Virus genome (UHGV): UHGV-0812067
Length of the DNA stretch: 17,252 bases
Origin: a virus
Strand: one strand, 5' to 3'
The notes below the pieces were generated by a model. That model was not told the origin of the DNA. It did not search any database and worked only from the letters and a program-made list of their open reading frames with translations. How positions within the stretch are numbered: position 1 is the stretch's first letter; the number at the start of each line of letters is the position of its first letter. The translations under genes and the position numbers were made by a program. This document shows positions 1 through 17,252 of this stretch, in pieces.

Positions 1-2
1 TG

Positions 3-482
3 TGTGCCTTGAGAGACGCCGACCAGACCCGACGTGCTGCGGAAGAGTGTAAGTTCAGCTTTAATGAGTCAGAATTAATCTCTTCTATAGGTATTGCACC
101 AGTTAAGCAAGAGATAATAAAGGATGAAGGAATAACTAAGCGGCAATATGAATTCAGAAGAGAATTATCTTCTGAAGAAATGCTTAGTGATGACGCTGAT
201 GAAAAATATGAGCCGCAGTTTTATATATCTGTTTATAATCCATCATGCCCACAAAAGATTATTGTTTGGTTTTTCAAAGACAATAAAAACACAATGGATT
301 TAAGTAATGAGGTCCTTGCTGGTAGAGCGTTCAAGTATTTAACTGGTGTTAATGAAAGTATTTTTGAAAATAAAATGAAAAAGTTTTTAAAGGTACAGTC
401 ATTTGAATCTTTTGATGAAAGGACAGATTCTAAATTTATAAAGAGTGGTGATATTTATTCCATTGATGTTCAACTCAGATAG
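3..482 (+). CDS. 3' portion of an AT-rich ORF of unknown function (5'-truncated by window edge)
   Basis: Frame is open from position 3 (no upstream in-frame stop) to TAG at 480-482. Coding DNA is strongly AT-rich after about position 60, unlike the GC-rich tail genes downstream. Protein is not recognisable to me. Confidence 0.4.
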   Translation, partial: CALRDADQTRRAAEECKFSFNESELISSIGIAPVKQEIIKDEGITKRQYEFRRELSSEEMLSDDADEKYEPQFYISVYNPSCPQKIIVWFFKDNKNTMDLSNEVLAGRAFKYLTGVNESIFENKMKKFLKVQSFESFDERTDSKFIKSGDIYSIDVQLR

Positions 483-501
483 TAATTAAAAATATTAGGT
501 T

Positions 502-557
502 CCCGCCACATCTTCTGCGATGTAAATAACTGACAAAGCAGATTTGGCGGGTTTTTT
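502..557 (+). terminator. putative intrinsic terminator (hairpin + T-tract)
   Basis: cccgcca (502-508) pairs with tggcggg (545-551), with inner pairing catc/gatg, followed by TTTTTT (552-557). The loop is long, so this is a weak call. Confidence 0.3.
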
Positions 558-572
558 GTATCCGGAGTTTAT

Positions 573-1901
573 ATGACGTGGAAAGACAGGCTTCAGGATG
601 CGTCATTTCGCGGCGTACCGTTTAAGGTTGAAGAAGAAAGTGCGGGAACCGGTCGCCGTGTGGAAACACACGAATATCCGAACCGCGACAAGCCCTATAC
701 CGAAGATCTGGGAAAAGTCACTTTCCGCCCGTCCATCACAGCTTATGTGGTGGGAGATGACTGCTTTGACCAGCGCGATCGCCTGATTGACGCGCTGAAT
801 AAACCCGGTCCCGGCACGCTTGTCCACCCGACATATGGTGAGCTGAAAGTCTGTGTTGACGGGGAAGTTCGGGTCAGCACATCGAAAAGTGAAGGGCGTA
901 TTGTCCGCTTTGACCTGAAGTTTGTCGAAGCGGGAGAACTCTCTTACCCCACATCAGGTGCGGCGACGGCGCAGACGCTGATGTCATCCTGTTCTGCACT
1001 GGATGACTGCATCAGTGACAGCTTCAGCGGTTTCAGTATCGATGGTGTGGCGGATTTCGTGCAGAACGACGTTATCGGTAATGCCAGCATAATGCTGGGG
1101 TATGTTTCTGATGCGATGAAAGTGGTGGATTCTGCCGTATCGGATGCCGCCAGGCTGTTGCAGGGGGATATCTCGGTACTTCTGCCGCCGCCATCGTCAG
1201 GCAAAAATTTCGTTGAGCAGGTGCAGAAAATGTGGCGTACCGGGAAACGCCTTTATGGTAACGCCAGCGACCTGGTCACCATGATCAAAACGCTTTCCGG
1301 TGTCAGCCTCGGCAGCGATCTGCAACCGCGCGGCATCTGGAAAACGGACAGTAAAACCACCGCCACGGCGACGCAGCAGCGTAACGTGGTTGCCAGCACC
1401 CTTCGTACGACCGCAATCAGCGAAGCGGCGTATGCCGTCACCCGATTGCCTGCGCCAACAACTTCCGCGGTGATGCAGAATGCCGCAGTGGGGCAGGCAA
1501 CAACACCTGCGCAGAGCACTGGCTGGCCTTCCGTCACGCATCCGGCACTGAACAATGCACCGGCGGTGAAAAACACGGTTGACCTGCCGACGTGGGAAGA
1601 ACTGACTGACATTCGCGACACACTGAATACGGCAATTGATAAGGAGTTGTCCCGTACAACCAGTGATGCGCTGTTTCTGGCGCTGCGCCGGGTGAAAGCA
1701 GATCTGAATGCGGATATCAACACGCGCCTTGAACAGTCTGCACGGATCATTCAGCGCACACCGGATGAGGTTTTACCCGCGCTGGTGCTGGCGGCGACCT
1801 GGTTTGATAACGCGGCGCGTGACGCGGACATTATCCGGCGTAATGCCATTACGCATCCCGGCTTTGTGCCGGTGATCCCTCTGAAGGTGCCAGTGCAATG
1901 A
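573..1901 (+). CDS. Mu gp43 (N)-like DNA circulation protein / tail-baseplate-associated protein
   Basis: ATG at 573 preceded by GGAG (564-567). N-terminus MTWKDRLQDASFRGVPFKV... is typical of the Mu-type DNA circulation protein N-terminal domain. Stop overlaps the next start (ATGA at 1898-1901). Confidence 0.8.
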   Translation: MTWKDRLQDASFRGVPFKVEEESAGTGRRVETHEYPNRDKPYTEDLGKVTFRPSITAYVVGDDCFDQRDRLIDALNKPGPGTLVHPTYGELKVCVDGEVRVSTSKSEGRIVRFDLKFVEAGELSYPTSGAATAQTLMSSCSALDDCISDSFSGFSIDGVADFVQNDVIGNASIMLGYVSDAMKVVDSAVSDAARLLQGDISVLLPPPSSGKNFVEQVQKMWRTGKRLYGNASDLVTMIKTLSGVSLGSDLQPRGIWKTDSKTTATATQQRNVVASTLRTTAISEAAYAVTRLPAPTTSAVMQNAAVGQATTPAQSTGWPSVTHPALNNAPAVKNTVDLPTWEELTDIRDTLNTAIDKELSRTTSDALFLALRRVKADLNADINTRLEQSARIIQRTPDEVLPALVLAATWFDNAARDADIIRRNAITHPGFVPVIPLKVPVQ

Positions 1902-2977
1902 ACGACAATGTCACGCTACGGATAAATGGCCGGGAGTGGAATGGCTGGACATCGGTGCGCATCGGTGCCGGTATTGAACGGCTGGCGCGGGATTTCAGTG
2001 TGGAGATCACCCGCCAGTGGCCGGGAGATGAGGGTATTACCACGCTTCAGCCGCGCATTAAAAACGGTTCAAAAGTGGAGGTGCTGATTGGTGATGAGCT
2101 GGTGATCACCGGCTGGGTGGAGGCGACGCCCGTTCGTTACGATGCCCGTTCGGTCAGCACCGGTATTGCCGGACGCAGTCTGACCGCTGACTTGATTGAC
2201 TGTGCAGCCGAACCGACACAGTTTAACGGACGATCGCTGGTACAGATTGCGCAGGCGCTTGCTGCGCCTTTCGGCATTGAGGTGGTGAACAACGGTGCGC
2301 CGTCGGGTGTTATTCCTGATGTCCAGCCTGATCACGGTGAAACGGTGATTGAGGTAATCAACAAAATACTCGGTCAGCAGCAGGCACTGGCTTACGACGA
2401 CCCGCACGGCAGGCTGGTGATTGGCGGTATTGGCTCAACGCGGGCACATACTGCGCTGGTACTCGGGGAAAACATCCTTTCCTGCGATACGGAGAAGAGT
2501 ATCCGGGAGCGGTTTTCTGTTTACCAGGTGGCGGGGCAGCGTGCCGGAAACGACGATGATTTCGGTGAGGCCACCACCACCGCGCTGCGGGCCCGCACAG
2601 AGGACGCATTTATTGCCCGTTACCGTCCGATGTATATCAGGCAGACAGGGCAGGCTACGGGGGCAGGCTGTATTGCCCGTGCGGACTTTGAAGCCCGACA
2701 ACGGGCGGCGCGGACGGATGAAACCACCTATGTGGTGCAGGGCTGGCGACAGGGTAACGGTACGCTGTGGCAGCCCAACCAGCGGGTGATTGTCTTTGAT
2801 CCGGTCTGTGGTTTCGACAATACCGAACTGCTTGTTTCGGAAGTCACGTTTACTCAGGACCAGAACGGCACCCTGACGGAAATCCGTGTCGGCCCGCCTG
2901 ATGCTTATCTGCCTGAACCCGAAGCCCCCGGCGCGCGGAAAAAGAAAAAAGCCAGAGTACAGGAGGACCCGTTCTGA
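1898..2977 (+). CDS. Mu gp44 (P)-like baseplate hub protein
   Basis: 359-aa ORF coupled to neighbours by overlapping stop/start. Position and size match the Mu/P2 gpD-type hub in the conserved baseplate gene order. Confidence 0.75.
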   Translation: MNDNVTLRINGREWNGWTSVRIGAGIERLARDFSVEITRQWPGDEGITTLQPRIKNGSKVEVLIGDELVITGWVEATPVRYDARSVSTGIAGRSLTADLIDCAAEPTQFNGRSLVQIAQALAAPFGIEVVNNGAPSGVIPDVQPDHGETVIEVINKILGQQQALAYDDPHGRLVIGGIGSTRAHTALVLGENILSCDTEKSIRERFSVYQVAGQRAGNDDDFGEATTTALRARTEDAFIARYRPMYIRQTGQATGAGCIARADFEARQRAARTDETTYVVQGWRQGNGTLWQPNQRVIVFDPVCGFDNTELLVSEVTFTQDQNGTLTEIRVGPPDAYLPEPEAPGARKKKKARVQEDPF

Positions 2978-3525
2978 TGAAGGCGATTGAAACCATACAG
3001 CGACAACTCCTCGGCCTGATTGGGCGGGCGGTGGTGAAAAGCATCAGTGCCGCCACGAAATGTCAGACCGTGGATGTGTCCCTGATTGCCGGTGAACCCA
3101 AAGCCGGGGTTGAACATCTTGAACCCTACGGTTTTACCGCAAGGGCAAACAGCGGTGCGGAAGCGGTGGTGTTGTTTCCGGATGGCGACCGTTCTCATGC
3201 GGTGGTTGTTACGGTGTCGGACCGGCGCTACCGCCTGAAAGGGCTGCAGACGGGTGAGGTGGCTGTCTATGACGATCAGGGGCAGTCCGTGACGCTGGCC
3301 CGGGAGGGGATCGTGGTGGACGGTGCAGGTAAAACGATCACGTTTCGCAATGCGCCTAAGGCACGTTTTGAAATGGACCTGGAAGTGACCGGACAGGTGA
3401 AAGACCTGTGCGACTCCACCGGCACCACCATGTCAGCGATGCGGCTTGCCTATAACGGGCATCGTCACAGAGAGAACGGTCAGGGCAGTAACACCGACAA
3501 ACCTGATAAAGTGATGGAGGCATGA
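2977..3525 (+). CDS. Mu gp45 / gpV-like baseplate spike protein
   Basis: 182-aa ORF with AGGAGGA upstream (2961-2967) and start overlapping the upstream stop. Sequence and size are typical of phage baseplate assembly protein V. Confidence 0.75.
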   Translation: MKAIETIQRQLLGLIGRAVVKSISAATKCQTVDVSLIAGEPKAGVEHLEPYGFTARANSGAEAVVLFPDGDRSHAVVVTVSDRRYRLKGLQTGEVAVYDDQGQSVTLAREGIVVDGAGKTITFRNAPKARFEMDLEVTGQVKDLCDSTGTTMSAMRLAYNGHRHRENGQGSNTDKPDKVMEA

Positions 3526-3950
3526 TGGAACTGTGGCTGACGGTGAACGGTAAACGCACCTGCGCCAGCGCACAACTGGATCCGCTGACCCGCGCCGTGG
3601 TGATTTCCCTGTTTACCTGGCGGCGGGCGGAGCCTGATGACAACGCCGAAGTCCCGATGGGATGGTGGGGGGATACCTGGCCTGCGGTACAGAATGACCG
3701 TTACGGCTCCCGACTGTGGCTGCTTCAGCGCAGCAAACTGACCAATCAGCTGGTGCAGACGGTAAGGGGGTATATCCGCGAATGCCTGCAATGGATGATT
3801 GATGACGGCGTGGTGTCCCGTATTGATCTGGATATCCGCCGCACCGGGATTAATGAACTGGGTAACAGTATCACTCTCTGGCGTCGTGACGGACCGGTAA
3901 TGATTTCTTTTGATGATCTGTGGAGTGCGATAACGCATGGCGGACAGTGA
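3525..3950 (+). CDS. Mu gp46 / gpW-like baseplate wedge protein
   Basis: ORF track starts at 3522 (ATGATG); the second ATG at 3525 has better spacing from GGAGG (3516-3520). About 140 aa, consistent with the GP46/gpW family by position and size. Confidence 0.7.
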   Translation: MELWLTVNGKRTCASAQLDPLTRAVVISLFTWRRAEPDDNAEVPMGWWGDTWPAVQNDRYGSRLWLLQRSKLTNQLVQTVRGYIRECLQWMIDDGVVSRIDLDIRRTGINELGNSITLWRRDGPVMISFDDLWSAITHGGQ

Positions 3951-4995
3951 ATTTCAGCGCCCGACGCTGGCAGAAAATATCAGTATGCTCCGTAACGATT
4001 TATTCGCCAGGCTGGACGTCAGCGACACGCTCCGGCGCATGGATGAAGACGTGCGGGCAAAGGTGTATGCGGCGGCGCTGCATACGGTTTACGGTTACAT
4101 CGATTATCTGGCAATGAACATGCTGCCTGATCTGTGCGATGAGTCCTGGCTGGCGCGACATGCTGCGATGAAACGGTGTCCGCGCAAGGGGGCCACGGCT
4201 GCCAGCGGGTATATGCGCTGGGAAGGTGTCAGCGATGGCCTGAAGGTGACCGCCGGGAGTGTTATTCAGCGCGATGACCTGGTTCAGTACACGGCAACTG
4301 CCGATGCAACCAGCACTGGTGGTGTCCTGCGTGTGCCGATCACTTGCTCAACTACAGGCGCGGTCGGTAACGCTGACGACGGTACGGCATTAATCCTGGT
4401 CACACCGGTGAATGGTCTGCCGTCTTCCGGTGTGGCTGACACCCTGACAGGCGGATTTGATACTGAAGAGCTGGAAACGTGGCGCGCCCGCGTCATTGAG
4501 CGGTATTACTGGACGCCTCAGGGCGGGGCTGACGGGGACTATGTCGTCTGGGCTAAAGAAGTGCCCGGCATTACCCGCGCATGGACATACCGTCACTGGA
4601 TGGGAACGGGAACTGTCGGTGTGATGATTGCCAGCAGTGACCTGATTAATCCCATTCCGGAAGAATCAACGGAAACGGCAGCAAGACAACATATCGGGCC
4701 ACTGGCCCCGGTGGCAGGCTCTGATTTGTATGTATTCAGGCCGGTGGCACATACGGTGGATTTTCATATCCGCGTGACGCCGGACACACCGGAAATACGG
4801 GCTGCCATTACCGCGGAGTTGCGTTCGTTCCTGCTGCGTGATGGTTATCCGCAGGGAGAACTGAAGGTATCGCGTATCAGTGAAGCGATTTCCGGTGCGA
4901 ACGGGGAATACAGCCATCAGTTGCTTGCACCGGTGGACAATATCTCCATTGCAAAAAATGAACTGGCGGTACTGGGGACGATTTCATGGACGTGA
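3937..4995 (+). CDS. Mu gp47 / baseplate J-like protein
   Basis: 352-aa ORF overlapping the upstream gene by 14 nt. Size and position match baseplate J-like wedge proteins (gpJ of P2, gp47 of Mu, JayE of e14). Confidence 0.8.
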
Positions 4996-5570
4996 CAAAC
5001 GATGATTACATCCGTCTGTTGTCGGCACTGTTGCCCCCCGGTCCGGCGTGGTCAGCCAGCGATCCGGCGATTGCCGGTGCGGCACCGTCATTAACCCGCG
5101 TTCATCAGCGTGCGGATGCCCTGATGCGGGAGCTGGATCCGCGCACCACCACCGAACTGATAAATCGCTGGGAGCGTCTGTGCGGCCTGCCGGATGAATG
5201 TATTCCGGCGGGAACGCAGACCCTTCGCCAGCGTCAGCAACGACTGGATGCGAAGGTTAACCTGGCGGGCGGCATCAACGAGGATTTTTATCTTGCACAG
5301 CTTGCTGCCCTGGGCAGACCAGACGCTACCATCACGCGATACGACAAAAGCACGTTCATCTGCTCATCTGCCTGTACTGACGCGGTGAATGCGCCGGAAT
5401 GGCGGTATTACTGGCAGGTCAACATGCCAGCCGCCACCAACACCACCTGGATGACATGTGGCGATCCCTGTGATTCCGCGCTGCGTATCTGGGGCGACAC
5501 CGTTGTCGAGTGTGTGCTTAACAAACTCTGCCCGTCGCATACCTACGTAATTTTTAAATATCCGGAGTAA
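4986..5570 (+). CDS. Mu gp48 / gpI-like tail protein (YmfQ/DUF2313-type)
   Basis: 194-aa ORF overlapping the upstream gene by 10 nt and lying immediately upstream of the tail-fibre gene, as in Mu/P2/e14-type modules. Confidence 0.75.
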
Positions 5571-5573
5571 TCC

Positions 5574-6536
5574 ATGCATCGTATAGACACGAAAACCGCG
5601 CAGAAGGATAAGTTCGGCGCGGGTAAGAACGGTTTTACCCGTGGTAACCCCCAGACCGGCACACCTGCCACCGATCTGGATGATGACTACTTTGACATGT
5701 TGCAGGAAGAACTTTGTAGCGTGGTGGAGGCCTCCGGTGCCAGCCTGGAGAAAGGGCGGCATGACCAGCTGCTTACCGCACTTCGTGCGCTGCTGTTAAG
5801 CCGCAAGAATCCGTTTGGCGATATCAAATCGGACGGCACGGTGGAAACGGCTCTCGAAAACCTTGGTTTGGGAGATGCCAACGGATATGTGGGCCGAAAG
5901 GTTGCGGAAAAATGGATAACGACATCTGGGACATATACGCCTACACCGGGAACAAAAAAAATCAGGGTAACGATAATTGGCGGAGGCGGCGGCGGGGGCA
6001 GTGGGCAAACAAACTCTGCTGGATACGTATCTGCCGGGTCTGGTGGAGGTGCCGGTGGTGTGGCTCGTAAAACAATTGACGTTACCAGTGTTTCATCAGT
6101 GTCCGTAACCATCGGTTCAGGCGGTAATCCAGGTGTCTTCTCTTCAAATCAGCCTGGTGATGGTGGTACCACAAGTTTTGGCTCCTACATGACAGCTGGC
6201 GGGGGTGGCCGAGGAAATAACTGTGGCTCGGTAGCATTCGGTGTTACTCAGTTAATTGCGAACGGTGGCGGCGGGGTTGGTTCAGGAGGTGATATCAACA
6301 CCATCGGCGGCTCTGGCGGCCCGGCGATAATTCTGGGACAGGGGTACACCAGCGGCGGCGGTGGCAACTCAATAGTAGCTGGAGGTGGACAGCCTATTGC
6401 AACAACGTCATCAATGAGTGGAATTGATGGCTCATATGGTTCTGGTGGGTCAGGCGCTTACATTCTGGCCAGCGGTAGTGAAAAAAATGGCGGACGTGGT
6501 GGTGATGGCGTTTGTATCGTTGAGGAGTATGCATAA
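5574..6536 (+). CDS. tail fibre protein, expressed form in this orientation (constant N-terminus + glycine-rich variable C-terminus)
   Basis: ATG at 5574 with GGAG (5563-5566). N-terminus [40 protein letters not shown]... is the conserved phage tail-fibre N-terminal domain. From about residue 98 the protein is extremely Gly/Ser-rich. The inversion crossover site lies inside the gene at 5851-5876. Confidence 0.85.
5851..5876. repeat. invertase crossover site, left (gix/cix/pix/hix-like, 12-2-12 layout)
   Basis: ctctcgaaaacc tt ggtttgggagat: two half-sites resembling the invertase half-site consensus (..TC..AAACC) around a central TT. The 11 bp ttggtttggga (5863-5873) is the exact reverse complement of 7677-7687. 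Confidence 0.7.
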
Positions 6537-6943
6537 TGAATAACATTTATGCTGTTGTTGAAAATGGCGTGGTGATCAACATCGTCGTCTGGGATGGGAA
6601 ATCGGAATGGCAACCGGTAACTGGGGAGGCTGTTTCTTGTTCTGCTCAGGTTGGTATCGGCTGGTTGTATGATGGAAGTAATTTCACCCAGCCACCAACA
6701 CCCGAGCAGACTCCAGAAGAATTAGCAGCGGCAAACATGGCTAAAGCTGCATCTGAGTATGAACGTGCCAGCGTAGTCATTGTAGCGCTAAATGAGCAGA
6801 TCGAAGACGAGGACTACGCAGGGACTACGGAAGAGGCCGTGAAATCAGAATTGGCCGCATGGACTGACTATCGTAAACAGCTTCGCGCTTACATTAAGGC
6901 CGGGGATGGCAGCCAGACACTACCATCCTTTGTAATGATTTAA
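6536..6943 (+). CDS. tail fibre assembly/chaperone-like protein for the current fibre form
   Basis: ATG overlaps the fibre stop (TAATG at 6534-6538) with GAGGAG upstream (6522-6527). C-terminus ...AWTDYRKQLRAYIKA resembles the Tfa C-terminal W-x-x-YR motif. The N-terminal part is not classic Tfa. Confidence 0.55.
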   Translation: MNNIYAVVENGVVINIVVWDGKSEWQPVTGEAVSCSAQVGIGWLYDGSNFTQPPTPEQTPEELAAANMAKAASEYERASVVIVALNEQIEDEDYAGTTEEAVKSELAAWTDYRKQLRAYIKAGDGSQTLPSFVMI

Positions 6944-7323
6944 ACTGGTCGTGTAGGCCACTCTATATCGGGAGCCGTGCTGGTATCAGTTCGCATCACG
7001 GCAACCCGATAATCTTCCCACGAGGTTAATCTAGCAGCTTCTTCATCAGTCGCTATTCCTGCGGTTACTGCATATTGAAGAGGTGATATTGCAAAAGTTG
7101 CTGCCGCCAGCAGCTCTGCTTTTTTCTGATTTGCAATCGCTACTTGCTGATCATGAGTCAGTGGCGCAGGGTCGCTCAGTTCGGGAAAACCACTTTCGTT
7201 TGCAATAATTACCTTTCCTCCCGCCTGCCCAATCACCAATTCTGACCAGTAGTCGTCGGTAATCTCCACCTGGCTATCACTCATCCGCCCAACCGTAAAT
7301 CCAATCTCTGTGGAATAAAACAT
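6940..7323 (-). CDS. tail fibre assembly protein (Tfa), alternative-orientation copy
   Basis: C-terminus ...ATDEEAARLTSWEDYRVAVMRTDTSTAPDIEWPTRPV matches the conserved Tfa C-terminal motif. Its stop codon overlaps the convergent + strand stop within TTTAAA (6940-6943). Confidence 0.8.
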   Translation of the reverse strand: MFYSTEIGFTVGRMSDSQVEITDDYWSELVIGQAGGKVIIANESGFPELSDPAPLTHDQQVAIANQKKAELLAAATFAISPLQYAVTAGIATDEEAARLTSWEDYRVAVMRTDTSTAPDIEWPTRPV

Positions 7324-7685
7324 TACGCACTCCCCATAGCCATATATTTAAAAGAAAAAGATCCGTTCAGATTTGCCCCTGCGGCATCCTTTCCGTAAAT
7401 TGTCACAACCGAACCTGATTCAGGAATGGCGGCATAACTAACAACGCCTGAGCCAATATCAGTCGGGATAAAAGTAAAACCAGTGCTGGGGTAAGCCAAT
7501 GGAAGAGTAAAGCTCAGTACGCCGTTAACAAAATTTCCAGATCCACTGCCCTCCATTATTCTACGGTTTCCTGCAATCACTATTGAAGTAAATACGTTTG
7601 AAGCGCCAGCGTATGTGAAGTTTGACATGTCTGGAATTTGACCAGTTCCTGTACCCACATCTTTTTTGGCTGCTGTTCCCAAACC
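7323..7685 (-). CDS. silent alternative tail-fibre C-terminal segment (Sv'-like), lacks its own N-terminus in this orientation
   Basis: Minus-strand frame is open from the stop at 7692-7694 through the crossover site to TAA at 7323-7325. It reads ...KVGLGTAAKKDVGTGTGQ..., with GLG encoded by the same ggtttggga as NLGLGD in the + fibre, in the same frame. The TTG 'start' in the ORF track is probably not a real start. Confidence 0.65.
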   Translation of the reverse strand, partial: GLGTAAKKDVGTGTGQIPDMSNFTYAGASNVFTSIVIAGNRRIMEGSGSGNFVNGVLSFTLPLAYPSTGFTFIPTDIGSGVVSYAAIPESGSVVTIYGKDAAGANLNGSFSFKYMAMGSA

Positions 7686-7699
7686 AACCTTTCAAATAT
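7674..7699. repeat. invertase crossover site, right
   Basis: tgttcccaaacc aa cctttcaaatat: the left half-site matches the half-site consensus well, the right half is degenerate. It carries the 11-bp inverted repeat tcccaaaccaa (7677-7687). Confidence 0.65.
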
Positions 7700-7726
7700 T
7701 TTTCTGAATCAGGTGATATTTCGCCT

Positions 7727-7753
7727 CTTCTCCTGTTTTTACAACAGGAGAAG
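7727..7753 (+). promoter_or_regulatory. hairpin sequestering the invertase Shine-Dalgarno
   Basis: cttctcctgt (7727-7736) and acaggagaag (7744-7753) form a perfect 10-bp inverted repeat with loop ttttaca. The right arm contains AGGAG (7746-7750), the RBS for the ATG at 7759. Confidence 0.4.
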
Positions 7754-7758
7754 CACTC

Positions 7759-8322
7759 ATGATTTACGGGTATGTTCGTGTATCAACAAATCATCAGGAT
7801 ACAGAGTTGCAACGTCTTGCACTTGAGTCAGCTGGCTGTGAGCGAATTTATGAAGAATATGCCAGTGGCAGAACAGCTAATCGCCCTGTGTTAAAGGAAT
7901 TAATTACGGTGATGAAAAGTGGAGATGAGTTGATTGTCTGGAAGTTAGATCGGATAGGGAGAAATGTGCTGCATGCGCTATTGATGTTTCAAAATCTGCA
8001 CGAAAAAGGTGTTAATTTTCGGAGTATTACAGATGGCGTAGACCTGAAAACAGCAAGTGGTCGCTATAATTTCCGTAATATTCTTTCTGCTGCGCAGTAT
8101 GAATCTGATTTGAATAGCGAGCGAACTTTAGCTGGTTTGGCTATTGCCAGATCCAAAGGCCGGATTGGTGGGCGTAGACCGAAGTTTAGCGACGAGCAGT
8201 GGCAACAGATGGGAGCGCTCATAGCGGCAGGGAAATCACGGCGTTATGTTGCACGTATCTATAACGTTGGGCTATCAACCCTATATAAACGATTTCCTGT
8301 TACTGGCATTCAAACGAAATAA
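7759..8322 (+). CDS. serine DNA invertase (Gin/Cin/Pin/Hin family resolvase-type recombinase)
   Basis: MIYGYVRVSTNHQDTELQ... contains the catalytic Ser motif (YVRVS), VWKLDRIGR, GRIGGRRPK and a C-terminal HTH ...GLSTLYKRFP. It is 187 aa and sits adjacent to the invertible segment. Confidence 0.9.
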   Translation: MIYGYVRVSTNHQDTELQRLALESAGCERIYEEYASGRTANRPVLKELITVMKSGDELIVWKLDRIGRNVLHALLMFQNLHEKGVNFRSITDGVDLKTASGRYNFRNILSAAQYESDLNSERTLAGLAIARSKGRIGGRRPKFSDEQWQQMGALIAAGKSRRYVARIYNVGLSTLYKRFPVTGIQTK

Positions 8323-8361
8323 TTTAAAAGCAATTTAAAGAGTTATTTGTCTAATGTTGGA

Positions 8362-8399
8362 AGCCGCAGCCACGTCGTATGCAAGAACGTGCTGCGGCT
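8362..8399. terminator. hairpin between convergent invertase and dinI-like genes (possible bidirectional terminator)
   Basis: agccgcagccacg (8362-8374) pairs with cgtgctgcggct (8388-8399), about 12 bp with one bulge. There is no clear U-tract on either side. Confidence 0.35.
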
Positions 8400-8465
8400 G
8401 GCTGGCGAACTTTCGATAGTGCGAGTATTGAATGATTTCCAGCCGTTACCGATTTTACGTGTTAA

Positions 8466-8714
8466 TTAGTGAACAAACCACTCGTCAGCAGATTCCCAGG
8501 TATCTTTCAGAGTCTCCTGAACAAAAGTTTTTGCAGAATCCTTATCTGCGGTGCGTGTAACAGAAAGGCCATCGTTGCTGGTGGCTTTTACGATCACCTC
8601 TACATCGTCATAACGTTTACTGATGCGTCGGGTTAATTCTTCCTTTAACGCATCCACAGCACCGGTTGGCATTTTAGTCATTTTTTCTTTGGCTATGCAG
8701 ATTTCAATACGCAT
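8466..8714 (-). CDS. dinI: DinI-family (DNA damage-inducible protein I-like) protein
   Basis: 82 aa, [11 protein letters not shown]...AVDALKEEL...[11 protein letters not shown], closely resembling the DinI pattern (MRIEVTIAK...ETWESADDWF). SD-like GAGGGA precedes the start; LexA-box-like palindromes lie upstream. Confidence 0.85.
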
Positions 8715-8727
8715 AAAAGTCCCTCTA

Positions 8728-8747
8728 TACTGTGTTTGTATACAGTA
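8728..8747. promoter_or_regulatory. LexA (SOS) box 1
   Basis: TACTGTGTTTGTATACAGTA, a perfect CTGT-N8-ACAG palindrome matching the consensus TACTG(TA)5CAGTA, located 14 bp upstream of the dinI-like start codon. Confidence 0.75.
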
Positions 8748-8755
8748 TTATTTTT

Positions 8756-8775
8756 AACTGTATGGATAAACAGTG
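8756..8775. promoter_or_regulatory. LexA (SOS) box 2
   Basis: AACTGTATGGATAAACAGTG, a second CTGT-N8-ACAG element 8 bp from box 1 and directly abutting the integrase stop codon (8776-8778). Confidence 0.6.
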
Positions 8776-9873
8776 TCAAGGGGTCTTATTTCTGCTCCTT
8801 TGGAGCTCTTCAAAACGATTATGTAAAGATTTCGGATACAGTTCGGTATATACCTGCCATAGCACGTTTAATGAACGATGCCCTGTAACCTGGGCTACTT
8901 CCTCAATACTAAAACCAGCCTCAAATAAGCGACTTGCCCCTTCTCTACGCAAATCATGGTATCGCAGATCCTTAATACCTAATTTGCTTCTTACCCTCTG
9001 AAATCCCGCAGTAACAGAAGTGCTGTTATATGGAAAAATGAATTCCGATTTTTTGGGCTGTCGTTGGACGATATCCCAGGCTTCCCCAAGCAAGGCTACT
9101 TTCATGTGGTTGCCTTCCTTTTTGCGTGGATCTTTCCTGTCTCTTACGAGTATAGATTTTTGTTCCTGGTCGAGATCTTCCCATCGTAACCGGCATACTT
9201 CTCCGATTCGCATACAGGACCACACAGAAAATTTGAGGATATCAACGAACGGAATTTTTGAGCATTTATGAGTAGATCGTTGTTGAAGGCCTTCAATGAG
9301 CATGTCCAGTTCATCAGATGCTGGTCTACGATTACGACGGTTTGATTTACCAATCAAACCAAGTTTAAGTAGATATGGACGAGCACTTTTCGCCGGGTTT
9401 GATGTGTAATTAATTCCGTATACAGGTTTGGCCGCATCCAGAACACTGCCAAGATAACTAACATCGTGGCTGACTGTTGCTGGACCTGCGCCAGCGTTGT
9501 TTCTTAGCCTGCAATGTTCAATTACGTCATTTTCTGTCAGTTCAGATAGTTTGATCGCGGAGATGTCACTATCCATAAGCAGTTCCAGCACATATCTTTT
9601 AGTACGGCCTGCTTTACCTCCGGCATTTGGGTCATTTAAATATTTGTGTAGTAAGTCACGGACTGTAAGTCCGTCAACTGCATTTGATGATGGAATGCCA
9701 TATAGATCTAATTCCATCACTTTCTGTGTGCCCCATGTTTTGGCATGAGCATGTTTAGGGAATGTTTTGCTTTCCCTGTAAGTGATAACACCTTTTTCTT
9801 TGATAATCACATTACAGCGATAGCGTGGTGTGCCATCGGATTTTAGTCGTTTCTCTATGTTATAGTACGCCAT
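8776..9873 (-). CDS. tyrosine site-specific recombinase (phage integrase)
   Basis: 365 aa. The C-terminal catalytic region has the R...HxxR...Y arrangement (...LRYHDLRREGASRL...VTGHRSLNVLWQVYTELYP). GAGG lies 7 nt upstream of the ATG at 9873. Confidence 0.9.
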   Translation of the reverse strand: MAYYNIEKRLKSDGTPRYRCNVIIKEKGVITYRESKTFPKHAHAKTWGTQKVMELDLYGIPSSNAVDGLTVRDLLHKYLNDPNAGGKAGRTKRYVLELLMDSDISAIKLSELTENDVIEHCRLRNNAGAGPATVSHDVSYLGSVLDAAKPVYGINYTSNPAKSARPYLLKLGLIGKSNRRNRRPASDELDMLIEGLQQRSTHKCSKIPFVDILKFSVWSCMRIGEVCRLRWEDLDQEQKSILVRDRKDPRKKEGNHMKVALLGEAWDIVQRQPKKSEFIFPYNSTSVTAGFQRVRSKLGIKDLRYHDLRREGASRLFEAGFSIEEVAQVTGHRSLNVLWQVYTELYPKSLHNRFEELQRSRNKTP

Positions 9874-9892
9874 TACACGACCTCGTTATTTC

Positions 9893-9929
9893 GGGTTCCC
9901 ATAAAACGTGGGAACCTGTGCGGGAACCT
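9893..9929. repeat. cluster of GGGAACC(T) motifs upstream of the integrase gene (candidate arm-type or regulatory binding sites)
   Basis: gggttccc (9893-9900, inverted), gggaacct (9910-9917) and gggaacct (9922-9929), lying 20-56 bp upstream of the integrase start. Confidence 0.45.
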
Positions 9930-10105
9930 AATGCGAGAAAAATAGCCTGAAATGTTCAAAAATGCACGATAATCATGAAACACAAAAAATTAATCAAACC
10001 AGCGTGATGCCTGAAAAAACTGGTGTTTACTGGAATTCTCGGTTTAGCATTGCTCCTATGCTCGATAGGATGTACCGTTTTTGAAAAACAAGTAGTTATA
10101 CACTT

Positions 10106-10129
10106 TGTGGGAGCCTATTGGGAACCTGT
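10106..10129. repeat. second cluster of GGGA(A/G)CCT motifs
   Basis: gtgggagcct (10107-10116) and ttgggaacctgt (10118-10129); the latter repeats 9909-9919 (tgggaacctgt). It lies about 200 bp from the first cluster across an AT-rich spacer. Confidence 0.45.
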
Positions 10130-10319
10130 TATTCTTAGAAAGCATCATTTGCTCATCACTTCAATTGACCATGGTTAAAGCCAGCTATAAACTTGACAAA
10201 CGAGGTAACTGGTTGCTTAGGCCCAAGTGGGCACACCATAAGAAGCTCATGTTGGTGATGAAGCAACCCATGAAGTATCGAGAATAATTATAAAGTTCAC
10301 TATCTTTGAGGTTTCTTAT

Positions 10320-10892
10320 ATGTTTTGCGAAGAAAAAGTAGCTCAAATGGCTGCATACCTACTTCTTAAGAGAGGTGGGCGCATGGCATATCTGAAATTG
10401 ATGAAGCTGCTCTATCTGTCTAACCGCCAGTCGATTTTGAAGCATGGCAGGATGATCGGCGAAGATAGCCTTTACTCTATGAAATTTGGACCAGTCATGT
10501 CGAATACGCTGAACTTGATTCGCGGTAAGGCTGAAGGCATTGGTGACTACTGGTACAACTTGATAGAGACGAACGGGCATAATGTATCGTTGCGTTCAGA
10601 TCCGAGGGAAATGGATGCAGACGAGGTCTTTGATGAATTGAGTCGTGCAGATATCCGGATTTTAGATGAAATCTATTCTCGGTATGGGCATATGAACCGA
10701 TTTGATCTCGCAAATATGACGCATTTAGAAAGCGTTTGTCCAGAGTGGCACGATCCTGGCAATTCTCGTAAGCCTATAGACCTGAAAGAAATGCTGATCA
10801 GTGAGGGTAAAAGCGAGGATGAGGCTAATCGCATAATTGGCAAAATGGAAGAATCTCAGAAACTTAAGGAATTTTCTTTGCAATTATCATGA
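10320..10892 (+). CDS. Panacea-domain (DUF4065, PanA/SocA/GepA-like) protein, putative antitoxin or sensor component
   Basis: ATG at 10320 with GAGG (10308-10311, 8-nt spacer). Residues about 20-70 (...AYLKLMKLLYLSNRQSILKHGRMIGEDSLYSMKFGPVMSNT...) fit the Panacea signature (KLqKLLYL ... w/y-GPV). Coding DNA is low-GC relative to flanking phage genes. Confidence 0.75.
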   Translation: MFCEEKVAQMAAYLLLKRGGRMAYLKLMKLLYLSNRQSILKHGRMIGEDSLYSMKFGPVMSNTLNLIRGKAEGIGDYWYNLIETNGHNVSLRSDPREMDADEVFDELSRADIRILDEIYSRYGHMNRFDLANMTHLESVCPEWHDPGNSRKPIDLKEMLISEGKSEDEANRIIGKMEESQKLKEFSLQLS

Positions 10893-11308
10893 CGGATTAT
10901 CAGCCATACAGGAAAGGAACTGTGCTTGCCCCAACTGGACCATGCAATCATCTTCATGTGATTTGTAATGATCCTGTTTATTACCCCGTTAACGATTGTT
11001 ATTGTGTTTTAGTTGTTAATATTTCTAGTATCAAGGATGGTGTCCCCCACGATCCGTCTTGCGTCTTGAATTCTGGTGATCATCGCTTTATCAAGCATCC
11101 AAGTTATGTTGTTTACGCTGAAGCTATAATTTGGCGAGTGGATAACATGGTTAGAAAGCAGCGATCGGGTGAGATTTCTGTTCATGATGATATGCCAGAA
11201 GCTACATTCAATAGAATTCTGGACGGTTTTGATATCTCTGATGAAGTTACGCCAAAGAACCTTAAATTTAAAAATAAATATTGCGTATCATCTATTGATG
11301 ATGAGTAA
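10889..11308 (+). CDS. hypothetical 139-aa protein translationally coupled to the Panacea-domain gene, candidate toxin/effector
   Basis: ATGA overlap at 10889-10892 with the upstream stop. Protein MTDYQPYRKGTVLAPTGPCNHLHVICNDPVYYPVNDCYC... has Cys/His-rich motifs and I recognise no family. Lowest GC in the window. Confidence 0.65.
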   Translation: MTDYQPYRKGTVLAPTGPCNHLHVICNDPVYYPVNDCYCVLVVNISSIKDGVPHDPSCVLNSGDHRFIKHPSYVVYAEAIIWRVDNMVRKQRSGEISVHDDMPEATFNRILDGFDISDEVTPKNLKFKNKYCVSSIDDE

Positions 11309-11347
11309 ACAACAGGAATTGTTTCGGTATAACTTCTGGAGTTTTCT

Positions 11348-11521
11348 ATGGAAGATCAAAAAGCAACCAAGCCACAGGTTAAGTTCGACACAATGAAAGC
11401 ATTCGCAGGTATGGGTGCTGCTGTTGAAGTTCTGATGAAGGCTGCTCCTAACGCGTTCACTCACGCTATTGTCTCTGGTAAAGAGCAGCAGGGTAAGCTT
11501 CGTCGTCGCAAGGCAGCATGA
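11348..11521 (+). CDS. small 57-aa protein of unknown function (not in the ORF track, below its length cut-off)
   Basis: Hand translation: MEDQKATKPQVKFDTMKAFAGMGAAVEVLMKAAPNAFTHAIVSGKEQQGKLRRRKAA. GGAG (11338-11341) lies 6 nt before the ATG, and a strong intrinsic terminator follows 22 bp after the stop. Codon choice looks like a well-expressed enterobacterial gene. Confidence 0.5.
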   Translation: MEDQKATKPQVKFDTMKAFAGMGAAVEVLMKAAPNAFTHAIVSGKEQQGKLRRRKAA

Positions 11522-11543
11522 TCATAGCTGGTGCTTTTTGAAA

Positions 11544-11573
11544 GCCCGCCATCTGGCGGGTTTTTCTTTTTTA
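11544..11573 (+). terminator. rho-independent terminator
   Basis: gcccgcc-atct-ggcgggt GC-rich stem followed by tttttctttttt. Confidence 0.75.
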
Positions 11574-11585
11574 TCGGTGCGGAAC

Positions 11586-11858
11586 TCAACTATTTTTCTG
11601 TTTGTTCGTTCTGACCCTTTCCCATTCAATTCTGCCTTCTTCACGCCGCTGGTCTATATACTCAGCAAGATCCTGAATGTTGATACAGCGCTTCGCTTTC
11701 TGTGATGTTCCTACACGGTAAGTCGGGATCGGCAACTGACAGGCATTTGCTTTCGCTTCTGCTGTGTTAGGGCTCATACCGAAATACTTTTGGCATACCG
11801 CTGACAGCTCGATGTTAGGCGTGTTGAACTCAGCCATAAGTAAAAACAAAGTATTCAT
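11586..11858 (-). CDS. PrtN-family (pyocin activator-like) small DNA-binding protein; possible regulator or recombination directionality factor
   Basis: 90 aa, MNTLFLLMAEFNTPNIELSAVCQKYFGMSPNTAEAKANACQLPIPTYRVGTSQKA..., the characteristic N-terminus of PrtN-like proteins common in enterobacterial prophages. GGAG lies 7 nt upstream of the ATG. Confidence 0.7.
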   Translation of the reverse strand: MNTLFLLMAEFNTPNIELSAVCQKYFGMSPNTAEAKANACQLPIPTYRVGTSQKAKRCINIQDLAEYIDQRREEGRIEWERVRTNKQKNS

Positions 11859-11896
11859 AGACGTTCTCCATACAACCTGGCTGCACCCAGGGGAAA

Positions 11897-12469
11897 TTAC
11901 AGGTCGCTGCTGGTGGCCGGAATCAACTTCTGCCAGATCGCGGACACGTATTTTGCTTGATGTCGCGCATCGGCCAGTGCGTTATGTGCAACCCCATCGA
12001 ATGGCATATCTCGCTTTGGATCGAAACCCACCACTCTGCCTAATGTGACGATGGTTCTGACGTCGTGATCGTTCCAAAATTGCCACGGGCAAACCTGGCC
12101 GGTGCGCTCATATGCGCCGCGCAATATAACGTTGTCGAAAGTAGCTCCATTGCCCCAAACTTTTAAATATTTGGGGTTATCAGAATGCCGATTAATGAAA
12201 TGGCTCAGTTCAGATAGGGCAGACGATATCGGCATCGCATCATCAACACAGATTGCTGATCGTGCTTCTGAGCTTTGTCTTAACCACCACAGAATAGTGT
12301 CACCATCCGGCACCGCTCCCTGCTCCATAGCGCTTTCAAGGTTAACGGCGGTGTAAAACTCCTGACCCAGTTCACCGCTTTGCGGATCGAAGAACACGGC
12401 ACCAATGGAGACGATAGGGGCATTCGGTCTTTTGCCCATAGACTCAAGGTCGATCATTAAATTGTTCAC
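11897..12469 (-). CDS. DnaQ-like 3'-5' exonuclease (DEDDh family)
   Basis: Motif I MIDLESMG, central FDN and C-terminal H-x4-D (VAHNALADA). GTG at 12469 has AGGAG 10 nt upstream; an alternative ATG is at 12457. Confidence 0.75.
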   Translation of the reverse strand: MNNLMIDLESMGKRPNAPIVSIGAVFFDPQSGELGQEFYTAVNLESAMEQGAVPDGDTILWWLRQSSEARSAICVDDAMPISSALSELSHFINRHSDNPKYLKVWGNGATFDNVILRGAYERTGQVCPWQFWNDHDVRTIVTLGRVVGFDPKRDMPFDGVAHNALADARHQAKYVSAIWQKLIPATSSDL

Positions 12470-12470
12470 G

Positions 12471-12914
12471 TTAAATATTCTCCTGTTTTGGTGCTGCTTT
12501 AAGCATTGCGGCGCGGCAGGCGTTCCATCCCCTGACTTCAGCGATTGCAGCTACAGCGTCTATGGCATGCATTTTCGACGCCTCTGGCATCGGTTTTTCA
12601 TCCGGCACTACTGGCGCTGACTGCGGGGCGGCCCAGAGCTTATTGACGCCATCCGGCAGATTATTAAAATCAAACGTACTGCCCGGAATCCTGCCAGCCT
12701 GAATCCTGTCGTCTCCGTCAATCTCGATGAAAAATACTGGCTCTGCGTTCCTCGATGCTAGCACCTCATCAATCACATTCAACATATCACCGAGAATGTA
12801 TGCTCTGTTCCCGCCGTTTGAGTACTGGGTATCATGTTGCAGGTGCTCGCGTATCTGGTGCAGGCGATCGACAGATACAGGACCGTTCACCGGGTGGTTT
12901 GTGCTTTTAGTCAT
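12471..12914 (-). CDS. hypothetical early-region protein
   Basis: ORF track extends to 12968 from a non-ATG codon. I prefer the ATG at 12914 (MTKSTNHPV...), which has GGAGG 6 nt upstream and overlaps the upstream stop (ATGACTAA). Confidence 0.55.
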   Translation of the reverse strand: MTKSTNHPVNGPVSVDRLHQIREHLQHDTQYSNGGNRAYILGDMLNVIDEVLASRNAEPVFFIEIDGDDRIQAGRIPGSTFDFNNLPDGVNKLWAAPQSAPVVPDEKPMPEASKMHAIDAVAAIAEVRGWNACRAAMLKAAPKQENI

Positions 12915-13251
12915 TCCATGCCTCCAGCTCGTTCTGGATTTCCTCGTCGACCTCGTCATTTGTGGCATCTTCGTTCAGATAGTCGCGCGCCTCTTTGAGA
13001 TACTGTTCACGGCGTTCGTGGTACCAGGCAGAGAACTCCGGCGACCACCCTCGATTAGCCCCCTGAAAATCTACCATCGCATTATCCTCTGCCATACGCT
13101 CGACCATGCAGTCGGCAGTTGTCAGGGCGCATTCCCGGATGTAACTGCGAAGGTGGTGCTTACGCCAGTACGGACTGTATTTTGAATCGCAGCGGCTTTT
13201 AAATTCGACAGTCCAGCGACGGATGCAACGTGCGTTCAGTGATTTACTCAT
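12907..13251 (-). CDS. hypothetical early-region protein (acidic C-terminus)
   Basis: 114 aa. GGGAG lies 7 nt upstream of the ATG at 13251, which overlaps the upstream stop as ATGA. Confidence 0.55.
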   Translation of the reverse strand: MSKSLNARCIRRWTVEFKSRCDSKYSPYWRKHHLRSYIRECALTTADCMVERMAEDNAMVDFQGANRGWSPEFSAWYHERREQYLKEARDYLNEDATNDEVDEEIQNELEAWND

Positions 13252-13502
13252 TGTGTTGCTCCCTGTCTGGCTCTATTCAATAACTGGTTAAACATCATGG
13301 TTAGGCTGTTACTGCACCCAAATGGCATATCGTTAACACGGTATGTTGGAATGCCCTTGCGAACACCAGACTTCACGATCCTGCCAGTGGTAAAGAGTTG
13401 CGATAACGAACCAGCGATCGAAGCTGTTTTTTTGTTTAAACCCTTAGCTATTTCAGCGCTGGTGGCGTTGGGGTGAGCCTGGAGATATTCAAATACGGTC
13501 AT
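13248..13502 (-). CDS. small putative winged-helix DNA-binding protein
   Basis: 84 aa. N-terminus ...HPNATSAEIAKGLNKKTASIAGSLSQLFTTGRIV... looks like a wHTH fold; this is inference from the sequence pattern only. ATGA-coupled on both sides. Confidence 0.5.
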   Translation of the reverse strand: MTVFEYLQAHPNATSAEIAKGLNKKTASIAGSLSQLFTTGRIVKSGVRKGIPTYRVNDMPFGCSNSLTMMFNQLLNRARQGATQ

Positions 13503-13666
13503 GGCGTTTTACCTTTACGTTCCTGTTCCAGTTGCACCAGAGACTCTTTTAATGCTGCGAACGTAGCTTCCAGTCTGGTGGCGACTTCGCTCATAAGCGG
13601 TGCATGCTTTGGTGGCAATTCAGCAACGGAGGAAAAAGCCTCCGCTACGAGTTCTTTTACCTTCAT
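13499..13666 (-). CDS. small 55-aa hypothetical protein (not in the ORF track)
   Basis: Hand translation on the minus strand: MKVKELVAEAFSSVAELPPKHAPLMSEVATRLEATFAALKESLVQLEQERKGKTP. Its ATG overlaps the HD gene stop (ATGA) and its TGA overlaps the next ATG (ATGA). Confidence 0.45.
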   Translation of the reverse strand: MKVKELVAEAFSSVAELPPKHAPLMSEVATRLEATFAALKESLVQLEQERKGKTP

Positions 13667-14202
13667 GCGGCGCATTGGCGCTGCTCCATCAACTCGTTAA
13701 AGCGATTGATGAACATGCCGTATGACTGGCCAGGACGAACTGGGTTGATAATGAATAAATCCGTTGGGACAACTCCCTCGAGGCATGGCCAAATGGAACC
13801 TTCGTCAATCTCAAAATCGCGGCGTTCGCTGGCGAGCATCACCAGGTCGGCATATTTCACGGTTGGGTGTTGCTCAGTTGGTAGACCGAACTTCTGCCGA
13901 ATGGCTGCGTCCACACGAGCTTCGATTGCCTGGTAATCCGGAAGCAGGCGCTTAAGTGGGGAGGGGATGTCCTGCAGGTAGGCTTCAGCAGCATCATGAA
14001 GCAGTGCTTCTAATGCAAACTCCTGCGGAACGAGGTGGCTGGTTAAAACGCTATGCTGGCCGACACTGTAAAACTCAGGAAGATGCCCTGCAAAGCGGCA
14101 GATATGAGACAACGCGGTAGCAATATCCTCGATCACGATATCGTCCTGTTGGATATCGAGGTAATTAAAATGTTTGCCGGATAATGTCTGAATGTAGCTC
14201 AT
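13663..14202 (-). CDS. HD-domain phosphohydrolase
   Basis: H...HD signature (...ALSHICRFAGH...LLHDAAEAY...). I prefer the ATG at 14202 (MSYIQ...), which has GGAG 6 nt upstream, over the track's GTG at 14229. Confidence 0.75.
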   Translation of the reverse strand: MSYIQTLSGKHFNYLDIQQDDIVIEDIATALSHICRFAGHLPEFYSVGQHSVLTSHLVPQEFALEALLHDAAEAYLQDIPSPLKRLLPDYQAIEARVDAAIRQKFGLPTEQHPTVKYADLVMLASERRDFEIDEGSIWPCLEGVVPTDLFIINPVRPGQSYGMFINRFNELMEQRQCAA

Positions 14203-14310
14203 GGTTTTCTCCATATTGGCGCGCTGCACCGCGCCATTAAATTAATGAATTGCTGAATTTAGCGTGCAGCAACCCAACCCATGCTTATGGGGGTAATTGT
14301 TGCCTGGTGT

Positions 14311-15228
14311 TTATCGCTTGGCTTCGCCGCCGAGAGAGGTTGTTAATCCGTTAATGAGAGAGATAAGCTCGCCGGTCATCAGAACAAAGTCAGCGTCGAA
14401 CCGCTGAGCCGCATCCTCACGGTCGATATCGTCGTTTTGTTCTGTAATCTCATTAGAGAACTTAAGGCGTTTGATGCTGCCGTCATCGCAAAGAACGAAC
14501 TGAATGCGCTGTTGCCAGTCGATAGACAGCTTTGTAACTACTTTGCCAGCTTCCAGATGCACATGAATTTCGTCACTGACCAGAGTCTGTTTTTTAAAGC
14601 GTCCAATACCGCCATCTTCAAGAATAGCTTTCAGTTCGGCTTCATCACCCAGGCCAAAGCCAGCAGGCGCACTACCGGAACGAACCCATTCGGTCATAGT
14701 TAGTTCGATCGGCGTTTCCATAGTCAGCGGTACCACCGGGAGAGAACCGAGAGTTTTACGAAGCAGGGCCAGTGAGTCTTCGGCACGTTTAGCGCTGGCT
14801 GCATCAACCATGATCAGACCGTCGGTGACGTTGATCCACAAACTAACAGTCGAGTTTTTGGAGAACGCCCGAGGAAGCAGGGAGTGCAACACTTCATCAC
14901 GCAGCGAATCTTTCTCAGTTTTTTTGAGGCGACGCCCCTGATCGGATTCCAGACGCGACACACGCTTGCGCAGTTCTTCAGCAATGACAGGAGATGGCAG
15001 TATTTTTTCTTCCCGGCGAATAACCAACAACACTTGATTATTGACAGTGTGATGCAAGCGATCTGACAGCTGACCAAGTGGTGATACCCAACCGGTTTTT
15101 GCCATATCCTGGCTACCGCATGGAGTGAAGCGAAATAGTTCAAGCTGCTGTTCCAGCTCTTCCTGGTTGATGGTGAAATCGCGACTAATGCGATACACCA
15201 ACATATTTTTGAAAAACGGATTGTTCAT
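14311..15228 (-). CDS. rdgC: RdgC-family recombination-associated protein, phage-encoded homologue
   Basis: 305 aa, [18 protein letters not shown]...[19 protein letters not shown]...KILPSPVI...[22 protein letters not shown]...LGSLPVVPL...RLKF..., collinear with E. coli RdgC along its whole length. Confidence 0.9.
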
Positions 15229-15693
15229 TCTCGGTTCCTCAACGCCTCTGCACCGGCGCTAAAAAGTTAGTTTCTCCATACACAACAGAGAAGGGCACCT
15301 GCATTGGTCGGCGGCTTGCAGAGACCGCTTTCTTTTTGCCCGGGTGGATTGGGTTATGAGCCCGTCGTCCGGTGATGCTCTTCTCTGTTTTGTAAAAAGG
15401 ACGGTACCAGCCGGAAGCAAGGGTACAAACTGGTACCGCCAGGACTACACACAGCATAAAGTTGTGGTGCCGGGTGCCTCCCGGTGCCTGGCGAAGGTTG
15501 CACACCAGGCGGGTGGGTATCCACAGAAGGTCGACTGTCAGCCTCAACCTTAACCCGCGTGCGCTGAGCCGCATTCACCACAACGCTAAGGATTCTCTCT
15601 GGTTGAAAATACTTAGCTGTTATGTGCCTGTCTTTTCACCACTTCAGGCTCGGTGGTATCCTTTTAAGCCCGTATACATAAAAGGAAAATCAA

Positions 15694-15939
15694 ATGACTT
15701 TTGATGAAAAAGAACTTGATAATGCAATTAATAAAATCATCGTAACGTCGCTCTTTTCCTGTCTCAGCGACACTCAGCAGAAACAGTTCTACGAATCGGC
15801 TTTCAACATGATCGAGCGTTGTTGTTTCTGCGATGCCGACGAGTTACCTGAAAAAATCAGGAAACAGTTGGCTGATGCTCTTCGAGTGCGACTTTCTGAC
15901 CAATTTTCTGAAATGTGCTCTCCGAATTTGGACAAATAG
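15694..15939 (+). CDS. hypothetical 81-aa protein
   Basis: ATG at 15694 with AAGGA 7 nt upstream. Sequence is protein-like and acidic/helical. It overlaps the 3' end of a convergent minus-strand ORF. Confidence 0.45.
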   Translation: MTFDEKELDNAINKIIVTSLFSCLSDTQQKQFYESAFNMIERCCFCDADELPEKIRKQLADALRVRLSDQFSEMCSPNLDK

Positions 15940-16132
15940 AAAAAGGCCATTTCCATTCAGGGTCTGATGGAAATACTTCAGCCTGTTCCAAAGCACGGCG
16001 TAAAGAGAATACAACTCCAGCCATAATCTGATGTTTCCCATTGGTCCAGCTATCGCTGCTCTGATCTACAGGAGCGGCTATGTCGTATGACCAAACGACT
16101 TCACCACTATTGTTTAAAATCTGGACTTTCAT
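15857..16132 (-). CDS. hypothetical 91-aa ORF, first ORF downstream of the putative leftward early promoter
   Basis: ATG at 16132 with GGAGG 12 nt upstream (long spacer). The C-terminal third overlaps the + ORF and contains a hairpin (15949-15974), so the true extent is uncertain. Confidence 0.3.
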   Translation of the reverse strand: MKVQILNNSGEVVWSYDIAAPVDQSSDSWTNGKHQIMAGVVFSLRRALEQAEVFPSDPEWKWPFSICPNSESTFQKIGQKVALEEHQPTVS

Positions 16133-16249
16133 TTTGTTCTTTAACCTCCAGATACGGGCGTTTAATTGCCCCGCCGAACAGCTCTTTTCCGCAATAGCTG
16201 CAATGTCTTTCGCGCATCAGCCTGCGCATTCACCACAACTCTAAAAACA

Positions 16250-16303
16250 AATGTAGGACATCCAACATGTGAGTGTCAAGAGTTTATGTTGGTTATCCTA
16301 CAT
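16250..16303 (-). promoter_or_regulatory. putative leftward early promoter (PL-like) with two 18-bp operators
   Basis: On the minus strand: TTGACA (complement of 16274-16279), 18-bp spacer, TACATT (complement of 16250-16255). Operator atgtaggacatccaacat (16251-16268) overlaps the spacer and -10; a second operator atgttggttatcctacat (16286-16303) lies upstream. Confidence 0.6.
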
Positions 16304-16318
16304 AAAAAGATAGGCTCA

Positions 16319-16346
16319 TAAAAAAACCGGGGATACCCCGGTTTTG
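16319..16346 (-). terminator. rho-independent terminator downstream of the repressor gene (bidirectional shape)
   Basis: ccgggg-ata-ccccgg stem (16327-16341), flanked by an A7 run (16320-16326, a U-tract on the minus strand) and TTTT (16342-16345) on the plus strand. Confidence 0.8.
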
Positions 16347-16365
16347 CGATAGTGAGGAAGATGTG

Positions 16366-17019
16366 TCAAAAATCCATTATTACTTGTTTGACAAGACCAA
16401 CTATTCTGCAGTTCTCACCGCATTCAATAGTTTTATAGTTAGGATTTAGTGGGACGAGATACCTGTTCGGCCAGTCCTCAACAAATTTTTTGAGTGTCGC
16501 TTCTTGCCCACCATTGATATGGGCAACAACGATTTTTCCGTTAATACACTCTGTATCAATAATATCTGGCTCTACGATAACGATAGAACCTTCTGGTATC
16601 GATGGTGAGCCGAGGGGATTGGTCATTGAATCACCACGGACCCGTAGTGCAAATGCCATTTCTGATACAAGGGCGGTAGTATAAACCCACTCTTCAGCAT
16701 CTTCTTTCCTGACACCAGGCTCCGTCATTGTCCATGAACCCGCCTGAACCCACGAGATGAGGGGGACTTTTTTAACTGCGAATATTTCAGGTTTTAGATT
16801 TATCTTTGGTTCAGGCGAGCCTTTTCCGCTAACAAGCCACAGAGGATCGCATTTAAGTGCGTTGGCTAGGGCTTGAAGGTTGGCTCCATTTGGTTGGTAG
16901 TCGTCCTTTTCCCATCCAGTAACCGTGACACGGTTCACACCAGTCAAATCAGCCAGTGCTTGTTGTGTCAGGTTCAGTTCTTTTCGCCTTTGGCGAATAC
17001 GATCACTCATGTTCATCAT
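16366..17019 (-). CDS. CI-like phage repressor (N-terminal HTH + C-terminal LexA/S24-type autocleavage domain)
   Basis: 217 aa. N-terminal HTH (RIRQRRKELNLTQQALADLTGVNRVTVTGWEKD); C-terminal S24 peptidase features (...ALRVRGDSMTNP... with a downstream Lys). No strong SD, as is common for repressor genes. Confidence 0.9.
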   Translation of the reverse strand: MMNMSDRIRQRRKELNLTQQALADLTGVNRVTVTGWEKDDYQPNGANLQALANALKCDPLWLVSGKGSPEPKINLKPEIFAVKKVPLISWVQAGSWTMTEPGVRKEDAEEWVYTTALVSEMAFALRVRGDSMTNPLGSPSIPEGSIVIVEPDIIDTECINGKIVVAHINGGQEATLKKFVEDWPNRYLVPLNPNYKTIECGENCRIVGLVKQVIMDF

Positions 17020-17083
17020 GTAGGCAATCCTACCACATGCCCATGTAGGATTCTTGACATTGGTATGTTGGATATCCTACATT
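17018..17083 (+). promoter_or_regulatory. rightward operator/promoter region (OR/PR-like) between the repressor and Cro-like genes
   Basis: TTGACA (17054-17059), 18-bp spacer, TACATT (17078-17083). Operator atgttggatatcctacat (17065-17082) is 17/18 identical to the left operator. A related site atgtaggcaatcctacca (17018-17035) overlaps the repressor start codon, and there is a half-site atgtaggat (17043-17051). Confidence 0.65.
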
Positions 17084-17114
17084 TCTGCTTAACGTAATTT
17101 AACGGGAGACAGAA

Positions 17115-17252
17115 ATGCGGAAATCCGACGTGATTAATTATTTCGGCGGAGTTTGTAAAACCGCCGAAGCCCTAGGTATTAAGCATCCGTCTGTTTCAGA
17201 GTGGCCTGAGATTATTCCTGAAGGCCGAGCGTACCAGTTAGAAAAAATTACT
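17115..17252 (+). CDS. Cro-like small HTH regulator (3'-truncated by window edge)
   Basis: ATG at 17115 with GGGAG 6 nt upstream. Hand translation MRKSDVINYFGGVCKTAEALGIKHPSVSEWPEIIPEGRAYQLEKIT... resembles Cro/YdaS-type HTH proteins. It is divergent from the repressor gene. Confidence 0.6.
   Translation, partial: MRKSDVINYFGGVCKTAEALGIKHPSVSEWPEIIPEGRAYQLEKIT

What the first reader, a model, noticed from the sequence alone, without database searches (positions are those of the whole stretch)
1..572. AT-rich foreign-looking ORF with its own terminator, immediately upstream of the baseplate operon
The window opens inside an ORF whose composition changes abruptly from GC-rich (first ~60 bp) to AT-rich, ending 90 bp before the DNA circulation gene with a hairpin and T-run in between. 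In Mu-like tail modules the tape-measure gene normally precedes this position directly, so this looks like an inserted accessory gene (moron) or a mosaic junction. The product is not recognisable to me.
Basis: seen in the sequence. Interest (0 to 1): 0.4.

Follow-up and report, generated by a model that had tools for sequence, protein, structure and literature searches.

The report
Truncated phage accessory gene with adaptor
The AT-rich ORF is an optional accessory ("moron"-type) gene of an SfV-like temperate phage, encoding a small exported protein of unknown function; its odd GC-rich start is not biology but leftover 454 sequencing adaptor at the end of the assembled contig.

Summary
Window 36-482 is the last 148 codons of a 164-codon gene, followed by a strong hairpin (502-551) and a T-run, 90 bp before the DNA-circulation gene.

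The GC-rich start covers only bases 1-35. Bases 1-20 match the published Roche 454 "B-Rapid" adaptor 20/20. The 35-mer is absent from every collection searched. The real gene starts AT-rich and encodes a signal peptide (MRIFVFFISALLSFNLAA|EEC).

In about 85 complete E. coli genomes and in phage SKA5, the intact gene sits between the tape-measure and DNA-circulation genes. SfV has 99% identical flanks but lacks it. At least four unrelated AT-rich genes occupy the same slot in other E. coli prophages.

Homologues at 54-61% identity hold the same slot in Kosakonia, Kluyvera and Atlantibacter prophages, with dN/dS about 0.1-0.2. The family is tiny and has no Pfam domain. The AlphaFold model is confident (pLDDT 90) but has no convincing PDB relative.

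Verdict: an accessory gene for a periplasmic protein, already in databases as "hypothetical". A role in superinfection exclusion or envelope modification is inferred, not shown. No separate promoter could be demonstrated.

The parts
1..20 (+). Residual Roche 454 'B-Rapid' library adaptor (3' 20 nt): artefact, not phage DNA
   Evidence: 20/20 match to CCTATCCCCTGTGTGCCTTGAGAGACGHC with H=C. No match in E. coli genomes, viral, genome or metagenome contigs.
21..35 (+). 15 nt of unexplained non-phage sequence (GACCAGACCCGACGT) between adaptor and gene; probably also synthetic or chimeric
   Evidence: Found nowhere else in the window or in the first 13 fetched loci, L001-L013. Absent from the searched papers. 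All homologous sequences begin to align at base 36.
36..482 (+). Codons 17-164 plus stop of a 164-codon accessory gene for a secreted ~16.5-kDa protein (PHROG 8976). The first 16 codons, which make up most of the signal peptide, and the upstream region are missing from the window.
   Evidence: 99.9% identical to E. coli strain 165 WP_072716633.1 and to phage SKA5. GC 32%. dN/dS 0.11-0.20 among orthologues. AlphaFold2 pLDDT 89.7.
502..557 (+). Intrinsic-terminator-like element: 7-bp G+C-rich basal stem (502-508 / 545-551) with inner helices, then T6 (552-557)
   Evidence: dG -21.2 kcal/mol, z -3.45. Hairpin plus T-run is found at the same place in all slot variants with a + strand cargo and at the empty SfV site.
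546..572 (+). Right boundary of the variable slot. Similarity to SfV/SfII/SfI resumes here, and the stretch includes the GGAG ribosome-binding site (564-567) of the DNA-circulation gene.
   Evidence: Matches to SfV, SfII and SfI start at query base 546. Sequence comparison.
573..1901 (+). DNA circulation protein gene (Mu gp43/N-like), first gene of the baseplate block; included as context
   Evidence: PF07157 DNA_circ_N; the identical protein is found on 23 contigs.

Best explanation
Window 36-482 is the 3' nine-tenths of a dispensable accessory (moron-type) gene of an SfV-like temperate phage. That phage type has HK97-like head genes and Mu-like contractile-tail genes.

Shown:
- The gene is cut by the end of an assembled contig that still carries 454 adaptor sequence (bases 1-20, probably 1-35).
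- The complete gene occupies a variable cargo slot between the tape-measure gene and the DNA-circulation gene.
- It is AT-rich and under purifying selection.
- It is followed by an intrinsic-terminator-like hairpin.
- It encodes a 164-aa precursor with a Sec-type signal peptide (positive n-region, 11-13 hydrophobic residues, A-x-A cleavage site) and two invariant cysteines.

Inferred:
- The mature ~146-aa protein is exported to the periplasm and disulfide-bonded. It therefore cannot be a virion part.
- It acts on the cell envelope of the lysogen or infected cell. The most likely role is superinfection exclusion or protection against incoming phage tails; modifying an envelope property is the alternative.
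- The terminator keeps any prophage-state transcription of the gene from running into the baseplate genes. Q-antiterminated late transcription would read through it.
For: Artefact:
- Adaptor identity 20/20.
- The 25-mer at bases 11-35 is absent from genome contigs, the 35-mer from viral contigs, and the junction 29-mer from metagenome contigs. E. coli genomes match the window only from base 36.
- Many database copies of this protein are 'partial', so contigs often break in this gene.

Accessory gene:
- The intact 164-aa gene lies between tape measure and DNA circulation in E. coli strain 165, phage SKA5 and 10 further contigs.
- It is absent from SfV despite 99.5% and 98.9% identical flanking proteins.
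- About 85 of roughly 1,095 E. coli genomes with this junction carry it.
- Four other unrelated AT-rich cargo genes occur at the same slot: a 176-aa TM-anchored protein, a bPH_1 protein, a TM-anchored OB-fold on the opposite strand, and a 225-aa lipoprotein.
- GC is 31% against 52-58% in the flanks.

Real, selected gene:
- pN is far below pS in all 15 pairs; dN/dS is 0.11-0.20 in the 7 pairs where dS is not saturated.
- Orthologues at 54-61% identity occupy the same slot in Kosakonia, Kluyvera, Atlantibacter and metagenomic prophages whose flanking proteins are 67-78% identical.

Export:
- A signal-peptide pattern is present in 16 of the 18 family members examined, with two invariant Cys.

Fold:
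- The model is a confident compact alpha/beta domain (pLDDT 89.7, pTM 0.84).

Terminator.

Precedent:
- Moron-encoded envelope proteins inside tail operons can be superinfection-exclusion factors, for example HK97 gp15 (PMC3594210).
Against: - No sigma-70 consensus promoter was found upstream of the gene in any of five orthologous loci: 0 found against 2-3 expected in shuffles. By eye there is only a perfect TATAAT and a TGnCATAAT in the E. coli version, and these are not conserved in orthologues. Expression from the repressed prophage is therefore unproven, and the gene might be made only as part of the late operon.
- A terminator-like hairpin also exists at the empty SfV site, so it is not specific to the cargo.
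- Long residence in the slot, with divergence only somewhat faster than the tail genes, is unusual for a freshly acquired moron.
- Bases 21-35 are not explained by the published adaptor.
- The signal peptide was judged by rules, not by a dedicated predictor.
Confidence: 0.75

Rival explanations
1. The gene is not prophage-expressed. It is co-transcribed with the late tail operon and works during lytic growth from the periplasm. For example, it could mask a receptor or envelope component so that progeny are not wasted on lysing cells or debris (as T5 Llp does), or it could exclude secondary infection late in the cycle.
For: No consensus promoter upstream in five orthologous loci. There is no terminator between the tape-measure stop and the gene, so late transcripts must run through it. 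It is in the same orientation as the tail genes and stays positionally linked to them over 22-33% protein divergence of the flanks.
Against: The strong terminator directly downstream makes most sense for a transcript that must not continue into the baseplate genes. Another cargo of the same slot is antisense to the operon and must have its own promoter. The AT-rich upstream region carries a perfect -10 hexamer in the E. coli version.
Confidence: 0.2
2. It is a lysogenic-conversion factor that benefits the host bacterium and is unrelated to phage-phage conflict. Examples would be a periplasmic inhibitor or binding protein (compare lysozyme inhibitors, Bor, SodC) that aids survival in an animal host.
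Against: All structural matches are below the level that supports homology. The family is found only inside this one phage slot and never as a chromosomal gene. That pattern points to a phage-centred function.
Confidence: 0.2
3. The window start is a genuine mosaic or fusion junction. A GC-rich upstream gene, such as the tape-measure C-terminus, runs in frame into the AT-rich ORF.
For: The frame stays open across bases 3-482.
Against: Only 11 codons are involved. Bases 1-20 are a synthetic 454 adaptor. The 35-mer exists in no searched collection. In all 20+ related loci the tape-measure gene ends with its own stop, and the ORF has its own RBS, ATG and signal peptide.
Confidence: 0.03
4. It is a structural or assembly protein of the tail, for example a tape-measure or baseplate-associated factor.
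Against: SfV, SfII, SfI and SfIV, which were isolated as phages (PMC3851460 and PMC3636060), lack it with near-identical tail genes. A cleavable signal peptide is incompatible with cytoplasmic tail assembly. The slot holds unrelated genes in other phages.
Confidence: 0.03

Closest known systems
HK97 gene 15 moron (gp15, superinfection exclusion; Juhala et al. 2000; Cumby et al. 2012; reviewed in PMC3594210)
   Same: A single small gene inserted inside a tail operon next to the tape-measure gene. It is absent from close relatives, its G+C differs from its neighbours, a terminator follows it, and the product is targeted to the cell envelope.
   Different: No sequence or structural similarity. 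gp15 is an inner-membrane protein related to YebO, whereas this protein is a soluble periplasmic alpha/beta domain with a cleavable signal peptide. gp15 lies upstream of the tape-measure gene; this gene lies downstream. A promoter and prophage expression are documented for gp15 and not shown here.
Periplasmic or lipoprotein exclusion factors that act on incoming tails (T4 Spackle inhibiting gp5 lysozyme; TP-J34 Ltp acting on the tape-measure protein; T5 Llp / phi80 Cor blocking FhuA) - from my own knowledge
   Same: Small exported phage proteins that work outside the cytoplasm. This is a plausible functional analogy for a periplasmic protein encoded beside the tape-measure gene.
   Different: No homology detected in any search. 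The function here is untested.
Accessory-gene / defence hotspots of temperate phages (P2/P4 hotspots, from my own knowledge; phage hyper-variability hotspots, bioRxiv 10.1101/2024.10.15.618418, listed and not read)
   Same: A fixed position flanked by conserved core genes, where unrelated cargo genes replace one another among otherwise near-identical phages.
   Different: The cargos here are single small genes, mostly envelope-targeted. None matches a PADLOC defence model. I found no paper describing this particular slot, although the literature search was limited.
PHROG 8976 / NCBI 'hypothetical protein' WP_072716633.1
   Same: This is the same protein: E 6.8e-107 over its full length, and identical over residues 17-164.
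   Different: Those entries carry no functional annotation.

Membership tests
Moron (Juhala/Hendrix definition as summarised in PMC3594210) | Extra DNA present in one phage and absent from closely related phages at the same position | tested here: met
   SfV has a 45-bp spacer where E. coli 165 and SKA5 have 684 bp. Flanking proteins are 99.5% and 98.9% identical.
Moron (Juhala/Hendrix definition as summarised in PMC3594210) | G+C content different from surrounding genes | tested here: met
   31-32% against 52-58%.
Moron (Juhala/Hendrix definition as summarised in PMC3594210) | Own transcription terminator | tested here: met
   Hairpin 502-551 plus T6, dG -21.2, z -3.45. It is conserved in orthologous loci. 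Caveat: a similar terminator is also present at the empty site.
Moron (Juhala/Hendrix definition as summarised in PMC3594210) | Own promoter | tested here: inconclusive
   Zero consensus sigma-70 sites upstream in L001, L018, L020, L023 and L026. By eye, only TATAAT and TGnCATAAT in L001 5854-5952. The upstream region is not in the window.
Moron (Juhala/Hendrix definition as summarised in PMC3594210) | Expression from the repressed prophage | not testable with these tools
   Needs transcript data from a lysogen.
Sec-dependent (signal peptidase I) exported proteins | N-terminal positive n-region, 10-15 residue hydrophobic h-region, small residues at -3 and -1 | tested here: met
   MRIFVFFISALLSFNLAA|EEC. 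The pattern holds in 16 of the 18 family members examined, with peak Kyte-Doolittle 2.2-3.2. This is a rule-based check; no dedicated predictor was available. There is no lipobox.
Known superinfection-exclusion / anti-phage defence proteins | Sequence or fold homology to a characterised member | tested here: not met
Known superinfection-exclusion / anti-phage defence proteins | Reduces infection by a challenging phage | not testable with these tools
   Needs plating assays.
Tape-measure protein (C-terminal part) | Continuous reading frame with, and homology to, the upstream PhageMin_Tail gene | tested here: not met
   The tape-measure gene ends at its own stop 100 bp upstream. The ORF has a separate RBS and ATG and no TMP similarity.
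Roche 454 Rapid-library adaptor B (contaminant) | Exact identity to the adaptor's 3' end at a sequence terminus | tested here: met
   Window 1-20 matches the last 20 nt of CCTATCCCCTGTGTGCCTTGAGAGACGHC. Chance expectation is about 4^-19 per position.

The most novel reading that the evidence does not exclude
The protein is the founding member of a new fold family of periplasmic superinfection-exclusion factors. It would intercept the tape-measure or hub proteins of incoming SfV/Mu-type contractile tails.

In the same reading, the tape-measure / DNA-circulation junction of SfV-like prophages is an undescribed hotspot where envelope-acting anti-phage genes are swapped. Five or more cassettes are present in about 400 of 5,426 E. 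coli genomes.
Probability: 0.25. Interest if true: 0.55.

Novelty: new member of a known kind. Interest (0 to 1): 0.3.

Why it matters
**Practical point.** The record behind this window carries untrimmed 454 adaptor at its end. That adaptor creates a false ORF start and a false "composition switch". Anyone annotating it would call a truncated or fused protein.

**Biological point.** The gene is one of several interchangeable AT-rich cargo genes at a fixed slot in the tail module of a very common E. coli, Shigella and Salmonella prophage type. Most of these cargos are envelope-targeted.

If these cargos are exclusion or conversion factors, the slot would be a compact place to mine for new envelope-level anti-phage functions. 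This would matter for phage therapy host-range predictions. None of this has been tested, and single-gene morons of unknown function are commonplace.

Tried and rejected
**Searches for the first 35 bases.** The window and the loci held at that point (L001-L013), E. coli genomes, IMG/VR viral contigs, GTDB genome contigs and JGI metagenome contigs all gave nothing. Only the literature search identified bases 1-20 as adaptor. Bases 21-35 were not found in any paper.

**IS end or prophage-host junction.** I considered this for the GC-rich start. It was rejected because the sequence is absent from all genomes and matches the adaptor.

**Function by homology.**
- Pfam, NCBIfam and PADLOC: no hits.
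- PHROGs: only an unknown-function family.
- Profile search of 1.84 billion representative proteins: only 12 hits, all the same small family.
- Profile against PDB sequences: nothing meaningful.

**Function by structure.**
- Foldseek against PDB: no significant hit.
- BFVD: a single weak hit to an uncharacterised virome protein.
- The afdb50 library was unavailable.

**Other checks.**
- Rfam on 1-700 and on the whole window: nothing.
- Promoter scans on five loci: no consensus sites.
- The scan tool's small 'terminator' at 548-564 was rejected. It is an artefact of the T-run; the real stem is 502-508 / 545-551.
- Literature searches for a description of this slot or gene found nothing specific.

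Full report
**1. What is in the sequence**

- Frame 3 is open from window base 3 to a TAG at 480-482. The other two forward frames are full of stops.
- GC is 63% for bases 1-35, 32% for 36-482 and 57% for the baseplate genes 573-5570.
- The DNA-circulation gene (PF07157) starts at 573, 90 bp after the stop.
- Within that spacer, bases 502-551 fold into a hairpin. It has a 7-bp G+C-rich basal stem (CCCGCCA/TGGCGGG) and inner helices, followed by T6 at 552-557.
- The hairpin has dG -21.2 kcal/mol and z -3.45; 1 of 200 shuffles folds as well.

**2. The GC-rich start is an artefact**

- Megablast of window 1-1200 found 1,103 E. coli records and 12 phage records. Every match that includes the ORF starts exactly at base 36, at 99.2-99.9% identity.
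- A sensitive search with bases 1-70 again matched only 36-70.
- The first 35 bases, or parts of them, are absent from the rest of the window, from the 13 loci held at that point (L001-L013), from IMG/VR viral contigs, from 185,579 species-representative genomes and from JGI metagenome contigs.
- A full-text search for the first 18 bases found two papers. Both give the Roche 454 'B-Rapid' adaptor as CCTATCCCCTGTGTGCCTTGAGAGACGHC (PMC4034615; bioRxiv 10.1101/421339).
- Window 1-20 (TGTGTGCCTTGAGAGACGCC) equals its last 20 nucleotides, with H=C.
- The window therefore begins at the end of an assembled contig that kept library adaptor.
- Bases 21-35 (GACCAGACCCGACGT) are not explained by the published adaptor and were not found anywhere. 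Because they directly abut the adaptor, I take them to be linker or chimeric sequence, but this is not shown.
- The 11 'codons' from bases 3-35 and the TTG start at base 9 are not real.
- Many database copies of this protein are flagged 'partial', so draft contigs commonly break inside this AT-rich gene.

**3. The real gene**

- In E. coli strain 165 (L001), the tape-measure gene ends at 5853. A 164-codon ORF runs 5953-6447, and the DNA-circulation gene starts at 6538. Phage SKA5 has the same layout.
- Window base 36 corresponds to the first base of codon 17. Residues 17-164 are identical to the window's translation.
- The missing N-terminus is MRIFVFFISALLSFNL. With the following AA|EEC it makes a classical Sec signal peptide.
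- Of the 18 family members examined, 16 show a basic residue near the start, an 11-residue hydrophobic peak (Kyte-Doolittle 2.2-3.2) and small residues at -3/-1. There is no lipobox.
- Two cysteines are invariant across the 13 aligned full-length members, at positions 21 and 87 of the precursor. That is consistent with a periplasmic disulfide.
- The gene is under purifying selection. pN is well below pS in all 15 pairwise comparisons; dN/dS is 0.11-0.20 in the 7 pairs where dS is not saturated, and 0.14 for the least diverged pair.

**4. Where it sits, and how variable the site is**

- SfV, SfII and SfI align with the window only from base 546. SfIV aligns from 585.
- SfV's tape-measure and DNA-circulation proteins are 99.5% and 98.9% identical to those flanking the gene in E. 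coli 165. Yet SfV has only a 45-bp spacer there, with its own hairpin plus T-run. The gene is therefore dispensable for making virions of this phage type.
- An evenly spaced sample of the roughly 1,090 E. coli genomes that match the junction shows these states:
  - empty (the commonest);
  - this gene (84-87 genomes);
  - a 176-aa protein with an N-terminal membrane anchor (L014; 178 genomes);
  - a bPH_1 protein (L015; 28 genomes);
  - a membrane-anchored tRNA_anti-like OB-fold protein on the opposite strand (L016; 72 genomes);
  - a 225-aa lipoprotein (L017; 55 genomes).
- All the cargos are AT-rich (31-42% GC against 50-56% in the flanks). Every + strand cargo is followed by a hairpin plus T-run just before the conserved CCGGAGTTTATATG start region of the DNA-circulation gene.
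- I inspected one example of each alternative cargo. The genome counts are for the gene sequence and were not individually checked for position.

**5. Not a recent arrival**

- Homologues with only 54-61% protein identity lie in exactly the same slot in prophages of Kosakonia pseudosacchari, Kluyvera sichuanensis, an Atlantibacter MAG and several metagenomic contigs.
- In those prophages the tape-measure and DNA-circulation proteins are 67-78% identical to the E. coli ones. GC there is again low, 33-36%.
- The gene has therefore lived in this slot through considerable divergence of the phage lineage, diverging somewhat faster than the tail genes, and has been lost or replaced sporadically.

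**6. What the protein is**

- The family is very small. There are 20 clusters at 90% identity among 5.8 billion proteins. There are 12 representatives at 50% identity among 1.84 billion proteins using a profile. It occurs in 2 of 185,579 species-representative genomes.
- All named members are 'hypothetical protein' from E. coli, Shigella sonnei or Salmonella enterica.
- Pfam, NCBIfam and PADLOC give nothing. PHROG 8976, of unknown function, matches end to end.
- AlphaFold2 with the 16-sequence alignment gives a confident single alpha/beta domain: pLDDT 89.7, pTM 0.84, seven strands and four to five helices.
- Foldseek against PDB finds nothing with E below 1e-3. A PDB sequence-profile search finds nothing.
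- BFVD gives one hit, an uncharacterised 180-aa virome protein (TM 0.66, E 1.9e-4, 14% identity).
- The afdb50 library was not available.
- The fold cannot be assigned to a known family with these tools.

**7. How it most likely works**

Shown:
- It is an optional, selected, AT-rich gene in a cargo slot of the tail module.
- Its product carries an export signal.
- A strong intrinsic-terminator-like hairpin follows it.

Inferred:
- The product is a soluble, disulfide-bonded periplasmic protein, so it cannot be a virion component.
- It acts at the cell envelope.
- Four of the five cargos at the slot are envelope-targeted. The classic tail-operon moron, HK97 gene 15, is a superinfection-exclusion protein (PMC3594210). 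By analogy, the most likely role is blocking a periplasmic step of infection by other phages. Host-benefit lysogenic conversion is the main alternative.
- The terminator would stop prophage-state transcripts from entering the baseplate genes, while Q-modified late transcription reads through. This last step rests on general knowledge of lambdoid late operons.

Weak point:
- No consensus sigma-70 promoter was found upstream in five orthologous loci.
- The -10-like hexamers visible in the E. coli version are not conserved.
- Expression only with the late operon therefore remains a live rival.

**8. Comparison with known things, and novelty**

- The locus meets three of the five moron criteria: presence/absence between close relatives, deviant GC, and a terminator. 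The promoter criterion is inconclusive, and prophage expression is untestable here.
- It works like a moron, but it is not homologous to any characterised moron product.
- The gene is already present in public records as a hypothetical protein and as a PHROG.
- I rate it a new (uncharacterised) member of a known kind.
- The slot polymorphism is a modestly interesting by-product. I found no paper that describes it, but the searchable library is incomplete.

**9. Context of the window**

- From base 36 to the window's end the window is collinear with phage SKA5; 73% of the query is covered, at 97% identity.
- It has the excised-phage gene order: baseplate, tail fibre with invertase, DinI, integrase, a dusA-like attP stretch, then early genes and a cI-like repressor.
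- This fits a phage or virome assembly rather than an integrated prophage.

Noticed in passing
window 21-35: Fifteen bases (GACCAGACCCGACGT) between the 454 adaptor and the first phage base match nothing in any collection or paper searched. They are probably a library linker or a chimeric read end.
   Followed up: partly
window 153-176: A 9-bp inverted repeat (TTCAGAAGA...TCTTCTGAA) lies inside the ORF. The scan flagged it as a minus-strand terminator-like site. It falls in the conserved YEFRRELS coding stretch and is probably coincidental.
   Followed up: no
L014:546-1076, L015:510-887, L016:487-933 (minus strand), L017:545-1222 (E. coli prophages, same slot): Four unrelated AT-rich cargo genes replace this gene between the tape-measure and DNA-circulation genes: a TM-anchored 176-aa protein, a bPH_1 protein, a TM-anchored tRNA_anti-like OB-fold and a 225-aa lipoprotein. 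They occur in 178, 28, 72 and 55 of 5,426 E. coli genomes respectively. This may be an accessory-gene hotspot.
   Followed up: partly
L003 (SfV) 4969-5013 and the equivalent position in all slot variants: A G+C-rich hairpin plus T-run sits just upstream of the DNA-circulation gene even when the slot is empty. A terminator is therefore a constant feature inside this late operon.
   Followed up: partly
window 5574-8322: The tail-fibre gene has a glycine-rich domain (PF21722). It is followed by fibre-tip and assembly genes on opposite strands (6536-6943 +, 6940-7323 -, 7323-7682 -) and a Pin/Gin-type invertase (7759-8322). This looks like an invertible host-range switch.
   Followed up: no
window 8776-10000: An integrase on the minus strand is followed by a stretch that, in E. 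coli genomes, matches the prophage junction with the tRNA-dihydrouridine synthase gene dusA. The window therefore shows the excised (attP) arrangement of a dusA-integrating phage.
   Followed up: partly
window 10320-11308: A SocA/Panacea-domain antitoxin gene (10320-10892) overlaps by 4 bp a 139-codon ORF with no Pfam match (10889-11308). This is a likely PanA-type toxin-antitoxin pair next to attP.
   Followed up: no
window 15229-15693: About 460 bp between the RdgC gene and the next plus-strand ORF has no convincing ORF and no Rfam match.
   Followed up: no
protein cluster of P0001: A large share of deposited copies of this 164-aa protein are 'partial'. Draft assemblies frequently break inside this AT-rich gene, as the window's source did.
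   Followed up: no

What the first reader, a model, noticed from the sequence alone, without database searches (positions are those of the whole stretch)
573..17252. Hybrid organisation: Mu/e14-type contractile-tail module joined to lambdoid integrase and immunity functions in vegetative gene order
Tail genes run directly into invertase, dinI and integrase, then early genes and the cI-cro region, with no host sequence in between. This is the circular phage map order (tail, pin, int, early, immunity), not the order expected at the end of an integrated prophage, where int would border host DNA. Together with the candidate attP next to int, this suggests the window comes from a phage genome, an excised form, or a rearranged element.
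Basis: inference. Interest (0 to 1): 0.35.

Follow-up and report, generated by a model that had tools for sequence, protein, structure and literature searches.

The report
SfV-like phage segment spanning attP
The window is an ordinary piece of a well-known kind of temperate E. coli phage (Mu-type contractile tail, lambda-type control genes) read across its attachment site in the circular phage order; the phage inserts into the host dusA gene.

Summary
Mu-type baseplate and tail genes run into an invertible tail-fibre segment, a Pin-like invertase, dinI and a tyrosine integrase. Leftward early genes and a cI/cro immunity region follow, with no host gene in between.

The candidate attP is real. 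A four-way attP/attB/attL/attR alignment places the crossover at ATGCTCGA (10058-10065). This lies inside a phage-borne substitute 5' end of dusA (9962-10084), flanked by GGGARCCT arm-type repeats. In hundreds of E. coli chromosomes the left half of the window ends exactly at 10065 next to dusA. The right half starts at 10066 at the other prophage end. So the window is in the circular (vegetative) permutation.

None of this is new:
- "SfV-like" lambdoid myoviruses are a described group.
- The integrase, attP and PrtN-type excisionase (RdfN) module is the described dusA-specific system, tested experimentally in a 96%-identical Stx phage.
- Phage SKA5 has the same order.

The physical source is unresolved. 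A virion genome or excised circle is most likely. However, two E. coli chromosomes carry tandem prophages with the same internal attP junction.

Novelty: already known. Interest: low.

The parts
9..482 (+). Low-GC ORF (33% GC) between the tape-measure gene and the DNA-circulation gene. Its 5' end is cut by the window start. Function unknown.
   Evidence: phrog_8976, E 1.5e-97, unknown function. No Pfam, NCBIfam or PADLOC hit. GC. Annotated homologues in SKA5 and strain 19-5 start just upstream of the window.
573..1901 (+). DNA-circulation protein (Mu N/gp43 type).
   Evidence: PF07157, E 2.9e-34. 97-98% nt identity to SfV, SfI, SfII and SfIV.
1898..2977 (+). Baseplate hub (Mu P/gp44 type).
   Evidence: PF22255, PF21683 and PF21929.
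2977..3525 (+). Baseplate assembly protein (Mu gp45 type).
   Evidence: PF06890, E 1.5e-24.
3522..3950 (+). Mu gp46-type baseplate protein.
   Evidence: PF07409, E 7.9e-33.
3937..4995 (+). Baseplate J / Mu gp47.
   Evidence: PF04865, E 5e-53. Window 4208-5875 is 97% identical to e14 jayE-ymfQ-stfP.
4986..5570 (+). Mu gp48 / YmfQ.
   Evidence: PF10076, E 9.4e-27.
5574..6536 (+). Tail fibre in the orientation shown. The first 100 residues are constant and lie upstream of the crossover point at 5863-5864. The glycine-rich C-terminal part is variable.
   Evidence: PF21722. Similarity to the SfV group stops at about 5875. Inversion simulation.
5851..5878 (.). Left crossover site of the invertible segment: CTCTCGAAAACC TT GGTTTGGGAGATGC.
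   Evidence: Inverted repeat 5858-5873 / 7677-7692, 88% complementary. Sequence.
5865..7685 (.). Invertible tail-fibre segment of about 1.8 kb (Mu G / e14 P type).
   Evidence: Simulated inversion fuses the constant 100 residues in frame to a 217-aa alternative fibre, followed by its own Caudo_TAP assembly gene.
6536..6943 (+). Probable tail-fibre assembly protein for the fibre form shown.
   Evidence: Position only, plus a weak PF02413 hit (E 0.024, below the cut-off).
6940..7323 (-). Tail-fibre assembly protein for the alternative fibre.
   Evidence: PF02413 Caudo_TAP, E 9.7e-32.
7323..7685 (-). Alternative tail-fibre C-terminal part. It has no start codon of its own.
   Evidence: ORF list. 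In-frame fusion after simulated inversion.
7671..7698 (.). Right crossover site: TGCTGTTCCCAAACC AA CCTTTCAAATA.
7759..8322 (+). Serine DNA invertase (Pin/Gin/Hin family).
   Evidence: PF00239 E 3.3e-36 and PF02796. 56% identical to e14 PinE.
8466..8714 (-). DinI-like protein.
   Evidence: PF06183, E 1.1e-19.
8730..8773 (.). Two LexA-box-like palindromes (CTGT-N8-ACAG) over a promoter-like site upstream of dinI.
   Evidence: 2 matches against 0.23 expected; 3 of 200 shuffles reach 2. Promoter-like TTGACA-18-AAAAAT on the minus strand at 8779-8750.
8776..9873 (-). Tyrosine integrase, dusA-specific. It lies on the tail side of attP and is transcribed away from it.
   Evidence: PF00589. In lysogens it lies next to dusA and divergent from it. 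96-98% nt identical to the integrases of phi1720a-02, mEp460 and several Stx phages. No significant similarity to e14 IntE; 22% over the catalytic domain to SfV Int.
9893..9929 (.). attP P-arm repeats: GGGTTCCC at 9893, GGGAACCT at 9910 and 9922. Presumed arm-type integrase binding sites.
   Evidence: GGGARCCT occurs 5 times in the window against 0.79 expected, and 4 of these flank the core. The AttP R primer of PMC6328086 matches 9893-9912 exactly.
9962..10084 (+). Phage-borne substitute 5' end of dusA (40 codons plus stop in the attP state). On integration it replaces the host 5' end in frame.
   Evidence: Alignment A1. Annotated as a 123-nt 'tRNA-dihydrouridine' CDS in SKA5. Full-length 1038-nt hybrid dusA in lysogens.
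10058..10065 (.). Crossover core ATGCTCGA, identical in attP, attB, attL and attR.
   Evidence: Alignment A1. Chromosomal matches end at 10065 and prophage left ends begin at 10066.
10109..10127 (.). attP P'-arm repeats (GGGAGCCT, GGGAACCT). This is also the right-hand end of the exchangeable dinI-int-attP cassette.
   Evidence: Similarity to mEp460, CT01 and L010 stops at 10126.
10320..10892 (+). Panacea-domain (PanA-type) antitoxin. It sits in the variable cargo slot between attP and rdfN.
   Evidence: PF13274, E 2.2e-19. Relatives carry different cargo in this slot.
10889..11308 (+). Probable toxin partner with a MazF/PemK-like fold. It overlaps the antitoxin gene by 4 nt.
   Evidence: No family hit. 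AlphaFold2 mean pLDDT 90.4. The top 50 PDB matches are all MazF-type toxins, best E 4.2e-3, TM 0.48/0.60.
11348..11521 (+). Small conserved ORF of unknown function.
   Evidence: phrog_2741, E 2.6e-35.
11540..11565 (+). Terminator-like hairpin with a T-run, closing the rightward cargo cassette.
   Evidence: sequence.
11586..11858 (-). PrtN-domain excisionase (RdfN type). It is the last gene of the leftward early operon, across attP from int.
   Evidence: PF11112 E 3.2e-24. phrog_1300 'excisionase' E 3.2e-40. RdfN was shown to be the directionality factor of dusA integrases in PMC8409611.
11897..12469 (-). 3'-5' exonuclease (Rv2179c-like).
   Evidence: PF16473, E 2.3e-74.
12471..14229 (-). Leftward early genes, mostly of unknown function. 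The block ends with the YfdR-like gene at 13663-14229.
   Evidence: PHROG hits. A weak PF12917 hit below the cut-off. Mosaic map.
14311..15228 (-). RdgC homologue.
   Evidence: PF04381, E 8.2e-116.
16366..17019 (-). CI-type repressor (HTH plus S24 self-cleaving domain).
   Evidence: PF00717 and PF01381. 35% identical to e14 YmfK over the C-terminal two-thirds of the protein (146 aligned residues). 99.5-99.9% nt identical to SKA5, CT02 and CT01.
17018..17082 (.). Operator-like palindromes (ATGTAGG-N-CCTACAT type) between cI and cro.
   Evidence: sequence.
17115..17252 (+). cro (YdaS/Cro family), cut by the window end.
   Evidence: Sequence. Matches the start of the annotated 198-nt Cro/CI gene in CT02 and CT01.

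Best explanation
The window is a 17-kb internal stretch of a temperate SfV-like phage, meaning a lambdoid genome layout with a Mu-type contractile tail. It is read across attP in the circular (vegetative) permutation.

Shown:
- It carries its own substitute dusA 5' end and upstream region.
- In the prophage, int (with dinI, pin and the tail genes) ends up at the dusA-proximal end. The cargo slot, rdfN, the early genes and cI/cro end up at the other end.

Inferred for this phage from experiments on relatives:
- The integrase alone integrates the phage.
- Integrase plus the PrtN-type RdfN excises it.

Inference only: rdfN is the last gene of the cI-repressed leftward operon, so SOS cleavage of the S24 repressor would supply RdfN, while int has its own promoter in the 90 bp between int and dusA'.

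The tail-fibre segment 5865-7685 is flipped by the Pin-like invertase to switch between two receptor-binding ends.

The DNA most likely came from a phage genome or an excised circle.
For: Gene content.

attP:
- In the four-way alignment, attP equals attR on the left of the core and attL on the right of it. attB shows the reverse pattern.
- GGGARCCT arm repeats are enriched: 5 against 0.79 expected.
- 742 of 5426 complete E. coli genomes hold the cassette. Only 4 records hold an intact attP; in the rest the matches are attR and/or attL pieces, and the attR piece stops at 10065.
- Whole single prophages bounded by dusA' and dusA contain both the lambdoid and the Mu-type modules.
- A prophage left end starts at 10066 with the same Panacea gene, PrtN gene and early genes.

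The same order is seen in free or circular form:
- Phage SKA5: 97% identity over 73% of the window, and contiguous across attP.
- The 43.7-kb circular replicon of strain CT01, which also holds the integrated copy.
- IMG/VR contig L011.

Literature:
- PMC6328086: phi1720a-02, 96% identical over 8468-10065, inserts 100 bp into dusA, and Int is needed to form attP. Two of its primers match the window exactly.
- PMC4482086 describes the dusA-associated integrases.
- PMC8409611 shows RdfN is the directionality factor and lies across attP from int.
- PMC3603311 and PMC3636060 describe SfV-like phages as lambdoid myoviruses.

Inversion.
Against: - Nothing beyond the window could be examined. The source contig was not found in any collection, so a virion or circle origin is not proven.
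- Two chromosomes carry the same kind of internal attP in tandem arrays.
- No experiment exists for this exact phage.
- The int promoter was not detected by the simple consensus scan.
- The regulatory chain from cI to pL to rdfN is inferred from gene order only.
Confidence: 0.9

Rival explanations
1. The window comes from a bacterial chromosome that carries two prophages in head-to-tail tandem at dusA. The attP seen here would be the internal junction of the array, not a free phage genome or an excised circle.
For: - The E. coli GPEC620-622 chromosome holds attL, copy 1, attP, copy 2, attR and dusA, with identical protein accessions in both copies of an SfV-like prophage.
- The GPEC1352 chromosome holds an intact attP between a lambda-type tail with int and an early region.
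- So 2 of the 5 attP-type junctions seen in complete E. coli assemblies are chromosomal.
Against: - Such arrays are rare. With the 247-bp probe, 1 of 742 genomes carrying the cassette has one.
- Phage genomes (SKA5, mEp460) and three circular replicons show the same junction.
- Both tandem cases are from one sequencing project, and concatemer reads could create them.
- Even if true, the gene order and the mechanism are unchanged.
Confidence: 0.17
2. The two halves belong to two different phages joined at a shared att site (heterologous tandem lysogens or a chimeric assembly). On this view the Mu-tail / lambdoid-immunity hybrid is an artefact of the junction.
For: - The dinI-int-attP cassette is shared by unrelated phage types. 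These include the mEp460 siphovirus, Stx phages and a lambda-type prophage in GPEC1352.
- Different phages can therefore occupy the same site side by side.
Against: - Single prophages bounded by attL and attR (strain 19-5) and the isolated phage SKA5 contain both modules in one genome. SKA5 has 98-99.5% identity to both ends of the window.
- The hybrid architecture is the published definition of SfV-like phages (PMC3603311).
Confidence: 0.04
3. The element is a rearranged or defective remnant, e14-like, in which deletion has brought tail, int and early genes together.
For: - Deleted remnants exist at dusA. In strain CT02, cro is fused directly to a truncated baseplate gene.
- e14 itself is a remnant.
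Against: - No truncated gene or novel joint is visible in the window. All ORFs are full length and collinear with SKA5 and with intact prophages.
- The junction at 10058-10065 is a precise attP, not a deletion joint.
Confidence: 0.03

Closest known systems
Escherichia phage SKA5 (OR670062.1)
   Same: - Same gene order from the tail through pin, dinI, int, dusA' (attP), the Panacea pair, the PrtN gene and the exonuclease to cI/cro.
- 97% identity over 73% of the window, contiguous across attP.
   Different: - The variable part of the tail fibre (5879-7676) is unrelated.
- The early genes 12469-15337 are unrelated or only 67% identical.
SfV-like lambdoid myoviruses (SfV, SfI, SfII, SfIV)
   Same: - Mu-type baseplate and tail module, 97-98% identical over about 546-5875.
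- Lambdoid early and immunity layout.
- Described as 'lambdoid with a Myoviridae tail' (PMC3603311, PMC3636060).
   Different: - In the Shigella phages gtr O-antigen genes sit next to attP.
- They use an adjacent int-xis pair on the early side of attP and insert at tRNA-thrW.
- They have no invertible fibre or invertase.
- SfV Int is only 22% identical to the window integrase, over the catalytic domain.
Cryptic prophage e14 of E. coli K-12
   Same: - jayE-ymfQ-stfP is 97% identical to 4208-5875.
- Invertible fibre segment with a Pin invertase (56% identical).
- cI/cro/ymfL-type immunity region.
   Different: - e14 is a 15-kb remnant at icd with a lambda-style intE-xisE pair.
- IntE shows no significant similarity to the window integrase.
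dusA-specific integrase / RdfN recombination modules (Farrugia 2015; Durand 2021; phi1720a-02, Balasubramanian 2019; mEp460)
   Same: - Integration about 100 nt into dusA, with an element-supplied replacement 5' end.
- int divergent from dusA.
- The PrtN-domain directionality factor lies on the other side of attP.
- 96-98% nt identity to the phi1720a-02 and mEp460 cassettes (PMC4482086, PMC8409611, PMC6328086).
   Different: Here the module sits in an SfV-like myovirus, not in a siphovirus, an Stx phage or a mobilisable island. Sequence relatedness to the Acinetobacter prototype integrase was not tested.
Mu G segment / P1 C segment (Gin, Cin) host-range switches
   Same: - A constant fibre N-terminus fused to either of two C-terminal parts, each with its own assembly gene.
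- The switch is made by a serine invertase acting at inverted sites with an AAACC-NN-GGTTT core.
   Different: - The fibre sequences are unrelated.
- The outer half of the right-hand site is degenerate.
- A Fis-dependent enhancer was not examined.

Membership tests
SfV-like lambdoid myoviruses | Mu-type contractile-tail and baseplate genes | tested here: met
   Pfam families for Mu N, P, gp45, gp46, gp47 and gp48. 97-98% nt identity to SfV, SfI, SfII and SfIV.
SfV-like lambdoid myoviruses | Lambdoid early/immunity layout: divergent cI (S24 repressor) and cro with operators, and a leftward early operon | tested here: met
   Collinear with the SfV cI-cro region.
SfV-like lambdoid myoviruses | HK97-type head genes, P27-type terminase and Q-type late control in the rest of the genome | not testable with these tools
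   These lie outside the window. They are present in the related full prophages and circles.
dusA-specific integrase (DAI) / RdfN elements | Tyrosine recombinase gene next to and divergent from dusA in the integrated state | tested here: met
   PF00589. int is 88 bp from dusA and divergent in strains 19-5, CT02 and GPEC620-622.
dusA-specific integrase (DAI) / RdfN elements | [quoted passage not shown] | tested here: met
   Alignment A1: core at 10058-10065, which is nt 97-104 of dusA. Full-length 1038-nt hybrid dusA in lysogens.
dusA-specific integrase (DAI) / RdfN elements | PrtN-domain directionality factor (RdfN) located across attP from int | tested here: met
   PF11112 and phrog_1300 at 11586-11858. 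Arrangement as described in PMC8409611. Function not tested for this protein.
dusA-specific integrase (DAI) / RdfN elements | Sequence relatedness to the prototype DAI (A. baumannii D1279779) and match to the 21-bp att consensus logo | not tested
   Neither the prototype sequence nor the logo was available as text. PMC6328086 reports the 21-bp motif for the 96%-identical phi1720a-02 cassette.
   int (8776-9873) is on the tail side of attP. The excisionase gene (11586-11858) is on the other side, 1.5 kb from the core. There is no significant similarity to e14 IntE.
Din-family invertible tail-fibre switch (Gin/Cin/Pin/Hin) | Small serine recombinase with a resolvase catalytic domain and a C-terminal HTH | tested here: met
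   PF00239 and PF02796. 56% identical to PinE.
Din-family invertible tail-fibre switch (Gin/Cin/Pin/Hin) | Inverted crossover sites flanking a segment that carries two alternative fibre C-termini with their assembly genes | tested here: met
   Inverted repeat 5858-5873 / 7677-7692. In-frame alternative fibre after simulated inversion.
Din-family invertible tail-fibre switch (Gin/Cin/Pin/Hin) | Fis-dependent recombinational enhancer; actual inversion in vivo | not tested
   No enhancer scan was done and no read data were available.
PanA (Panacea) toxin-antitoxin pairs (side item) | Panacea-domain antitoxin gene next to a toxin gene in one operon | tested here: inconclusive
   PF13274 in 10320-10892. 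The overlapping partner has a MazF-like predicted fold, but only at E about 4e-3 and TM 0.5-0.6. Toxicity not testable.

The most novel reading that the evidence does not exclude
Durand et al. (PMC8409611) left open what drives rdfN expression and excision in prophage-type dusA elements. The layout here suggests an answer.
- rdfN is the promoter-distal gene of the cI-repressed leftward early operon, so it would be supplied only after SOS cleavage of the S24 repressor.
- int is physically uncoupled from that operon in the prophage, because attP separates them. It would run from its own promoter, which lies among the arm-type sites.

Separately, the attP-rdfN cargo slot carries a Panacea antitoxin paired with an unclassified MazF-fold toxin family.
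Probability: 0.45. Interest if true: 0.25.

Novelty: already known. Interest (0 to 1): 0.1.

Why it matters
It matters little beyond correct annotation. The result places the window in a known phage group, fixes attP to 8 bp, and defines the prophage ends to expect in lysogens: int next to dusA, and the cargo slot next to the displaced dusA 5' fragment.

Three practical points follow:
- An attP-order contig of this family does not by itself prove a free phage, because tandem lysogens contain the same junction.
- About 14% of complete E. coli genomes (742 of 5426) carry this att cassette, so it is a common integration module exchanged between myo- and siphovirus backbones.
- The slot between attP and rdfN is a variable cargo site worth scanning for toxin-antitoxin or defence genes.

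Tried and rejected
1. Searches for the source contig, to read its flanks, all failed.
- No record in the phage, plasmid or E. coli collections covers 80% or more of the window.
- A unique 50-mer hit only an 87%-similar IMG/VR contig.
- A 90-mer across attP hit nothing in the species-representative genomes.
- The same 90-mer hit one IMG/VR contig and one 5.9-kb metagenome contig. Both diverge from the window after 10170.

2. Two chromosomal hits that looked contiguous across attP were checked.
- CT02 is a deleted remnant whose pieces the tool had joined. It is not in vegetative order.
- GPEC620-622 is a genuine tandem dimer. This became the main rival explanation.

3. A lambda-type int-xis module was rejected.

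4. PADLOC, NCBIfam and relaxed Pfam scans gave nothing for the toxin partner, for ORF 9-482 or for several early genes.

5. The AttP F primer of PMC6328086 does not match within 3 mismatches. The window diverges from phi1720a-02 beyond about 10127, which is the end of the shared cassette.

6. The simple promoter scan found no consensus promoter for int in 9874-9961.

7. Allison et al. 2002 (the SfV genome paper) is not held in the library. It is cited only through PMC3603311 and PMC3636060.

Full report
**What is in the window**

ORF listing and family searches give one continuous phage map.

On the + strand:
- A low-GC ORF (9-482).
- Homologues of Mu N, P, gp45, gp46, gp47 and gp48 (573-5570).
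- A tail fibre (5574-6536) with an assembly gene.

Then follow a second assembly gene and a start-less fibre C-terminus on the - strand (6940-7685), and a serine invertase (7759-8322, +).

On the - strand come dinI (8466-8714) and a tyrosine integrase (8776-9873). After a 446-bp gap there is a rightward cassette:
- A Panacea antitoxin (10320-10892).
- An overlapping 139-aa partner (10889-11308).
- A small ORF and a terminator-like hairpin.

The leftward early genes then run from 15574 down to 11586. They include RdgC, a YfdR-like protein and a 3'-5' exonuclease, and end in a PrtN-domain excisionase (11586-11858). Last come a repressor with HTH and S24 domains (16366-17019, -), operator-like palindromes (17018-17082) and the start of cro (17115).

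There are no tRNAs and no host genes. GC falls from 0.53-0.60 in the tail genes to 0.40-0.45 around int and attP, as expected for a mosaic. Phage DNA in fact starts at base 36, not at 573.

**The attachment site**

Many E. coli chromosomes match the window from 36 to exactly 10065 and then stop. In strain 19-5 that end lies next to dusA, and int is 88 bp from dusA and divergent from it.

The whole 19-5 prophage is bounded on the other side by a displaced 105-nt dusA 5' fragment. It contains lambdoid early, immunity and lysis genes, an HK97-type head, a Mu-type tail, pin, dinI and int.

I aligned the window's 9860-10330 with empty dusA from K-12 and with the two 19-5 junctions.
- The window equals attR to the left of ATGCTCGA (10058-10065) and attL to the right of it.
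- K-12 attB shows the reverse pattern.

The crossover lies at nucleotides 97-104 of dusA. The phage carries its own 40-codon dusA' start (9962-10084) and upstream region, so the lysogen keeps a full-length 1038-nt dusA.

Four GGGARCCT repeats and one inverted copy flank the core (9893-9929 and 10109-10127). The motif occurs 5 times in the window against 0.79 expected, and no shuffle of 200 reached 5. This is the usual arm-site architecture of an attP.

A prophage in strain ARL09/232 starts exactly at window position 10066, next to the displaced dusA fragment. It carries the same Panacea gene, PrtN gene and early genes.

**Is the window in vegetative order, and what does that say about its source?**

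Both halves of the window are the two opposite ends of dusA prophages, joined at a precise attP. I probed 5426 complete E. coli genomes with a 247-bp segment across attP.
- 742 genomes carry the cassette.
- All but four records hold it only in split form, as attR and/or attL pieces. The attR piece ends at 10065.
- Three of the four intact copies are small circular replicons (43,680, 43,671 and 37,667 bp).
- The CT01 replicon is a complete phage genome, and the same strain also carries the integrated copy. It is therefore an excised circle assembled as a "plasmid".

Phage SKA5 has the same order, contiguous across attP. So does one IMG/VR contig with a Mu-type tail.

The fourth intact copy is chromosomal (GPEC1352). 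A second chromosome, GPEC620-622, holds a head-to-tail dimer of one SfV-like prophage: attL, copy 1, attP, copy 2, attR, dusA.

So the vegetative junction most likely reflects a phage genome or an excised circle, but a tandem lysogen is a real alternative, which I put at about 17%. I could not find the source contig to settle this.

The idea that the two halves belong to two different phages is unlikely. SKA5 and single prophages contain both modules in one genome.

**How it works**

The integration module is the described dusA-specific system.
- Farrugia et al. (PMC4482086) defined dusA-associated integrases. These elements replace the dusA 5' end, and 64% of them carry a prtN homologue.
- Durand et al. 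(PMC8409611) showed that the PrtN-domain protein RdfN is the directionality factor needed, together with Int, for excision. They also noted that int and rdfN lie on opposite sides of attP.
- Balasubramanian et al. (PMC6328086) studied the Stx phage phi1720a-02, whose cassette is 96% identical to 8468-10065. It inserts 100 bp into dusA at a short conserved core, and Int is required to regenerate attP.
- Their AttP R primer and a library primer match the window exactly, at 9893-9912 and 10026-10057.

By inference, in this phage Int integrates at dusA, and Int plus the product of 11586-11858 excises.

Gene order suggests, but does not show, how the two genes are controlled. rdfN would be delivered from the cI-controlled leftward operon after SOS cleavage of the repressor. 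int would have its own promoter in the 90-bp int-dusA' spacer. The simple scan found no consensus promoter there.

The cassette from dinI through int to attP (about 8361-10126) behaves as an exchangeable unit.
- It is 98% identical in the lambdoid siphovirus mEp460 and is present in several Stx phages.
- The 1.2 kb between attP and rdfN is variable cargo in relatives.

**The invertible fibre**

Similarity to the SfV group stops at about 5875. An inverted repeat (5858-5873 / 7677-7692) with an AAACC-NN-GGTTT core brackets a 1.8-kb segment.

Simulated inversion of 5865-7685 keeps the first 100 fibre residues. It fuses them in frame to a different 117-residue end, followed by a Caudo_TAP assembly gene. 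The invertase is 56% identical to e14 PinE. This is the Mu G / e14 P type of host-range switch.

**Comparison with what is known**

[quoted passage not shown] SfI is described as a mosaic of SfV/e14 morphogenesis genes and lambda-type early genes (PMC3636060).

The window differs from the Shigella members in two ways:
- It has the invertible fibre, pin and dinI where they carry gtr genes.
- It uses the dusA module instead of the thrW-specific adjacent int-xis pair.

It differs from e14 in the integrase, since there is no significant similarity to IntE, and in the insertion site. The lambda arrangement of int and xis is not met.

**Verdict**

- The architecture is a known one.
- The integrase is dusA-specific and lies on the tail side of attP.
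- Host junctions in other isolates confirm attP rather than refute it.
- A tandem lysogen is an additional possible source.

Novelty: already known. Interest: about 0.1.

**Side observations**

- The Panacea partner (10889-11308) has no family assignment. Its model is confident (pLDDT 90.4), and the top 50 PDB matches are all MazF-type toxins at modest scores.
- Two LexA-box palindromes overlie a promoter-like site upstream of dinI.
- A 33%-GC ORF of unknown function sits inside the tail operon.

Noticed in passing
window 10320-11308: A Panacea-domain antitoxin gene overlaps by 4 nt a 139-aa gene with no Pfam, NCBIfam or PADLOC family. 62 homologues were found, among them Enterobacterales, Vibrio and Shewanella proteins, with invariant His and Cys residues. 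The AlphaFold2 model (pLDDT 90.4) matches only MazF/PemK toxins in the PDB (best E 4e-3, TM 0.5-0.6). This is probably a PanA-neutralised MazF-fold toxin of an unclassified family.
   Followed up: partly
window 10127-11334; compare L003 8294-9337, L006 34062-34965, L019 17764-18754: The slot between the attP P' arm and rdfN holds different cargo in each relative: another Panacea pair, a YafO-family toxin with a partner, or unrelated hypothetical genes. It looks like a hot spot for toxin-antitoxin or accessory genes.
   Followed up: partly
window 8730-8773: Two CTGT-N8-ACAG LexA-box-like palindromes overlap a promoter-like site between int and dinI. This suggests dinI is SOS-controlled from its own promoter.
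   Followed up: partly
window 9-482: An ORF at 33% GC is inserted between the tape-measure gene and the DNA-circulation gene (both 53-60% GC). It is absent from SfV and present in SKA5 and many prophages. It belongs to phrog_8976, of unknown function, and may be a moron inside the tail operon.
   Followed up: no
L019/L020/L021 (E. coli GPEC620-622 chromosome, 4,223,000-4,301,400): A chromosome-level assembly carries two identical copies of an SfV-like dusA prophage in head-to-tail tandem, with an internal attP. It could be a real double lysogen or an artefact of concatemer reads.
   Followed up: partly
L006 (E. coli CT01 'plasmid unnamed3', 43,671 bp) and L017: A replicon deposited as a plasmid is the excised circular form of a dusA prophage that is also integrated in the same strain's chromosome. 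AH02 has an equivalent replicon (43,680 bp) and CX04 a related one (37,667 bp).
   Followed up: yes
L006 26636-31957: In the CT01/AH02 phage the invertible fibre segment and invertase are replaced by an acyltransferase, a GIY-YIG protein and a type II restriction-modification pair. So the region between the fibre genes and dinI is a second cargo slot.
   Followed up: no
L005 21059-21838 (E. coli CT02 chromosome): A 15-kb dusA prophage remnant in which cro is followed directly by a truncated baseplate gene. This is an e14-like decay product of the same phage family.
   Followed up: partly
window 14311-15228 and 11897-12469: The leftward early operon encodes a full-length RdgC homologue and an Rv2179c-like 3'-5' exonuclease, in the position where lambda carries its exo, bet and gam genes.
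   Followed up: no

What the first reader, a model, noticed from the sequence alone, without database searches (positions are those of the whole stretch)
5851..8322. Complete tail-fibre inversion switch with mapped crossover sites and in-frame splice point
An exact 11-bp inverted repeat (ttggtttggga at 5863-5873, tcccaaaccaa at 7677-7687) sits inside 26-bp sites with invertase-like half-sites. At the left site the fibre frame reads ...ENLGLGD; at the right site the minus-strand frame reads KVGLGTAAKK. Recombination at the central dinucleotide would therefore fuse the constant 97-aa N-terminus in frame to a different C-terminal domain. Each orientation has its own chaperone, and the convergent chaperone genes share overlapping stops in TTTAAA. 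The layout mirrors the Mu G, P1 C and e14 P inversion systems. In this orientation the glycine-rich fibre is the expressed form.
Basis: seen in the sequence. Interest (0 to 1): 0.6.

Follow-up and report, generated by a model that had tools for sequence, protein, structure and literature searches.

The report
Phage tail-fibre inversion switch, confirmed
This is a real but ordinary example of a long-known phage device: a small enzyme flips a 1.8-kb DNA segment so that the phage tail fibre carries one of two tips, and other E. coli genomes hold the same segment flipped at exactly the predicted points.

Summary
The window is an SfV/SKA5-like temperate E. coli phage. Its fibre gene (5574-6536) is crossed at codon 97 by a 26-bp site (5851-5876). 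That site has the same outer half and core as the experimentally inverted e14 P-segment site. A weaker partner site lies at 7674-7699.

In-silico inversion of 5863-7687 gives a 217-aa fibre. A public E. coli contig (L002) carries the same module in that inverted state, with breakpoints on the 11-bp core and a reciprocal swap of the inner half-sites. Both orientations also occur in P2-like prophages and in a third tail type that carry the same 1,825-bp segment (0-8 mismatches in all but one copy).

This is a new member of a known kind (Mu G, P1 C, e14 P).
- In P2-like prophages, similarity to the segment stops within a few bases of the central TT at both ends. This suggests cassette exchange at the crossover sites.
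- The resident invertase belongs to a separate clade with phi80 PinL, only 50-54% identical to Gin, Cin and PinE. It lacks three of six Fis/enhancer-contact residues and the second enhancer Fis core. Fis dependence is therefore unproven.

The parts
5574..5864 (+). Constant fibre N-terminus, codons 1-97, which presumably attaches the fibre to the baseplate. It follows the Mu Gp48/YmfQ-type gene at 4986-5570.
   Evidence: Translation. It differs from the e14 StfP N-terminus at one residue before the site (VET versus VQT). PHROG tail-fibre families match residues 1-115.
5851..5876 (+). Left crossover site, CTCTCGAAAACC TT GGTTTGGGAGAT, with the central TT at 5863-5864.
   Evidence: It scores 16/16 against the gix/cix/pix half-site consensus. 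Its outer half and core are identical to the e14 left site. It is a breakpoint of the natural inversion in L002.
5863..7687 (.). Invertible segment, 1,825 bp counted from central dinucleotide to central dinucleotide.
   Evidence: It is found inverted relative to the same flanks in L002/L012. It occurs in both orientations in P2-like and Phage_Wedge1-type prophages, with 0-8 mismatches in all but one copy (L008, 55).
5865..6536 (+). Variable C-terminus A, the glycine-rich domain. It is the expressed form in this orientation.
   Evidence: Pfam Gly_rich_2 at E 5e-13 over residues 117-317. PHROG tail-fibre C-terminal families match.
6536..6943 (+). 135-aa putative assembly chaperone for the glycine-rich fibre. 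Its ATG overlaps the fibre stop (TAATG).
   Evidence: No Pfam or NCBIfam hit. phrog_188 'tail fiber assembly protein' at E 2.6e-8. It shares a W-DYR stretch with the 127-aa Tfa. It follows the glycine-rich cassette in every locus.
6940..7323 (-). 127-aa tail-fibre assembly protein for the alternative fibre. Its stop overlaps that of the 135-aa gene.
   Evidence: Pfam Caudo_TAP at E 1e-31 and phrog_188 at E 4e-43. Stop overlap shown.
7323..7685 (-). Silent variable C-terminus B (120 codons). It has no ATG, and a stop codon lies just upstream of the site.
   Evidence: The translation reads NI*KVGLGTAAKK.... phrog_36707 tail-fibre C-terminus at E 3e-30. It is expressed as 217-, 234- and 470-aa fibres in L002, L007 and L004.
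7674..7699 (+). Right crossover site, TGTTCCCAAACC AA CCTTTCAAATAT, with the central AA at 7686-7687. Its outer half-site is divergent (ATATTTGAAAGG on the other strand).
   Evidence: It scores 12/16 against the consensus. It is a breakpoint of the natural inversion. This outer half-site is found with the 187-aa invertase in every locus that has it.
7727..7753 (+). Hairpin with an 11-bp stem and a 5-nt loop. It contains the invertase Shine-Dalgarno sequence AGGAG, 5 nt before the ATG.
   Evidence: Fold energy -29.3 kcal/mol for 7700-7790, z = -5.0. The same repeat is annotated as IR3 upstream of pinL in phi80.
7759..8322 (+). 187-aa serine DNA invertase of the phi80 PinL-like clade.
   Evidence: Pfam Resolvase and HTH_7. 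Best solved relative is the Gin invertase, E 1e-56. The catalytic residues R7, S9, D64, R65, R68, E121 and R122 are kept. It is 100% identical to the invertase of phage SKA5.

Best explanation
This is a Pin/Gin/Cin-type tail-fibre host-range switch in an SfV/SKA5-like temperate E. coli phage.

Mechanism. Dimers of the 187-aa serine invertase (7759-8322) bind the two 26-bp sites at 5851-5876 and 7674-7699, which lie in inverted orientation. In a synaptic tetramer all four strands are cut around the central TT/AA dinucleotide. [quoted passage not shown] This inverts the 1,825 bp between 5863 and 7687.

Consequence. The fibre promoter, start codon and first 97 codons lie outside the segment. Each orientation therefore fuses the same baseplate-attachment N-terminus in frame to one of two receptor-binding C-termini and places the cognate chaperone directly downstream.
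- As sequenced: a 320-aa glycine-rich fibre followed by the 135-aa protein.
- After inversion: a 217-aa fibre followed by the 127-aa Tfa.
The unexpressed cassette has no start codon and is preceded by a stop. A lysogen population would thus release particles of two adsorption specificities.

Shown here: the anatomy, the in-frame splice, and that the reciprocal inversion has occurred in nature at this core.
Inferred: cleavage exactly at the TT dinucleotide (by analogy with cix in the P1 record and with Hin/Gin biochemistry), that the resident invertase rather than a co-resident Pin enzyme does the work, the rate and regulation of switching, and the receptors of the two fibres.
For: Anatomy.

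Site quality: left 16/16 and right 12/16 against a consensus built from Mu, P1 and e14. These are the only two hits in the window. The sites were aligned to real gix, cix and e14 sequences. The P1 record places the cix crossover inside the central TT.

Natural inversion: window 5300-5873, 5863-7687 (reversed) and 7677-8500 align to L002 at 97-99.8%, with overlaps on the 11-bp core. The inner half-sites are swapped reciprocally. The predicted 217-aa fusion equals the L002 protein. The host of L002 is E. coli.

Both orientations also occur in P2-like and Phage_Wedge1-type backbones.

Experimental precedent on the same core sequence comes from e14 (PMC12529663, PMC4272514).

Invertase: the catalytic residues are intact. 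An identical invertase sits in the same layout in the isolated phage SKA5.
Against: No data from a single population show both orientations, so ongoing switching in this particular phage is not shown.

The invertase is only 50-54% identical to Gin, Cin and PinE, which are 75-85% identical to each other. It has not been characterised as far as my literature searches show.

The right site is a weak match in its outer half.

PinE, PinQ and PinR are reported to act in trans on this kind of site (PMC12529663), so the observed inversions do not prove that the resident enzyme is active.

No convincing sigma-70 promoter for the invertase was found.
Confidence: 0.9

Rival explanations
1. The switch is real, but the resident 187-aa invertase is not the enzyme that drives it, or is inactive. 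On this view the inversions are catalysed in trans by canonical Pin-family invertases of other prophages in the same cell.
For: PinE, PinQ and PinR are reported to all invert the e14 P segment, which has the same core (PMC12529663). The same segment with the same inner half-sites sits next to PinE-like invertases in P2-like prophages, sometimes in the same genome as the 187-aa type. The resident enzyme differs from the canonical ones at regulatory positions.
Against: All catalytic residues and the HTH_7 domain are intact. The protein is kept nearly unchanged (99-100%) on at least 1,000 contigs and in the isolated phage SKA5. That argues for selection on function. The divergent outer half-site ATATTTGAAAGG always accompanies this invertase, although physical linkage could explain that.
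Confidence: 0.2
2. The orientation differences between genomes arose by RecA-dependent homologous recombination between the short inverted repeats, not by site-specific recombination.
For: An inverted repeat is present, and inversions between short repeats are known in E. coli.
Against: The exact repeat is only 11 bp, or 16 bp with two mismatches. Many other 10-13-bp inverted repeats in the region show no rearrangement. The repeat sits in full invertase sites next to an invertase gene. The same breakpoints recur independently in three phage backbones. The e14 homologue inverts in an invertase-dependent way (PMC12529663).
Confidence: 0.03
3. In the lysogen the module serves the host as a defence as well as, or instead of, serving phage host range. 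This would resemble the e14 StfE2 chimera that blocks T2 adsorption. Here a free C-terminal fibre domain would be made from the silent side, using TTG 7682 with GAAAGG upstream and a minus-strand promoter-like site at 7786-7759.
For: The e14 precedent (PMC12529663). There is a TTG with a purine-rich stretch upstream at the start of the silent cassette. There is a promoter-like match on the minus strand inside the 5' end of the invertase gene.
Against: The promoter scan found 3 sites against 4.1 expected by chance. A stop codon lies one codon upstream of the site, and there is no e14-like leader ORF. The window belongs to an apparently complete phage, with intact baseplate genes and an isolated relative in SKA5, so the classical host-range role suffices.
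Confidence: 0.1
4. The repeat and the gene layout are coincidental, and nothing inverts.
For: The 11-bp repeat alone is within chance.
Against: The inverted configuration exists with reciprocal junctions in L002, and in two other backbones.
Confidence: 0.01

Closest known systems
e14 P-segment inversion of E. coli K-12 (stfP-tfaP / tfaE-stfE, PinE)
   Same: Same gene order downstream of ymfQ. The constant fibre N-terminus differs at one residue before the site. The left outer half-site and core are identical (CTCTCGAAAACC TT GGTTTGGGA). The segments are of similar size: 1,829 bp by the same count, reported as 1,797 bp in the paper, against 1,825 bp here (PMC12529663).
   Different: The two C-terminal cassettes and chaperones are unrelated at DNA level. 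The invertase is only 54% identical to PinE. The invertase-side outer half-site differs (ATATTTGAAAGG versus TTTTCATAAACG). There is no leader ORF on the silent side. e14 is a defective remnant, whereas this is an apparently complete phage.
Mu G segment (Gin/gix) and P1 C segment (Cin/cix)
   Same: The layout is a constant Sc part, variable Sv plus U, and inverted U' plus Sv'. In Mu, as here, the invertase gene follows the segment. The sites are 26 bp with 12-bp half-sites. cix shares the central TT.
   Different: The constant part here is much shorter (97 aa) and the segment is smaller (1.8 kb versus 3-4.2 kb). Gin and Cin carry the Fis-contact residues and the paired Fis-like cores at +29/30 and +78, which this invertase lacks in part. 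The central dinucleotide of Mu is TC.
Escherichia phage SKA5 (OR670062) and SfV-like prophages at dusA in E. coli
   Same: Baseplate genes are 98% identical. The invertase is 100% identical. The order ymfQ, fibre, tfa, tfa', fibre', invertase, dinI, int is the same.
   Different: The content of the invertible segment differs. The segment in this window gave no megablast match in 5,426 complete E. coli genomes or in 50,697 phage records.
phi80 PinL and mEp237 invertases
   Same: Same invertase clade (79-80% identity), same upstream hairpin (IR3 in phi80), and the same neighbourhood of dinI and int.
   Different: phi80 has only pseudogene remnants of a fibre cassette next to pinL. Here the switch is complete.
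P2-like prophage fibre inversions in E. coli (Goldberg et al. 2014, PMC4272514)
   Same: Several P2-like loci carry the very same 1,825-bp segment in both orientations.
   Different: The constant fibre part (P2 H-like), the outer half-sites and the invertase (PinE-like, 188-197 aa) all differ.

Membership tests
Invertase-driven tail-fibre switches (Mu G, P1 C, e14 P) | A small serine recombinase with a resolvase catalytic domain, a catalytic serine near residue 9-10 and a C-terminal HTH, encoded next to the segment. | tested here: met
   Pfam Resolvase (E 3e-36) and HTH_7 (E 7e-12). The Gin structure is the best solved hit, E 1e-56. S9, R7, D64, R65, R68, E121 and R122 are conserved.
Invertase-driven tail-fibre switches (Mu G, P1 C, e14 P) | Two 26-bp sites in inverted orientation. 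Each has two 12-bp half-sites around a 2-bp centre, and both sites have the same asymmetric central dinucleotide. | tested here: met
   Sites at 5851-5876 (16/16) and 7674-7699 (12/16) against the consensus nTnTCnnAAACC, both with TT/AA at the centre. Aligned with real gix, cix and e14 sites.
Invertase-driven tail-fibre switches (Mu G, P1 C, e14 P) | One site lies inside the fibre ORF, so that inversion exchanges the C-terminus in frame. The alternative cassette has no start of its own. | tested here: met
   In-silico inversion gives a 217-aa ORF. The silent cassette is preceded by a stop and has no ATG.
Invertase-driven tail-fibre switches (Mu G, P1 C, e14 P) | Each variable cassette is followed by its own assembly chaperone, and the two chaperone genes converge. 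| tested here: met
   The 127-aa protein matches Caudo_TAP. The 135-aa protein has only weak support from phrog_188 at E 2.6e-8 and a W-DYR motif. The stops overlap.
Invertase-driven tail-fibre switches (Mu G, P1 C, e14 P) | Both orientations of the segment occur, with breakpoints in the sites. | tested here: met
   Shown by comparison of public assemblies: L002/L012 against the window and L009, L007/L018 against L003/L014, and L004 and others against L008/L019/L020. Not tested within one population.
Fis/enhancer-dependent DNA invertases (Hin, Gin, Cin, Pin) | A recombinational enhancer in the 5' part of the invertase gene, with two Fis cores about 48 bp apart. The P1 record annotates it at +19 to +90 of cin. 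| tested here: inconclusive
   PinE, Gin, Cin and two P2-like invertases share G...C cores at +29/30 and +78. The window keeps a Fis-like core at +27. At +78 it reads CAGCTGGCTGTGAGC, with no G at position -7, and phi80 loses both end positions there. My scoring is crude and Fis sites are degenerate.
Fis/enhancer-dependent DNA invertases (Hin, Gin, Cin, Pin) | Residues that contact Fis and the enhancer: Hin K47, K/R48, K/R51, Q151, R154 and L155 (PMC3798978). These are Gin positions 46, 47, 50, 150, 153 and 154. | tested here: not met
   The window has K, E, T, Q, A, L, so three of six are lost. phi80 and mEp237 have K, R, A, E, E, R. All five canonical sequences have K, K/R, K/R, Q, R, L.
Fis/enhancer-dependent DNA invertases (Hin, Gin, Cin, Pin) | Helix-E residues that lock the inactive dimer: Hin Phe105 and Met109 (PMC4513852). 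These are Gin positions 104 and 108. | tested here: not met
   The window clade has N104 and I108. F105, the equivalent of the essential Hin Phe106, is kept. Hin F105N gave Fis-independent inversion and SOS induction (PMC4513852).
e14 P system specifically (PinE orthologue) | An invertase orthologous to PinE. | tested here: not met
   54% identity to PinE. PinE, Gin, Cin and the P2-like enzymes are 75-85% identical to each other. The window enzyme groups with phi80 PinL at 80%.
Multi-site inversion systems (p15B Min type, 3-repeat P2-like prophages) | Three or more crossover sites that give more than two fibre variants. | tested here: not met
   Only two sites score 12 or more in the whole window, and the 11-mer core occurs only twice.

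The most novel reading that the evidence does not exclude
The resident invertase may represent a distinct PinL-like clade of tail-fibre invertases that has given up the canonical Fis/enhancer control.

- Three of the six residues that in Hin touch Fis or the enhancer are replaced.
- The Phe/Met lock of helix E is Asn/Ile, and Hin F105N is Fis-independent.
- The second Fis core of the enhancer is degenerate.
- A strong hairpin buries the ribosome-binding site, and an SOS-controlled dinI gene sits next door.

If this reading is right, the enzyme would be a naturally Fis-independent or otherwise regulated DNA invertase, held in check by low translation rather than by the invertasome.
Probability: 0.3. 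Interest if true: 0.5.

Novelty: new member of a known kind. Interest (0 to 1): 0.3.

Why it matters
The switch adds little to principle, because fibre inversion by Gin/Cin/Pin enzymes has been textbook material since the 1980s. It is still useful in three ways.

1. It is a clean, fully intact example in which the crossover core is confirmed by natural reciprocal products.
2. The same 1.8-kb segment, identical or nearly so, sits in three unrelated tail architectures. In P2-like prophages the similarity ends at the crossover points. This illustrates how receptor-binding modules travel between phages, and it matters for predicting or engineering host range.
3. The invertase clade is widespread: the exact protein is on at least 1,000 contigs of E. 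coli and Salmonella. My literature searches found no characterisation of it. It differs from Hin, Gin and Cin at exactly the residues that govern Fis dependence, which gives a simple testable question.

Tried and rejected
- Megablast of the segment interior against 5,426 complete E. coli genomes found nothing. The distant mode gave only 6-10% coverage at about 77%. The phage collection gave nothing.
- An exact 33-mer from the tfa/tfa junction found nothing in genome contigs or viral contigs.
- A protein-based scan of genome contigs with the glycine-rich domain also found nothing. Species representatives therefore do not carry this cassette. It was found only through exact-protein look-ups.
- My first Fis scan with a simple score was not discriminating. 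It became interpretable only after the P1 record supplied the annotated enhancer position, and it remains inconclusive.
- I could not retrieve published hix/gix/cix tables or Fis-site sequences from the paper library. I used the annotated Mu, P1 and K-12 records instead.
- A family-wide consensus fold for the hairpin upstream of the invertase start was not found. The hairpin is specific to the PinL-like clade, and L004 has a possible analogue.
- A third crossover site was sought in the window and in L005, which has an extra 1.9 kb. None was found.
- The sigma-70 scan gave no invertase promoter and fewer hits than chance.
- I considered and rejected chance, homologous recombination and assembly error. 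Assembly error is unlikely because the repeats are far shorter than reads, so an assembler cannot flip the segment.


Full report
**What is in the sequence**

The 11-mer TTGGTTTGGGA occurs exactly twice in the window, at 5863-5873 on the + strand and 7677-7687 on the - strand. By itself this is unremarkable. In 13 of 200 shuffles the 11-mer matched at least twice, and the surrounding 3.8 kb contains many inverted repeats of 10-13 nt.

The context is what counts. Each copy lies in a 26-bp unit of two 12-bp half-sites around a central dinucleotide:
- 5851-5876: CTCTCGAAAACC TT GGTTTGGGAGAT
- 7674-7699, other strand: ATATTTGAAAGG TT GGTTTGGGAACA

I scored the window with the half-site consensus nTnTCnnAAACC. 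I derived it from the Mu, P1 and e14 sites read out of the annotated records. The left site scores 16/16 and the right site 12/16. They are the only two 26-mers at or above 12 in the 17 kb, and shuffles give 0.69 such hits per window.

**Genes**

| Coordinates | Strand | Product | Evidence |
|---|---|---|---|
| 573-5570 | + | Mu-type baseplate genes, ending in Baseplate_J and Gp48/YmfQ |; 98% identical to phage SKA5 and SfV-like phages, |
| 5574-6536 | + | 320-aa fibre, Pfam Gly_rich_2 over residues 117-317 | |
| 6536-6943 | + | 135-aa protein, no Pfam; phrog_188 'tail fiber assembly protein' E 2.6e-8; shares a W-DYR stretch with the next protein | |
| 6940-7323 | - | 127-aa Caudo_TAP protein, E 1e-31 | |
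| 7323-7685 | - | Fibre C-terminal cassette (phrog_36707), frame reads NI*KVGLGTAAKK, so no start and a stop just before the site | |
| 7759-8322 | + | 187-aa resolvase-family protein with HTH_7 | |

The two chaperone genes end in overlapping TAA codons inside TTTAAA at 6939-6944. Each fibre/chaperone pair is joined by a TAATG overlap.

**The splice point**

The central TT occupies positions 2-3 of codon 97 (cTT) on the left and of gTT on the right. Inverting 5863-7687 in silico yields a 217-aa ORF: 97 constant residues, then GLGTAAKK....

**Does it invert?**

I looked up the two chaperone proteins by exact sequence in public assemblies. L002/L012 is an E. coli contig; its chromosomal flank is 100% identical to E. 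coli. It has the same baseplate, fibre N-terminus, invertase and DinI as the window, but it encodes a 217-aa fibre followed by the 127-aa Tfa, with the glycine-rich cassette silent.

BLAST of the window against L002 gives three pieces:
- 5300-5873, forward
- 5863-7687, reversed, 99.8% identical
- 7677-8500, forward

The pieces overlap on the 11-bp core. The outer half-sites stay where they are and the inner half-sites have changed partners. That is the reciprocal product expected of site-specific recombination within TTGGTTTGGGA. The 217-aa protein of L002 differs from my in-silico fusion at 3 residues. L009 has the window orientation.

The crossover is thus mapped by comparison to the 11-bp core. 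The TT dinucleotide is its first two bases. Placing the cut there rests on analogy with the P1 record, which annotates the cix crossover inside the central TT, and with Hin/Gin biochemistry.

**Relation to e14**

The e14 StfP N-terminus differs from the window's constant part at one residue before the site. The e14 left site has the same outer half-site and core. The e14 repeat TTGGTTTGGGAGAAGG is the published inversion site of the P segment, which is inverted by PinE, PinQ and PinR (PMC12529663). Coexisting orientations have been shown in clonal K-12 cultures (PMC4272514). The window's core is the first 11 bases of that repeat. The window is therefore the intact-phage counterpart of the e14 remnant, with different cargo.

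**Cargo and its mobility**

The interior of the segment has no megablast match in 5,426 complete E. coli genomes or in the phage collection. The flanks match thousands of E. coli prophages at 98%.

The same 1,825-bp segment nevertheless occurs, with 0-8 mismatches in all but one copy (L008, 55), in three unrelated tail backbones:
- the Mu-like backbone of the window
- P2-like prophages, with fibres of 470 aa or 573/499 aa depending on orientation
- a Phage_Wedge1/Sheath_initiator type, with fibres of 234 or 342 aa

Both orientations occur in each backbone. Two such prophages can share one genome: L017 with L018, and L007 with L008.

In the P2-like loci, similarity to the window begins at 5858-5863 and ends at 7687. 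The outer half-sites and everything beyond them are different. On the invertase side the first difference is two bases before the TT. The simplest reading is that the whole segment has been exchanged between phages by recombination at both crossover sites. This extends the classical observation that Mu G and P1 C are homologous while the rest of those genomes are not (homology blocks annotated in the P1 record). I count it as a clean example, not a new principle. In the Wedge1-type loci the shared block is larger (5799-8458, including the invertase), so ordinary recombination also moves the module.

**The invertase**

The catalytic residues are intact, and Gin is the best solved relative. However, the protein is only 50-54% identical to PinE, Gin, Cin and the P2-like invertases. 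Those are 75-85% identical to one another. The window enzyme is 79-80% identical to phi80 PinL and the mEp237 invertase, and 100% identical to that of phage SKA5.

McLean et al. (PMC3798978) identify Hin K47, K/R48, K/R51, Q151, R154 and L155 as contacts with Fis and the enhancer that are conserved in Fis-dependent invertases. At the equivalent Gin positions:

| Sequences | 46 | 47 | 50 | 150 | 153 | 154 |
|---|---|---|---|---|---|---|
| Five canonical invertases | K | K/R | K/R | Q | R | L |
| Window | K | E | T | Q | A | L |
| phi80 PinL, mEp237 | K | R | A | E | E | R |

Hin Phe105 and Met109 lock the inactive dimer. F105N gives Fis-independent inversion and SOS induction (PMC4513852). The window clade has Asn and Ile at these positions and keeps the essential following Phe.

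The P1 record annotates the Cin enhancer at +19 to +90 of cin. In that interval the canonical genes share G...C cores at +29/30 and +78. Cin even keeps the G at position -7 of the second core by using AGC for a serine. The window has a Fis-like core at +27, but at +78 it reads CAGCTGGCTGTGAGC.

Canonical Pin enzymes act in trans (PMC12529663), so the natural inversions do not prove that the resident enzyme is the active one. I rate that rival at 0.2.

**Other features**

- An 11-bp-stem hairpin (7727-7753, z = -5) encloses the invertase Shine-Dalgarno sequence. It is the IR3 repeat annotated in phi80.
- No family-wide consensus fold was found for it, and no convincing invertase promoter.
- Downstream lie dinI with two LexA boxes, a dusA-type integrase, a dusA 5' fragment and then early genes. 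The window is therefore in the phage (attP) configuration.

**Verdict**

It is a new member of a well-known kind. Interest is modest (0.3). It comes mainly from the natural proof of the crossover core, the portability of the segment between tail types, and an uncharacterised invertase clade that lacks the hallmarks of Fis control.

Noticed in passing
window 5863-7687; L004, L006, L008, L011, L013, L015-L020 (P2-like); L003, L007, L014, L018 (Phage_Wedge1 type): The same 1,825-bp invertible segment (0-8 mismatches, one copy with 55) sits in three unrelated tail architectures. In P2-like prophages the similarity stops within a few bases of the central TT at both ends. Two carriers can share one genome (GCA_026614615.1, GCA_021229615.1). 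This suggests cassette exchange at the crossover sites.
   Followed up: partly
window 7759-8322: The invertase forms a separate clade with phi80 PinL and mEp237. It lacks three of six Fis/enhancer-contact residues and has Asn/Ile in place of the Hin Phe105/Met109 lock. The exact protein is on at least 1,000 contigs of E. coli and Salmonella.
   Followed up: partly
window 7727-7753: A perfect 11-bp stem with a 5-nt loop encloses the invertase Shine-Dalgarno sequence, 5 nt before the ATG (fold z = -5). It is identical in phi80, where it is annotated IR3. It probably keeps invertase translation low.
   Followed up: partly
window 8730-8745 and 8758-8773: Two exact LexA-box matches (CTGT-N8-ACAG; 0.23 expected by chance) lie upstream of the minus-strand dinI gene (8466-8714). 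They overlap a promoter-like site at 8779-8750. The gene next to the invertase therefore looks SOS-controlled.
   Followed up: partly
window 8776-10100: The integrase (8776-9873, -) is followed by a short dusA 5' fragment (about 9990-10070, ...RFSIAPMLD...) and then directly by early-region genes. This matches phage SKA5 and a 43.7-kb circular record of E. coli AH02. The window is in the unintegrated (attP) configuration of a dusA-targeting phage.
   Followed up: partly
window 5574-6536: NCBI records name this glycine-rich tail fibre 'carbohydrate kinase [Escherichia coli]' (for example MCX9227735.1). This looks like a misannotation.
   Followed up: no
window 7680-7790, minus strand: A promoter-like match (7786-7759) and a TTG at 7682 with GAAAGG upstream could allow weak expression of the free C-terminal cassette from the silent side. 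That would resemble the e14 StfE2 chimera, but the promoter scan is not above chance.
   Followed up: no
window 7096-7115, plus strand: A terminator-like hairpin with a T-run lies about 150 nt after the stop of the 135-aa gene, antisense within the 127-aa gene. It could end the fibre transcript before it reads into the silent half. No counterpart was found on the other strand.
   Followed up: no
L005 7461-9438 (= L016): One P2-like prophage has an extra 1.9 kb with three small ORFs between the segment and the invertase, and a different outer half-site (CTCTCTTTAAGG). No third site was found with my consensus scan.
   Followed up: partly

What the first reader, a model, noticed from the sequence alone, without database searches (positions are those of the whole stretch)
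5865..6536. Unusually glycine-rich receptor-binding region in the expressed tail fibre
After the crossover point the fibre becomes dominated by runs such as [34 protein letters not shown] and GGGGNS, about 220 residues in all. The alternative C-terminus (7323-7685, minus strand) is only about 120 aa and of ordinary composition. The repetitive GGC/GGT-rich DNA could also allow repeat expansion or contraction. The matching chaperone (6536-6943) is atypical at its N-terminus, suggesting a distinct fibre/chaperone pair.
Basis: seen in the sequence. Interest (0 to 1): 0.45.

Follow-up and report, generated by a model that had tools for sequence, protein, structure and literature searches.

The report
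Glycine-rich tail-fibre tip, known fold
The glycine-rich end of this prophage tail fibre is real, but it is an ordinary member of a very large, structurally solved family of phage receptor-binding tips, sitting with its own matched chaperone in a classical invertible host-range switch.

Summary
Residues 98-320 of the fibre (window 5865-6536) are 30.5% glycine, against 7.5% in neighbouring proteins.

This is not a slippery repeat.
- There is no tandem DNA repeat, and glycine codons are mixed.
- The domain is 213-214 aa in close homologues.
- 36 of its 64 glycines sit in columns that are at least 80% glycine across 57 diverse relatives.

It belongs to Pfam PF21722 (Gly_rich_2).
- A family profile matches the solved cyanophage Pam3 fibre gp24 (E=8.5e-15).
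- The family has more than 8,800 cluster representatives at E<=1e-30.

The downstream chaperone has an N-terminal beta domain that follows glycine-rich fibres in distant bacteria and resembles Pam3 chaperone gp25.

The cassette lies in a Pin/Gin-type invertible segment. Both orientations occur in public E. coli assemblies, on three different prophage backbones.

Verdict: a new member of a known kind, of low-to-moderate interest. The repeat-expansion idea is not supported. The distinct fibre/chaperone pair idea is supported.

The parts
5574..5864 (+). Constant N-terminal anchor of the tail fibre (aa 1-97, ending ...ALENLGLG); shared with SfV/SfI/e14-type (StfP-like) fibres
   Evidence: 95-98% nucleotide identity to E. 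coli prophages and to phages SfI, SfII, SfIV and SfV over the first ~300 nt only. PHROG tail-fibre families hit residues 1-115. Weak match to the Mu S N-terminus, 5YVQ_A.
5858..5873 (.). Left crossover site for the invertase (hix/gix-like; 11-nt core TTGGTTTGGGA at 5863-5873), inside the LGLG codons
   Evidence: Inverted repeat I4, 16 nt and 88% complementary with 7677-7692. The cores are identical. The same LGLG junction is used on three fibre backbones.
5865..6536 (+). Variable C-terminal tip of the expressed fibre: TNF-like beta-sandwich plus glycine-rich domain (Pfam PF21722; aa 117-317 = nt 5922-6524)
6536..6943 (+). Cognate tail-fibre chaperone A (135 aa): N-terminal beta domain (aa ~3-51, motif YAVVENGVVxN...GIGWxYDG) plus two long C-terminal helices (60-90, 99-122)
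   Evidence: AF2 pLDDT 93. Profile A2 hits the Pam3 gp25 N-domain at E=9.5e-3 and TfaMu at E=4.4e-3. Pfam Caudo_TAP scores only 15.2 bits, below the 22.1 cut-off. The N-domain co-occurs with glycine-rich fibres.
6940..7323 (-). Chaperone B (127 aa), a classical Caudo_TAP tail-fibre assembly protein serving the alternative tip
   Evidence: Pfam PF02413, 110 bits. No match to the chaperone-A N-domain HMM.
7323..7682 (-). Alternative fibre C-terminus (about 120 aa), silent in this orientation
   Evidence: phrog_36707 tail fibre, E=9e-32. Simulated inversion gives an in-frame 217-aa fibre. A 98.6%-identical 217-aa fibre is actually encoded in the flipped state in assembly GCA_043181575.1.
7677..7692 (.). 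Right crossover site (core TCCCAAACCAA at 7677-7687)
7759..8322 (+). Serine DNA invertase (Pin/Gin/Cin/Hin type, 187 aa)
   Evidence: Pfam Resolvase 125 bits plus HTH_7 45.7 bits. phrog_125 DNA invertase, E=1e-72. About 98% nucleotide identity to E. coli prophage invertases.

Best explanation
The Gly-rich region is the receptor-binding tip of a prophage tail fibre. It is built as a TNF-like beta-sandwich whose strands extend into a bundle of about 11-12 conserved glycine-rich motifs, the Pam3 gp24 / Bxb1 gp33 / ALK 'TG' type of fold (Pfam PF21722). The conserved glycines form the packed scaffold. The hypervariable segments between them most likely form the receptor-contacting surface. The next gene is translationally coupled to the fibre gene and encodes a dedicated chaperone. 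Its N-terminal beta domain recognises this kind of tip, and its C-terminal helices promote fibre assembly, as in the solved Pam3 gp24-gp25 complex. Tip plus chaperone form one of two opposed cassettes in a 1.8-kb segment that a Pin/Gin-type serine invertase flips at LGLG-coding crossover sites. Flipping fuses the constant 97-aa anchor either to the glycine-rich tip (the state in this window) or to a 120-aa alternative tip, and so switches host range. Shown here: composition, family membership, predicted fold, cassette anatomy, the in-frame alternative fusion, and the existence of both orientations in nature. Inferred: trimeric assembly, polyglycine-II backbone geometry, receptor binding, and the identity of the receptor.

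For: Scaffold pattern. 36 of 64 Gly lie in columns that are at least 80% Gly. Entropy is 1.17 bits at Gly positions against 2.41 elsewhere. The domain is always C-terminal, with median length 213 aa.

Chaperone. The AF2 model shows a beta domain plus two helices. The profile hits the gp25 N-domain and TfaMu. The N-domain HMM hits the ORF directly downstream of glycine-rich fibres in Kosakonia, Mesorhizobium, Achromobacter, Pseudomonas and a metagenomic genome. It does not hit chaperone B, nor a Yersinia chaperone that has the same C-half but follows a Gp53-like fibre.

Switch. Invertase and inverted sites are present. The simulated flip gives a 217-aa fibre. Both states are found in E. coli assemblies on Mu/SfV-like, P2-like and a third backbone.
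Confidence: 0.82

Rival explanations
1. The Gly-rich stretch is a low-complexity, slippage-prone repeat or flexible linker, and its copy number expands and contracts to vary the fibre.
For: The composition is 30.5% Gly with a G7 run. There are short GGC-rich direct repeats, for example a 15-nt pair at 5986-6000 and 6352-6366.
Against: TRF finds no tandem repeat and the longest perfect triplet run is (GGC)3. The domain is 213-214 aa in the closest homologues; poly-G length differences (G7, G8, G9) arise by substitution, not by indel. Glycine columns are the most conserved ones. pLDDT of about 97 indicates a compact fold.
Confidence: 0.03
2. The region forms a collagen-like triple helix or a beta-helix shaft rather than a globular tip.
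For: Giant-virus 'collagen-like' proteins appear among the BFVD structural matches. Phage fibres often contain beta-helices.
Confidence: 0.02
3. The protein is an enzyme ('carbohydrate kinase'), as NCBI records name the identical E. coli and Kluyvera proteins.
For: The names given by the source for P0001, P0006 and P0007.
Against: There is no kinase family hit in Pfam or NCBIfam. The gene follows the baseplate genes gp45, gp46, gp47 and gp48 and precedes a fibre chaperone. UniRef names the same cluster 'glycine-rich domain-containing protein'. All structural matches are fibre tips.
Confidence: 0.01
4. The glycine-rich bundle is a structural cap or a generic membrane/lipid-contacting 'brush', and does not itself determine receptor specificity.
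For: Bxb1-type 'brush' domains are discussed as having hydrophobic patches that may touch lipid-rich envelopes (PMC13243795). No receptor is known for any PF21722 fibre examined here.
Against: The tip is the only part exchanged by the inversion switch, and it is highly allelic behind an identical anchor: 58-63% overall identity in E. coli loci L009 and L010. Variation is concentrated between the Gly motifs. That is the pattern expected of a specificity determinant.
Confidence: 0.1

Closest known systems
Cyanophage Pam3 tail fibre gp24 with chaperone gp25 (PDB 7YPX, 7YFW; PMC9608196)
   Different: The host and phage lineage differ (enterobacterial Mu/SfV-like prophage versus cyanomyophage). The N-terminal anchor is unrelated. 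Here the tip is one of two alternatives under invertase control. The chaperone's C-terminal half is of a different sequence type.
Mycobacteriophage Bxb1 gp33 'tail wing brush' and gp29 tail spike subdomain (PDB 9D93)
   Different: These come from a siphovirus tail-tip accessory protein of a mycobacterial host. No invertible switch or Tfa-type chaperone was examined for them.
ALK/LTK receptor tyrosine kinase TNF-like plus glycine-rich (TG) ligand-binding domain (PDB 7LIR, 7LS0, 7NX3, 7LRZ)
   Different: It is a metazoan cytokine receptor. Sequence identity is only 17-24%. It did not appear in the Pfam scan of this fibre, which returned PF21722 only. There is no functional link.
T-even gp38 adhesin (Salmonella phage S16 gp38, PDB 6F45)
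   Same: It is also a receptor-binding tip made of conserved glycine-rich motifs alternating with hypervariable segments, and the concept is the same.
Din-family invertible tail-fibre switches (Mu G/Gin, P1 C/Cin, e14 P/Pin)
   Same: All have a serine invertase next to a segment holding two opposed variable-tip plus chaperone cassettes. The crossover lies inside the fibre gene at the constant/variable junction. Both orientations are seen in nature.
   Different: Tip family: the solved Mu fibre S (5YVQ_A) matches only residues 37-104 of this fibre, weakly (E=0.098), and not its Gly-rich tip. From general knowledge, the classical Mu and P1 tips are not reported as glycine-rich domains. The identical segment is also shared here by three unrelated fibre anchors.

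Membership tests
Pfam PF21722 Gly_rich_2 / Pam3 gp24-like TNF-like plus glycine-rich fibre tip | Sequence match to the curated family model above its gathering score | tested here: met
   49.9 bits against a cut-off of 24.3; residues 117-317 cover model positions 2-224 of 226.
Pfam PF21722 Gly_rich_2 / Pam3 gp24-like TNF-like plus glycine-rich fibre tip | Homology to a solved member across the whole domain | tested here: met
   Profile A1 against 7YPX_A: E=8.5e-15, profile positions 97-327 against chain residues 67-284.
Pfam PF21722 Gly_rich_2 / Pam3 gp24-like TNF-like plus glycine-rich fibre tip | TNF-like beta-sandwich with an interleaved glycine-rich bundle fold | tested here: met
Pfam PF21722 Gly_rich_2 / Pam3 gp24-like TNF-like plus glycine-rich fibre tip | Conserved number and position of glycine-rich motifs, with variable segments between them | tested here: met
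   36 of 64 Gly lie in columns that are at least 80% Gly. The domain is 213-214 aa in the closest homologues. Entropy is 1.17 bits at Gly positions against 2.41 bits elsewhere.
Pfam PF21722 Gly_rich_2 / Pam3 gp24-like TNF-like plus glycine-rich fibre tip | Polyglycine-II/PPII backbone conformation of the motifs, and a trimeric fibre | not testable with these tools
DSSP leaves the Gly motifs unassigned, which is compatible with PPII but is not proof.
Pfam PF21722 Gly_rich_2 / Pam3 gp24-like TNF-like plus glycine-rich fibre tip | Receptor binding by the distal tip | not testable with these tools
   Inferred from position, allelic diversity and the Pam3 proposal.
Tail fibre assembly protein (Pfam PF02413 Caudo_TAP; TfaMu / Pam3 gp25 type) | Match to the Caudo_TAP model above threshold | tested here: not met
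   Chaperone A scores 15.2 bits, below the 22.1 cut-off, and only over residues 56-118. Chaperone B scores 110 bits.
Tail fibre assembly protein (Pfam PF02413 Caudo_TAP; TfaMu / Pam3 gp25 type) | Two-domain build: a tip-specific N-terminal beta domain and a C-terminal helical assembly domain, encoded directly after the fibre gene | tested here: met
   AF2 shows strands at 3-51 and helices at 60-90 and 99-122. The profile hits TfaMu at E=4.4e-3 and the gp25 N-domain at E=9.5e-3. Stop and start overlap as TAATG. The N-domain tracks the tip type.
Din-family (Gin/Cin/Pin/Hin) invertible host-range switch | Serine invertase with Resolvase and HTH_7 domains adjacent to the segment | tested here: met
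Din-family (Gin/Cin/Pin/Hin) invertible host-range switch | Inverted crossover sites at the constant/variable junction that give in-frame alternative fusions | tested here: met
   16-nt inverted repeat with an identical 11-nt core. The simulated flip gives a 217-aa ORF.
Din-family (Gin/Cin/Pin/Hin) invertible host-range switch | Both orientations occur | tested here: met
   L016 is in the window's state. L012 is in the flipped state, with a 217-aa fibre 98.6% identical to the simulated product. Both states also occur on P2-like and Wedge1-type backbones. This was shown across assemblies, not within one culture.
Din-family (Gin/Cin/Pin/Hin) invertible host-range switch | Fis-dependent recombinational enhancer in the 5' part of the invertase gene | not tested
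   Not examined.
T-even gp38 adhesin | A separate small adhesin that caps the gp37 fibre, with a polyglycine sandwich and no TNF-like domain | tested here: not met
Collagen-like triple helix | Long uninterrupted (G-X-Y)n periodicity | tested here: not met
   The longest run is 4 triplets.

The most novel reading that the evidence does not exclude
This may be the first described case of a polyglycine/TNF-like (PF21722) receptor-binding tip placed under Din-invertase control. One and the same invertible segment (Gly-rich tip plus chaperone A, opposed to alternative tip plus chaperone B) is plugged at an LGLG junction into three unrelated myovirus fibre anchors: Mu/SfV-like, P2 H-like and a Wedge1-type. 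The nearest relatives of the tip are in Kluyvera, and the segment is absent from 5,426 complete E. coli genomes. In addition, the YAxVxNGxV beta domain of the chaperone would be a general, predictable adaptor for glycine-rich tips from cyanophages to enterics, usable to pair fibres and chaperones for engineering.
Probability: 0.35. Interest if true: 0.35.

Novelty: new member of a known kind. Interest (0 to 1): 0.22.

Why it matters
The practical value is mostly in annotation.
- NCBI records call the identical protein 'carbohydrate kinase'.
- In related E. coli genomes, PGAP splits such continuous fibres into a 'StfP pseudogene' plus a 'glycine-rich domain-containing protein'.

Recognising the domain as a Pam3-type receptor-binding tip with a dedicated chaperone allows correct annotation. 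It also gives a rule for pairing tips and chaperones, which is useful for engineering host range in phages or tailocins. Biologically, this is one more well-documented example of modular exchange of tail-fibre tips among unrelated prophages. It does not open a new question.

Tried and rejected
- **tblastn, Gly-rich tip against 50,697 phage records:** no match. The low-complexity filter may contribute; PHROG and BFVD searches show that phage homologues exist.
- **tblastn, chaperone A against the same collection:** one marginal hit only.
- **Single-sequence search of the PDB with the fibre:** only a weak match to the Mu S N-terminus. The family profile was needed to reach Pam3 gp24.
- **Single-sequence PDB search with chaperone A:** high-ranking 'Cake' and 'Scone' designer-repeat proteins. 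I rejected these as an artefact of summing many sub-threshold repeats, each domain having an i-Evalue above 60.
- **NCBIfam:** no model for the fibre, either chaperone or the alternative tip.
- **PADLOC on neighbouring small genes:** nothing.
- **PDB search with the alternative tip:** nothing.
- **Literature search for PF21722, and for glycine-rich domain + tail fiber + invertase:** no papers.
- **Bxb1 Cell paper (PMC12124961):** not held in the library.
- **Considered and rejected:** slippage repeat, collagen or beta-helix, and kinase (see the rival explanations).

Full report
**1. Observation**

ORF 5574-6536 (+) encodes a 320-aa protein.
- Residues 1-97 are of ordinary composition (9.3% Gly).
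- Thirteen other proteins of the window pooled have 7.5% Gly; the binomial P is about 6e-24.

The composition claim is therefore correct and far beyond chance. The DNA, however, is not repetitive.
- Tandem Repeats Finder reports nothing at score 30.
- All four Gly codons are used (GGC 24, GGT 23, GGA 13, GGG 8).
- The longest perfect triplet run is (GGC)3.
- The direct repeats found are short imperfect pairs.

**2. Context**

Upstream lie Mu-type baseplate genes: DNA_circ_N, GpP, gp45, gp46, Baseplate_J/gp47 and gp48.

Downstream of the fibre gene lie, in order:
- a 135-aa ORF (6536-6943, +);
- a 127-aa Caudo_TAP chaperone on the minus strand (6940-7323);
- a roughly 120-aa fibre C-terminus on the minus strand (7323-7682);
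- a 187-aa serine invertase (7759-8322), with Resolvase and HTH_7 domains and a hit to PHROG 125 'DNA invertase'.

A 16-nt inverted repeat (5858-5873 and 7677-7692, with an identical 11-nt core TTGGTTTGGGA) brackets the segment. Flipping the segment in silico fuses the 97-aa anchor in frame to the alternative tip and gives a 217-aa fibre.

The first ~300 nt of the fibre gene and the invertase are 95-99% identical to E. coli prophages and to phages SfI, SfII, SfIV and SfV. The interior of the segment is not. Neither the Gly-rich cassette (best 73% identity over 22% of the query) nor the alternative cassette (no megablast hit) occurs in 5,426 complete E. coli genomes.

**3. What the Gly-rich region is**

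Sequence evidence:
- Pfam PF21722 (Gly_rich_2, 'Glycine-rich domain') matches residues 117-317 at 49.9 bits, against a cut-off of 24.3.
- Several PHROG tail-fibre families match the same part.
- A homology search returned 175 proteins, nearly all carrying PF21722. They include an identical E. coli protein, 95-97% relatives in Kluyvera and a 79% relative in Serratia.
- In an alignment of 57 diverse members (A1) the N-termini are unrelated, but the C-terminal domain aligns throughout.
- 36 of the 64 glycines lie in columns that are at least 80% Gly. Gly positions are far more conserved than the rest (1.17 against 2.41 bits entropy). The variable columns cluster between the Gly motifs.
- Across 117 full-length domain matches the domain is always at the extreme C-terminus. 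Median length is 213 aa and median Gly content is 30%.
- In the thirteen closest full-length homologues listed (64-100% identical over the tip) the domain is 213-214 aa. Differences in poly-G run length arise by substitution.

So 30% Gly is typical for this family, and the motif number is conserved.

Structural evidence:
- A profile of A1 matches the solved cyanophage Pam3 tail fibre gp24 (7YPX, 7YFW) over the whole domain, E=8.5e-15. It matches Bxb1 gp33 'tail wing brush' and RemZ more weakly.
- An AlphaFold2 model built on A1 has pLDDT of about 97 for residues 110-320.
- Foldseek agrees.

According to the Pam3 paper, gp24 has three domains. A helical anchor is followed by a TNF-like sandwich whose strands extend into a four-layer lattice of 12 glycine-rich motifs. 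The distal tip is variable and is proposed to bind the receptor. The authors note resemblance to S16 gp38 and to the ALK domain (PMC9608196). Later papers group Pam3, Bxb1 gp33/gp29 and S16 gp38 as glycine-rich PPII-helix bundles or 'brush' domains (PMC13243192, PMC13243795).

How common the family is:
- 228 BFVD viral models match at E<=1e-3. They include fibres of Escherichia phage Goslar, Xanthomonas phage FoX6, Achromobacter phage Mano and Synechococcus phage syn9, and giant-virus 'collagen-like' proteins.
- An exhaustive profile search of 1.84 billion cluster representatives finds 54,489 proteins at E<=1e-3 and 8,819 at E<=1e-30. The weakest of these may be inflated by composition; the strong ones are not.

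**4. The chaperone**

The 135-aa protein scores below the Caudo_TAP threshold (15.2 bits, C-terminal half only). Its homologues are mostly annotated 'hypothetical'.

The AlphaFold model (pLDDT 93) shows an N-terminal beta domain (strands within residues 3-51) and two long helices (60-90, 99-122). This is the same build as Pam3 gp25. A profile of 37 homologues (A2) hits TfaMu (5YVQ_B, E=4.4e-3, mainly the C-half) and the N-terminal 4-75 of Pam3 gp25 (E=9.5e-3).

The alignment shows domain shuffling.
- Some members keep the N-domain (YAVVENGVVxN...GIGWxYDG) but carry a classical Caudo_TAP C-terminus.
- Others keep the C-half but have a different N-domain.

Genome neighbourhoods separate the two kinds.
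- The Kosakonia protein with the same N-domain follows a PF21722 fibre.
- The Yersinia protein with the same C-half but another N-domain follows a Gp53-like_C fibre.

An HMM of the N-domain hits the ORF immediately downstream of Gly-rich fibres in these loci:
- Kosakonia;
- Mesorhizobium;
- Achromobacter (a 68-aa N-domain-only protein);
- a metagenomic genome (fused to DUF4376);
- Pseudomonas, weakly.

It also hits Pam3 gp25. It does not hit chaperone B. One Serratia Gly-rich fibre has no such neighbour.

This fits the published model for Pam3 gp25, in which the N-terminal domain binds the fibre tip and the C-terminal helical domain drives assembly. My recollection is that the TfaMu work proposes the same division, but I did not read that paper here.

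**5. The switch works in nature and is shared**

I looked up contigs that encode the identical chaperone A and translated the neighbouring genes.
- *Mu/SfV-like backbone.* L016 has the window's state, with a 320-aa fibre that is 100% identical. L012 has the flipped state: a 217-aa fibre 98.6% identical to my simulated product, with the Gly-rich part left as a 215-aa orphan beside the invertase.
- *P2-like backbone* (Tail_P2_I, PF12571 fibre N-terminus, sheath and tube). L020 has a 499-aa fibre ending in the identical Gly-rich tip. L011, L013, L015, L017 and L018 have a 470-aa fibre ending in the alternative tip.
- *Third backbone* (Phage_Wedge1, Sheath_initiator). L014 carries the Gly-rich tip and L019 the alternative tip.

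All junctions fall at ...LGLG|. One invertible segment therefore serves three unrelated fibre anchors, and both orientations exist for each. To my knowledge this kind of horizontal sharing of fibre segments among Mu, P1, P2 and e14 relatives is classical. That statement rests on my own knowledge and was not checked here.

Other Gly-rich alleles sit behind the same anchor in a complete E. coli chromosome (L009, also within an invertible segment) and in a 43.7-kb plasmid (L010). Overall identity to the window's fibre is 58-63%.

**6. Verdict**

The feature is real, but it is a regular member of a large, structurally characterised family of phage receptor-binding tips. It has its family-specific chaperone and sits in a standard Din-type host-range switch.

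Repeat expansion, collagen or beta-helix folds, and the database name 'carbohydrate kinase' are all rejected.

What may be modestly new:
- the documented combination of this tip family with an invertase switch;
- the sharing of the segment across three prophage backbones;
- the generality of the chaperone N-domain as an adaptor for Gly-rich tips.

Receptor identity, trimer state and PPII geometry remain untested.

Noticed in passing
window 8730-8745 and 8758-8773 (upstream of the DinI-like gene at 8466-8714, minus strand): There are two perfect CTGT-N8-ACAG LexA-box-like sites between the integrase stop and the start of a DinI-family gene. The window holds 2 such sites against 0.23 expected, and 3 of 200 shuffles reach 2. 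This suggests an SOS-regulated prophage dinI.
   Followed up: partly
window 10320-10892 (+) and 10889-11308 (+): A SocA/Panacea-domain protein (Pfam 70.9 bits) is followed by an overlapping 139-aa ORF with no family hit. This could be a Panacea-type toxin-antitoxin pair between the integrase and the early genes. PADLOC has no match to either.
   Followed up: partly
P0001, P0006, P0007 (identical or 95% homologues of the fibre in NCBI): NCBI records name this tail-fibre protein 'carbohydrate kinase', while UniRef calls it 'glycine-rich domain-containing protein'. The kinase name is very probably a misannotation.
   Followed up: yes
L009 1501-2463 (E. coli CFSAN061769, NZ_CP042969.1) and L010 2113-3039 (plasmid NZ_CP081704.1): RefSeq annotation splits continuous 320-aa and 308-aa fibre ORFs into a 'StfP pseudogene, missing C-terminus' plus a separate 'glycine-rich domain-containing protein'. 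The reading frame is uninterrupted in both loci.
   Followed up: yes
window 5865-7700 against E. coli genomes; P0006/P0007: Neither cassette of the invertible segment (Gly-rich tip plus chaperone A: best place 73% identity over 22% of the query; alternative tip plus chaperone B: no megablast hit) is found in 5,426 complete E. coli genomes. The flanking anchor and invertase are 98% identical to many of them. The nearest non-identical tips (95-97%) are in Kluyvera, which suggests recent intergeneric transfer of the segment.
   Followed up: partly
window 5954-5961: An A8 homopolymer lies inside the fibre gene (codons T127-K128-K129-I130), at the start of the Gly-rich domain. It is the longest homopolymer in the region. 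No evidence was gathered that it is a slippage site.
   Followed up: no
one search hit list (e.g. P0192, P0194, P0200): Some large proteins (up to about 2,600 aa) carry 2-4 copies of the glycine-rich domain, so the module is also used in tandem in other contexts.
   Followed up: no
L005 3430-3636 and L009 2463-2645: In some loci the chaperone is reduced to the 60-68-aa N-terminal beta domain alone, with no helical assembly half (compare phrog_14370, a 63-position profile). This implies that the tip-binding domain can act, or persist, on its own.
   Followed up: partly
window 8776-9873 (-), 14311-15228 (-), 16366-17019 (-): A tyrosine integrase, an RdgC-family protein and a CI/LexA-like repressor (HTH_3 plus Peptidase_S24) lie directly after the tail module. 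The window therefore runs from the late genes straight into the integrase and early/immunity genes.
   Followed up: no

What the first reader, a model, noticed from the sequence alone, without database searches (positions are those of the whole stretch)
7727..7761. Perfect hairpin occluding the ribosome-binding site of the DNA invertase
A 10-bp perfect inverted repeat (cttctcctgt / acaggagaag) places the AGGAG Shine-Dalgarno inside the 3' arm, 8 nt before the ATG. This would hold invertase translation low unless the structure is opened, a plausible way to keep inversion frequency low. The site also lies just outside the right crossover site.
Basis: seen in the sequence. Interest (0 to 1): 0.4.

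Follow-up and report, generated by a model that had tools for sequence, protein, structure and literature searches.

The report
Hairpin masking invertase ribosome-binding site
A very stable, evolutionarily conserved RNA hairpin buries the ribosome-binding site of a prophage tail-fibre DNA invertase, most likely keeping the enzyme scarce; it is a clean but ordinary example of a well-known way of throttling translation.

Summary
The perfect inverted repeat is 11 bp (7727-7737 / 7743-7753) with a 5-nt loop. AGGAG (7746-7750) lies in the 3' arm, 8 nt before the ATG (7759) of a 187-aa serine invertase.

As RNA it folds at -15.4 kcal/mol (z = -3.9) and forms with probability >=0.95 in every context tried. 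Opening the Shine-Dalgarno zone costs 14.8 kcal/mol, the highest of 21 ORFs in the window.

The hairpin is present in all 17 distinct leader variants of the phi80-PinL invertase clade. The stem is almost invariant, while the loop, flanks and codon third positions drift. All 90 occurrences in IMG/VR sit 4-8 nt before the invertase ATG. Only one compensatory change (C-G to U-A) exists, so formal covariation support is weak.

A conserved weak promoter-like element would start transcription at about 7727, the first base of the left arm. The arm is therefore probably, not certainly, in the mRNA.

It is not a terminator, thermometer, LexA box, pseudo-crossover site or Rfam family. It is also not a general feature of Din invertases.

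The same repeat is annotated without function as "IR3" in phage phi80. Verdict: a real, probably functional translational brake, and a new member of a known kind.

The parts
5851..5876 (.). Left crossover site of the invertible tail-fibre segment. Its reverse complement reads ATCTCCCAAACC-AA-GGTTTTCGAGAG.
   Evidence: Inverted repeat with 7677-7692 (pair I4); sequence read.
7674..7699 (.). Right crossover site, TGTTCCCAAACC-AA-CCTTTCAAATAT.
   Evidence: The core CCAAACCAACC and the outer half-site are conserved in relatives.
7691..7696 (+). -35-like hexamer TTCAAA, inside the outer half of the crossover site (predicted only).
   Evidence: PWM scan. The same aligned position scores in most PinL-clade variants (TTTATA, TTGAAA or TTGATA).
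7715..7720 (+). -10-like hexamer GATATT (predicted only). It puts the transcription start at about 7727.
   Evidence: An element GAYNYT ending at -39/-38 is among the top three scores in 14 of 17 variants. The 17-nt spacer upstream is variable in sequence (2/17 invariant columns) but fixed in length. The stricter tool scan did not report it.
7727..7737 (+). 5' arm of the hairpin, CTTCTCCTGTT (anti-SD arm).
   Evidence: 9 of 11 columns are invariant in 17 variants.
7738..7742 (+). Loop TTTAC.
   Evidence: The loop varies among relatives: TTCAC, TTCAT, TTTAC, TTTAT.
7743..7753 (+). 3' arm of the hairpin, AACAGGAGAAG, containing the Shine-Dalgarno AGGAG at 7746-7750.
   Evidence: The duplex with the 16S 3' end is -7.4 kcal/mol.
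7759..8322 (+). Serine DNA invertase gene (187 aa, phi80 PinL-like).
   Evidence: Pfam Resolvase 3e-36 and HTH_7 7e-12. DNA is 79% identical to phi80 pinL.
7712..7725 (+). Small upstream hairpin GGTGA-TATT-TCGCC. It overlaps the predicted -10, so it would exist only in read-through RNA.
   Evidence: 96.5% of cells are paired. The only change is C-G to U.G on one side.

Best explanation
The repeat is an RNA leader hairpin of the invertase mRNA that locks the Shine-Dalgarno sequence in an 11-bp stem. The 30S subunit can bind only in the rare moments when the stem is open, so few invertase molecules are made per transcript.

This holds whether the transcript comes from the gene's own weak promoter or from rightward transcription out of the tail-fibre operon. 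The own promoter is predicted to start at about 7727, which would put the hairpin at the very 5' end of the mRNA.

Low invertase supply would keep flipping of the 1.8-kb tail-fibre segment (5864-7686) infrequent. It would also uncouple flipping from transcript abundance. A 5'-terminal stem may in addition stabilise the message.

Shown here: the structure, its stability, its conservation and its exclusive association with this gene. Inferred: that the arm is transcribed, that translation is reduced, and that inversion frequency follows invertase level. The thermodynamic model gives a reduction of roughly 10^2-10^3-fold.
For: - Stability: -15.4 kcal/mol, z = -3.85. Pair probabilities are 0.94-1.0, except the loop-closing pair at 0.84, in 72- to 601-nt contexts, including a 5' end at 7727 or 7729.
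- Opening cost: 14.8 kcal/mol for the SD zone, against 5.7 +/- 2.7 for 20 other ORFs. It falls to 2.5 when the left arm is scrambled in silico. The SD/anti-SD duplex is only -7.4 kcal/mol.
- Chance expectation: 0.03 such hairpins per shuffled window.
- Conservation: in 17 distinct leader variants, 9/11 left-arm and 10/11 right-arm columns are invariant. The comparison values are 3/5 loop columns, 2/17 promoter-spacer columns and 5/60 codon third positions. The coding DNA of these variants is 69-73% identical to the window type. The left arm is neither coding nor an SD.
- The outermost pair switches C-G to U-A between the two main types.
- All 90 IMG/VR occurrences of the stem are followed 4-8 nt later by ATGATYTAYGG.
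- Independent invertase leaders with different sequences show the same layout. P2-like phages have ATCATCYCC/GGGGATGAT with U.G wobbles. P1 cin has GCUUGCUAU/AUAGUGAGC.
- The conserved -35/-10-like element predicts a start at the first stem base.
- There is no convincing terminator between the tail-fibre operon and the invertase, apart from one chance-level candidate at 7096-7115.
Against: - No expression data of any kind were available.
- The transcription start is only predicted, and it falls right at the edge of the left arm. There is no purine at 7724-7734 to initiate on. The promoter scores 8 of 12 and was not called by the tool's scan. 2 of 17 variants have a poor -10 (GATCTC).
- Covariation is a single event: 26 of 500 shuffles do as well. 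Stem invariance alone cannot separate an RNA role from a DNA role.
- One natural variant (L062/L297) carries a C.A mismatch.
- SD sequestration is not general among Din invertases: 4 of 36 in the e14/Mu/P2 family and 3 of 69 others. The family clearly functions without it.
Confidence: 0.6

Rival explanations
1. Insulator against read-through only, like IS10 fold-back inhibition. The invertase's own transcript would start inside or after the left arm and be freely translated. Only long transcripts entering from the late tail-fibre operon would contain both arms and be translationally silent.
For: The predicted start (about 7727) sits at the edge of the arm, so a shift of a few nt would shorten the stem. 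In the second leader family (e14 pinE, Mu gin, P2-like), the conserved extended -10-like TGGCATNAT ends at -27/-28. That would place the start 3' of the pyrimidine arm. The tail-fibre operon points at the invertase with no convincing terminator between them.
Against: With the -10 at 7715-7720, a start beyond about 7730 is unlikely. A start at 7729 still leaves a 9-bp stem with probability >=0.87. Compared with the second family, the PinL clade carries about 9 extra nt between the -10-like element and CTCC, and that places the arm inside the predicted transcript. No alternative promoter 3' of the arm was found.
Confidence: 0.15
2. The hairpin is chiefly a 5'-terminal stabiliser of the mRNA, like the ompA 5' stem-loop. 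It would protect a rare transcript from 5'-end-dependent decay, and the SD overlap would be secondary.
For: The predicted start places the stem flush with the 5' end, with no single-stranded overhang. From general knowledge, that is the geometry that blocks RppH/RNase E entry.
Against: This does not explain why the stem must contain the SD in every variant. It also does not explain why unrelated invertase leaders pair a pyrimidine run specifically with the SD. It is compatible with the main explanation rather than exclusive of it.
Confidence: 0.1
3. The repeat works at the DNA level as a palindromic operator. A dimeric regulator, possibly the invertase itself at a pseudo-crossover site, would bind it and control transcription.
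For: It is a 27-bp perfect palindrome next to a promoter-like element. The arms share TCTCC with the crossover half-site. From memory, P1 is reported to have a pseudo-cix site at the cin promoter. Stem invariance is equally expected for a protein site.
Against: The best register matches an idealised crossover site at only 10 of 26 positions. The background is 6.5 +/- 2.2, and 44 places in the window reach >=14. It lacks the AAACC-NN-GGTTT core, and the arm spacing is 1 bp off. CTGT-N7-ACAG is not a LexA box, which needs N8. The half-site recurs only once elsewhere in the window, as the SD of another gene. Real crossover sites are imperfect repeats, whereas this one is perfect and shows a compensatory change outside any 12-bp half-site. 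U.G wobbles in the P2-like hairpins fit RNA on the + strand only.
Confidence: 0.07
4. The repeat is a non-functional relic or chance palindrome carried along with the gene.
For: The clade is narrow (>=78% protein identity). Most stem conservation could in principle reflect recent common ancestry, and only one compensatory change exists.
Against: Adjacent non-coding positions and synonymous sites have diverged heavily in the same sequences (2/17 and 5/60 invariant), while the left arm is 9/11 invariant. The chance expectation is 0.03 per window.
Confidence: 0.05

Closest known systems
"IR3" of phage phi80 (GenBank JX871397 / NC_021190, repeat_region 23919-23929 and 23935-23945, upstream of pinL)
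   Same: The sequence from the crossover site to the ATG is identical: the same 11-bp arms, loop and distance to the invertase start.
   Different: The record lists it only as an inverted repeat, with no function. The phi80 genome paper could not be read here. In phi80 the invertible segment is degenerate; here it is intact.
SD-sequestering initiation hairpins, quantified for the MS2 coat gene by de Smit and van Duin (my knowledge)
   Same: A local stem contains the SD, and expression is expected to fall exponentially with stem stability.
   Different: Those data are experimental. Here the effect is only calculated.
IS10/Tn10 transposase fold-back inhibition (Davis, Simons and Kleckner 1985; my knowledge)
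   Same: A DNA-rearranging enzyme gene has its RBS paired with an upstream complementary segment, which keeps synthesis low despite outside transcription.
   Different: In IS10 the element's own transcript starts inside the structure and escapes it. Here the predicted start includes the whole 5' arm.
Mu mom translation-inhibition stem opened by Com (my knowledge)
   Same: It is a phage leader hairpin that masks the translation start. In Mu the gene sits immediately downstream of the homologous invertase gene gin.
   Different: It needs a dedicated activator, Com. No Com-like gene or binding hairpin was identified here, and this was not tested in depth.
Leaders of other tail-fibre invertases: P1 cin, P2-like phages 500465-1 and 500465-2, KP12, e14 pinE, Mu gin
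   Same: The layout is the same: crossover site or promoter, pyrimidine run, U-rich loop, SD, start. P1 cin and the P2-like subset also pair the SD.
   Different: Their stems are shorter, often mismatched and of different sequence. Only 4 of 36 in that family reach P >= 0.8 for SD pairing. Mu instead pairs its GUG start region.

Membership tests
cis-acting SD-sequestering leader hairpin | A stable local stem that includes the Shine-Dalgarno sequence. | tested here: met
   11 bp, -15.4 kcal/mol, with AGGAG in the 3' arm. Pair probability is >=0.94 for 10 of the 11 pairs; the loop-closing pair is 0.84.
cis-acting SD-sequestering leader hairpin | Both arms are present in the mRNA (5' end upstream of the 5' arm). 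| tested here: inconclusive
   The predicted -10 at 7715-7720 gives a start at about 7727, the first base of the arm. No mapped 5' ends could be obtained.
cis-acting SD-sequestering leader hairpin | Pairing is maintained in evolution (covariation). | tested here: inconclusive
   99% of cells are paired and 9 of 12 pairs never vary. One pair changes on both sides, and 26 of 500 shuffles reach this. The stem is far more conserved than its flanks.
cis-acting SD-sequestering leader hairpin | Disrupting the stem raises translation, and compensatory changes restore repression. | not testable with these tools
   Only an in-silico scramble was possible: opening cost falls from 14.8 to 2.5 kcal/mol.
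intrinsic (Rho-independent) terminator | A G+C-rich stem followed by a U-run. | tested here: not met
   No terminator was called on either strand at 7727-7753. The stem is followed by CACUCAUG on the + strand and AGGCGAAAU on the - strand.
RNA thermometer (fourU / ROSE type) | A marginally stable SD stem that melts between 30 and 42 C. | tested here: not met
   -16.7 kcal/mol at 30 C, -13.5 at 42 C and still -5.9 at 70 C.
invertase crossover or pseudo-crossover site (hix/gix/cix/pix type) | A 26-bp site with two 12-bp half-sites around a 2-bp core, with AAACC-NN-GGTTT. | tested here: not met
   10 of 26 matches in the best register, against 22 for the true sites.
LexA (SOS) box | CTGT-N8-ACAG. 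| tested here: not met
   The sequence is CTGT-N7-ACAG.
IS10-type fold-back inhibition | The element's own transcription start lies inside or 3' of the 5' arm, so only read-through RNA folds. | tested here: inconclusive
   The predicted start is at the arm's first base. A 2-nt shift still leaves a stable 9-bp stem.
any curated RNA family (Rfam 15) | A score at or above the family's gathering threshold. | tested here: not met
   No hit at gathering thresholds in the whole window. The only local matches have E > 5.
Din-type serine DNA invertase system (the gene the hairpin controls) | A resolvase catalytic domain plus a C-terminal HTH. Inverted crossover sites flank a segment that holds alternative tail-fibre C-termini and assembly genes. 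| tested here: met
   Pfam domains, crossover sites, and PHROG tail-fibre and assembly hits on both strands of 5574-7682. The Fis-dependent enhancer was not examined.

The most novel reading that the evidence does not exclude
The hairpin is not a passive brake but a gate. Either (a) a trans-acting factor (a phage or host RNA-binding protein, helicase or small RNA) opens it under particular conditions, so that tail-fibre switching comes in regulated bursts. Or (b) it discriminates between transcript classes, so that only one promoter's RNA makes invertase. The neighbouring e14/Mu/P2 leader family, where the conserved -10-like element would place the start 3' of the pyrimidine arm, hints at (b).
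Probability: 0.1. Interest if true: 0.55.

Novelty: new member of a known kind. Interest (0 to 1): 0.3.

Why it matters
Tail-fibre inversion systems (Mu Gin, P1 Cin, e14 Pin) are classic models of programmed DNA rearrangement. Most work has addressed the recombination chemistry and the Fis enhancer, and much less the setting of invertase dose. A strong, clade-wide RBS-masking hairpin gives a concrete and easily testable handle on that dose for the phi80-PinL clade. A 801-bp query spanning the leader and the invertase gene matches 418 of 5,426 complete E. coli genomes.

It also matters practically. Anyone expressing these invertases from native fragments, or predicting switching rates of prophage host-range cassettes, should expect very poor translation unless the left arm is removed. 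It does not change any general principle.

Tried and rejected
1. Terminator on either strand: none.
2. Rfam family: none.
3. Pseudo-crossover site or invertase operator: 10 of 26 matches, rejected. LexA box: wrong spacing. Repeated operator half-sites elsewhere in the window: only one, and it is another gene's SD.
4. RNA thermometer: far too stable.
5. General property of Din invertases: rejected. SD pairing with P >= 0.8 is seen in 17 of 17 PinL leaders, but only 4 of 36 and 3 of 69 in the other groups.
6. Mapped transcription starts for K-12 pinE: the Cappable-seq and SMRT-Cappable-seq supplements are truncated or lack the region. In any case pinE belongs to the other leader family.
7. Literature on translational control of gin, cin, pin or hin in the held library: nothing relevant. 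The phi80 genome paper is not held.
8. Looking for more diverged PinL-type leaders to gain covariation:
   - the genome scan gave relatives of <=72% identity that lack the hairpin;
   - the viral pattern scan gave no new stem variants;
   - the metagenome scan returned almost only unrelated soil recombinases and one PinL copy.
9. Start-codon hairpin AUGAUUU/AAAUCAU (7759-7765 with 7786-7792): present in the window, with mismatches in relatives, and judged incidental.

Full report
**What is there**

Positions 7727-7753 read CTTCTCCTGTT-TTTAC-AACAGGAGAAG. The repeat finder reports 11 perfectly complementary bases on each side with 5 between them (pair I14).

AGGAG lies at 7746-7750 in the 3' arm. 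The ATG at 7759 opens a 187-aa ORF whose product has a resolvase catalytic domain (3e-36) and the resolvase HTH (7e-12).

The surrounding genes place it in context:
- a Mu-type baseplate module at 573-5570;
- a tail-fibre gene at 5574-6536 and an assembly gene at 6536-6943 on the + strand;
- an alternative fibre C-terminus at 7682-7323 and an assembly gene at 7323-6940 on the - strand;
- beyond the invertase, an integrase on the - strand at 8776-9873.

The two crossover sites are 5851-5876 and 7674-7699. Both have a CCAAACC-AA core region. The window is an E. coli prophage. The 801-bp query 7600-8400 is 99.9% identical to phage SKA5 over the aligned 90%, and it matches 418 of 5,426 complete E. 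coli genomes.

**Is it more than chance?**

A perfect stem of >=11 bp with a 3-8 nt loop is expected 0.03 times per dinucleotide-shuffled window, and it is the only one in the window.

As RNA, 7720-7770 folds at -15.4 kcal/mol. Shuffles give -7.0 +/- 2.2 (z = -3.85), and none of 200 does as well.

The stem forms in every context tried, from 72 to 601 nt and with 5' ends at 7727 or 7729. Pair probabilities are 0.94-1.0, except the loop-closing pair at 0.84.

Making the SD zone single-stranded costs 14.8 kcal/mol. That is the highest of 21 ORFs in the window (the others average 5.7 +/- 2.7). The cost falls to 2.5 kcal/mol if the left arm is scrambled in silico.

The SD/anti-SD duplex is worth only -7.4 kcal/mol. 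With the usual thermodynamic model of initiation (rate proportional to exp(-0.45 x deltaG); my knowledge), a difference of 12-14 kcal/mol corresponds to a reduction of roughly 10^2-10^3-fold. This is an estimate, not a measurement.

**Conservation**

The same leader precedes phi80 pinL, mEp237 and HK225, where the DNA of the gene is 73-79% identical.

Protein- and pattern-based scans of IMG/VR gave about 190 loci. These collapse to 17 distinct leader variants. Their coding DNA is 69-73% identical to the window type. Invariant columns across the 17 variants are as follows:

| Region | Invariant columns |
|---|---|
| Left arm | 9 of 11 |
| Right arm | 10 of 11 |
| Loop | 3 of 5 |
| 17 nt upstream of the -10-like hexamer | 2 of 17 |
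| Codon third positions | 5 of 60 |

The spacer between the stem and the ATG exists in seven versions.

The left arm is neither coding nor a ribosome-binding site. Its conservation therefore needs its own explanation, and complementarity to the SD arm is the obvious one.

The outermost pair is C-G in the window type and U-A in all other types. One variant carries a single C.A mismatch.

Formally this is one compensatory event. In the pair-count test, 26 of 500 shuffles do as well. Covariation alone therefore does not prove an RNA structure, and I say so plainly.

All 90 occurrences of the stem in IMG/VR are followed 4-8 nt later by the invertase start.

**How general is it?**

It is not general.
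- Relatives at 68-72% protein identity (Morganella, Kluyvera) lack the hairpin.
- A second leader family covers e14 pinE, Mu gin and P2-like phages. It shares TGGCATNAT, a pyrimidine run, a T-run and the SD. Its hairpins are weaker and often mismatched.
- The probability that the SD zone pairs with upstream sequence is >=0.8 in 17 of 17 PinL leaders. It reaches that in only 4 of 36 leaders of the second family and 3 of 69 others, P1 cin among them.

The P2-like subset (ATCATCYCC/GGGGATGAT, with U.G wobbles) and P1 cin (GCUUGCUAU/AUAGUGAGC) show the same architecture with unrelated stem sequences. That is modest independent support for an RNA-level role.

**Is the left arm transcribed?**

The tool's consensus scan finds no + strand promoter here. 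A position-weight scan finds one element that recurs at the same aligned position in 14 of 17 variants. It is TTCAAA/TTTATA/TTGAAA (inside the outer half of the crossover site), then 17-18 nt, then GAYNYT ending at -39/-38. The intervening spacer varies in sequence but keeps its length. This pattern is what a real but weak promoter would leave.

In the window the element is 7691-7696 and 7715-7720. That predicts a start at about 7727, exactly the first base of the left arm. A start two bases further in still leaves a 9-bp stem with probability >=0.87.

There is no purine between 7724 and 7734, and two variants have a poor -10. I could not obtain mapped 5' ends.

**Alternatives examined**

- It is not an intrinsic terminator on either strand.
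- It is too stable for a thermometer: -13.5 kcal/mol at 42 C.
- It is not a LexA box: the spacing is N7, not N8.
- It matches no Rfam family.
- It is not a pseudo-crossover site. The best register gives 10 of 26 matches, against a background of 6.5 +/- 2.2.
- Its half-site recurs only once elsewhere in the window, as another gene's SD.

Three readings remain open:
- An IS10-like reading, in which only read-through RNA folds. It depends on the true start site.
- A 5'-end stabiliser role, which is compatible with the main model.
- A DNA operator for an unknown protein, which cannot be fully excluded because stem invariance fits both RNA and DNA roles.

**Comparison with what is known**

The identical repeat is annotated as "IR3", without function, in the phi80 GenBank record. 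It has therefore been noticed before. I found no description of its role in the held literature, and the phi80 genome paper could not be read.

Mechanistically it belongs with classic SD-masking hairpins. Conceptually it belongs with IS10 fold-back inhibition and the Mu mom leader (my knowledge).

**Verdict**

It is a new member of a known kind and of modest interest.

Noticed in passing
window 16323-16345 (- strand): AAACCGGGG-TAT-CCCCGGTTT followed by a T-run, about 20 nt after the stop of the CI-like repressor gene 16366-17019(-). This is a textbook intrinsic terminator.
   Followed up: partly
window 7096-7115 (+ strand): Terminator-like hairpin AGTTGCTG-CCGC-CAGCAGCT followed by CTGCTTTTTT, about 150 nt after the + strand tail-fibre assembly gene and inside the antisense of 6940-7323(-). 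It might stop late transcripts before the invertase in this orientation. The number of such sites is within chance expectation.
   Followed up: no
window 7786-7759 (- strand): Leftward sigma-70-like site TTGATA-16-AATCAT, built from invertase codons 1-2 and 8-10. It would give an antisense RNA across the hairpin and into the invertible segment. It is probably a by-product of coding constraints.
   Followed up: no
window 7759-7765 with 7786-7792: In this window the start codon region AUGAUUU pairs perfectly with AAAUCAU in codons 10-12, forming a second hairpin that also covers the AUG. Relatives have mismatches there.
   Followed up: partly
window 7712-7725: Small hairpin GGTGA-TATT-TCGCC directly 5' of the main stem. 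It is kept in 17 variants, with only C-G to U.G change. It overlaps the predicted -10, so it would exist only in read-through RNA.
   Followed up: partly
L250 3140-3185 (E. coli K-12 e14 pinE), L088 3540-3592 (Mu gin), L005-L007, L193-L249: A second invertase-leader family shares the extended -10-like motif TGGCATNAT, ending at -27/-28. That would place the transcription start 3' of the pyrimidine run that can pair with the SD. It is an IS10-like arrangement worth testing.
   Followed up: partly
window 6275-6287 and 6648-6660: Two further partial matches to the crossover core (GGTTGGTTCAGGA and AGGTTGGTATCGG) lie inside the invertible segment. They could be remnants or secondary sites, as in multi-inversion systems.
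   Followed up: no
L353, L362, L429, L449, L453, L457 and many other soil metagenome loci: Unrelated MIYGY-type serine recombinases from soil carry a direct repeat TGATGCAGA-N5-TGATGCAGAAT just upstream of the start. It is probably a recombinase-binding or autoregulatory site.
   Followed up: no
window 12478-12487: The same AACAGGAGAA Shine-Dalgarno decamer, read on the - strand, serves the exonuclease-like gene 11897-12469(-), but without any complementary arm.
   Followed up: yes

What the first reader, a model, noticed from the sequence alone, without database searches (positions are those of the whole stretch)
8715..8778. Two tandem LexA-box-like palindromes between the dinI-like gene and the integrase stop codon
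TACTGTGTTTGTATACAGTA (8728-8747) is a textbook SOS box. A second CTGT-N8-ACAG element (8756-8775) follows 8 bp later and ends immediately before the integrase stop. This would put the dinI-like gene under direct host SOS control from within the prophage. DinI modulates RecA activity, and the RecA co-protease also drives CI-type repressor cleavage, so a phage-borne SOS-induced dinI could tune prophage induction. The window also carries an rdgC homologue (14311-15228), another RecA modulator.
Basis: partly seen in the sequence, partly recalled or inferred. Interest (0 to 1): 0.55.

Follow-up and report, generated by a model that had tools for sequence, protein, structure and literature searches.

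The report
SOS-controlled promoter of prophage dinI gene
The two palindromes are real, conserved binding sites for the host DNA-damage repressor LexA, placed on the promoter of a phage-carried dinI-like gene; the arrangement is already annotated in well-known E. coli phages and proven in Salmonella relatives, so it is ordinary.

Summary
Two CTGT-N8-ACAG elements lie at 8728-8747 and 8756-8775, between the integrase stop codon (8776-8778) and an intact 82-aa DinI-family gene (8466-8714, minus strand). They are the only two such elements in the window.

On the gene's strand the layout is a consensus -35 (TTGACA, overlapping the integrase stop), the distal box filling the spacer, an A/T-rich -10, the proximal box over the expected start site, a ribosome-binding site, then ATG. 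Both boxes score like working E. coli LexA sites.

The same layout recurs in 50 of 54 distinct upstream regions of related genes. It holds down to 56-58% protein identity in Erwinia and Mixta, while the DNA further upstream is unrelated.

The unit is a self-contained phage cargo cassette. It is not new. The VT1-Sakai record already annotates a "putative SOS box" and promoter on the homologous cassette, mEp460 annotates the promoter, and Gifsy dinI homologues are experimentally LexA-controlled. Only the second (distal) operator goes unannotated in those two records.

The one published test, in Gifsy prophages, was negative.

A side observation may be more interesting. The dinI 3' untranslated region is a conserved structured element found in 99% of complete E. 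coli genomes.

The parts
8774..8779 (-). -35 hexamer TTGACA of the dinI-like promoter. It overlaps the integrase stop codon TGA (8778-8776).
   Evidence: Consensus scan. Nearly invariant in relatives. The equivalent hexamer is annotated as part of a promoter in mEp460 and VT1-Sakai.
8756..8775 (-). Distal LexA box CACTGTTTATCCATACAGTT. It fills the 17/18-nt spacer between -35 and -10.
   Evidence: Exact CTGT-N8-ACAG. Reconstructed heterology index 5.0. Its CTG/CAG half-sites are invariant in footprint alignment A2. Present in 50 of 54 distinct relatives.
8750..8756 (-). A/T-rich -10 region TAAAAAT: TAAAAA with a 17-nt spacer, or AAAAAT with an 18-nt spacer.
   Evidence: Scan reports AAAAAT with an 18-nt spacer, 10 of 12 matches. 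VT1-Sakai annotates the homologous TAAAAA with a 17-nt spacer.
8728..8747 (-). Proximal LexA box TACTGTATACAAACACAGTA. It begins 3 nt after the TAAAAA hexamer, covers the expected transcription start, and ends 13 nt before ATG.
   Evidence: Exact CTGT-N8-ACAG. Reconstructed heterology index 3.3, the best in the window. Conserved in relatives. The homologous site is annotated 'LexA protein, putative SOS box' in AP000400.1.
8721..8725 (-). Shine-Dalgarno GAGGG, 6 nt before ATG.
   Evidence: Read from the sequence. A purine-rich run is conserved at this place in relatives.
8466..8714 (-). Intact dinI-like gene (82 aa).
   Evidence: Translation. Pfam DinI E = 1.1e-19. PHROG 'RecA filament binding protein DinI' E = 6e-31. 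46% identity to K-12 DinI, including the C-terminal WESADxWF motif. PDB 1GHH E = 3.7e-13.
8362..8444 (-). Conserved structured 3' untranslated element. A stem (GGCUGG/CCAGCC) encloses an invariant core, CAUUCAAUACUCGCACUAUCGAA (8434-8412). A 14-bp terminator-like hairpin follows (8399-8362).
   Evidence: Fold -35.5 kcal/mol, z = -2.6. Hairpin covariation in 7 of 9 pairs. More conserved than the coding sequence in distant relatives. Present in 5,388 of 5,426 E. coli genomes.
8776..9873 (-). Tyrosine integrase (context). Its 3' end abuts the dinI promoter, and it is specific for dusA.
   Evidence: Pfam Phage_integrase. In lysogen S115 the order is dusA, int, dinI, invertase.
16366..17019 (-). 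CI-type repressor (context for the induction hypothesis): an HTH domain plus an S24 self-cleaving peptidase domain.
   Evidence: Pfam HTH_3 and Peptidase_S24. The translation shows candidate motifs VQAG|SW, GDSM and LKK.
14311..15228 (-).
   Evidence: Pfam RdgC E = 8e-116. No LexA-like site nearby.

Best explanation
The 61-bp interval is a LexA-repressed sigma-70 promoter with two operators. It drives a self-contained cargo cassette (a 'moron') made of the dinI-like gene and its structured 3' end.

In an undamaged lysogen, one LexA dimer on the distal box occupies the -35/-10 spacer. A second dimer on the proximal box covers the start site. Together they keep RNA polymerase off.

DNA damage activates RecA, LexA cleaves itself, both operators clear, and the DinI-like protein is made. 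By homology it binds the groove of RecA filaments and modulates RecA co-protease activity.

The sequence anatomy, the conservation and the family assignments are shown here. LexA binding, damage inducibility and RecA binding of this particular copy are inferred from homologues.
For: - Sites exist and are unlikely by chance: two exact CTGT-N8-ACAG elements, against 0.23 expected in the whole window.
- Scores: with a matrix rebuilt from 27 E. coli sites, the heterology index is 3.3 (proximal) and 5.0 (distal). The 27 known sites span 1.2-9.7, and the next-best position in the window scores 11.4.
- Promoter geometry: TTGACA, then the distal box in the spacer, then an A/T-rich -10, then the proximal box, then GAGGG and ATG.
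- Conservation: 50 of 54 distinct upstream regions of relatives carry two boxes about 13 and 41 nt from ATG; TTGACA near -65 recurs in most. The strict two-box pattern matches 183 of the 307 loci held at that point.
- Footprint: in a 17-sequence alignment reaching 56-58% protein identity (Erwinia, Mixta, Pantoea, Trabulsiella), the conserved columns are the -35 and the CTG/CAG half-sites. Box centres and upstream DNA vary.
- Cassette behaviour: many Stx, cdtI, 2H10 and CP-1639 phage hits match only window ~8350-8779, stopping at the -35. Upstream contexts differ between relatives: an integrase 3' end, att-proximal repeats, or terminators.
- Prior annotation and experiments: VT1-Sakai annotates a promoter and a 'LexA protein, putative SOS box' on the homologous cassette, and mEp460 annotates the promoter. 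Gifsy dinI homologues were induced 4.6- to 23-fold by nalidixic acid. In Gifsy-2, the lexA3 allele abolishes mitomycin C-dependent induction, and replacing the LexA-box promoter region removes the mitomycin C response. [quoted passage not shown]
- Protein identity: Pfam, PHROG, PDB 1GHH and 46% identity to K-12 DinI.
Against: - No binding or expression data exist for this copy.
- The heterology index uses a matrix rebuilt from operator sequences I recalled from the literature. Only the dinI site was checked against sequence, so the absolute values are approximate.
- The -10 is a weak match, and the start site is predicted, not mapped.
- Centre-to-centre spacing of the boxes varies from 24 to 28 bp among relatives. 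Cooperative binding with fixed geometry is therefore unlikely, and the contribution of the distal box is uncertain.
- A few relatives (L089, L091) have only the proximal box.
Confidence: 0.88

Rival explanations
1. Induction tuner. The SOS-induced DinI-like protein competes with the phage's self-cleaving CI-type repressor for the RecA-filament groove. This would raise or delay the threshold for induction of this prophage. The double operator would make its expression late and damage-dose dependent.
For: - The repressor at 16366-17019 has HTH and Peptidase_S24 domains and plausible cleavage and catalytic motifs.
- No LexA-like site lies at the immunity region, so induction must go through RecA-stimulated repressor cleavage.
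Against: - Non-polar deletions of the Gifsy-1 and Gifsy-3 dinI homologues had no significant effect on induction level or rate. Gifsy repressors are not cleaved, so that test is not fully transferable.
- The same cassette sits in phages with many different immunity regions and in defective prophages. That fits a host-directed cargo gene as well as a phage-specific regulator.
- There are no direct data.
Confidence: 0.2
2. LexA-controlled antirepressor module. As in the Gifsy dinI-gfoA-irsA operon or phage 186 Tum, the boxes would control a small antirepressor that triggers induction, with dinI as a passenger.
For: The combination of a LexA box and a dinI homologue is the hallmark of those modules.
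Against: - No ORF of 20 aa or more lies on the dinI strand in the 143 nt before the convergent invertase gene.
- The DinI-like protein is 82 aa, not a Tum-like fusion.
- The phage has a cleavable S24 repressor, so it does not need an antirepressor.
Confidence: 0.03
3. The palindromes act at the RNA or DNA level for the integrase gene, as a transcription terminator or as integrase-binding sites, and are not LexA operators.
For: - In an int read-through transcript the two boxes can pair with each other. The fold is -19 kcal/mol, z = -3.2, it is followed by ACUUUU, and its outer stem covers the dinI ribosome-binding site.
- There is no other terminator between int and dinI.
Against: - Two palindromes with the same half-sites will always pair, so the fold is an expected by-product.
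- The same two boxes occur where no integrase lies upstream, for example after att-proximal repeats in VT1-Sakai and after true terminators in Erwinia and L286.
- The outer-stem bases are not conserved.
- The attachment site lies on the other side of int, next to the dusA fragment.
Confidence: 0.04
4. Chance palindromes with no regulatory role.
For: 3 of 200 shuffles of the window gave two CTGT-N8-ACAG matches somewhere.
Against: The two lie 28 bp apart on a consensus promoter of a DinI-family gene. Their half-sites are conserved in dozens of divergent relatives whose flanks are unrelated.
Confidence: 0.01

Closest known systems
dinI cassette of Stx1 phage VT1-Sakai (AP000400.1, gene H0001), and of phage mEp460
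   Same: - Homologous DinI-like protein: 95% identity in VT1-Sakai, 100% in mEp460.
- Same order of TTGACA, box, -10, box, ribosome-binding site and ATG.
- Same position at the int/att end of the prophage, convergent with the tail-fibre region.
- The records already annotate the promoter (both) and a 'LexA protein, putative SOS box' (VT1-Sakai).
   Different: - VT1-Sakai annotates only the proximal box. Its distal element is CTGG-N8-ACAG.
- There the cassette follows att-proximal repeats next to yehV. Here it follows the stop codon of a dusA-specific integrase.
- VT1-Sakai has a YkgJ-like gene downstream; the window has none.
Gifsy-1/-2/-3 dinI-antirepressor-irsA operons of Salmonella (Lemire et al. 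2011, PMC3121763; Merida-Floriano et al. 2021, PMC8072944)
   Same: A prophage-borne dinI homologue sits directly behind a LexA box. Damage induction and LexA dependence are shown experimentally there.
   Different: - Gifsy dinI is the first gene of an operon that encodes the antirepressor, and Gifsy repressors are not cleaved. Here dinI is monocistronic and the repressor is an S24 self-cleaving type.
- Gifsy promoters are reported with one box; here there are two.
- Gifsy units are preceded by a terminator; here the promoter overlaps the int stop codon.
Chromosomal dinI of E. coli K-12
   Same: DinI family, 46% identity with the conserved C-terminal helix motif. A LexA box lies just upstream of the ribosome-binding site.
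   Different: - One box (ACCTGTATAAATAACCAGTA) and no box in the promoter spacer.
- A short 3' end with a plain terminator and no similarity to the phage 3' element.
Multi-operator SOS promoters (lexA, recN; Salmonella chromosomal dinI)
   Same: More than one LexA site on a single promoter. Salmonella lexA has two boxes, recN three, and Salmonella dinI two, at 19 and 42 nt from ATG (Table 1 of PMC8072944).
   Different: Those are host genes. Spacing here is 28 bp centre to centre and varies from 24 to 28 bp in relatives. Fixed-phase cooperativity is therefore not indicated.
DinR, the sRNA processed from the Klebsiella dinI 3' end (PMC10907235)
   Same: A LexA-controlled dinI transcript whose 3' end carries a structured, potentially functional RNA.
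   Different: DinR's pairing region is reported as specific to Klebsiella chromosomal dinI. The element here is phage-type, has no Rfam family, and is unrelated to the K-12 dinI 3' end. No expression or Hfq data exist for it.

Membership tests
E. coli-type LexA operator (SOS box) | A 20-bp palindrome resembling TACTG(TA)5CAGTA, with a CTG-N10-CAG core | tested here: met
   Both elements are exact CTGT-N8-ACAG. They match the consensus at 17 of 20 (proximal) and 15 of 20 (distal) positions.
E. coli-type LexA operator (SOS box) | Heterology index within the range of operators known to bind LexA | tested here: met
   3.3 and 5.0, against 1.2-9.7 for the 27 reference sites; the rest of the window scores 11.4 or higher. 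The matrix was rebuilt from recalled sites, so values are approximate. The published table lists classical SOS loci only below 14.
E. coli-type LexA operator (SOS box) | Overlaps promoter elements or the start site of the regulated gene | tested here: met
   The distal box fills the -35/-10 spacer, and the proximal box starts 3 nt after the -10. The promoter is annotated in homologues.
E. coli-type LexA operator (SOS box) | Half-sites conserved in orthologous promoters while the flanks drift | tested here: met
   Alignment A2 and the survey of 54 distinct upstream regions.
E. coli-type LexA operator (SOS box) | LexA binding, and lexA-dependent damage induction | not testable with these tools
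   Only precedents exist: Gifsy dinI homologues and phiKO2.
DinI family (PF06183) | Profile match above the curated cut-off, as a single-domain protein of about 80 aa | tested here: met
   70.9 bits against a cut-off of 24.2; 82 aa. PHROG 189. PDB 1GHH E = 3.7e-13.
DinI family (PF06183) | Conserved C-terminal acidic helix (TWESADxWF) | tested here: met
   It aligns with K-12 DinI residues 68-79.
DinI family (PF06183) | Binds RecA filaments and modulates co-protease activity | not testable with these tools
   Inferred from homology only.
LexA-controlled antirepressor module (Gifsy gfoA/gftA; 186 Tum) | An antirepressor ORF co-transcribed with, or fused to, the DinI-like part | tested here: not met
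   No ORF of 20 aa or more on the strand downstream. The protein is 82 aa, with no N-terminal extension.
LexA-controlled antirepressor module (Gifsy gfoA/gftA; 186 Tum) | A cognate repressor that is not RecA-cleavable | tested here: not met
   The window's repressor carries a Peptidase_S24 domain with candidate AG, Ser and Lys motifs.
Phage moron (autonomous cargo cassette) | Own promoter and own 3' hairpin or terminator | tested here: met
   Promoter. A 14-bp hairpin with covariation. Most relatives have a U-run after it, but in the window the U-run is degenerate.
Phage moron (autonomous cargo cassette) | The same cassette occurs in different genomic contexts, with homology breaking at its edges | tested here: met
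   Phage hits match only ~8350-8779. At least three kinds of upstream context are seen.
3'-UTR-derived sRNA (DinR-like) | A stable processed RNA from the dinI 3' end that binds Hfq and pairs with targets | not testable with these tools
   Only structure and conservation were shown. No Rfam family matches.

The most novel reading that the evidence does not exclude
The LexA-controlled unit has two outputs that matter to the phage.

1. A DinI-like protein, expressed late because two operators must clear. It would compete with the phage's self-cleaving repressor for the RecA-filament groove and so set the damage threshold for induction.
2. A conserved, structured 3' end (8362-8444) that works as an SOS-induced, phage-borne regulatory RNA. 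Copies of this element sit in 99% of complete E. coli genomes and are unannotated in the records inspected.
Probability: 0.12. Interest if true: 0.6.

Novelty: already known. Interest (0 to 1): 0.18.

Why it matters
As found, it matters little. It confirms that this phage, like Stx phages, mEp460, phiKO2 and the Gifsy prophages, wires a RecA-modulating cargo gene directly into the host SOS regulon.

It is of practical use for annotation. The two operators, the promoter and the cassette edges can be transferred to thousands of E. coli prophage copies. The dinI-like coding sequence is in 2,008 of 5,426 complete genomes.

Two points remain open. First, it is unknown whether a phage DinI changes induction of prophages that have cleavable repressors. 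Second, it is unknown what the much more widespread 3' element does.

Tried and rejected
- Heterology-index matrix. I looked for the original Lewis matrix or a table of operator sequences in PMC8072944, PMC12527982 (including its supplement) and PMC11228462 and found none. I rebuilt a matrix from recalled sites instead.
- Repeat locus scan. A viral-contig scan with a protein alignment returned the same near-identical loci as the single-protein scan. Diversity came from the genome scan and from scans with more distant homologues.
- Known RNA families. Rfam gave no match at gathering threshold. Below threshold there were only weak partial CssrB matches to the hairpin on the opposite strand.
- Gifsy promoters. 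I tried to retrieve Gifsy phage records to count boxes myself, but they were not among the phage hits, so I rely on the published tables.
- Coding reading of the 3' element. Rejected because there is no start codon on the gene strand. The invariant core shows no third-position wobble, while coding third positions are only 39-53% identical in the same comparisons.
- Other readings. The antirepressor-operon, int-terminator and chance readings were rejected (see rivals).
- Literature. Searches for tests of E. coli prophage dinI function found only annotations and a statistical association with quinolone-resistance emergence.

Full report
**Observation**

The interval between the integrase stop codon and the dinI-like start codon was read on both strands.
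- The first element is TACTGTGTTTGTATACAGTA at 8728-8747. On the gene's minus strand it reads TACTGTATACAAACACAGTA.
- The second is AACTGTATGGATAAACAGTG at 8756-8775 (minus strand CACTGTTTATCCATACAGTT). It lies 8 bp away and ends one base before the integrase stop codon (8776-8778).
- CTGT-N8-ACAG occurs only at these two places in 17,252 bp, against an expected 0.23.
- The dinI-like frame is intact at 82 aa. It is a DinI-family protein by Pfam (E = 1.1e-19), by PHROG 189 'RecA filament binding protein DinI', by PDB 1GHH (E = 3.7e-13), and by 46% identity to K-12 DinI including the C-terminal WESADxWF helix.

**Anatomy on the gene's strand**

The elements run in this order.
- TTGACA at 8779-8774. 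Its TGA is the integrase stop codon.
- The distal box, which fills the 17/18-nt spacer.
- An A/T-rich -10, TAAAAAT, at 8756-8750.
- The proximal box, starting 3 nt after the TAAAAA hexamer.
- GAGGG at 8725-8721, then ATG at 8714.

One LexA dimer would therefore sit between the two promoter hexamers. The other would sit on the expected start site.

**Strength of the sites**

I could not find the original heterology-index matrix in the paper library. I rebuilt a count matrix from 27 E. coli operators recalled from the literature. Only the dinI operator was verified against sequence.
- On that scale the proximal box scores 3.3 and the distal box 5.0.
- The 27 reference sites span 1.2-9.7.
- The next-best position in the window scores 11.4, and everything else scores 13 or more.
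- The absolute numbers are approximate. The ranking is robust.
- No LexA-like site lies near the immunity region or near rdgC.

**Source and context**

The window is 99.9% identical to Escherichia phage SKA5 and 98% identical to mEp460 over 8300-9000. Related sequence is present in thousands of E. coli genomes. In lysogens the phage sits in dusA, in the order dusA, int, dinI, invertase, tail fibres. The cassette therefore lies about 1.2 kb from the prophage end. The phage has a repressor with HTH and Peptidase_S24 domains and candidate cleavage and catalytic motifs.

**Comparative evidence**

Related loci were fetched from viral and genome collections.
- Of 54 distinct 100-nt upstream regions, 50 carry two boxes with index below 10, ending about 13 and 41 nt from ATG. 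TTGACA lies near -65 in most.
- The strict pattern TTGACA-CTG-N10-CAG-N6-14-CTG-N10-CAG matches 183 of the 307 loci held at that point. Many of the rest simply end at the gene start.
- In a 17-sequence alignment reaching 56-58% protein identity (Erwinia, Mixta, Pantoea, Trabulsiella), the conserved columns are the -35 hexamer and the CTG/CAG half-sites. The box centres, the inter-box gap and everything upstream vary.
- Centre-to-centre spacing ranges from 24 to 28 bp, which argues against fixed-phase cooperativity.
- Two relatives, L089 and L091, keep only the proximal box.

**A mobile cassette**

- Many phage hits (Stx1a and Stx2c phages, cdtI, 2H10, CP-1639) match only window ~8350-8779. That span runs from the 3' hairpin to the -35.
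- The upstream neighbour differs between relatives. It is this integrase, or att-proximal repeats of ATGCCCCA-like motifs next to the yehV attachment site in VT1-Sakai, or a rho-independent terminator.
- No ORF of 20 aa or more follows dinI on its strand before the convergent invertase gene. The unit is therefore monocistronic here.

**What is already known**

- The VT1-Sakai record (AP000400.1) annotates 'putative promoter of H0001 and H0002' and 'LexA protein, putative SOS box' on the homologous cassette. It marks only the proximal box.
- mEp460 annotates the promoter.
- In Salmonella, the Gifsy-1, -2 and -3 dinI homologues are LexA-box genes induced 23-, 14- and 4.6-fold by nalidixic acid. 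In Gifsy-2, the lexA3 allele abolishes mitomycin C-dependent induction, and replacing the LexA-box promoter region removes the mitomycin C response.
- K-12 chromosomal dinI has a single box.
- The kind of feature, and this very cassette, are therefore already described. The unannotated second operator is the only increment.

Competition between DinI and a cleavable repressor is structurally plausible. [quoted passage not shown] Nothing tests the idea, however. Deletions of the Gifsy dinI homologues had no effect on induction, although Gifsy repressors are not cleaved. The cassette's presence in phages with many immunity types and in defective prophages fits a host-directed cargo role equally well. 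I put this reading at about 0.2.

**Rivals rejected**

- An antirepressor operon. There is no ORF, no fusion, and the repressor is cleavable.
- A terminator or integrase-binding role. The box-to-box RNA pairing of -19 kcal/mol is an expected by-product of two like palindromes. The boxes also persist where no integrase lies upstream.
- Chance. This is refuted by the conservation.

**Side observation: the 3' element**

- Conservation. The roughly 110 nt after the dinI stop codon are more conserved than the gene. In relatives with 69-76% coding identity (third positions 39-53%), the first 105 nt after the stop are 73-83% identical.
- Structure. The fold has a stem enclosing an invariant 23-nt core, then a 14-bp hairpin. 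Seven of the hairpin's nine aligned pairs show compensatory changes, and no shuffle reaches the observed covariation. Most relatives have a U-run after the hairpin. In the window the U-run is degenerate.
- Distribution. The element occurs at 16,556 places in 5,388 of 5,426 complete E. coli genomes. No feature is annotated under the match in any of the 30 records listed. The dinI-like coding sequence occurs at 3,918 places in 2,008 genomes.
- K-12 copy. In a K-12-like laboratory strain the element sits at the Qin prophage end, between truncated ydfJ and ynfT. The dinI frame looks deleted there, leaving ATGCGT joined to AAAATC. MG1655 has no annotation between ydfJ and ynfT.
- Comparisons. It has no Rfam family and is unrelated to the K-12 dinI 3' end.
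- Readings. It could be a terminator that doubles as a recombination boundary between phage modules. Mosaic exchange would also explain why it is more conserved than the gene. Alternatively it could be a regulatory RNA in the manner of Klebsiella DinR. I could not decide between these.

**Verdict**

SOS control is well supported, and induction tuning is untested. The feature is already known and of low interest. The 3' element is recorded as a lead.

Noticed in passing
window 8362-8444 (minus strand); also L307 2501-2600 and loci L087, L088, L194, L197, L200, L260-L262: The dinI 3' untranslated region is a conserved structured element: a stem around the invariant core CAUUCAAUACUCGCACUAUCGAA, then a covarying 14-bp hairpin. 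It is more conserved than the coding sequence in distant relatives. It is present in 5,388 of 5,426 complete E. coli genomes (16,556 places), and no feature is annotated under the match in the 30 records listed. That is far more copies than the dinI-like gene (3,918 places). It could be a terminator and recombination boundary, or an SOS-induced regulatory RNA.
   Followed up: partly
L307 2440-2600 (Qin prophage end in K-12-like strain JB41); the MG1655 equivalent lies in L309: The Qin copy keeps the upstream ATGCCCCA-type context and the 3' element, but has lost the promoter, both LexA boxes and the dinI frame. The junction ATGCGT|AAAATC looks like a deletion between the second codon and the sequence just after the stop. 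Nothing is annotated between ydfJ and ynfT in MG1655.
   Followed up: partly
window 9880-10100 (ORF 9962-10084, plus strand): A short fragment annotated 'tRNA-dihydrouridine' in phage SKA5 lies just upstream of int. In lysogen S115 the integrase abuts an intact dusA. This is therefore a dusA-integrating phage that carries a replacement 5' end of dusA. The window is in the excised (phage) configuration across the attachment site.
   Followed up: partly
L308 2380-2425 (VT1-Sakai); also L045, L083, L086, L089, L190, L264 upstream of the -35: Repeated (A/T)TGCCCCA motifs lie between the yehV attachment site and the dinI promoter in phages with a different integrase. They are probably integrase arm-type binding sites. 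They show that the cassette abuts the attachment region in those phages.
   Followed up: no
window 8715-8800 (minus strand, as RNA): In a transcript reading through from int, the two boxes can pair with each other, and an outer CCCUU/GAGGG stem would cover the dinI ribosome-binding site (-19 kcal/mol, z = -3.2). This is probably a by-product of two like palindromes, because the outer-stem bases are not conserved.
   Followed up: partly
window 8359-8396 (plus strand); L307 2565-2702 (minus strand): There are weak sub-threshold Rfam matches to CssrB, a Shigella sRNA: 23.5 bits (E = 0.013) in the window and 19.5 bits (E = 0.24) in L307, against a gathering score of 76. They lie on the strand opposite to dinI. 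The window match covers only the 3' hairpin of the model, which suggests the hairpin may act as a two-way terminator.
   Followed up: no
window 5574-8322: This is a tail-fibre region with opposed short ORFs (6536-6943 plus strand; 6940-7323 and 7323-7682 minus strand) next to a Pin/Gin-type serine invertase (7759-8322). It looks like an invertible host-range segment, as in e14, Mu and P1. The crossover sites were not searched for.
   Followed up: no
window 11671-11690: TCCTGAATGTTGATACAGCG is the only other position with a weak LexA-like score (index 11.4). It lies inside overlapping ORFs and was not examined further.
   Followed up: no

What the first reader, a model, noticed from the sequence alone, without database searches (positions are those of the whole stretch)
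9874..10319. 446-bp non-coding region with repeated GGGAACCT motifs in two clusters: candidate attP or integrase regulatory region
Five copies of (T)GGGA(A/G)CC(T), four direct and one inverted, form two clusters about 200 bp apart that flank an AT-rich stretch, immediately upstream of the integrase gene. This resembles arm-type integrase binding sites surrounding a core, as in a lambda-type attP. If attP lies here, the window shows the element in its circular or vegetative gene order rather than as an integrated prophage end. The same region must also carry the integrase promoter and the promoter of the Panacea operon.
Basis: inference. Interest (0 to 1): 0.5.

Follow-up and report, generated by a model that had tools for sequence, protein, structure and literature searches.

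The report
Phage attP site targeting dusA
This stretch is the attachment site a temperate E. coli phage uses to insert into the host dusA gene, and the repeated GGGAACC motifs are most likely docking ("arm") sites for its integrase; the site is already documented, and the arm sites are a new but unsurprising detail.

Summary
Five GGGARCC copies lie at 9894-9900(-), 9910-9916, 9922-9928, 10109-10115 and 10120-10126(+); 0 of 2000 shuffles gave even four copies within 240 bp.

Reciprocal prophage junctions in E. coli genomes confine strand exchange to 8 bp, ATGCTCGA (10058-10065). That sequence sits inside a phage-borne copy of the first 35 dusA codons (9962-10084), which rebuilds dusA after insertion. 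About 900 of 5426 complete E. coli genomes carry the region split at this point. A phage with the same integrase and P arm, 1720a-02, has published Int-dependent attP formation, and its qPCR primers map onto the motifs.

The new part concerns the motifs. Twelve attPs with integrases 34-100% identical share one layout: a tandem pair 11-12 bp apart next to int (in most, also an inverted copy), then the core, then a second tandem pair. The motif sequence changes between lineages and tracks the integrase N-terminal domain, a predicted three-strand-plus-helix fold. These are therefore arm-type Int sites, which I did not find described for this family. Binding is inferred, not shown.

It is a classical lambda-type design, so interest is modest.

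The parts
8776..9873 (-). Tyrosine integrase (365 aa) of the DusA-associated integrase family, transcribed away from attP
   Evidence: ORF. Pfam PF00589 at residues 189-346, E 1e-20. The AF2 model has an N-terminal three-strand-plus-helix domain, a helical core-binding domain and a catalytic domain. Foldseek matches Tn1549 Int and full-length lambda Int.
9894..9900 (-). P1, inverted arm-type motif (GGGAACC on the - strand), 21 nt from the int start codon
   Evidence: An inverted copy lies 21-25 nt from the int ATG in YeP1, EKP1, AS1 and BcepIL02, in each case matching that element's own motif; the last two carry a second inverted copy at 1-2 nt. It is degenerate or absent in many other lineages.
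9910..9916 (+). P2, arm-type motif GGGAACC, first of the P-arm tandem pair
   Evidence: Invariant in 32 distinct E. coli-type sequences.
9922..9928 (+). P3, arm-type motif GGGAACC, 12 bp from P2
9962..10084 (+). dusA' surrogate 5' end (MHDNHETQKINQTSVMPEKTGVYWNSRFSIAPMLD|RMYRF*). After integration its first 35 codons replace the host dusA N-terminus.
   Evidence: Translations of the phage and K-12 sequences. Annotated as 'tRNA-dihydrouridine' in SKA5 and as a DusA pseudogene in GPEC1352. The junction in strain 219 is annotated as an intact dusA.
10054..10070 (.). Candidate core-type Int sites: perfect inverted repeat TCCTAT / ATAGGA around GCTCG
   Evidence: Read directly from the sequence. 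The equivalent CCCAT-GCTCG-ATGGG is in EKP1, and a near-equivalent is in YeP1. Inference only.
10058..10065 (.). Crossover (overlap) region ATGCTCGA, the only block identical in attP and attB between flanking mismatches
   Evidence: Four-way alignment of attP, attB and both junctions. A seven-base core is published for phage 1720a-02 (PMC6328086).
10086..10098 (+). IHF-like site AAACAAGTAGTTA (one mismatch to WATCARNNNNTTR), between the core and P'1
   Evidence: There are perfect matches at the same offset in YeP1 and EKP1 and a one-mismatch match at the same core-relative offset in SMHB1. This is a consensus match only.
10109..10115 (+). P'1, arm-type motif variant GGGAGCC
   Evidence: A P' tandem pair is present in all 12 attPs examined.
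10120..10126 (+). P'2, arm-type motif GGGAACC, 11 bp from P'1; the right edge of the attP module
   Evidence: Homology with mEp460 and 1720a-02 stops immediately after this motif.
10165..10193 (+). Promoter-like site TTGACC-17-TAAACT upstream of the Panacea gene; cargo module, not part of attP
   Evidence: a consensus scan that found no more sites than the shuffles did.
11586..11858 (-). PrtN-family gene, homologue of RdfN, the recombination directionality factor of dusA-specific elements
   Evidence: Pfam PF11112, E 3e-24. The RdfN function was shown for a Vibrio element (PMC8409611). The gene lies directly beside attP in EKP1 and YeP1.

Best explanation
Positions 9874-10127 are the attP of a temperate SfV/lambdoid-mosaic E. 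coli phage. Its tyrosine integrase belongs to the DusA-associated integrase family.

Shown: recombination with the host takes place within ATGCTCGA (10058-10065), about 100 bp into dusA. The phage carries its own copy of the dusA start (9962-10084), so the gene is rebuilt at the int-side junction.

Inferred: the integrase is heterobivalent, like lambda Int. Its catalytic and core-binding domains act on the inverted repeat TCCTAT/ATAGGA around the crossover. Its N-terminal three-strand-plus-helix domain (residues 1-58) binds the GGGARCC motifs. These form a tandem pair plus one inverted copy on the P arm (9894-9928, 129 bp from the crossover) and a tandem pair on the P' arm (10109-10126, 43 bp from it). 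A host bending protein, probably IHF at 10086-10098, folds the arms back so that Int bridges arm and core in an intasome. RdfN (11586-11858) reverses the reaction.

The P-arm sites lie 21-55 nt upstream of the int start codon, in the 88-bp gap between int and dusA'. Int occupancy there probably also feeds back on int transcription and on expression of the rebuilt dusA.
For: Location of attP:
- Reciprocal junctions fix the crossover.
- 905 of 5426 complete E. coli genomes hold the region; only one holds it unsplit, and the listed hits break at this point. In 740 genomes the int side continues straight into dusA.
- Phage 1720a-02 (Int >=99% identical; P arm differing at one base) shows Int-dependent attP regeneration and a 7-base core. 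Its attP primers map to 9893-9912 and 10113-10126.

Arm sites:
- The clustering is non-random.
- All 12 intact or reconstructed attPs have tandem pairs on both arms (the Rhizobium phage's P-arm copies are 13 bp apart and in opposite orientation); they are the window, YeP1, EKP1, C5a, AS1, RHph_Y3_56_1, BcepIL02, Kp4884-1, M16-3, SMHB1, 1720a-02 and Vibrio PE001. In YeP1 and EKP1 the positions agree with the window to within 2 nt (21/37/49/185/236/247 from the int ATG), but the motifs differ (GGGGTGC, GGTGTAC).
- 48 of 78 species-representative loci (Int 53-99% identical) show an exact tandem pair of a G-rich motif, 11-12 bp apart, just upstream of int, and most of the rest a pair with one or two mismatches, in several motif classes.
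- The motif class tracks the Int N-domain. With identity of the rest of the protein held at 0.60-0.75, N-domain identity is 0.78 for same-motif pairs and 0.56 for different-motif pairs. Class-specific residues lie in strands 2-3. Two classes can occur in one genome or genus.
- Module boundaries in mEp460 and 1720a-02 fall right after P'2.
- 0 of 21 motif positions vary among 32 E. coli-type variants, against 15 of 67 in the rest of the spacer.
- A mini-element carrying only attP and int integrates at dusA (PMC8409611).
Against: - There are no binding data.
- The covariation is confounded by shared ancestry.
- RdfN also diverges between the window, YeP1 and EKP1, so covariation alone cannot assign the motif to Int rather than to RdfN.
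- P1 is missing in many relatives.
- No convincing sigma-70 promoter for int was found, so the autoregulation step is conjecture.
- The IHF site is a one-mismatch consensus match.
Confidence: 0.85

Rival explanations
1. The repeats are binding sites for the directionality factor RdfN (PrtN family) or another accessory DNA-bending protein, not for the integrase.
For: RDFs bind direct repeats in att arms (general knowledge). rdfN sits across attP from int and is inherited with it. RdfN also differs between the window, YeP1 and EKP1, at 52-53% identity, so it too could co-vary with the motif.
Against: The same motif occurs on both arms, as expected for Int bridging, whereas RDF sites are usually confined to one arm. 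The motif tracks N-domain residues of Int when overall divergence is controlled. An attP-int mini-element integrates without RdfN. Only 64% of dusA islands have a prtN homologue, whereas nearly all relatives have the tandem pair.
Confidence: 0.07
2. The repeats are operators of a transcription factor that controls only the divergent int/dusA' and Panacea promoters, and they play no part in recombination.
For: Cluster 1 lies in the 88-bp gap between int and dusA'. Cluster 2 lies 40-70 bp upstream of a promoter-like site at 10165-10193.
Against: Cluster 2 is retained in mEp460 and 1720a-02, where the downstream gene and its promoter are replaced. The spacing to the crossover is conserved across phages with unrelated cargo. 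No candidate regulator co-occurs. Regulation by Int itself is compatible with the main explanation.
Confidence: 0.05
3. The P1/P2 inverted repeat is an RNA or DNA hairpin in the int leader, and the other copies are chance or duplication remnants.
For: P1 and P2 form an 8-bp perfect inverted repeat with a 7-nt loop. In Escherichia sp. MOD1-EC7003 both halves changed together to GGGGACC while the Int N-domain stayed identical.
Against: The predicted leader fold is no better than shuffles, z -0.41. Relatives such as Pluralibacter and Phytobacter have non-complementary P1 and P2. Many lineages lack P1 but keep the tandem pairs. Chance is excluded.
Confidence: 0.03

Closest known systems
attP of phage 1720a-02 (Phi-stx2dact) and other E. 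coli dusA-integrating lambdoid phages (mEp460, cdtI, phiSTEC1575-Stx2k); DusA-associated integrase family (Farrugia 2015, PMC4482086; Balasubramanian 2019, PMC6328086; Durand 2021, PMC8409611)
   Same: The integrase is at least 98.6% identical in the four of these that keep a full-length int (cdtI retains only a fragment). The P arm, the dusA' surrogate 5' end and the crossover are nearly identical to 1720a-02. It inserts about 100 bp into dusA and carries a PrtN/RdfN-type directionality factor.
   Different: The phage backbone differs: SfV/Mu-like tail genes, and a Panacea cargo module inserted between attP and rdfN. None of the three papers mentions arm-type sites.
Bacteriophage lambda attP (core C-O-C', arm sites P1, P2, P'1-3, IHF, Xis and Fis sites) with heterobivalent Int
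   Same: Short repeats unrelated to the core lie on both sides of it, with tandem copies one helical turn apart on the P' arm. An IHF-like site lies between the core and P'. The Int has an N-terminal beta-sheet-plus-helix domain, a linker, a core-binding domain and a catalytic domain.
   Different: attP lies upstream of int, not downstream. There are five sites in a 3+2 layout. The motif is G-rich, GGGARCC. The target is inside a protein-coding gene, and a replacement 5' end is supplied. The RDF is PrtN-like, not Xis. There is no sequence similarity in the N-domain.
P4-type and genomic-island integrases with attP immediately upstream of int and Int autoregulation (recalled from the literature, not tested here)
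   Same: int is transcribed away from attP, with Int-site repeats between the int start codon and the core.
   Different: Those integrases carry a DUF4102-type arm domain and target tRNA genes. Autoregulation is only conjectured here.

Membership tests
DusA-associated integrase (DAI) recombination module | A tyrosine integrase gene lies directly beside the 5' end of dusA in the integrated state | tested here: met
   In 740 E. coli genomes the int-side segment continues into an annotated dusA. Strain 219 has int at 1577-2674 (-) and dusA at 2763-3800 (+). 51 of the 78 species-representative loci analysed show an APM(L/M)D-coding core about 160-195 nt upstream of int; most of the other 27 (largely Xenorhabdus, Serratia, Providencia, Raoultella) lack it and probably sit outside dusA, like Kp4884-1.
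DusA-associated integrase (DAI) recombination module | The element supplies a surrogate dusA 5' end that restores the reading frame | tested here: met
   The phage ORF at 9962-10084 matches the first 35 codons of K-12 DusA and diverges right after the crossover.
DusA-associated integrase (DAI) recombination module | Semi-conserved direct repeats (21-bp att consensus) flank the element at a conserved dusA position | tested here: met
   attL, attR, attP and attB share ATGCTCGA with partly conserved flanks. The published logo itself was not available as text. The C. rodentium attB quoted in PMC6328086 contains the same core.
DusA-associated integrase (DAI) recombination module | A PrtN-family RDF (RdfN) lies on the far side of attP | tested here: met
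   Positions 11586-11858 (-), PF11112, E 3e-24. The gene is 1.4 kb from attP because cargo is inserted between them; it is adjacent in YeP1 and EKP1. Function is not tested.
Lambda-type heterobivalent integrase with a complex attP | Repeated arm-type sites on both sides of the core, unrelated in sequence to the core sites | tested here: met
Lambda-type heterobivalent integrase with a complex attP | A separate N-terminal arm-binding domain (three-stranded sheet plus helix) | tested here: inconclusive
Lambda-type heterobivalent integrase with a complex attP | Integrase protein physically binds the arm motifs | not testable with these tools
   Only indirect support: covariation of the motif with the N-domain and invariance of the motifs in the population.
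Lambda-type heterobivalent integrase with a complex attP | Accessory bending-protein (IHF) site between core and arm | tested here: inconclusive
   Consensus matches lie at the same offset in four attPs, two perfect and two with one mismatch. None was found in C5a, M16-3 or Vibrio PE001, and in AS1, RHph_Y3_56_1 and BcepIL02 the only matches lie at other positions.

The most novel reading that the evidence does not exclude
The DusA-associated integrase family shares one fixed attP scaffold: a tandem pair plus an inverted copy beside int, a dusA mimic, the core, an IHF site and a second tandem pair. On this scaffold the 7-8-bp arm motif and a few residues in strands 2-3 of the N-terminal domain co-evolve as an exchangeable recognition code: KY[IV]YREN with GGGGTGC, KH[LI]HRET with GGTGTAC, [VI]IT[YF]RES with GGGARCC, and KR[IV][FY]NES with GGTGTCC. 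This would keep co-resident elements that target the same dusA site from cross-reacting. Because the P-arm sites sit in the int/dusA' divergent control region, Int occupancy would also couple int autoregulation to expression of the rebuilt host tRNA-modification gene.
Probability: 0.35. Interest if true: 0.5.

Novelty: new member of a known kind. Interest (0 to 1): 0.3.

Why it matters
The finding fixes the true ends of a prophage family present in roughly one in six complete E. coli genomes, including Stx-converting phages. It also shows that the small 'DusA pseudogene' annotated beside these integrases is a functional part of attP. The arm-site map gives a minimal attP (about 9890-10127, roughly 240 bp) that could be used for integration vectors. 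The lineage-specific pairs of motif and N-domain offer a natural series for studying how arm-binding domains read DNA, and whether different arm specificities insulate elements that compete for the same chromosomal site. None of this changes the current picture of site-specific recombination.

Tried and rejected
- tRNA and Rfam searches of the window and of 9800-10400 found nothing.
- RNA folding of the int leader was not better than shuffles.
- The sigma-70 scan gave one weak + strand site and none for int. I looked by eye for an int promoter. The only pattern conserved in the three enteric attPs is AAAATA-N16-AATGCA (read on the int strand, TGCATT-N16-TATTTT); K-12 has the same two hexamers 15 nt apart upstream of dusA. 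It may therefore be dusA promoter mimicry rather than Pint, and I left it as conjecture.
- The IMG/VR scan returned only near-identical E. coli loci. It was useless for diversity but served the population-variation count.
- A search for the far (P') junction within 10 kb in 78 genome loci found only chance hits, because the islands are larger than the flank.
- Fold searches with the isolated N-domain gave no specific match to solved integrase arm domains.
- Comparing RdfN proteins did not separate the Int and RdfN hypotheses.
- Small ORFs inside the region (10023-10178, 10105-10287, 10185-10346) were treated as spurious and not tested further. Two of them run across the attP/cargo module boundary at 10127; the third lies wholly within the cargo module.

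Full report
**Observation.** The intergenic region 9874-10319 lies between a leftward tyrosine integrase gene (8776-9873; Pfam PF00589) and a rightward Panacea-domain gene (10320-10892; PF13274). It contains GGGARCC at 9894-9900 (inverted), 9910-9916, 9922-9928, 10109-10115 and 10120-10126. The whole window has nine such heptamers against 3.4 expected. In 2000 dinucleotide-preserving shuffles none placed four or more within 240 bp. No tRNA gene and no Rfam family is present.

**What the region is.** A megablast of 9700-10500 against complete E. coli genomes hit 905 of 5426 genomes, but only one place was contiguous. Elsewhere the match breaks into an int-side part (window 9700-10065, annotated 'integrase | dusA') and a Panacea-side part (window 9959-10500, annotated 'tRNA-dihydrouridine synthase | Panacea'). 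I aligned four sequences: the window, K-12 dusA, the int-side junction of strain 219 and the Panacea-side junction of strain CAU16175. This gives clean reciprocal recombinants:
- attP reads ..GCATTGCTCCT-ATGCTCGA-TAGGATG..
- attB reads ..GCGTTGCACCA-ATGCTCGA-CTGGACG..
- Each junction switches parent inside the shared ATGCTCGA, window 10058-10065.

The sequence to the left of the crossover is a phage-borne imitation of the dusA start. ORF 9962-10084 encodes MHDNHETQKINQTSVMPEKTGVYWNSRFSIAPMLD|RMYRF*, against K-12 MHGNSEMQKINQTSAMPEKTDVHWSGRFSVAPMLD|WTDRH. Integration therefore rebuilds an intact dusA with a phage-derived N-terminus, and it is annotated as intact in strain 219.

This is the signature of the DusA-associated integrases described by Farrugia et al. 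2015 (PMC4482086). Balasubramanian et al. 2019 (PMC6328086) studied phage 1720a-02 (Int at least 99% identical; P arm differing at one base). That work showed insertion 100 bp into dusA, a seven-base core and Int-dependent regeneration of attP. Their attP qPCR primers map to window 9893-9912 and 10113-10126, that is, onto the motif clusters themselves.

The window as a whole resembles phage SKA5 (73% coverage, 97% identity), with SfV/Mu-like tail genes to the left and lambdoid early genes to the right.

**Extent of attP.** mEp460 and 1720a-02 share the window's sequence from int through the second right-hand motif and diverge immediately after GGGAACC(T) at 10126/10127. Positions 10128-10319 travel with the Panacea gene. 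They contain the only sigma-70-like match in the region, TTGACC-17-TAAACT at 10165-10193. attP is therefore about 9874-10127.

**Are the repeats arm-type integrase sites?** I collected relatives whose attP is intact or can be rejoined from prophage-ordered records:
- Yersinia phage YeP1 (Int 69% identical)
- 'Elizabethkingia' phage EKP1 (67%)
- Pseudoalteromonas C5a (54%)
- Marinobacter AS1, Rhizobium RHph_Y3_56_1 and Burkholderia BcepIL02 (34-36%)
- Klebsiella Kp4884-1, Shewanella M16-3, Salinivibrio SMHB1, a Vibrio non-tailed element, and 1720a-02

All of them show a tandem direct pair next to int and a second pair 11 bp apart beyond the core (in the Rhizobium phage the int-side copies are 13 bp apart and in opposite orientation); P-arm spacing elsewhere is 11-12 bp. 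Most also have an inverted copy nearest int. In YeP1 and EKP1 the positions counted from the int start codon (about 22, 38, 50, core 186, 236, 247) agree with the window (21, 37, 49, 185, 236, 247) to within two bases. The motifs, however, are GGGGTGC and GGTGTAC instead of GGGAACC.

Across 78 species-representative genomes (Int 53-99% identical), 48 have an exact tandem pair of a G-rich motif at 11-12-bp spacing just upstream of int, and most of the others a pair with one or two mismatches. The motif classes seen are GGGARCC, GGGGTGC, GGTGTAC, GGTGTCC, GGGATAC, GGGGTAC and GGGGCAC.

The motif class follows the integrase N-terminal domain:
- With identity of residues 70-350 restricted to 0.60-0.75, same-motif pairs share 78% identity in residues 1-58 and different-motif pairs share 56%.
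- Class-specific residues sit in the second and third strands, for example KY[IV]YREN with GGGGTGC and KH[LI]HRET with GGTGTAC.
- Different classes occur within one MAG (L098 vs L114), one species (Xenorhabdus hominickii, L113 vs L125) and one genus (Rosenbergiella, L101 vs L102). The motif therefore goes with the element, not the host.

Among 32 distinct E. coli-type variants, none of the 21 motif positions varies. In the rest of the int-dusA' spacer 15 of 67 positions vary, and the P1-P2 loop is the most variable part. My own hypergeometric estimate for this contrast is about 0.01.

**The protein.** AlphaFold2 with 57 homologues gives mean pLDDT 85. The model has strands 2-10, 16-26 and 29-38 and a helix at 41-58 (pLDDT about 90), a flexible linker, a helical core-binding domain and the catalytic domain. 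Foldseek places the whole model with Tn1549 Int, lambda Int and Cre. Full-length lambda Int chains align over 354-377 columns, against 289-296 for the 75-356 construct.

**Accessory elements.** An IHF-consensus match lies at the same offset between the core and P'1 in four attPs: the window (10086-10098, one mismatch), YeP1 and EKP1 (both perfect) and SMHB1 (one mismatch). The crossover is bracketed by a perfect inverted repeat, TCCTAT/ATAGGA (10054-10070). These are candidate core-type sites, read from the sequence. The PrtN-family gene at 11586-11858 is the homologue of RdfN. Durand et al. 2021 showed RdfN to be the excision factor of dusA-specific elements, and showed that a mini-element with only attP and int integrates at dusA (PMC8409611).

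**Mechanism, and what is shown.**
- Shown: the location of attP, the crossover interval, the dusA replacement, the conserved site architecture and its covariation with the N-domain.
- Inferred: Int binds the motifs through its N-domain and bridges arms to core with the help of IHF.
- Conjecture: the P-arm sites lie 21-55 nt upstream of the int start codon, in the gap shared with dusA'. Int occupancy there may regulate int and the rebuilt dusA.

**Rivals.**
- RdfN or another accessory protein as the binder cannot be excluded by covariation alone, because RdfN also diverges. The two-arm distribution, the link to the Int N-domain and RdfN-independent integration argue against it.
- A purely transcriptional operator is unlikely, because cluster 2 is kept where the downstream gene is replaced.
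- An RNA hairpin from P1/P2 has no thermodynamic support (z -0.41) and is not conserved.

**Novelty.** The attP and its dusA targeting are already published. Arm-type sites are not mentioned in the three key papers, and searches combining dusA with arm-site terms found nothing relevant. The arm-site map is therefore a new annotation of a classical kind.

Noticed in passing
L002 (E. coli GPEC1352 chromosome) 11077-13193: This is the only complete E. coli genome with the attP region contiguous. It lies between a lambda-like tail module (gpJ, Lom, tail fibre) and the Panacea/early-gene module. The likely explanation is two different prophages in tandem at dusA, joined by a hybrid attP-like site, or else an assembly artefact.
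   Followed up: no
window 10165-10200 and 10289-10300: In the Panacea upstream region there is a near-palindrome, TTGACCATGGTTAA, over the -35-like hexamer. There is also a 12-mer repeated 103 bp apart (TATAAACTTGAC / TATAAAGTTCAC). These may be operators of the Panacea (SocA-like antitoxin) operon. The 139-aa ORF at 10889-11308 has no Pfam hit and could be the partner toxin.
   Followed up: no
L009 74-103 (C5a attP, counted from the int ATG); also L145, L153, L152 and L159: Marine relatives carry a second, different repeat between the P-arm pair and the dusA mimic. It has a 10-bp period, for example GGCAATTCAA three times. This is where lambda places its Xis sites, so these may be RdfN or other accessory-protein sites.
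   Followed up: no
L093 (Escherichia sp. MOD1-EC7003), 21-55 nt upstream of int: P1 and P2 are both GGGGACC instead of GGGAACC, while P3 and the Int N-domain are unchanged. The two halves of the inverted repeat have changed in concert.
   Followed up: partly
L173 (Klebsiella phage Kp4884-1) and about 25 genome loci without an APMLD-coding core: Family members with 52-66% identical integrases keep the tandem arm pairs but lack a dusA-like core, so they probably integrate at other targets.
   Followed up: no
L176 (Vibrio phage 10N.286.52.F6_PE001): A 15-kb non-tailed element classified in Vinavirales, with a PM2-like capsid gene, uses the same integrase family. It has the dusA core and ACGTACT arm pairs, so the module moves between very different virus types.
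   Followed up: no
window 6536-8322: A DNA invertase gene (7759-8322) lies next to oppositely oriented tail-fibre and assembly genes, as annotated in SKA5. This looks like an invertible host-range segment just upstream of DinI and int.
   Followed up: no
L003 3640-3672 (K-12, upstream of dusA) and window 9937-9964: The phage mimic extends upstream of the dusA start codon. AAAATA is followed by AATGCA 16 nt later in the three enteric phages and 15 nt later in K-12. This suggests the phage also copies the dusA promoter or leader.
   Followed up: partly

What the first reader, a model, noticed from the sequence alone, without database searches (positions are those of the whole stretch)
10320..11573. 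Low-GC cargo operon: Panacea-domain protein coupled to an unrecognisable 139-aa protein, candidate toxin-antitoxin or anti-phage module
Between the integrase and the leftward early operon sits a plus-strand insert whose GC content is visibly lower than the surrounding phage genes. Gene 1 carries the Panacea (DUF4065) signature (KLMKLLYL ... KFGPV). Gene 2 overlaps it by ATGA, the classic translational coupling of antitoxin-toxin pairs, and has Cys/His-rich motifs (CNHLHVIC, CYC) that I cannot assign to any family. A third small gene and a strong terminator close the unit. Panacea domains are known to neutralise many unrelated toxin domains, so the partner may be a new toxin class. The position, between integrase and the PrtN-like gene, is a typical accessory-gene slot.
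Basis: partly seen in the sequence, partly recalled or inferred. Interest (0 to 1): 0.85.

Follow-up and report, generated by a model that had tools for sequence, protein, structure and literature searches.

The report
Prophage PanA–PanT toxin–antitoxin cassette
This is a two-gene toxin-antitoxin module (a Panacea-domain antitoxin plus a MazF-shaped toxin) carried as a swappable cargo cassette at the end of an E. coli prophage; the pair belongs to a toxin family catalogued in 2022, so it is not a new toxin class.

Summary
Two plus-strand ORFs (190 aa, 10320-10892; 139 aa, 10889-11308) overlap by ATGA. Gene 1 hits Pfam SocA_Panacea (E 2e-19). A stem-loop terminator follows at 11540-11565. The cassette is the lowest-GC 1.2 kb of the window.

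Gene 2 is not a new toxin class. A homologue 57% identical to it, WP_101821906.1, is listed in toxin cluster T6 of Kurata et al. 2022. The Pseudomonas moraviensis representative of T6 was shown there to be toxic, neutralised and bound by its PanA, and a specific inhibitor of translation.

The third small gene is phage backbone, not part of the module. The cassette (about 10130-11334) sits next to the dusA attachment site. Related prophages carry other toxin-antitoxin-like pairs in the same slot.

Anti-phage activity is plausible but untested. Verdict: new member of a known kind, modest interest.

The parts
10130..11334 (+). Cargo cassette: upstream region, panA and panT. It replaces a different cassette found in phage mEp460.
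   Evidence: The window and mEp460 are near-identical from the integrase through attP up to about 10129, then diverge. Similarity resumes at about 11335 (query position 1136 of the query starting at 10200). This is the lowest-GC 1.2 kb of the window, 0.406.
10165..10193 (+). Sigma-70 promoter-like site (TTGACC-17-TAAACT). A 14-nt near-palindrome overlaps the -35 hexamer. Weak candidate only.
   Evidence: 9 of 12 matches, but the number of sites in the region is not above the shuffled expectation (3 found, 4.8 expected). Palindrome.
10320..10892 (+). panA: 190-aa Panacea-domain antitoxin with no extra N-terminal domain and a conserved C-terminal helical tail.
   Evidence: Pfam PF13274, E 2.2e-19. 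RefSeq names it 'Panacea domain-containing protein'. Homologues of 183-193 aa lie directly upstream of the toxin in 32 of 32 loci.
10889..11308 (+). panT: 139-aa toxin of cluster T6, with a MazF/Kid-like beta-barrel and C-terminal helices. Its start overlaps the panA stop (ATGA).
11348..11521 (+). 57-aa ORF (phrog_2741, unknown function). An adjacent phage-backbone gene, probably co-transcribed with the pair, but not part of the toxin-antitoxin pair.
   Evidence: PHROG hit. Present in mEp460 without panAT. Absent next to the pair in Shewanella, Vibrio and Proteus loci.
11540..11575 (+). Intrinsic terminator-like stem-loop plus T-run that closes the plus-strand unit.
9962..10084 (+). Context: phage-borne mimic of the 5' end of host dusA. 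The att core lies at about 10038-10070. It places the cassette at the attL end of the prophage.
   Evidence: Alignment of the window with the RM8385 lysogen junction and mEp460. RefSeq annotates a truncated dusA immediately before panA in lysogens.

Best explanation
The region is a type II PanA-PanT toxin-antitoxin module. It is carried as a self-contained cargo cassette at the attachment-site end of a dusA-integrating temperate phage of E. coli with SfV-like tail genes.

Shown here:
- Gene 1 is a single-domain Panacea antitoxin.
- Gene 2 belongs to PanT cluster T6 and has a MazF/Kid-type fold.
- The two genes overlap by 4 nt.
- They are inherited together across distant bacteria and across unrelated mobile elements.

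Inferred from the experimentally validated T6 pair of Pseudomonas moraviensis (Kurata et al. 2022):
- Free PanT stops growth by blocking translation.
- PanA neutralises it by direct, stable binding.
- Translational coupling keeps antitoxin made with or ahead of toxin.

Inferred from fold and conservation: PanT is most probably an endoribonuclease. Its site would be built from the family-wide conserved residues H21, D55, C58, H65, S/T47, S72 and Y76, not from the canonical MazF Arg/Thr pair.

Speculative: in the lysogen the module is expressed from its own weak promoter and/or by read-through from the host dusA promoter. It would serve either as an abortive-infection defence against other phages or as a prophage-retention (addiction) device.
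For: Gene 1: Panacea domain, Pfam E 2.2e-19.

Anatomy: ATGA overlap and terminator.

Gene 2 family:
- 62 close homologues.
- 2,642 clusters at 50% identity with E<=1e-3.
- P0107, 57% identical to gene 2, is WP_101821906.1. That accession is the T6 toxin of 'Yersiniaceae bacterium 2016Iso4' in Kurata Dataset S1.
- The genome scan independently recovered two genomes that are listed in T6, Pantoea septica LMG 5345 and Chimaeribacter coloradensis 2016-Iso4.

Experimental support for T6: the representative PanT of P. moraviensis was validated as toxic, neutralised, pulled down with its PanA, and specifically inhibits 35S-Met incorporation.

PanA link: the P. moraviensis PanA N-terminus quoted in that paper (MIFSEQKVAQ) matches the N-terminal motif conserved in gamma-proteobacterial PanAs of this subfamily (window MFCEEKVAQ, L019/L020 MFSEQRVAQ; only AAQ is kept in alpha-proteobacterial members).

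Linkage: a PanA homologue ends within a few nt of the PanT start, on the same strand, in 32 of 32 loci. These include Vibrio, Shewanella, Proteus, Methylococcaceae, Rhodobacter and Sphingomonas.

Cassette nature: the borders against mEp460, 205 of 5,426 E. coli genomes carrying the full module, and other toxin-antitoxin-like pairs in the same slot.
Against: - No experiment exists on this E. coli pair. Its accessions are absent from the supplementary text held for the two key papers (some files were truncated when stored).
- I could not obtain the P. moraviensis PanT sequence. The link to the validated toxin therefore rests on shared cluster membership and the PanA N-terminus, not on a direct alignment (one search did not surface it).
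- No sequence-level tie to MazF. Pfam PF02452 is not hit by gene 2 or by any of 92 homologues. A profile search of PDB finds nothing. hhalign against a small MazF/Kid/EndoA alignment gives a probability below 1%.
- Foldseek E-values are weak (6e-3 at best).
- Kurata et al. found some phage-borne predicted PanAT pairs (cluster T1) to be non-toxic.
- The promoter call is not above chance.
- There is no PADLOC hit and no published phage-protection data.
Confidence: 0.78

Rival explanations
1. The pair is a conserved two-gene phage module that is not a toxin-antitoxin system in E. coli. Gene 2 would be non-toxic or have another role, and the Panacea protein would act as a partner or sensor for something else.
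For: Kurata's Dataset S1 marks phage-borne predicted PanAT pairs of cluster T1 (E. coli MOD1_EC5558, Salmonella phage Emek) as 'not Toxic'. No experiment exists for this pair.
Against: Gene 2 is in T6, not T1, and the T6 representative was toxic and neutralised. Gene 2 has a toxin-type MazF/Kid fold. The antitoxin-then-toxin order and the overlap are strictly conserved across phyla and element types.
Confidence: 0.1
2. Gene 2 is a CcdB-like poison, for example of DNA gyrase, and not a MazF-like ribonuclease. CcdB and MazF share one fold.
Confidence: 0.07
3. Neutralisation works as in SocAB (type VI). The Panacea protein would act as a proteolytic adaptor that delivers the toxin to ClpXP, and not as a stoichiometric inhibitor.
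For: The Panacea domain was first defined in SocA, and Pfam names the family SocA_Panacea.
Against: The NCBIfam SocA equivalog scores 14.4 bits against a cut-off of 190. The partner is not SocB-like. The T6 pair of P. moraviensis forms a stable complex in pull-downs, and Kurata et al. classify PanAT pairs as type II.
Confidence: 0.04
4. Gene 2 founds a new toxin class within a three-gene operon.
For: No Pfam, NCBIfam, PADLOC or PDB sequence hit for gene 2. There is only a 39-nt gap and no terminator before the third ORF.
Against: T6 membership. MazF/Kid fold. The third ORF is absent from other copies of the pair, and it is present in mEp460 without the pair.
Confidence: 0.02

Closest known systems
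PanAT toxin-antitoxin systems, toxin cluster T6 (validated pair: Pseudomonas moraviensis PanA WP_083354365.1 / PanT WP_083201923.1; Kurata et al. 2022, PNAS, PMC8832971)
   Same: A Panacea-only antitoxin without an N-terminal domain lies upstream. The toxin of about 130-140 aa lies downstream and overlaps by 1 or 4 nt. The toxin has no CDD/Pfam hit but is MazF-like by structure or HHpred. A 57%-identical homologue of gene 2 is listed in T6. The N-terminal motif of PanA is shared.
   Different: This E. coli prophage pair is not in the published tables I could search, and it is untested. Its identity to the validated P. moraviensis toxin is unknown. Here the pair is phage cargo at an attachment site, whereas the validated pair is flagged 'NotPhage'.
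MazF / Kid (PemK) / EndoA endoribonuclease toxins (Pfam PF02452)
   Different: There is no detectable sequence similarity. The antitoxin is Panacea, not MazE/Kis/PemI. There is an extra C-terminal helical region (helices at residues 104-116 and 122-131). The conserved residues are H21, D55, C58, H65, S72 and Y76, not the MazF Arg29/Thr52 pair. The loop between strands 1 and 2 is short.
CcdB gyrase poison
   Different: It scores lower than the MazF/Kid structures. The T6 phenotype is a block of translation, not of replication.
SocAB (type VI toxin-antitoxin system, Caulobacter)
   Same: The antitoxin carries the Panacea domain.
   Different: It is not a SocA orthologue (14.4 bits against a cut-off of 190). 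The toxin is unrelated to SocB. Direct binding is expected, not ClpXP-mediated degradation.

Membership tests
PanAT (Panacea-antitoxin type II TA) | The antitoxin carries the Panacea/DUF4065 domain (PF13274). | tested here: met
   E 2.2e-19, 70.9 bits against a cut-off of 25.7, residues 27-137.
PanAT (Panacea-antitoxin type II TA) | A conserved two-gene, same-strand, adjacent or overlapping arrangement across genomes. | tested here: met
   A PanA homologue lies immediately upstream in 32 of 32 loci, with a 4-nt overlap in many.
PanAT (Panacea-antitoxin type II TA) | The toxin arrests growth, the cognate PanA rescues, and the two proteins form a complex. | not testable with these tools
   Shown only for the P. 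moraviensis T6 pair in PMC8832971.
PanT cluster T6 (Kurata 2022) | Sequence homology to proteins listed as T6 toxins. | tested here: met
   P0107 is 57% identical over 93% of gene 2. It is WP_101821906.1, which is listed as T6. The Pantoea septica LMG 5345 and Chimaeribacter loci were also recovered.
PanT cluster T6 (Kurata 2022) | Direct homology to the validated toxin WP_083201923.1. | not tested
   The sequence was not obtainable here. The third protein search did not surface a Pseudomonas entry among the 120 listed of 751 hits.
MazF/PemK/Kid endoribonucleases (PF02452) | Match to the family sequence model. | tested here: not met
   No hit for gene 2 at E<=1, and none for any of 92 homologues at E<=0.01. 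hhalign probability below 1%. Profile search of PDB is negative.
MazF/PemK/Kid endoribonucleases (PF02452) | MazF/CcdB-type beta-barrel fold. | tested here: met
   [not shown]
MazF/PemK/Kid endoribonucleases (PF02452) | Catalytic Arg (E. coli MazF R29) and Thr/Ser (T52) at the equivalent positions. | tested here: inconclusive
By strand register, H21 (100% conserved) lies near the R29 position and S/T47 (99% Ser or Thr) near T52. This is an inference only.
MazF/PemK/Kid endoribonucleases (PF02452) | Sequence-specific RNA cleavage. | not testable with these tools
   Needs biochemistry.
SocAB type VI TA | SocA orthology (NCBIfam NF047745 equivalog). | tested here: not met
   14.4 bits against a cut-off of 190.
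Known anti-phage defence systems (PADLOC-DB v2) | Match to any defence-protein model. | tested here: not met
   No hits for any of the three proteins at E<=1.

The most novel reading that the evidence does not exclude
The T6 PanT family is large: 2,642 clusters at 50% identity, with no Pfam model. It could be a mechanistically distinct branch of the MazF/CcdB fold that uses a His/Asp/Cys/His site (H21, D55, C58, H65) and cuts a different RNA target, or acts by different chemistry, than MazF. In this prophage the PanA-PanT pair would then act as an abortive-infection defence in which Panacea senses an incoming phage. The dusA-attL slot would be a dedicated hotspot where related prophages exchange toxin-antitoxin or defence cassettes.
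Probability: 0.2. Interest if true: 0.5.

Novelty: new member of a known kind. Interest (0 to 1): 0.27.

Why it matters
The result gives about 200 sequenced E. coli lysogens, and phages such as Lys8385Vzw and SKA5, a specific and testable annotation for two genes. One is currently labelled 'hypothetical', and its start codon is probably mis-called in RefSeq.

It ties those genes to an experimentally validated toxin family. It also shows that the attachment-site end of dusA-integrating prophages is a slot where different toxin-antitoxin pairs are exchanged.

It does not reveal a new toxin class. The open questions are the biochemical activity of the T6 toxin fold and whether the module protects lysogens from other phages or stabilises the prophage.

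Tried and rejected
- Pfam, NCBIfam, PADLOC and PHROGs on gene 2: only phrog_19071, of unknown function.
- Profile searches of PDB with 30-sequence and 92-sequence alignments: only chance-level hits.
The MazF relationship therefore rests on structure only.
- Scanning 92 diverse homologues individually against Pfam for a PemK hit: none.
- Looking for the window's RefSeq accessions in the supplements of PMC8832971 and PMC10440598: absent.
- Trying to reach the validated P. moraviensis toxin: the A1 and A3 profile protein searches and the genome scan returned no Pseudomonas entry.
- The afdb50 fold library was unavailable.
- Rfam on the whole window: no RNA family.
- Repeat search upstream of panA for an operator: only a short palindrome over the -35-like hexamer, not convincing.
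- Zinc-site reading of the Cys/His motifs: rejected, because C19, H23, C26, C37 and C39 are not conserved across the family.
- Three-gene operon reading: rejected.

Full report
**1. What is in the sequence**

The ORF list confirms two plus-strand ORFs, 10320-10892 (190 aa) and 10889-11308 (139 aa), followed by a 57-aa ORF at 11348-11521. The junction reads TTATCATGACGG, so the stop of gene 1 and the start of gene 2 overlap as ATGA. A terminator-like hairpin (11 pairs, 6 G-C) at 11540-11565 is followed by a T-run.

The region has low GC. The stretch 10130-11334 is 0.406 GC against a window mean of 0.499, the lowest of 321 sliding windows of that size. The integrase and attP region to the left are also low.

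RefSeq starts gene 2 at an internal GTG, giving 128 aa. The eleven residues upstream of that GTG are conserved in homologues (MTxYxPYRKGT). The ATG at 10889 and the 4-nt overlap are therefore the better model.

**2. Gene 1**

Gene 1 matches Pfam SocA_Panacea (PF13274) at E 2.2e-19, 70.9 bits against a gathering score of 25.7, over residues 27-137. RefSeq already calls it 'Panacea domain-containing protein'. It is not a SocA orthologue: the NCBIfam equivalog scores 14.4 bits against a cut-off of 190.

**3. Gene 2 has no sequence-level annotation but is not an orphan**

Pfam, NCBIfam and PADLOC give nothing meaningful, and PHROGs gives only a family of unknown function. A first search found 62 homologues in Enterobacterales, Vibrio and Shewanella. 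A profile search of a 1.84-billion-protein representative library found 2,642 clusters at E<=1e-3 and 868 at E<=1e-10. This is a large family without a Pfam model.

**4. Gene 2 belongs to a published PanT cluster**

Kurata et al. 2022 (PMC8832971) catalogued the toxins paired with Panacea antitoxins. Their Dataset S1 lists cluster T6 with antitoxin-then-toxin order and gaps of mostly -4 or -1. T6 includes several Enterobacterales: Proteus vulgaris, Pluralibacter gergoviae, Pantoea septica, Photorhabdus and 'Yersiniaceae bacterium 2016Iso4' with toxin WP_101821906.1.

- Homologue P0107 is 57% identical to gene 2 over 93% of its length.
- P0107 is exactly WP_101821906.1, now named Chimaeribacter coloradensis.
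- An independent scan of species-representative genomes recovered that locus and the Pantoea septica LMG 5345 locus.

The T6 representative from Pseudomonas moraviensis was validated in that paper. It was toxic, neutralised by its PanA, and co-purified with PanA. It was a specific inhibitor of 35S-methionine incorporation, with HHpred similarity to EndoA/PemK/MazF RNases.

The N-terminus that the authors restored to the P. moraviensis PanA is MIFSEQKVAQ. It matches the N-terminal motif conserved in gamma-proteobacterial PanAs of this subfamily (window MFCEEKVAQ, L019/L020 MFSEQRVAQ; only AAQ is kept in alpha-proteobacterial members).

I could not obtain the P. moraviensis toxin sequence itself. 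The link to the experiment is therefore through shared cluster membership, not a direct alignment. The window's own accessions do not occur in the supplementary text held for the two papers.

**5. Fold**

An AlphaFold2 model built from a 30-sequence alignment has mean pLDDT 89.4 and pTM 0.82. It shows a beta-barrel core followed by helices.

- Foldseek against PDB: the 50 best hits are all MazF/Kid-family toxins (MazF, Kid, YdcE, MoxT), though with weak E-values, 6.5e-3 at best.
- Viral structure library: PemK-like proteins come first.

At the sequence level the relationship is invisible:
- None of 92 diverse homologues hits Pfam PemK_toxin.
- Profiles find nothing in PDB.
- hhalign against a small MazF/Kid/EndoA alignment gives a probability below 1%.

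I therefore file gene 2 as 'MazF-fold, works like MazF', and not as a member of Pfam PF02452.

**6. Conserved residues**

Across 92 homologues that are 27-61% identical to the window protein, the conserved positions are:

| Position | Conservation |
|---|---|
| H21 | 100% |
| L22 | 98% |
| S/T47 | 99% |
| D55 | 98% |
| C58 | 98% |
| H65 | 98% |
| F67 | 96% |
| S/T72 | 100% |
| Y76 | 99% |
| G113 | 97% |
| S117 | 95% |

By strand register, H21 sits near the position of MazF R29 and S/T47 near T52. Without model coordinates this is inference only. A His/Asp/His-type acid-base site in a MazF fold is my working hypothesis.

**7. The pair is the unit**

In Shewanella, Vibrio and Proteus the toxin homologue always follows a Pfam-annotated Panacea gene, usually with the same 4-nt overlap. 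The contexts are unrelated: a P4-like integrative element, a P2/GPA-type element, and the tail-fibre end of a prophage next to Abi_2, peptidase S8 and ABC-ATPase genes.

I combined these with 24 genome loci. In 32 of 32 loci a PanA homologue ends within a few nucleotides of the toxin start on the same strand. This holds down to about 30% toxin identity in Rhodobacter, Sphingomonas and other Alphaproteobacteria. One of those loci, in Brenneria, is a decayed copy.

PanA length (183-193 aa from the conserved start) and its C-terminal tail are conserved throughout. This indicates a dedicated PanA subfamily co-evolving with T6 toxins. The 57-aa third gene is never part of these loci.

**8. Genomic setting**

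The window is from a temperate phage of E. coli whose tail genes resemble SfV. Phage SKA5 covers 73% of the window at 97% identity. Phages Lys8385Vzw and SKA5 carry the module at 99% identity. The full module is present in 205 of 5,426 complete E. coli genomes.

The ORF at 9962-10084 mimics the 5' end of host dusA. Alignment with a lysogen junction shows the crossover core at about 10038-10070. In lysogens panA is therefore the first prophage gene after a truncated host dusA. IMG/VR prophage calls often begin exactly at panA or panT.

Compared with phage mEp460, identity runs from the integrase to about 10129 and resumes at about 11335. In between, mEp460 has an unrelated 177-aa gene. The 57-aa gene and the PrtN-like 'excisionase' follow in both phages. 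So the cassette is about 10130-11334, and gene 3 plus the terminator are backbone.

Other dusA prophages carry different pairs in the same slot:
- A second Panacea protein (32% identical) with an unrelated 153-aa partner.
- An unknown 179-aa protein with a YafO-family toxin.

**9. How it most likely works**

- Shown: domain identity, fold, overlap, co-inheritance, cassette nature.
- Inferred from the validated T6 pair: PanT blocks translation, and PanA binds and neutralises it (type II).
- Inferred from fold and conservation: PanT is an endoribonuclease with a non-canonical active site.
- Speculative: expression from a weak promoter-like site at 10165-10193, which is not above chance, and/or read-through from dusA.
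- Speculative: the biological role is abortive infection or exclusion of other phages, or prophage addiction.

I found no published phage-protection test for this family, and there is no PADLOC match. Some phage-borne predicted PanAT pairs of another cluster (T1) were non-toxic when tested. Toxicity of this E. coli pair still needs an experiment.

**10. Verdict**

The Panacea and toxin-antitoxin reading is supported. The 'unassignable partner, possibly a new toxin class' reading is not: it is a T6 PanT with a MazF-like fold. The third gene is not part of the module.

Novelty: a new, untested member of a known kind. Interest is modest. The most interesting residual questions are the chemistry of the T6 fold and whether the dusA-attL slot is a defence or toxin-antitoxin exchange hotspot.

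Noticed in passing
[not shown]
   Followed up: partly
window 10889-10921: RefSeq/PGAP annotates gene 2 from an internal GTG (128 aa, WP_014640052.1). The upstream 11 residues are conserved in homologues, so the ATG at 10889, overlapping the panA stop, is the better start.
   Followed up: yes
window 9962-10084, core about 10038-10070: There is a phage-borne mimic of the 5' end of host dusA next to the integrase, typical of dusA-integrating elements. In lysogens the cassette lies directly downstream of the host dusA promoter and the truncated 5' end, so read-through expression is possible.
   Followed up: partly
window 11586-11858 (-): The PrtN-family gene (PF11112, E 3e-24) is annotated as 'excisionase' in phage mEp460. 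It is more likely the prophage excisionase or regulator than a pyocin activator.
   Followed up: no
[not shown]
   Followed up: partly
L006-L009 (Proteus/Providencia prophages), around 950-2990: Copies of the PanA-PanT pair at the tail-fibre end of prophages sit beside an Abi_2 protein or a UPF0167 protein, together with a peptidase S8 and an ABC/AAA ATPase. These look like defence-type neighbours.
   Followed up: no
L039-L102 (IMG/VR contigs): Many IMG/VR prophage predictions begin exactly at panA, with the toxin at position 570, or even at the first base of panT. Automated prophage boundaries therefore sometimes cut the pair in two.
   Followed up: no
window 11897-12469 (-): The first large early-left gene is an Rv2179c-like 3'-5' exoribonuclease-domain protein (PF16473, E 2e-74), annotated as exonuclease in related phages.
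   Followed up: no

What the first reader, a model, noticed from the sequence alone, without database searches (positions are those of the whole stretch)
11348..11573. Unannotated 57-aa gene with strong RBS, host-like codon usage and a strong terminator
This gene is below the ORF-track length threshold but has a GGAG RBS 6 nt before the ATG and a GC-rich terminator 22 bp after the stop. It uses codons typical of well-expressed enterobacterial genes (ctg, gaa, ggt, cgt, ttc, aac), unlike the neighbouring low-GC Panacea genes. The product has a basic C-terminus (KLRRRKAA). It may be a third component of the cargo module or an independent moron.
Basis: seen in the sequence. Interest (0 to 1): 0.4.

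Follow-up and report, generated by a model that had tools for sequence, protein, structure and literature searches.

The report
Orphaned small partner gene in prophage
The 57-codon gene is real and conserved, but it does not belong to the neighbouring Panacea toxin-antitoxin pair: it is the leftover small half of a different two-gene phage cassette whose larger, acetyltransferase-like gene was swapped out here, and its function has never been tested.

Summary
ORF 11348-11521 (+) has a GGAG six bases before the ATG, the highest E. coli-type codon adaptation of 27 ORFs in the window (CAI 0.56 against 0.18-0.46), and a strong intrinsic terminator at 11540-11573.

It is a genuine protein-coding gene. 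It matches PHROG 2741 over its full length (E 2.6e-35). Homologues of 54-61 aa occur in temperate phages across Enterobacterales. dN/dS is 0.14-0.29 and there are no indels. Public records already annotate it as a hypothetical protein (WP_175565499.1; mEp460 gp24).

In every other lineage the gene sits 95-200 nt downstream of a 177-184 aa GNAT-fold gene (PHROG 4350). That pair occupies at least five different phage positions. Among 194 loci, the GNAT-like gene never occurs without the small gene, while the small gene occurs alone in 42.

In this window the segment 10127-11334, which holds the Panacea pair, has replaced the GNAT-like gene. The right junction lies at the Shine-Dalgarno sequence. 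203-205 of 562 E. coli carrier genomes share this swap.

My best guess, at moderate confidence, is a labile helix-forming neutraliser or regulator of the GNAT partner, orphaned here. The finding is catalogued, uncharacterised and of modest interest.

The parts
11338..11341 (+). Shine-Dalgarno GGAG, six nt before the ATG. It also marks where homology with GNAT-type phages such as mEp460 begins (11335-11338).
   Evidence: Sequence. A purine-rich SD-like motif lies 9-14 nt before the ATG in 14 of 16 homologues. Junction position.
11348..11521 (+). 57-aa protein-coding gene, a member of PHROG 2741. The product has a Lys-rich N-terminus, one predicted helix (residues 15-32), the invariant residues L29, P34, E46, Q48 and G49, and a basic tail ending in Ala-Ala.
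11540..11573 (+). Intrinsic terminator: hairpin 11540-11565 followed by a T-run. It ends the + strand unit and separates it from the convergent excisionase gene.
   Evidence: Most of the 11 aligned homologues show a G+C-rich hairpin plus T-run shortly after the stop, with different sequences in the distant ones.
10127..11334 (+). Swapped-in segment carrying a promoter-like site and the Panacea pair. It replaces the 803-bp segment that in mEp460 holds the GNAT-like gene and its spacer (L065 4185-4987).
   Evidence: The blastn breakpoints are window 10126 / L065 4184 on the left and window 11335 / L065 4988 on the right. Promoter-like site TTGACC-17-TAAACT at 10165-10193.
10320..10892 (+). Panacea-domain (PanA-like) gene, first gene of the present transcription unit. 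This is context, not a partner of the small gene.
   Evidence: PF13274, E 2.2e-19.
10889..11308 (+). 139-aa gene overlapping the PanA-like gene by 4 nt (PHROG 19071, function unknown). It is the presumed toxin of the Panacea pair and lies immediately upstream of the small gene.
9962..10084 (+). Phage-borne surrogate 5' end of dusA, with the att core just downstream. In lysogens the displaced host dusA 5' end takes this position and points into the same unit.
   Evidence: The dusA-specific integrase family is described in PMC4482086.
11586..11858 (-). PrtN-type excisionase gene, convergent with the small gene. It is the constant right-hand neighbour in dusA phages.
   Evidence: PF11112, E 3.2e-24. 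PHROG 1300 'excisionase'.

Best explanation
Shown by the evidence: ORF 11348-11521 is a real, efficiently translated gene for a 57-aa basic protein of PHROG 2741. Its native setting is a compact mobile cassette: a 177-184 aa GNAT-fold gene (PHROG 4350), a spacer of about 95-200 nt, the small gene, and an intrinsic terminator. This cassette sits in moron-type positions of many temperate Enterobacterales phages. In this dusA-integrating lambdoid phage a recombination event replaced the GNAT-like gene and spacer with a Panacea toxin-antitoxin pair. The right breakpoint falls at the small gene's Shine-Dalgarno sequence. The small gene therefore survives as an orphan and is probably read as the last cistron of the Panacea transcript, ending at its own terminator. 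That transcript may start at the cassette promoter and, in lysogens, perhaps also at the displaced host dusA promoter.

Inferred mechanism: the small protein is the neutralising or regulatory partner of the GNAT-fold protein, in the manner of an antitoxin. It would be largely disordered and would fold its hydrophobic helix 15-32 onto the partner. It would be made in excess, given the strong SD and a CAI roughly twice its partner's. It would be kept short-lived by the conserved basic tail ending in Ala-Ala, which resembles ClpX recognition signals. In this window it has no cognate partner. It is then either a recent relic or an orphan neutraliser that could blunt the GNAT protein of an incoming related phage.
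For: Real gene: PHROG 2741 match E 2.6e-35 over 57/57 positions. There are 46 protein clusters, down to 65% identity, mostly 57 aa long, and profile hits down to about 36% identity. dN/dS is 0.14-0.29, there are no indels in 89 loci, and variation is biased to third codon positions. No other reading frame stays open in all 16 homologues.

Native pairing: a GNAT-like gene lies directly upstream in these settings:
- mEp460 and Salmonella dusA phages;
- Enterobacter and Franconibacter, and Pseudescherichia and Escherichia sp. ESNIH1, where the surroundings look chromosomal;
- Hafnia, Edwardsiella and Serratia phages, between the antiterminator and the lysis genes;
- a Photorhabdus phage, inside a tail-gene block;
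- a Brenneria phage, beside the repressor gene;
- another dusA prophage, beside the integrase.

Asymmetry: among 194 loci, 152 have both genes, 0 have the GNAT-like gene alone and 42 have the small gene alone. In complete E. coli genomes, 562 carry the small gene, 358 of them with the GNAT-like gene and 203-205 with the Panacea pair. The GNAT-plus-small query also matched 562 genomes, 358 of them over at least 80% of its length, so no large extra set of genomes carries the GNAT-like gene without the small gene.

Expression bias: the small gene's CAI is 0.39-0.60 and its partner's is 0.19-0.29 in five lineages.

One helix at residues 15-32 is predicted and the rest is disordered. There is no transmembrane segment and the net charge is +6. 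All 16 divergent homologues end in AA or VA after a basic run.

No promoter-like site lies between 10193 and the ATG.
Against: No experiment bears on the function of either protein. The small protein has no detectable similarity to the known antitoxins of GNAT toxins (RHH/DUF1778 type). Unlike those, it lies downstream of its partner and is separated from it by a 95-200 nt spacer.

The GNAT-fold match is generic. Protein N-terminal acetyltransferases and polyamine acetyltransferases score as well as the toxins do, so toxicity of the partner is an assumption.

The 'GNAT never alone' asymmetry rests on few independent events: one swap in E. coli phages plus one other orphan (L106/L107).

The degron reading rests on a resemblance I recall (ClpX C-terminal signals, Flynn et al. 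2003), not on a test.

Orphan copies are all intact. Their polymorphism (5 synonymous, 7 nonsynonymous) looks more relaxed than in paired copies (8 and 2), but not significantly so (Fisher p = 0.10). Whether the orphan does anything here is therefore open.
Confidence: 0.45

Rival explanations
1. Autonomous small effector. The 57-aa protein acts by itself on a host or phage target, for example as a small basic inhibitor in the style of Kil or DicB, or as an exclusion factor. Its linkage to the GNAT-like gene would reflect co-regulation rather than direct interaction. On this view the copy in the window is fully functional.
For: It persists intact, with all family-invariant residues, in about 36% of E. 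coli carrier genomes that lack the GNAT-like gene. It has its own SD and a high CAI. A second orphan sits at a prophage end in another species.
Against: The swap is recent: orphan and paired copies differ by 3-5 nt in 174. Intactness therefore says little about selection. Nonsynonymous variants at otherwise conserved positions (A20V, V26A, L29M, R54L, A56V) appear only among orphan copies. Linkage to the GNAT-like gene across at least five unrelated phage positions is tighter than co-regulation alone would need.
Confidence: 0.2
2. Substrate or cofactor of the acetyltransferase. The GNAT-fold enzyme acetylates the Lys-rich small protein at its N-terminus or on lysines, or needs it as a specificity subunit, and the modified pair carries out the function. 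Without the enzyme, the copy in this window is an inert relic kept only because it carries the terminator that shields xis.
Against: The lysine positions are not invariant across the family, whereas L29, P34, E46, Q48 and G49 are. A CAI twice that of the enzyme's gene suits a stoichiometric binder better than a catalytic substrate, although this is weak evidence. The fold matches are too generic to point to a substrate.
Confidence: 0.15
3. Third component of the Panacea module. The small protein would work with PanA and its toxin, for example as a regulator or accessory.
For: It is co-oriented with the pair, 39 nt after the 139-aa gene, has no promoter of its own, and shares the terminator. 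This arrangement is stable in 203-205 E. coli genomes.
Against: It co-occurs with a Panacea gene in one closely related set of E. coli phages only. Everywhere else the upstream gene is GNAT-like. The homology break at the SD shows that the small gene belongs to the recipient backbone. Kurata et al. 2022 (PMC8832971) found that third genes next to PanAT pairs are sporadic and unlikely to take part in toxicity or neutralisation.
Confidence: 0.05
4. Not a protein gene. On this reading the region acts only as RNA or as a terminator, and the ORF is incidental.
For: The terminator is strong. The 18-nt spacer before it is nearly invariant among the closer relatives. There is a sub-threshold Rfam match to the rnk leader, 31.9 bits against a gathering score of 55.
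Against: dN/dS is 0.14-0.29 and variation is biased to third codon positions. The protein profile is conserved down to about 36% identity while the nucleotide sequence, including the 3' spacer, has diverged. The SD is conserved. No Rfam family reaches its threshold. The published prophage sRNA-17 lies elsewhere, at 15401-15430.
Confidence: 0.02

Closest known systems
PHROG 2741 / mEp460 gp24 (YP_007112098.1), RefSeq WP_000390072.1 and WP_175565499.1
   Same: Same family. The match is full-length (E 2.6e-35) and the window's exact protein is already in public databases.
   Different: Nothing differs in sequence terms. These entries are all 'hypothetical protein' or 'phage protein', with no function assigned. 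In mEp460 the gene follows the GNAT-like gp23; here it follows a Panacea pair.
GNAT-toxin / RHH-antitoxin type II systems (AtaT-AtaR, TacT-TacA, KacT-KacA)
   Same: In related phages the partner has a GNAT fold and matches these toxins structurally. Both are compact two-gene units on mobile elements. The small component is strongly expressed and can persist without the large one, while the large one is never seen alone.
   Different: The small protein has no RHH/DUF1778 domain and no sequence similarity to AtaR, TacA or KacA. It is encoded downstream of its partner after a 95-200 nt spacer, rather than upstream and overlapping. It is only 54-61 aa long, with a single predicted helix. Toxicity and neutralisation are untested. 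In this window the GNAT-like gene is absent altogether.
PanAT (Panacea-domain antitoxin with diverse toxins; Kurata et al. 2022, PMC8832971)
   Same: The small gene shares a strand, a probable transcript and a terminator with a PanA-like gene and its partner.
   Different: The association is limited to one phage lineage and was created by a cassette swap. The small gene is not part of the PanAT architecture.
Phage morons (Hendrix-type accessory transcription units in lambdoid phages)
   Same: The cassette is accessory, differs in composition from its neighbours, ends in its own terminator, and occupies the classic moron sites: between the antiterminator and the lysis genes, at prophage ends, and beside the repressor.
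   Different: In this window the small gene has no promoter of its own and is only half of the unit that moves elsewhere.
ClpX C-terminal recognition signals (ssrA-like ...LAA and MuA-like RRKKAI; recalled from Flynn et al. 2003)
   Same: The tail is KLRRRKAA. Every one of 16 divergent homologues ends in AA or VA after a basic run.
   Different: This is a resemblance only. No degradation data exist, and the penultimate residues differ from LAA.

Membership tests
PHROG 2741 (small phage protein, unknown function) | Significant full-length match to the family profile | tested here: met
   E 2.6e-35, 121 bits, residues 1-57 against profile positions 1-57 of 57.
GNAT-like (PHROG 4350) plus small-protein (PHROG 2741) two-gene cassette | A PHROG 4350 GNAT-fold gene on the same strand, 95-200 nt upstream | tested here: not met
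   In the window the upstream genes are a Panacea-domain gene and a 139-aa gene. No GNAT-like ORF is present: the window's upstream region clusters with the Panacea-type loci, and the GNAT-like gene lies in the mEp460 segment that has no counterpart in the window. The feature is met in 152 of 194 related loci.
GNAT-like (PHROG 4350) plus small-protein (PHROG 2741) two-gene cassette | An intrinsic terminator directly after the small gene | tested here: met
   Hairpin 11540-11565 plus a T-run. Most of the 11 aligned homologues show a G+C-rich hairpin plus T-run after the stop.
Type II antitoxins of GNAT toxins (RHH/DUF1778: AtaR, TacA, KacA) | A ribbon-helix-helix / DUF1778 domain | tested here: not met
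   No Pfam hit at E <= 10 for 16 family members, apart from one spurious match. A profile search of PDB sequences finds no antitoxin. AlphaFold2 predicts a single helix.
Type II antitoxins of GNAT toxins (RHH/DUF1778: AtaR, TacA, KacA) | Antitoxin gene upstream of the toxin gene, adjacent or overlapping | tested here: not met
   The small gene is always downstream. The stop-to-stop distance is 270-371 nt, which gives a spacer of about 95-200 nt.
Type II antitoxins of GNAT toxins (RHH/DUF1778: AtaR, TacA, KacA) | The partner is a growth-inhibiting GNAT acetyltransferase that is neutralised by direct binding | not testable with these tools
   Only the GNAT fold of the partner in related loci is shown. 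Toxicity, binding and neutralisation need experiments.
PanAT module (accessory third gene) | Conserved co-occurrence with a Panacea-domain gene across lineages | tested here: not met
   It is found with Panacea in 203-205 of 562 E. coli carrier genomes, all of one near-identical arrangement. It is never found with Panacea in the other genera examined.
Moron (autonomous accessory transcription unit) | Own promoter and own terminator, with composition unlike the flanking phage genes | tested here: inconclusive
   The terminator and the distinct codon usage are met. No sigma-70-like site lies between 10193 and the ATG, but the scan is a simple consensus match.
Known RNA families (Rfam 15) and published prophage sRNA-17 | A match at or above the family's gathering score, or sequence identity to sRNA-17 | tested here: not met
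   The only hit is the rnk leader at 31.9 bits against a gathering score of 55. The sRNA-17 sequence matches window 15401-15430, not this locus.
ClpXP substrates with a C-terminal degron | A C-terminal Ala-Ala or basic MuA-like tail, together with ClpXP-dependent turnover | tested here: inconclusive
   The sequence feature is present and conserved. Turnover cannot be tested here.

The most novel reading that the evidence does not exclude
PHROG 4350 and PHROG 2741 together form an undescribed toxin-antitoxin-like or defence-type cassette. It would comprise a divergent GNAT-fold effector and an unrelated, degron-tagged, single-helix neutraliser of 54-61 aa encoded downstream. The cassette hops between moron sites of temperate Enterobacterales phages. 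The orphan copy in this window would then act as an anti-addiction or immunity factor against related superinfecting phages that bring the GNAT effector.
Probability: 0.25. Interest if true: 0.55.

Novelty: new member of a known kind. Interest (0 to 1): 0.3.

Why it matters
As it stands, the result corrects an annotation-level reading. The gene is real, but it should not be counted as part of the Panacea system. Its presence beside that system records a precise cassette swap at a prophage-end hotspot, with the breakpoint at a ribosome-binding site.

The more useful by-product is a tightly linked and widely mobile pair that nobody appears to have characterised: a GNAT-fold gene plus a small gene, carried by about 10% of complete E. 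coli genomes, including O157:H7 and O111 strains, and by many Salmonella.

If the pair proves to be a toxin-antitoxin or defence module, it would add a GNAT system with a new kind of neutraliser. It would also supply a natural set of orphan neutralisers, 203 genomes, for studying anti-addiction. If not, this is one more conserved small phage protein of unknown function.

Tried and rejected
- Pfam, NCBIfam and PADLOC scans of the small protein gave nothing. Pfam and PADLOC also gave nothing for the GNAT-like partner.
- A profile search of PDB sequences with the small-protein alignment gave only weak DARPin matches (E 0.17-1.1) to the Ala/Val-rich helix. The all-protein profile search also pulled in two long repetitive proteins through the same segment. 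One of them has no ankyrin domain. I treat these as compositional matches.
- The PDB sequence search with the GNAT-like alignment returned only spurious gp41 coiled-coil hits.
- I checked whether this locus is the published ArcA-regulated prophage sRNA-17 of mEp460-like prophages (PMC7719688). It is not: that sequence matches window 15401-15430. The RS218 record was not in the collection.
- I considered a 3'UTR-derived sRNA, because the 18 nt before the terminator are nearly invariant among close relatives. That spacer is not conserved in the more distant homologues, and Rfam gives nothing above threshold, so I dropped the idea.
- A membrane-peptide or type I toxin reading is rejected. The highest 19-residue Kyte-Doolittle mean is 1.05, and E27 and K31 sit inside the helix.
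- A role with the excisionase is rejected, because the cassette also sits between the antiterminator and the lysis genes, in a tail-gene block, and beside a repressor gene.
- A possible internal promoter, TAAACA-16-TATAAC at about 11306-11333, was seen by eye. Its start site would fall at or inside the SD, so I did not adopt it.
- The afdb50 fold library was unavailable.
- The test for relaxed selection in orphan copies was inconclusive (p = 0.10).

Full report
**1. What is in the sequence**

The ORF on the + strand runs from ATG 11348 to TGA 11519-11521 and encodes MEDQKATKPQVKFDTMKAFAGMGAAVEVLMKAAPNAFTHAIVSGKEQQGKLRRRKAA. GGAG lies at 11338-11341, six bases before the ATG.

The terminator scan finds an 11-bp hairpin with 6 G-C pairs at 11540-11565, followed by TTTTTCTTTTTT. 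As RNA, the centroid hairpin has an energy of -16.7 kcal/mol.

It is 0.562, the highest of 27 ORFs in the window. The other ORFs score 0.18-0.46, and the two Panacea genes score 0.23 and 0.26. Only 17 of 10,000 synonymous recodings drawn from the window's own codon usage reach this value.

**2. Is it a gene?**

ORFs of this size are common by chance; one search lists dozens. Conservation settles the matter.

- The product matches PHROG 2741 over 57 of 57 positions, E 2.6e-35.
- A search of 5.8 billion proteins finds 46 clusters, mostly 57 aa long, down to 65% identity. They come from Escherichia, Salmonella, Enterobacter, Atlantibacter, Franconibacter, Cronobacter and Hafnia.
- A profile search of 1.8 billion cluster representatives adds members of 54-61 aa down to about 36% identity.
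- In 89 loci the coding sequence is always 174 nt long.
- Variable sites fall 13/14/31 by codon position.
- dN/dS against the divergent copies is 0.14-0.29 at dS 0.33-0.48.
- This is the only one of the six reading frames that stays open in all 16 divergent homologues, and an SD-like motif precedes the ATG in 14 of them.

The gene is already annotated as a hypothetical protein in RefSeq, in phage mEp460 (gp24) and in phage Lys8385Vzw. The exact protein is WP_175565499.1. No Pfam, NCBIfam, PADLOC or PDB-sequence relative exists.

**3. Surroundings in the window**

The window is a dusA-integrating lambdoid phage in its unintegrated (attP) configuration. The features, left to right, are:

- a tyrosine integrase at 8776-9873 (-);
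- a phage-borne surrogate 5' end of dusA at 9962-10084 (+), followed by the att core;
- a Panacea-domain gene at 10320-10892 (+), PF13274, E 2.2e-19;
- an overlapping 139-aa gene at 10889-11308 (+);
- the small gene and its terminator;
- a convergent PrtN-type excisionase at 11586-11858 (-);
- an exonuclease gene at 11897-12469 (-).

In a lysogen (locus L001) the displaced host dusA 5' fragment sits directly upstream of the Panacea gene on the same strand. This fits what is described for dusA-specific integrases (PMC4482086).

No sigma-70-like site lies between 10193 and the small gene's ATG. Here the small gene is therefore most probably the last cistron of the Panacea transcript.

**4. Where the gene really belongs**

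In related loci the upstream neighbour is not a Panacea gene. It is a conserved ORF of 177-184 aa (mEp460 gp23, PHROG 4350), 95-200 nt upstream.

The pair occurs in these settings:

- beside xis, or beside int, in dusA phages of Escherichia and Salmonella and in one further dusA prophage;
- between the late antiterminator and the lysis genes in phages of Hafnia, Edwardsiella, Serratia and others;
- inside a tail-gene block of a Photorhabdus phage;
- beside the repressor gene in a Brenneria phage;
- in what looks like plain chromosomal context in Pseudescherichia and Escherichia sp. ESNIH1.

The small ORFs found next to distant GNAT-like genes are true homologues.

Profile searches over all 194 loci held give 152 with both genes, none with the large gene alone, and 42 with the small gene alone. 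All 80 loci retrieved with the large gene as bait have the small gene downstream.

**5. The partner is a GNAT-fold protein**

Pfam does not recognise it. An AlphaFold2 model (pLDDT 76, pTM 0.75) matches 138 PDB chains at E <= 1e-3 by Foldseek; all 50 listed are GNAT-type acetyltransferases. They include SpeG, GCN5, NAT9 and the toxins KacT and AtaT.

**6. The swap**

A blastn comparison of the window with mEp460 shows 98% identity up to window 10126 and renewed homology from 11335. Window 10127-11334 carries a promoter-like site and the Panacea pair. It replaces 803 bp of mEp460 that carry the GNAT-like gene and its spacer. The right breakpoint is at the SD.

In 5,426 complete E. coli genomes, 562 carry the small gene. 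Of these, 358 have the GNAT-like gene upstream and 203-205 have the Panacea pair. Together that accounts for essentially all carriers. The GNAT-plus-small query matched the same number of genomes, 562.

The small gene is thus part of the recipient backbone and did not arrive with the Panacea genes. Kurata et al. (PMC8832971) likewise found that third genes next to PanAT pairs are sporadic.

**7. What the protein looks like**

AlphaFold2 predicts one helix, residues 15-32, at moderate confidence (pLDDT 73-79 across that segment). The rest is disordered. There is no transmembrane segment: the highest 19-residue Kyte-Doolittle mean is 1.05. The net charge is +6.

Across 16 divergent members, L29, P34, E46, Q48 and G49 are invariant. 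T15, G23, A25, K31 and A32 are nearly so. Every member ends with a basic run followed by AA or VA.

The small gene's CAI (0.39-0.60) is about twice that of its GNAT-like neighbour (0.19-0.29) in five lineages.

**8. Most likely mechanism (inference)**

Several features fit a partner-binding neutraliser or regulator of the GNAT-fold protein, in the manner of an antitoxin:

- tight linkage to the GNAT-like gene, wherever the pair sits in a phage genome;
- the one-sided dependence, in which the large gene is never alone and the small gene sometimes is;
- the higher translational potential of the small gene;
- a broad hydrophobic helix flanked by disordered basic tails;
- a conserved C-terminal ...RRKAA, which resembles ClpX recognition signals (recalled from Flynn et al. 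2003).

In this window the protein has no cognate partner. It would be either a recent relic or an orphan neutraliser.

The caveats are substantial. The protein shares no homology or gene order with the known RHH/DUF1778 antitoxins of GNAT toxins. Toxicity of the partner is assumed, not shown. The asymmetry rests on few independent events.

Orphan copies show 5 synonymous and 7 nonsynonymous variants, against 8 and 2 in paired copies. Some orphan variants fall at otherwise conserved positions. The contrast is not significant (Fisher p = 0.10).

**9. Rivals**

The rival readings are:

- an autonomous small effector;
- a substrate or cofactor of the acetyltransferase, which the high ranking of protein N-acetyltransferases in the fold searches would suit;
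- a third Panacea component, contradicted by the distribution;
- a non-coding element, contradicted by the substitution pattern and by the absence of any Rfam match.

The published sRNA-17 of mEp460-like prophages is a different locus, at window 15401-15430.

**10. Verdict**

The gene is a catalogued but uncharacterised small phage protein. Its context here is the scar of a cassette exchange and not a three-gene Panacea system. Interest is modest. The side finding, a widespread and uncharacterised pairing of a GNAT-fold gene with a small gene, is the part worth an experiment.

Noticed in passing
window 9962-10126 (+): This is a phage-borne surrogate 5' end of dusA. Its 35 codons closely resemble the host DusA N-terminus. 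The att core follows it. The window is therefore a dusA-integrating phage in the attP configuration. In lysogens the displaced host dusA 5' end, and presumably its promoter, points into the Panacea / small-gene unit.
   Followed up: partly
window 7759-8322 (+), with 6940-7682 (-): A serine recombinase gene (Resolvase domain E 3e-36, plus HTH_7) lies next to two oppositely oriented ORFs at the end of the tail-gene block. The layout resembles a Gin/Cin/Pin-type tail-fibre inversion switch.
   Followed up: no
window 8466-8714 (-): A DinI-like gene (PF06183, E 1e-19) lies just downstream of the integrase gene. It has the second-highest CAI in the window, 0.455.
   Followed up: no
window 15401-15430 (+): A 28-of-30 match to the start of the published ArcA-regulated prophage sRNA-17 (PMC7719688). 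It lies inside ORF 15239-15574 (-), so this phage carries at least part of that reported sRNA locus.
   Followed up: partly
L065 4805-5000, and the equivalent spacer in L005, L006, L009, L010 and L097: The 150-200 nt spacer between the GNAT-like gene and the small gene holds conserved palindromes, CCAATCG-N5-CGATTGG and TACCTTnAAGGTA. They could be an operator or an RNA structure. The whole spacer is missing from the window.
   Followed up: partly
L090-L093 (Hafnia phages), about 3050-4110: A RelA_SpoT-domain gene of 319-352 aa, resembling a toxic small alarmone synthetase, sits immediately upstream of the GNAT-like / small-gene cassette, between the antiterminator and the holin gene. The site looks like an accessory or defence-gene hotspot.
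   Followed up: no
L101 5381-5848 (-): In one Salmonella prophage an HTH_31 + 2TM gene is inserted between the small gene's terminator and the excisionase gene. This shows further cargo turnover at the same junction.
   Followed up: no
L106 4001-4171 and L107 195-365: This is a second, independent orphan copy of the small gene (about 36% identical to the window's). It lies at a prophage end after the lysis genes, with no GNAT-like gene nearby.
   Followed up: partly
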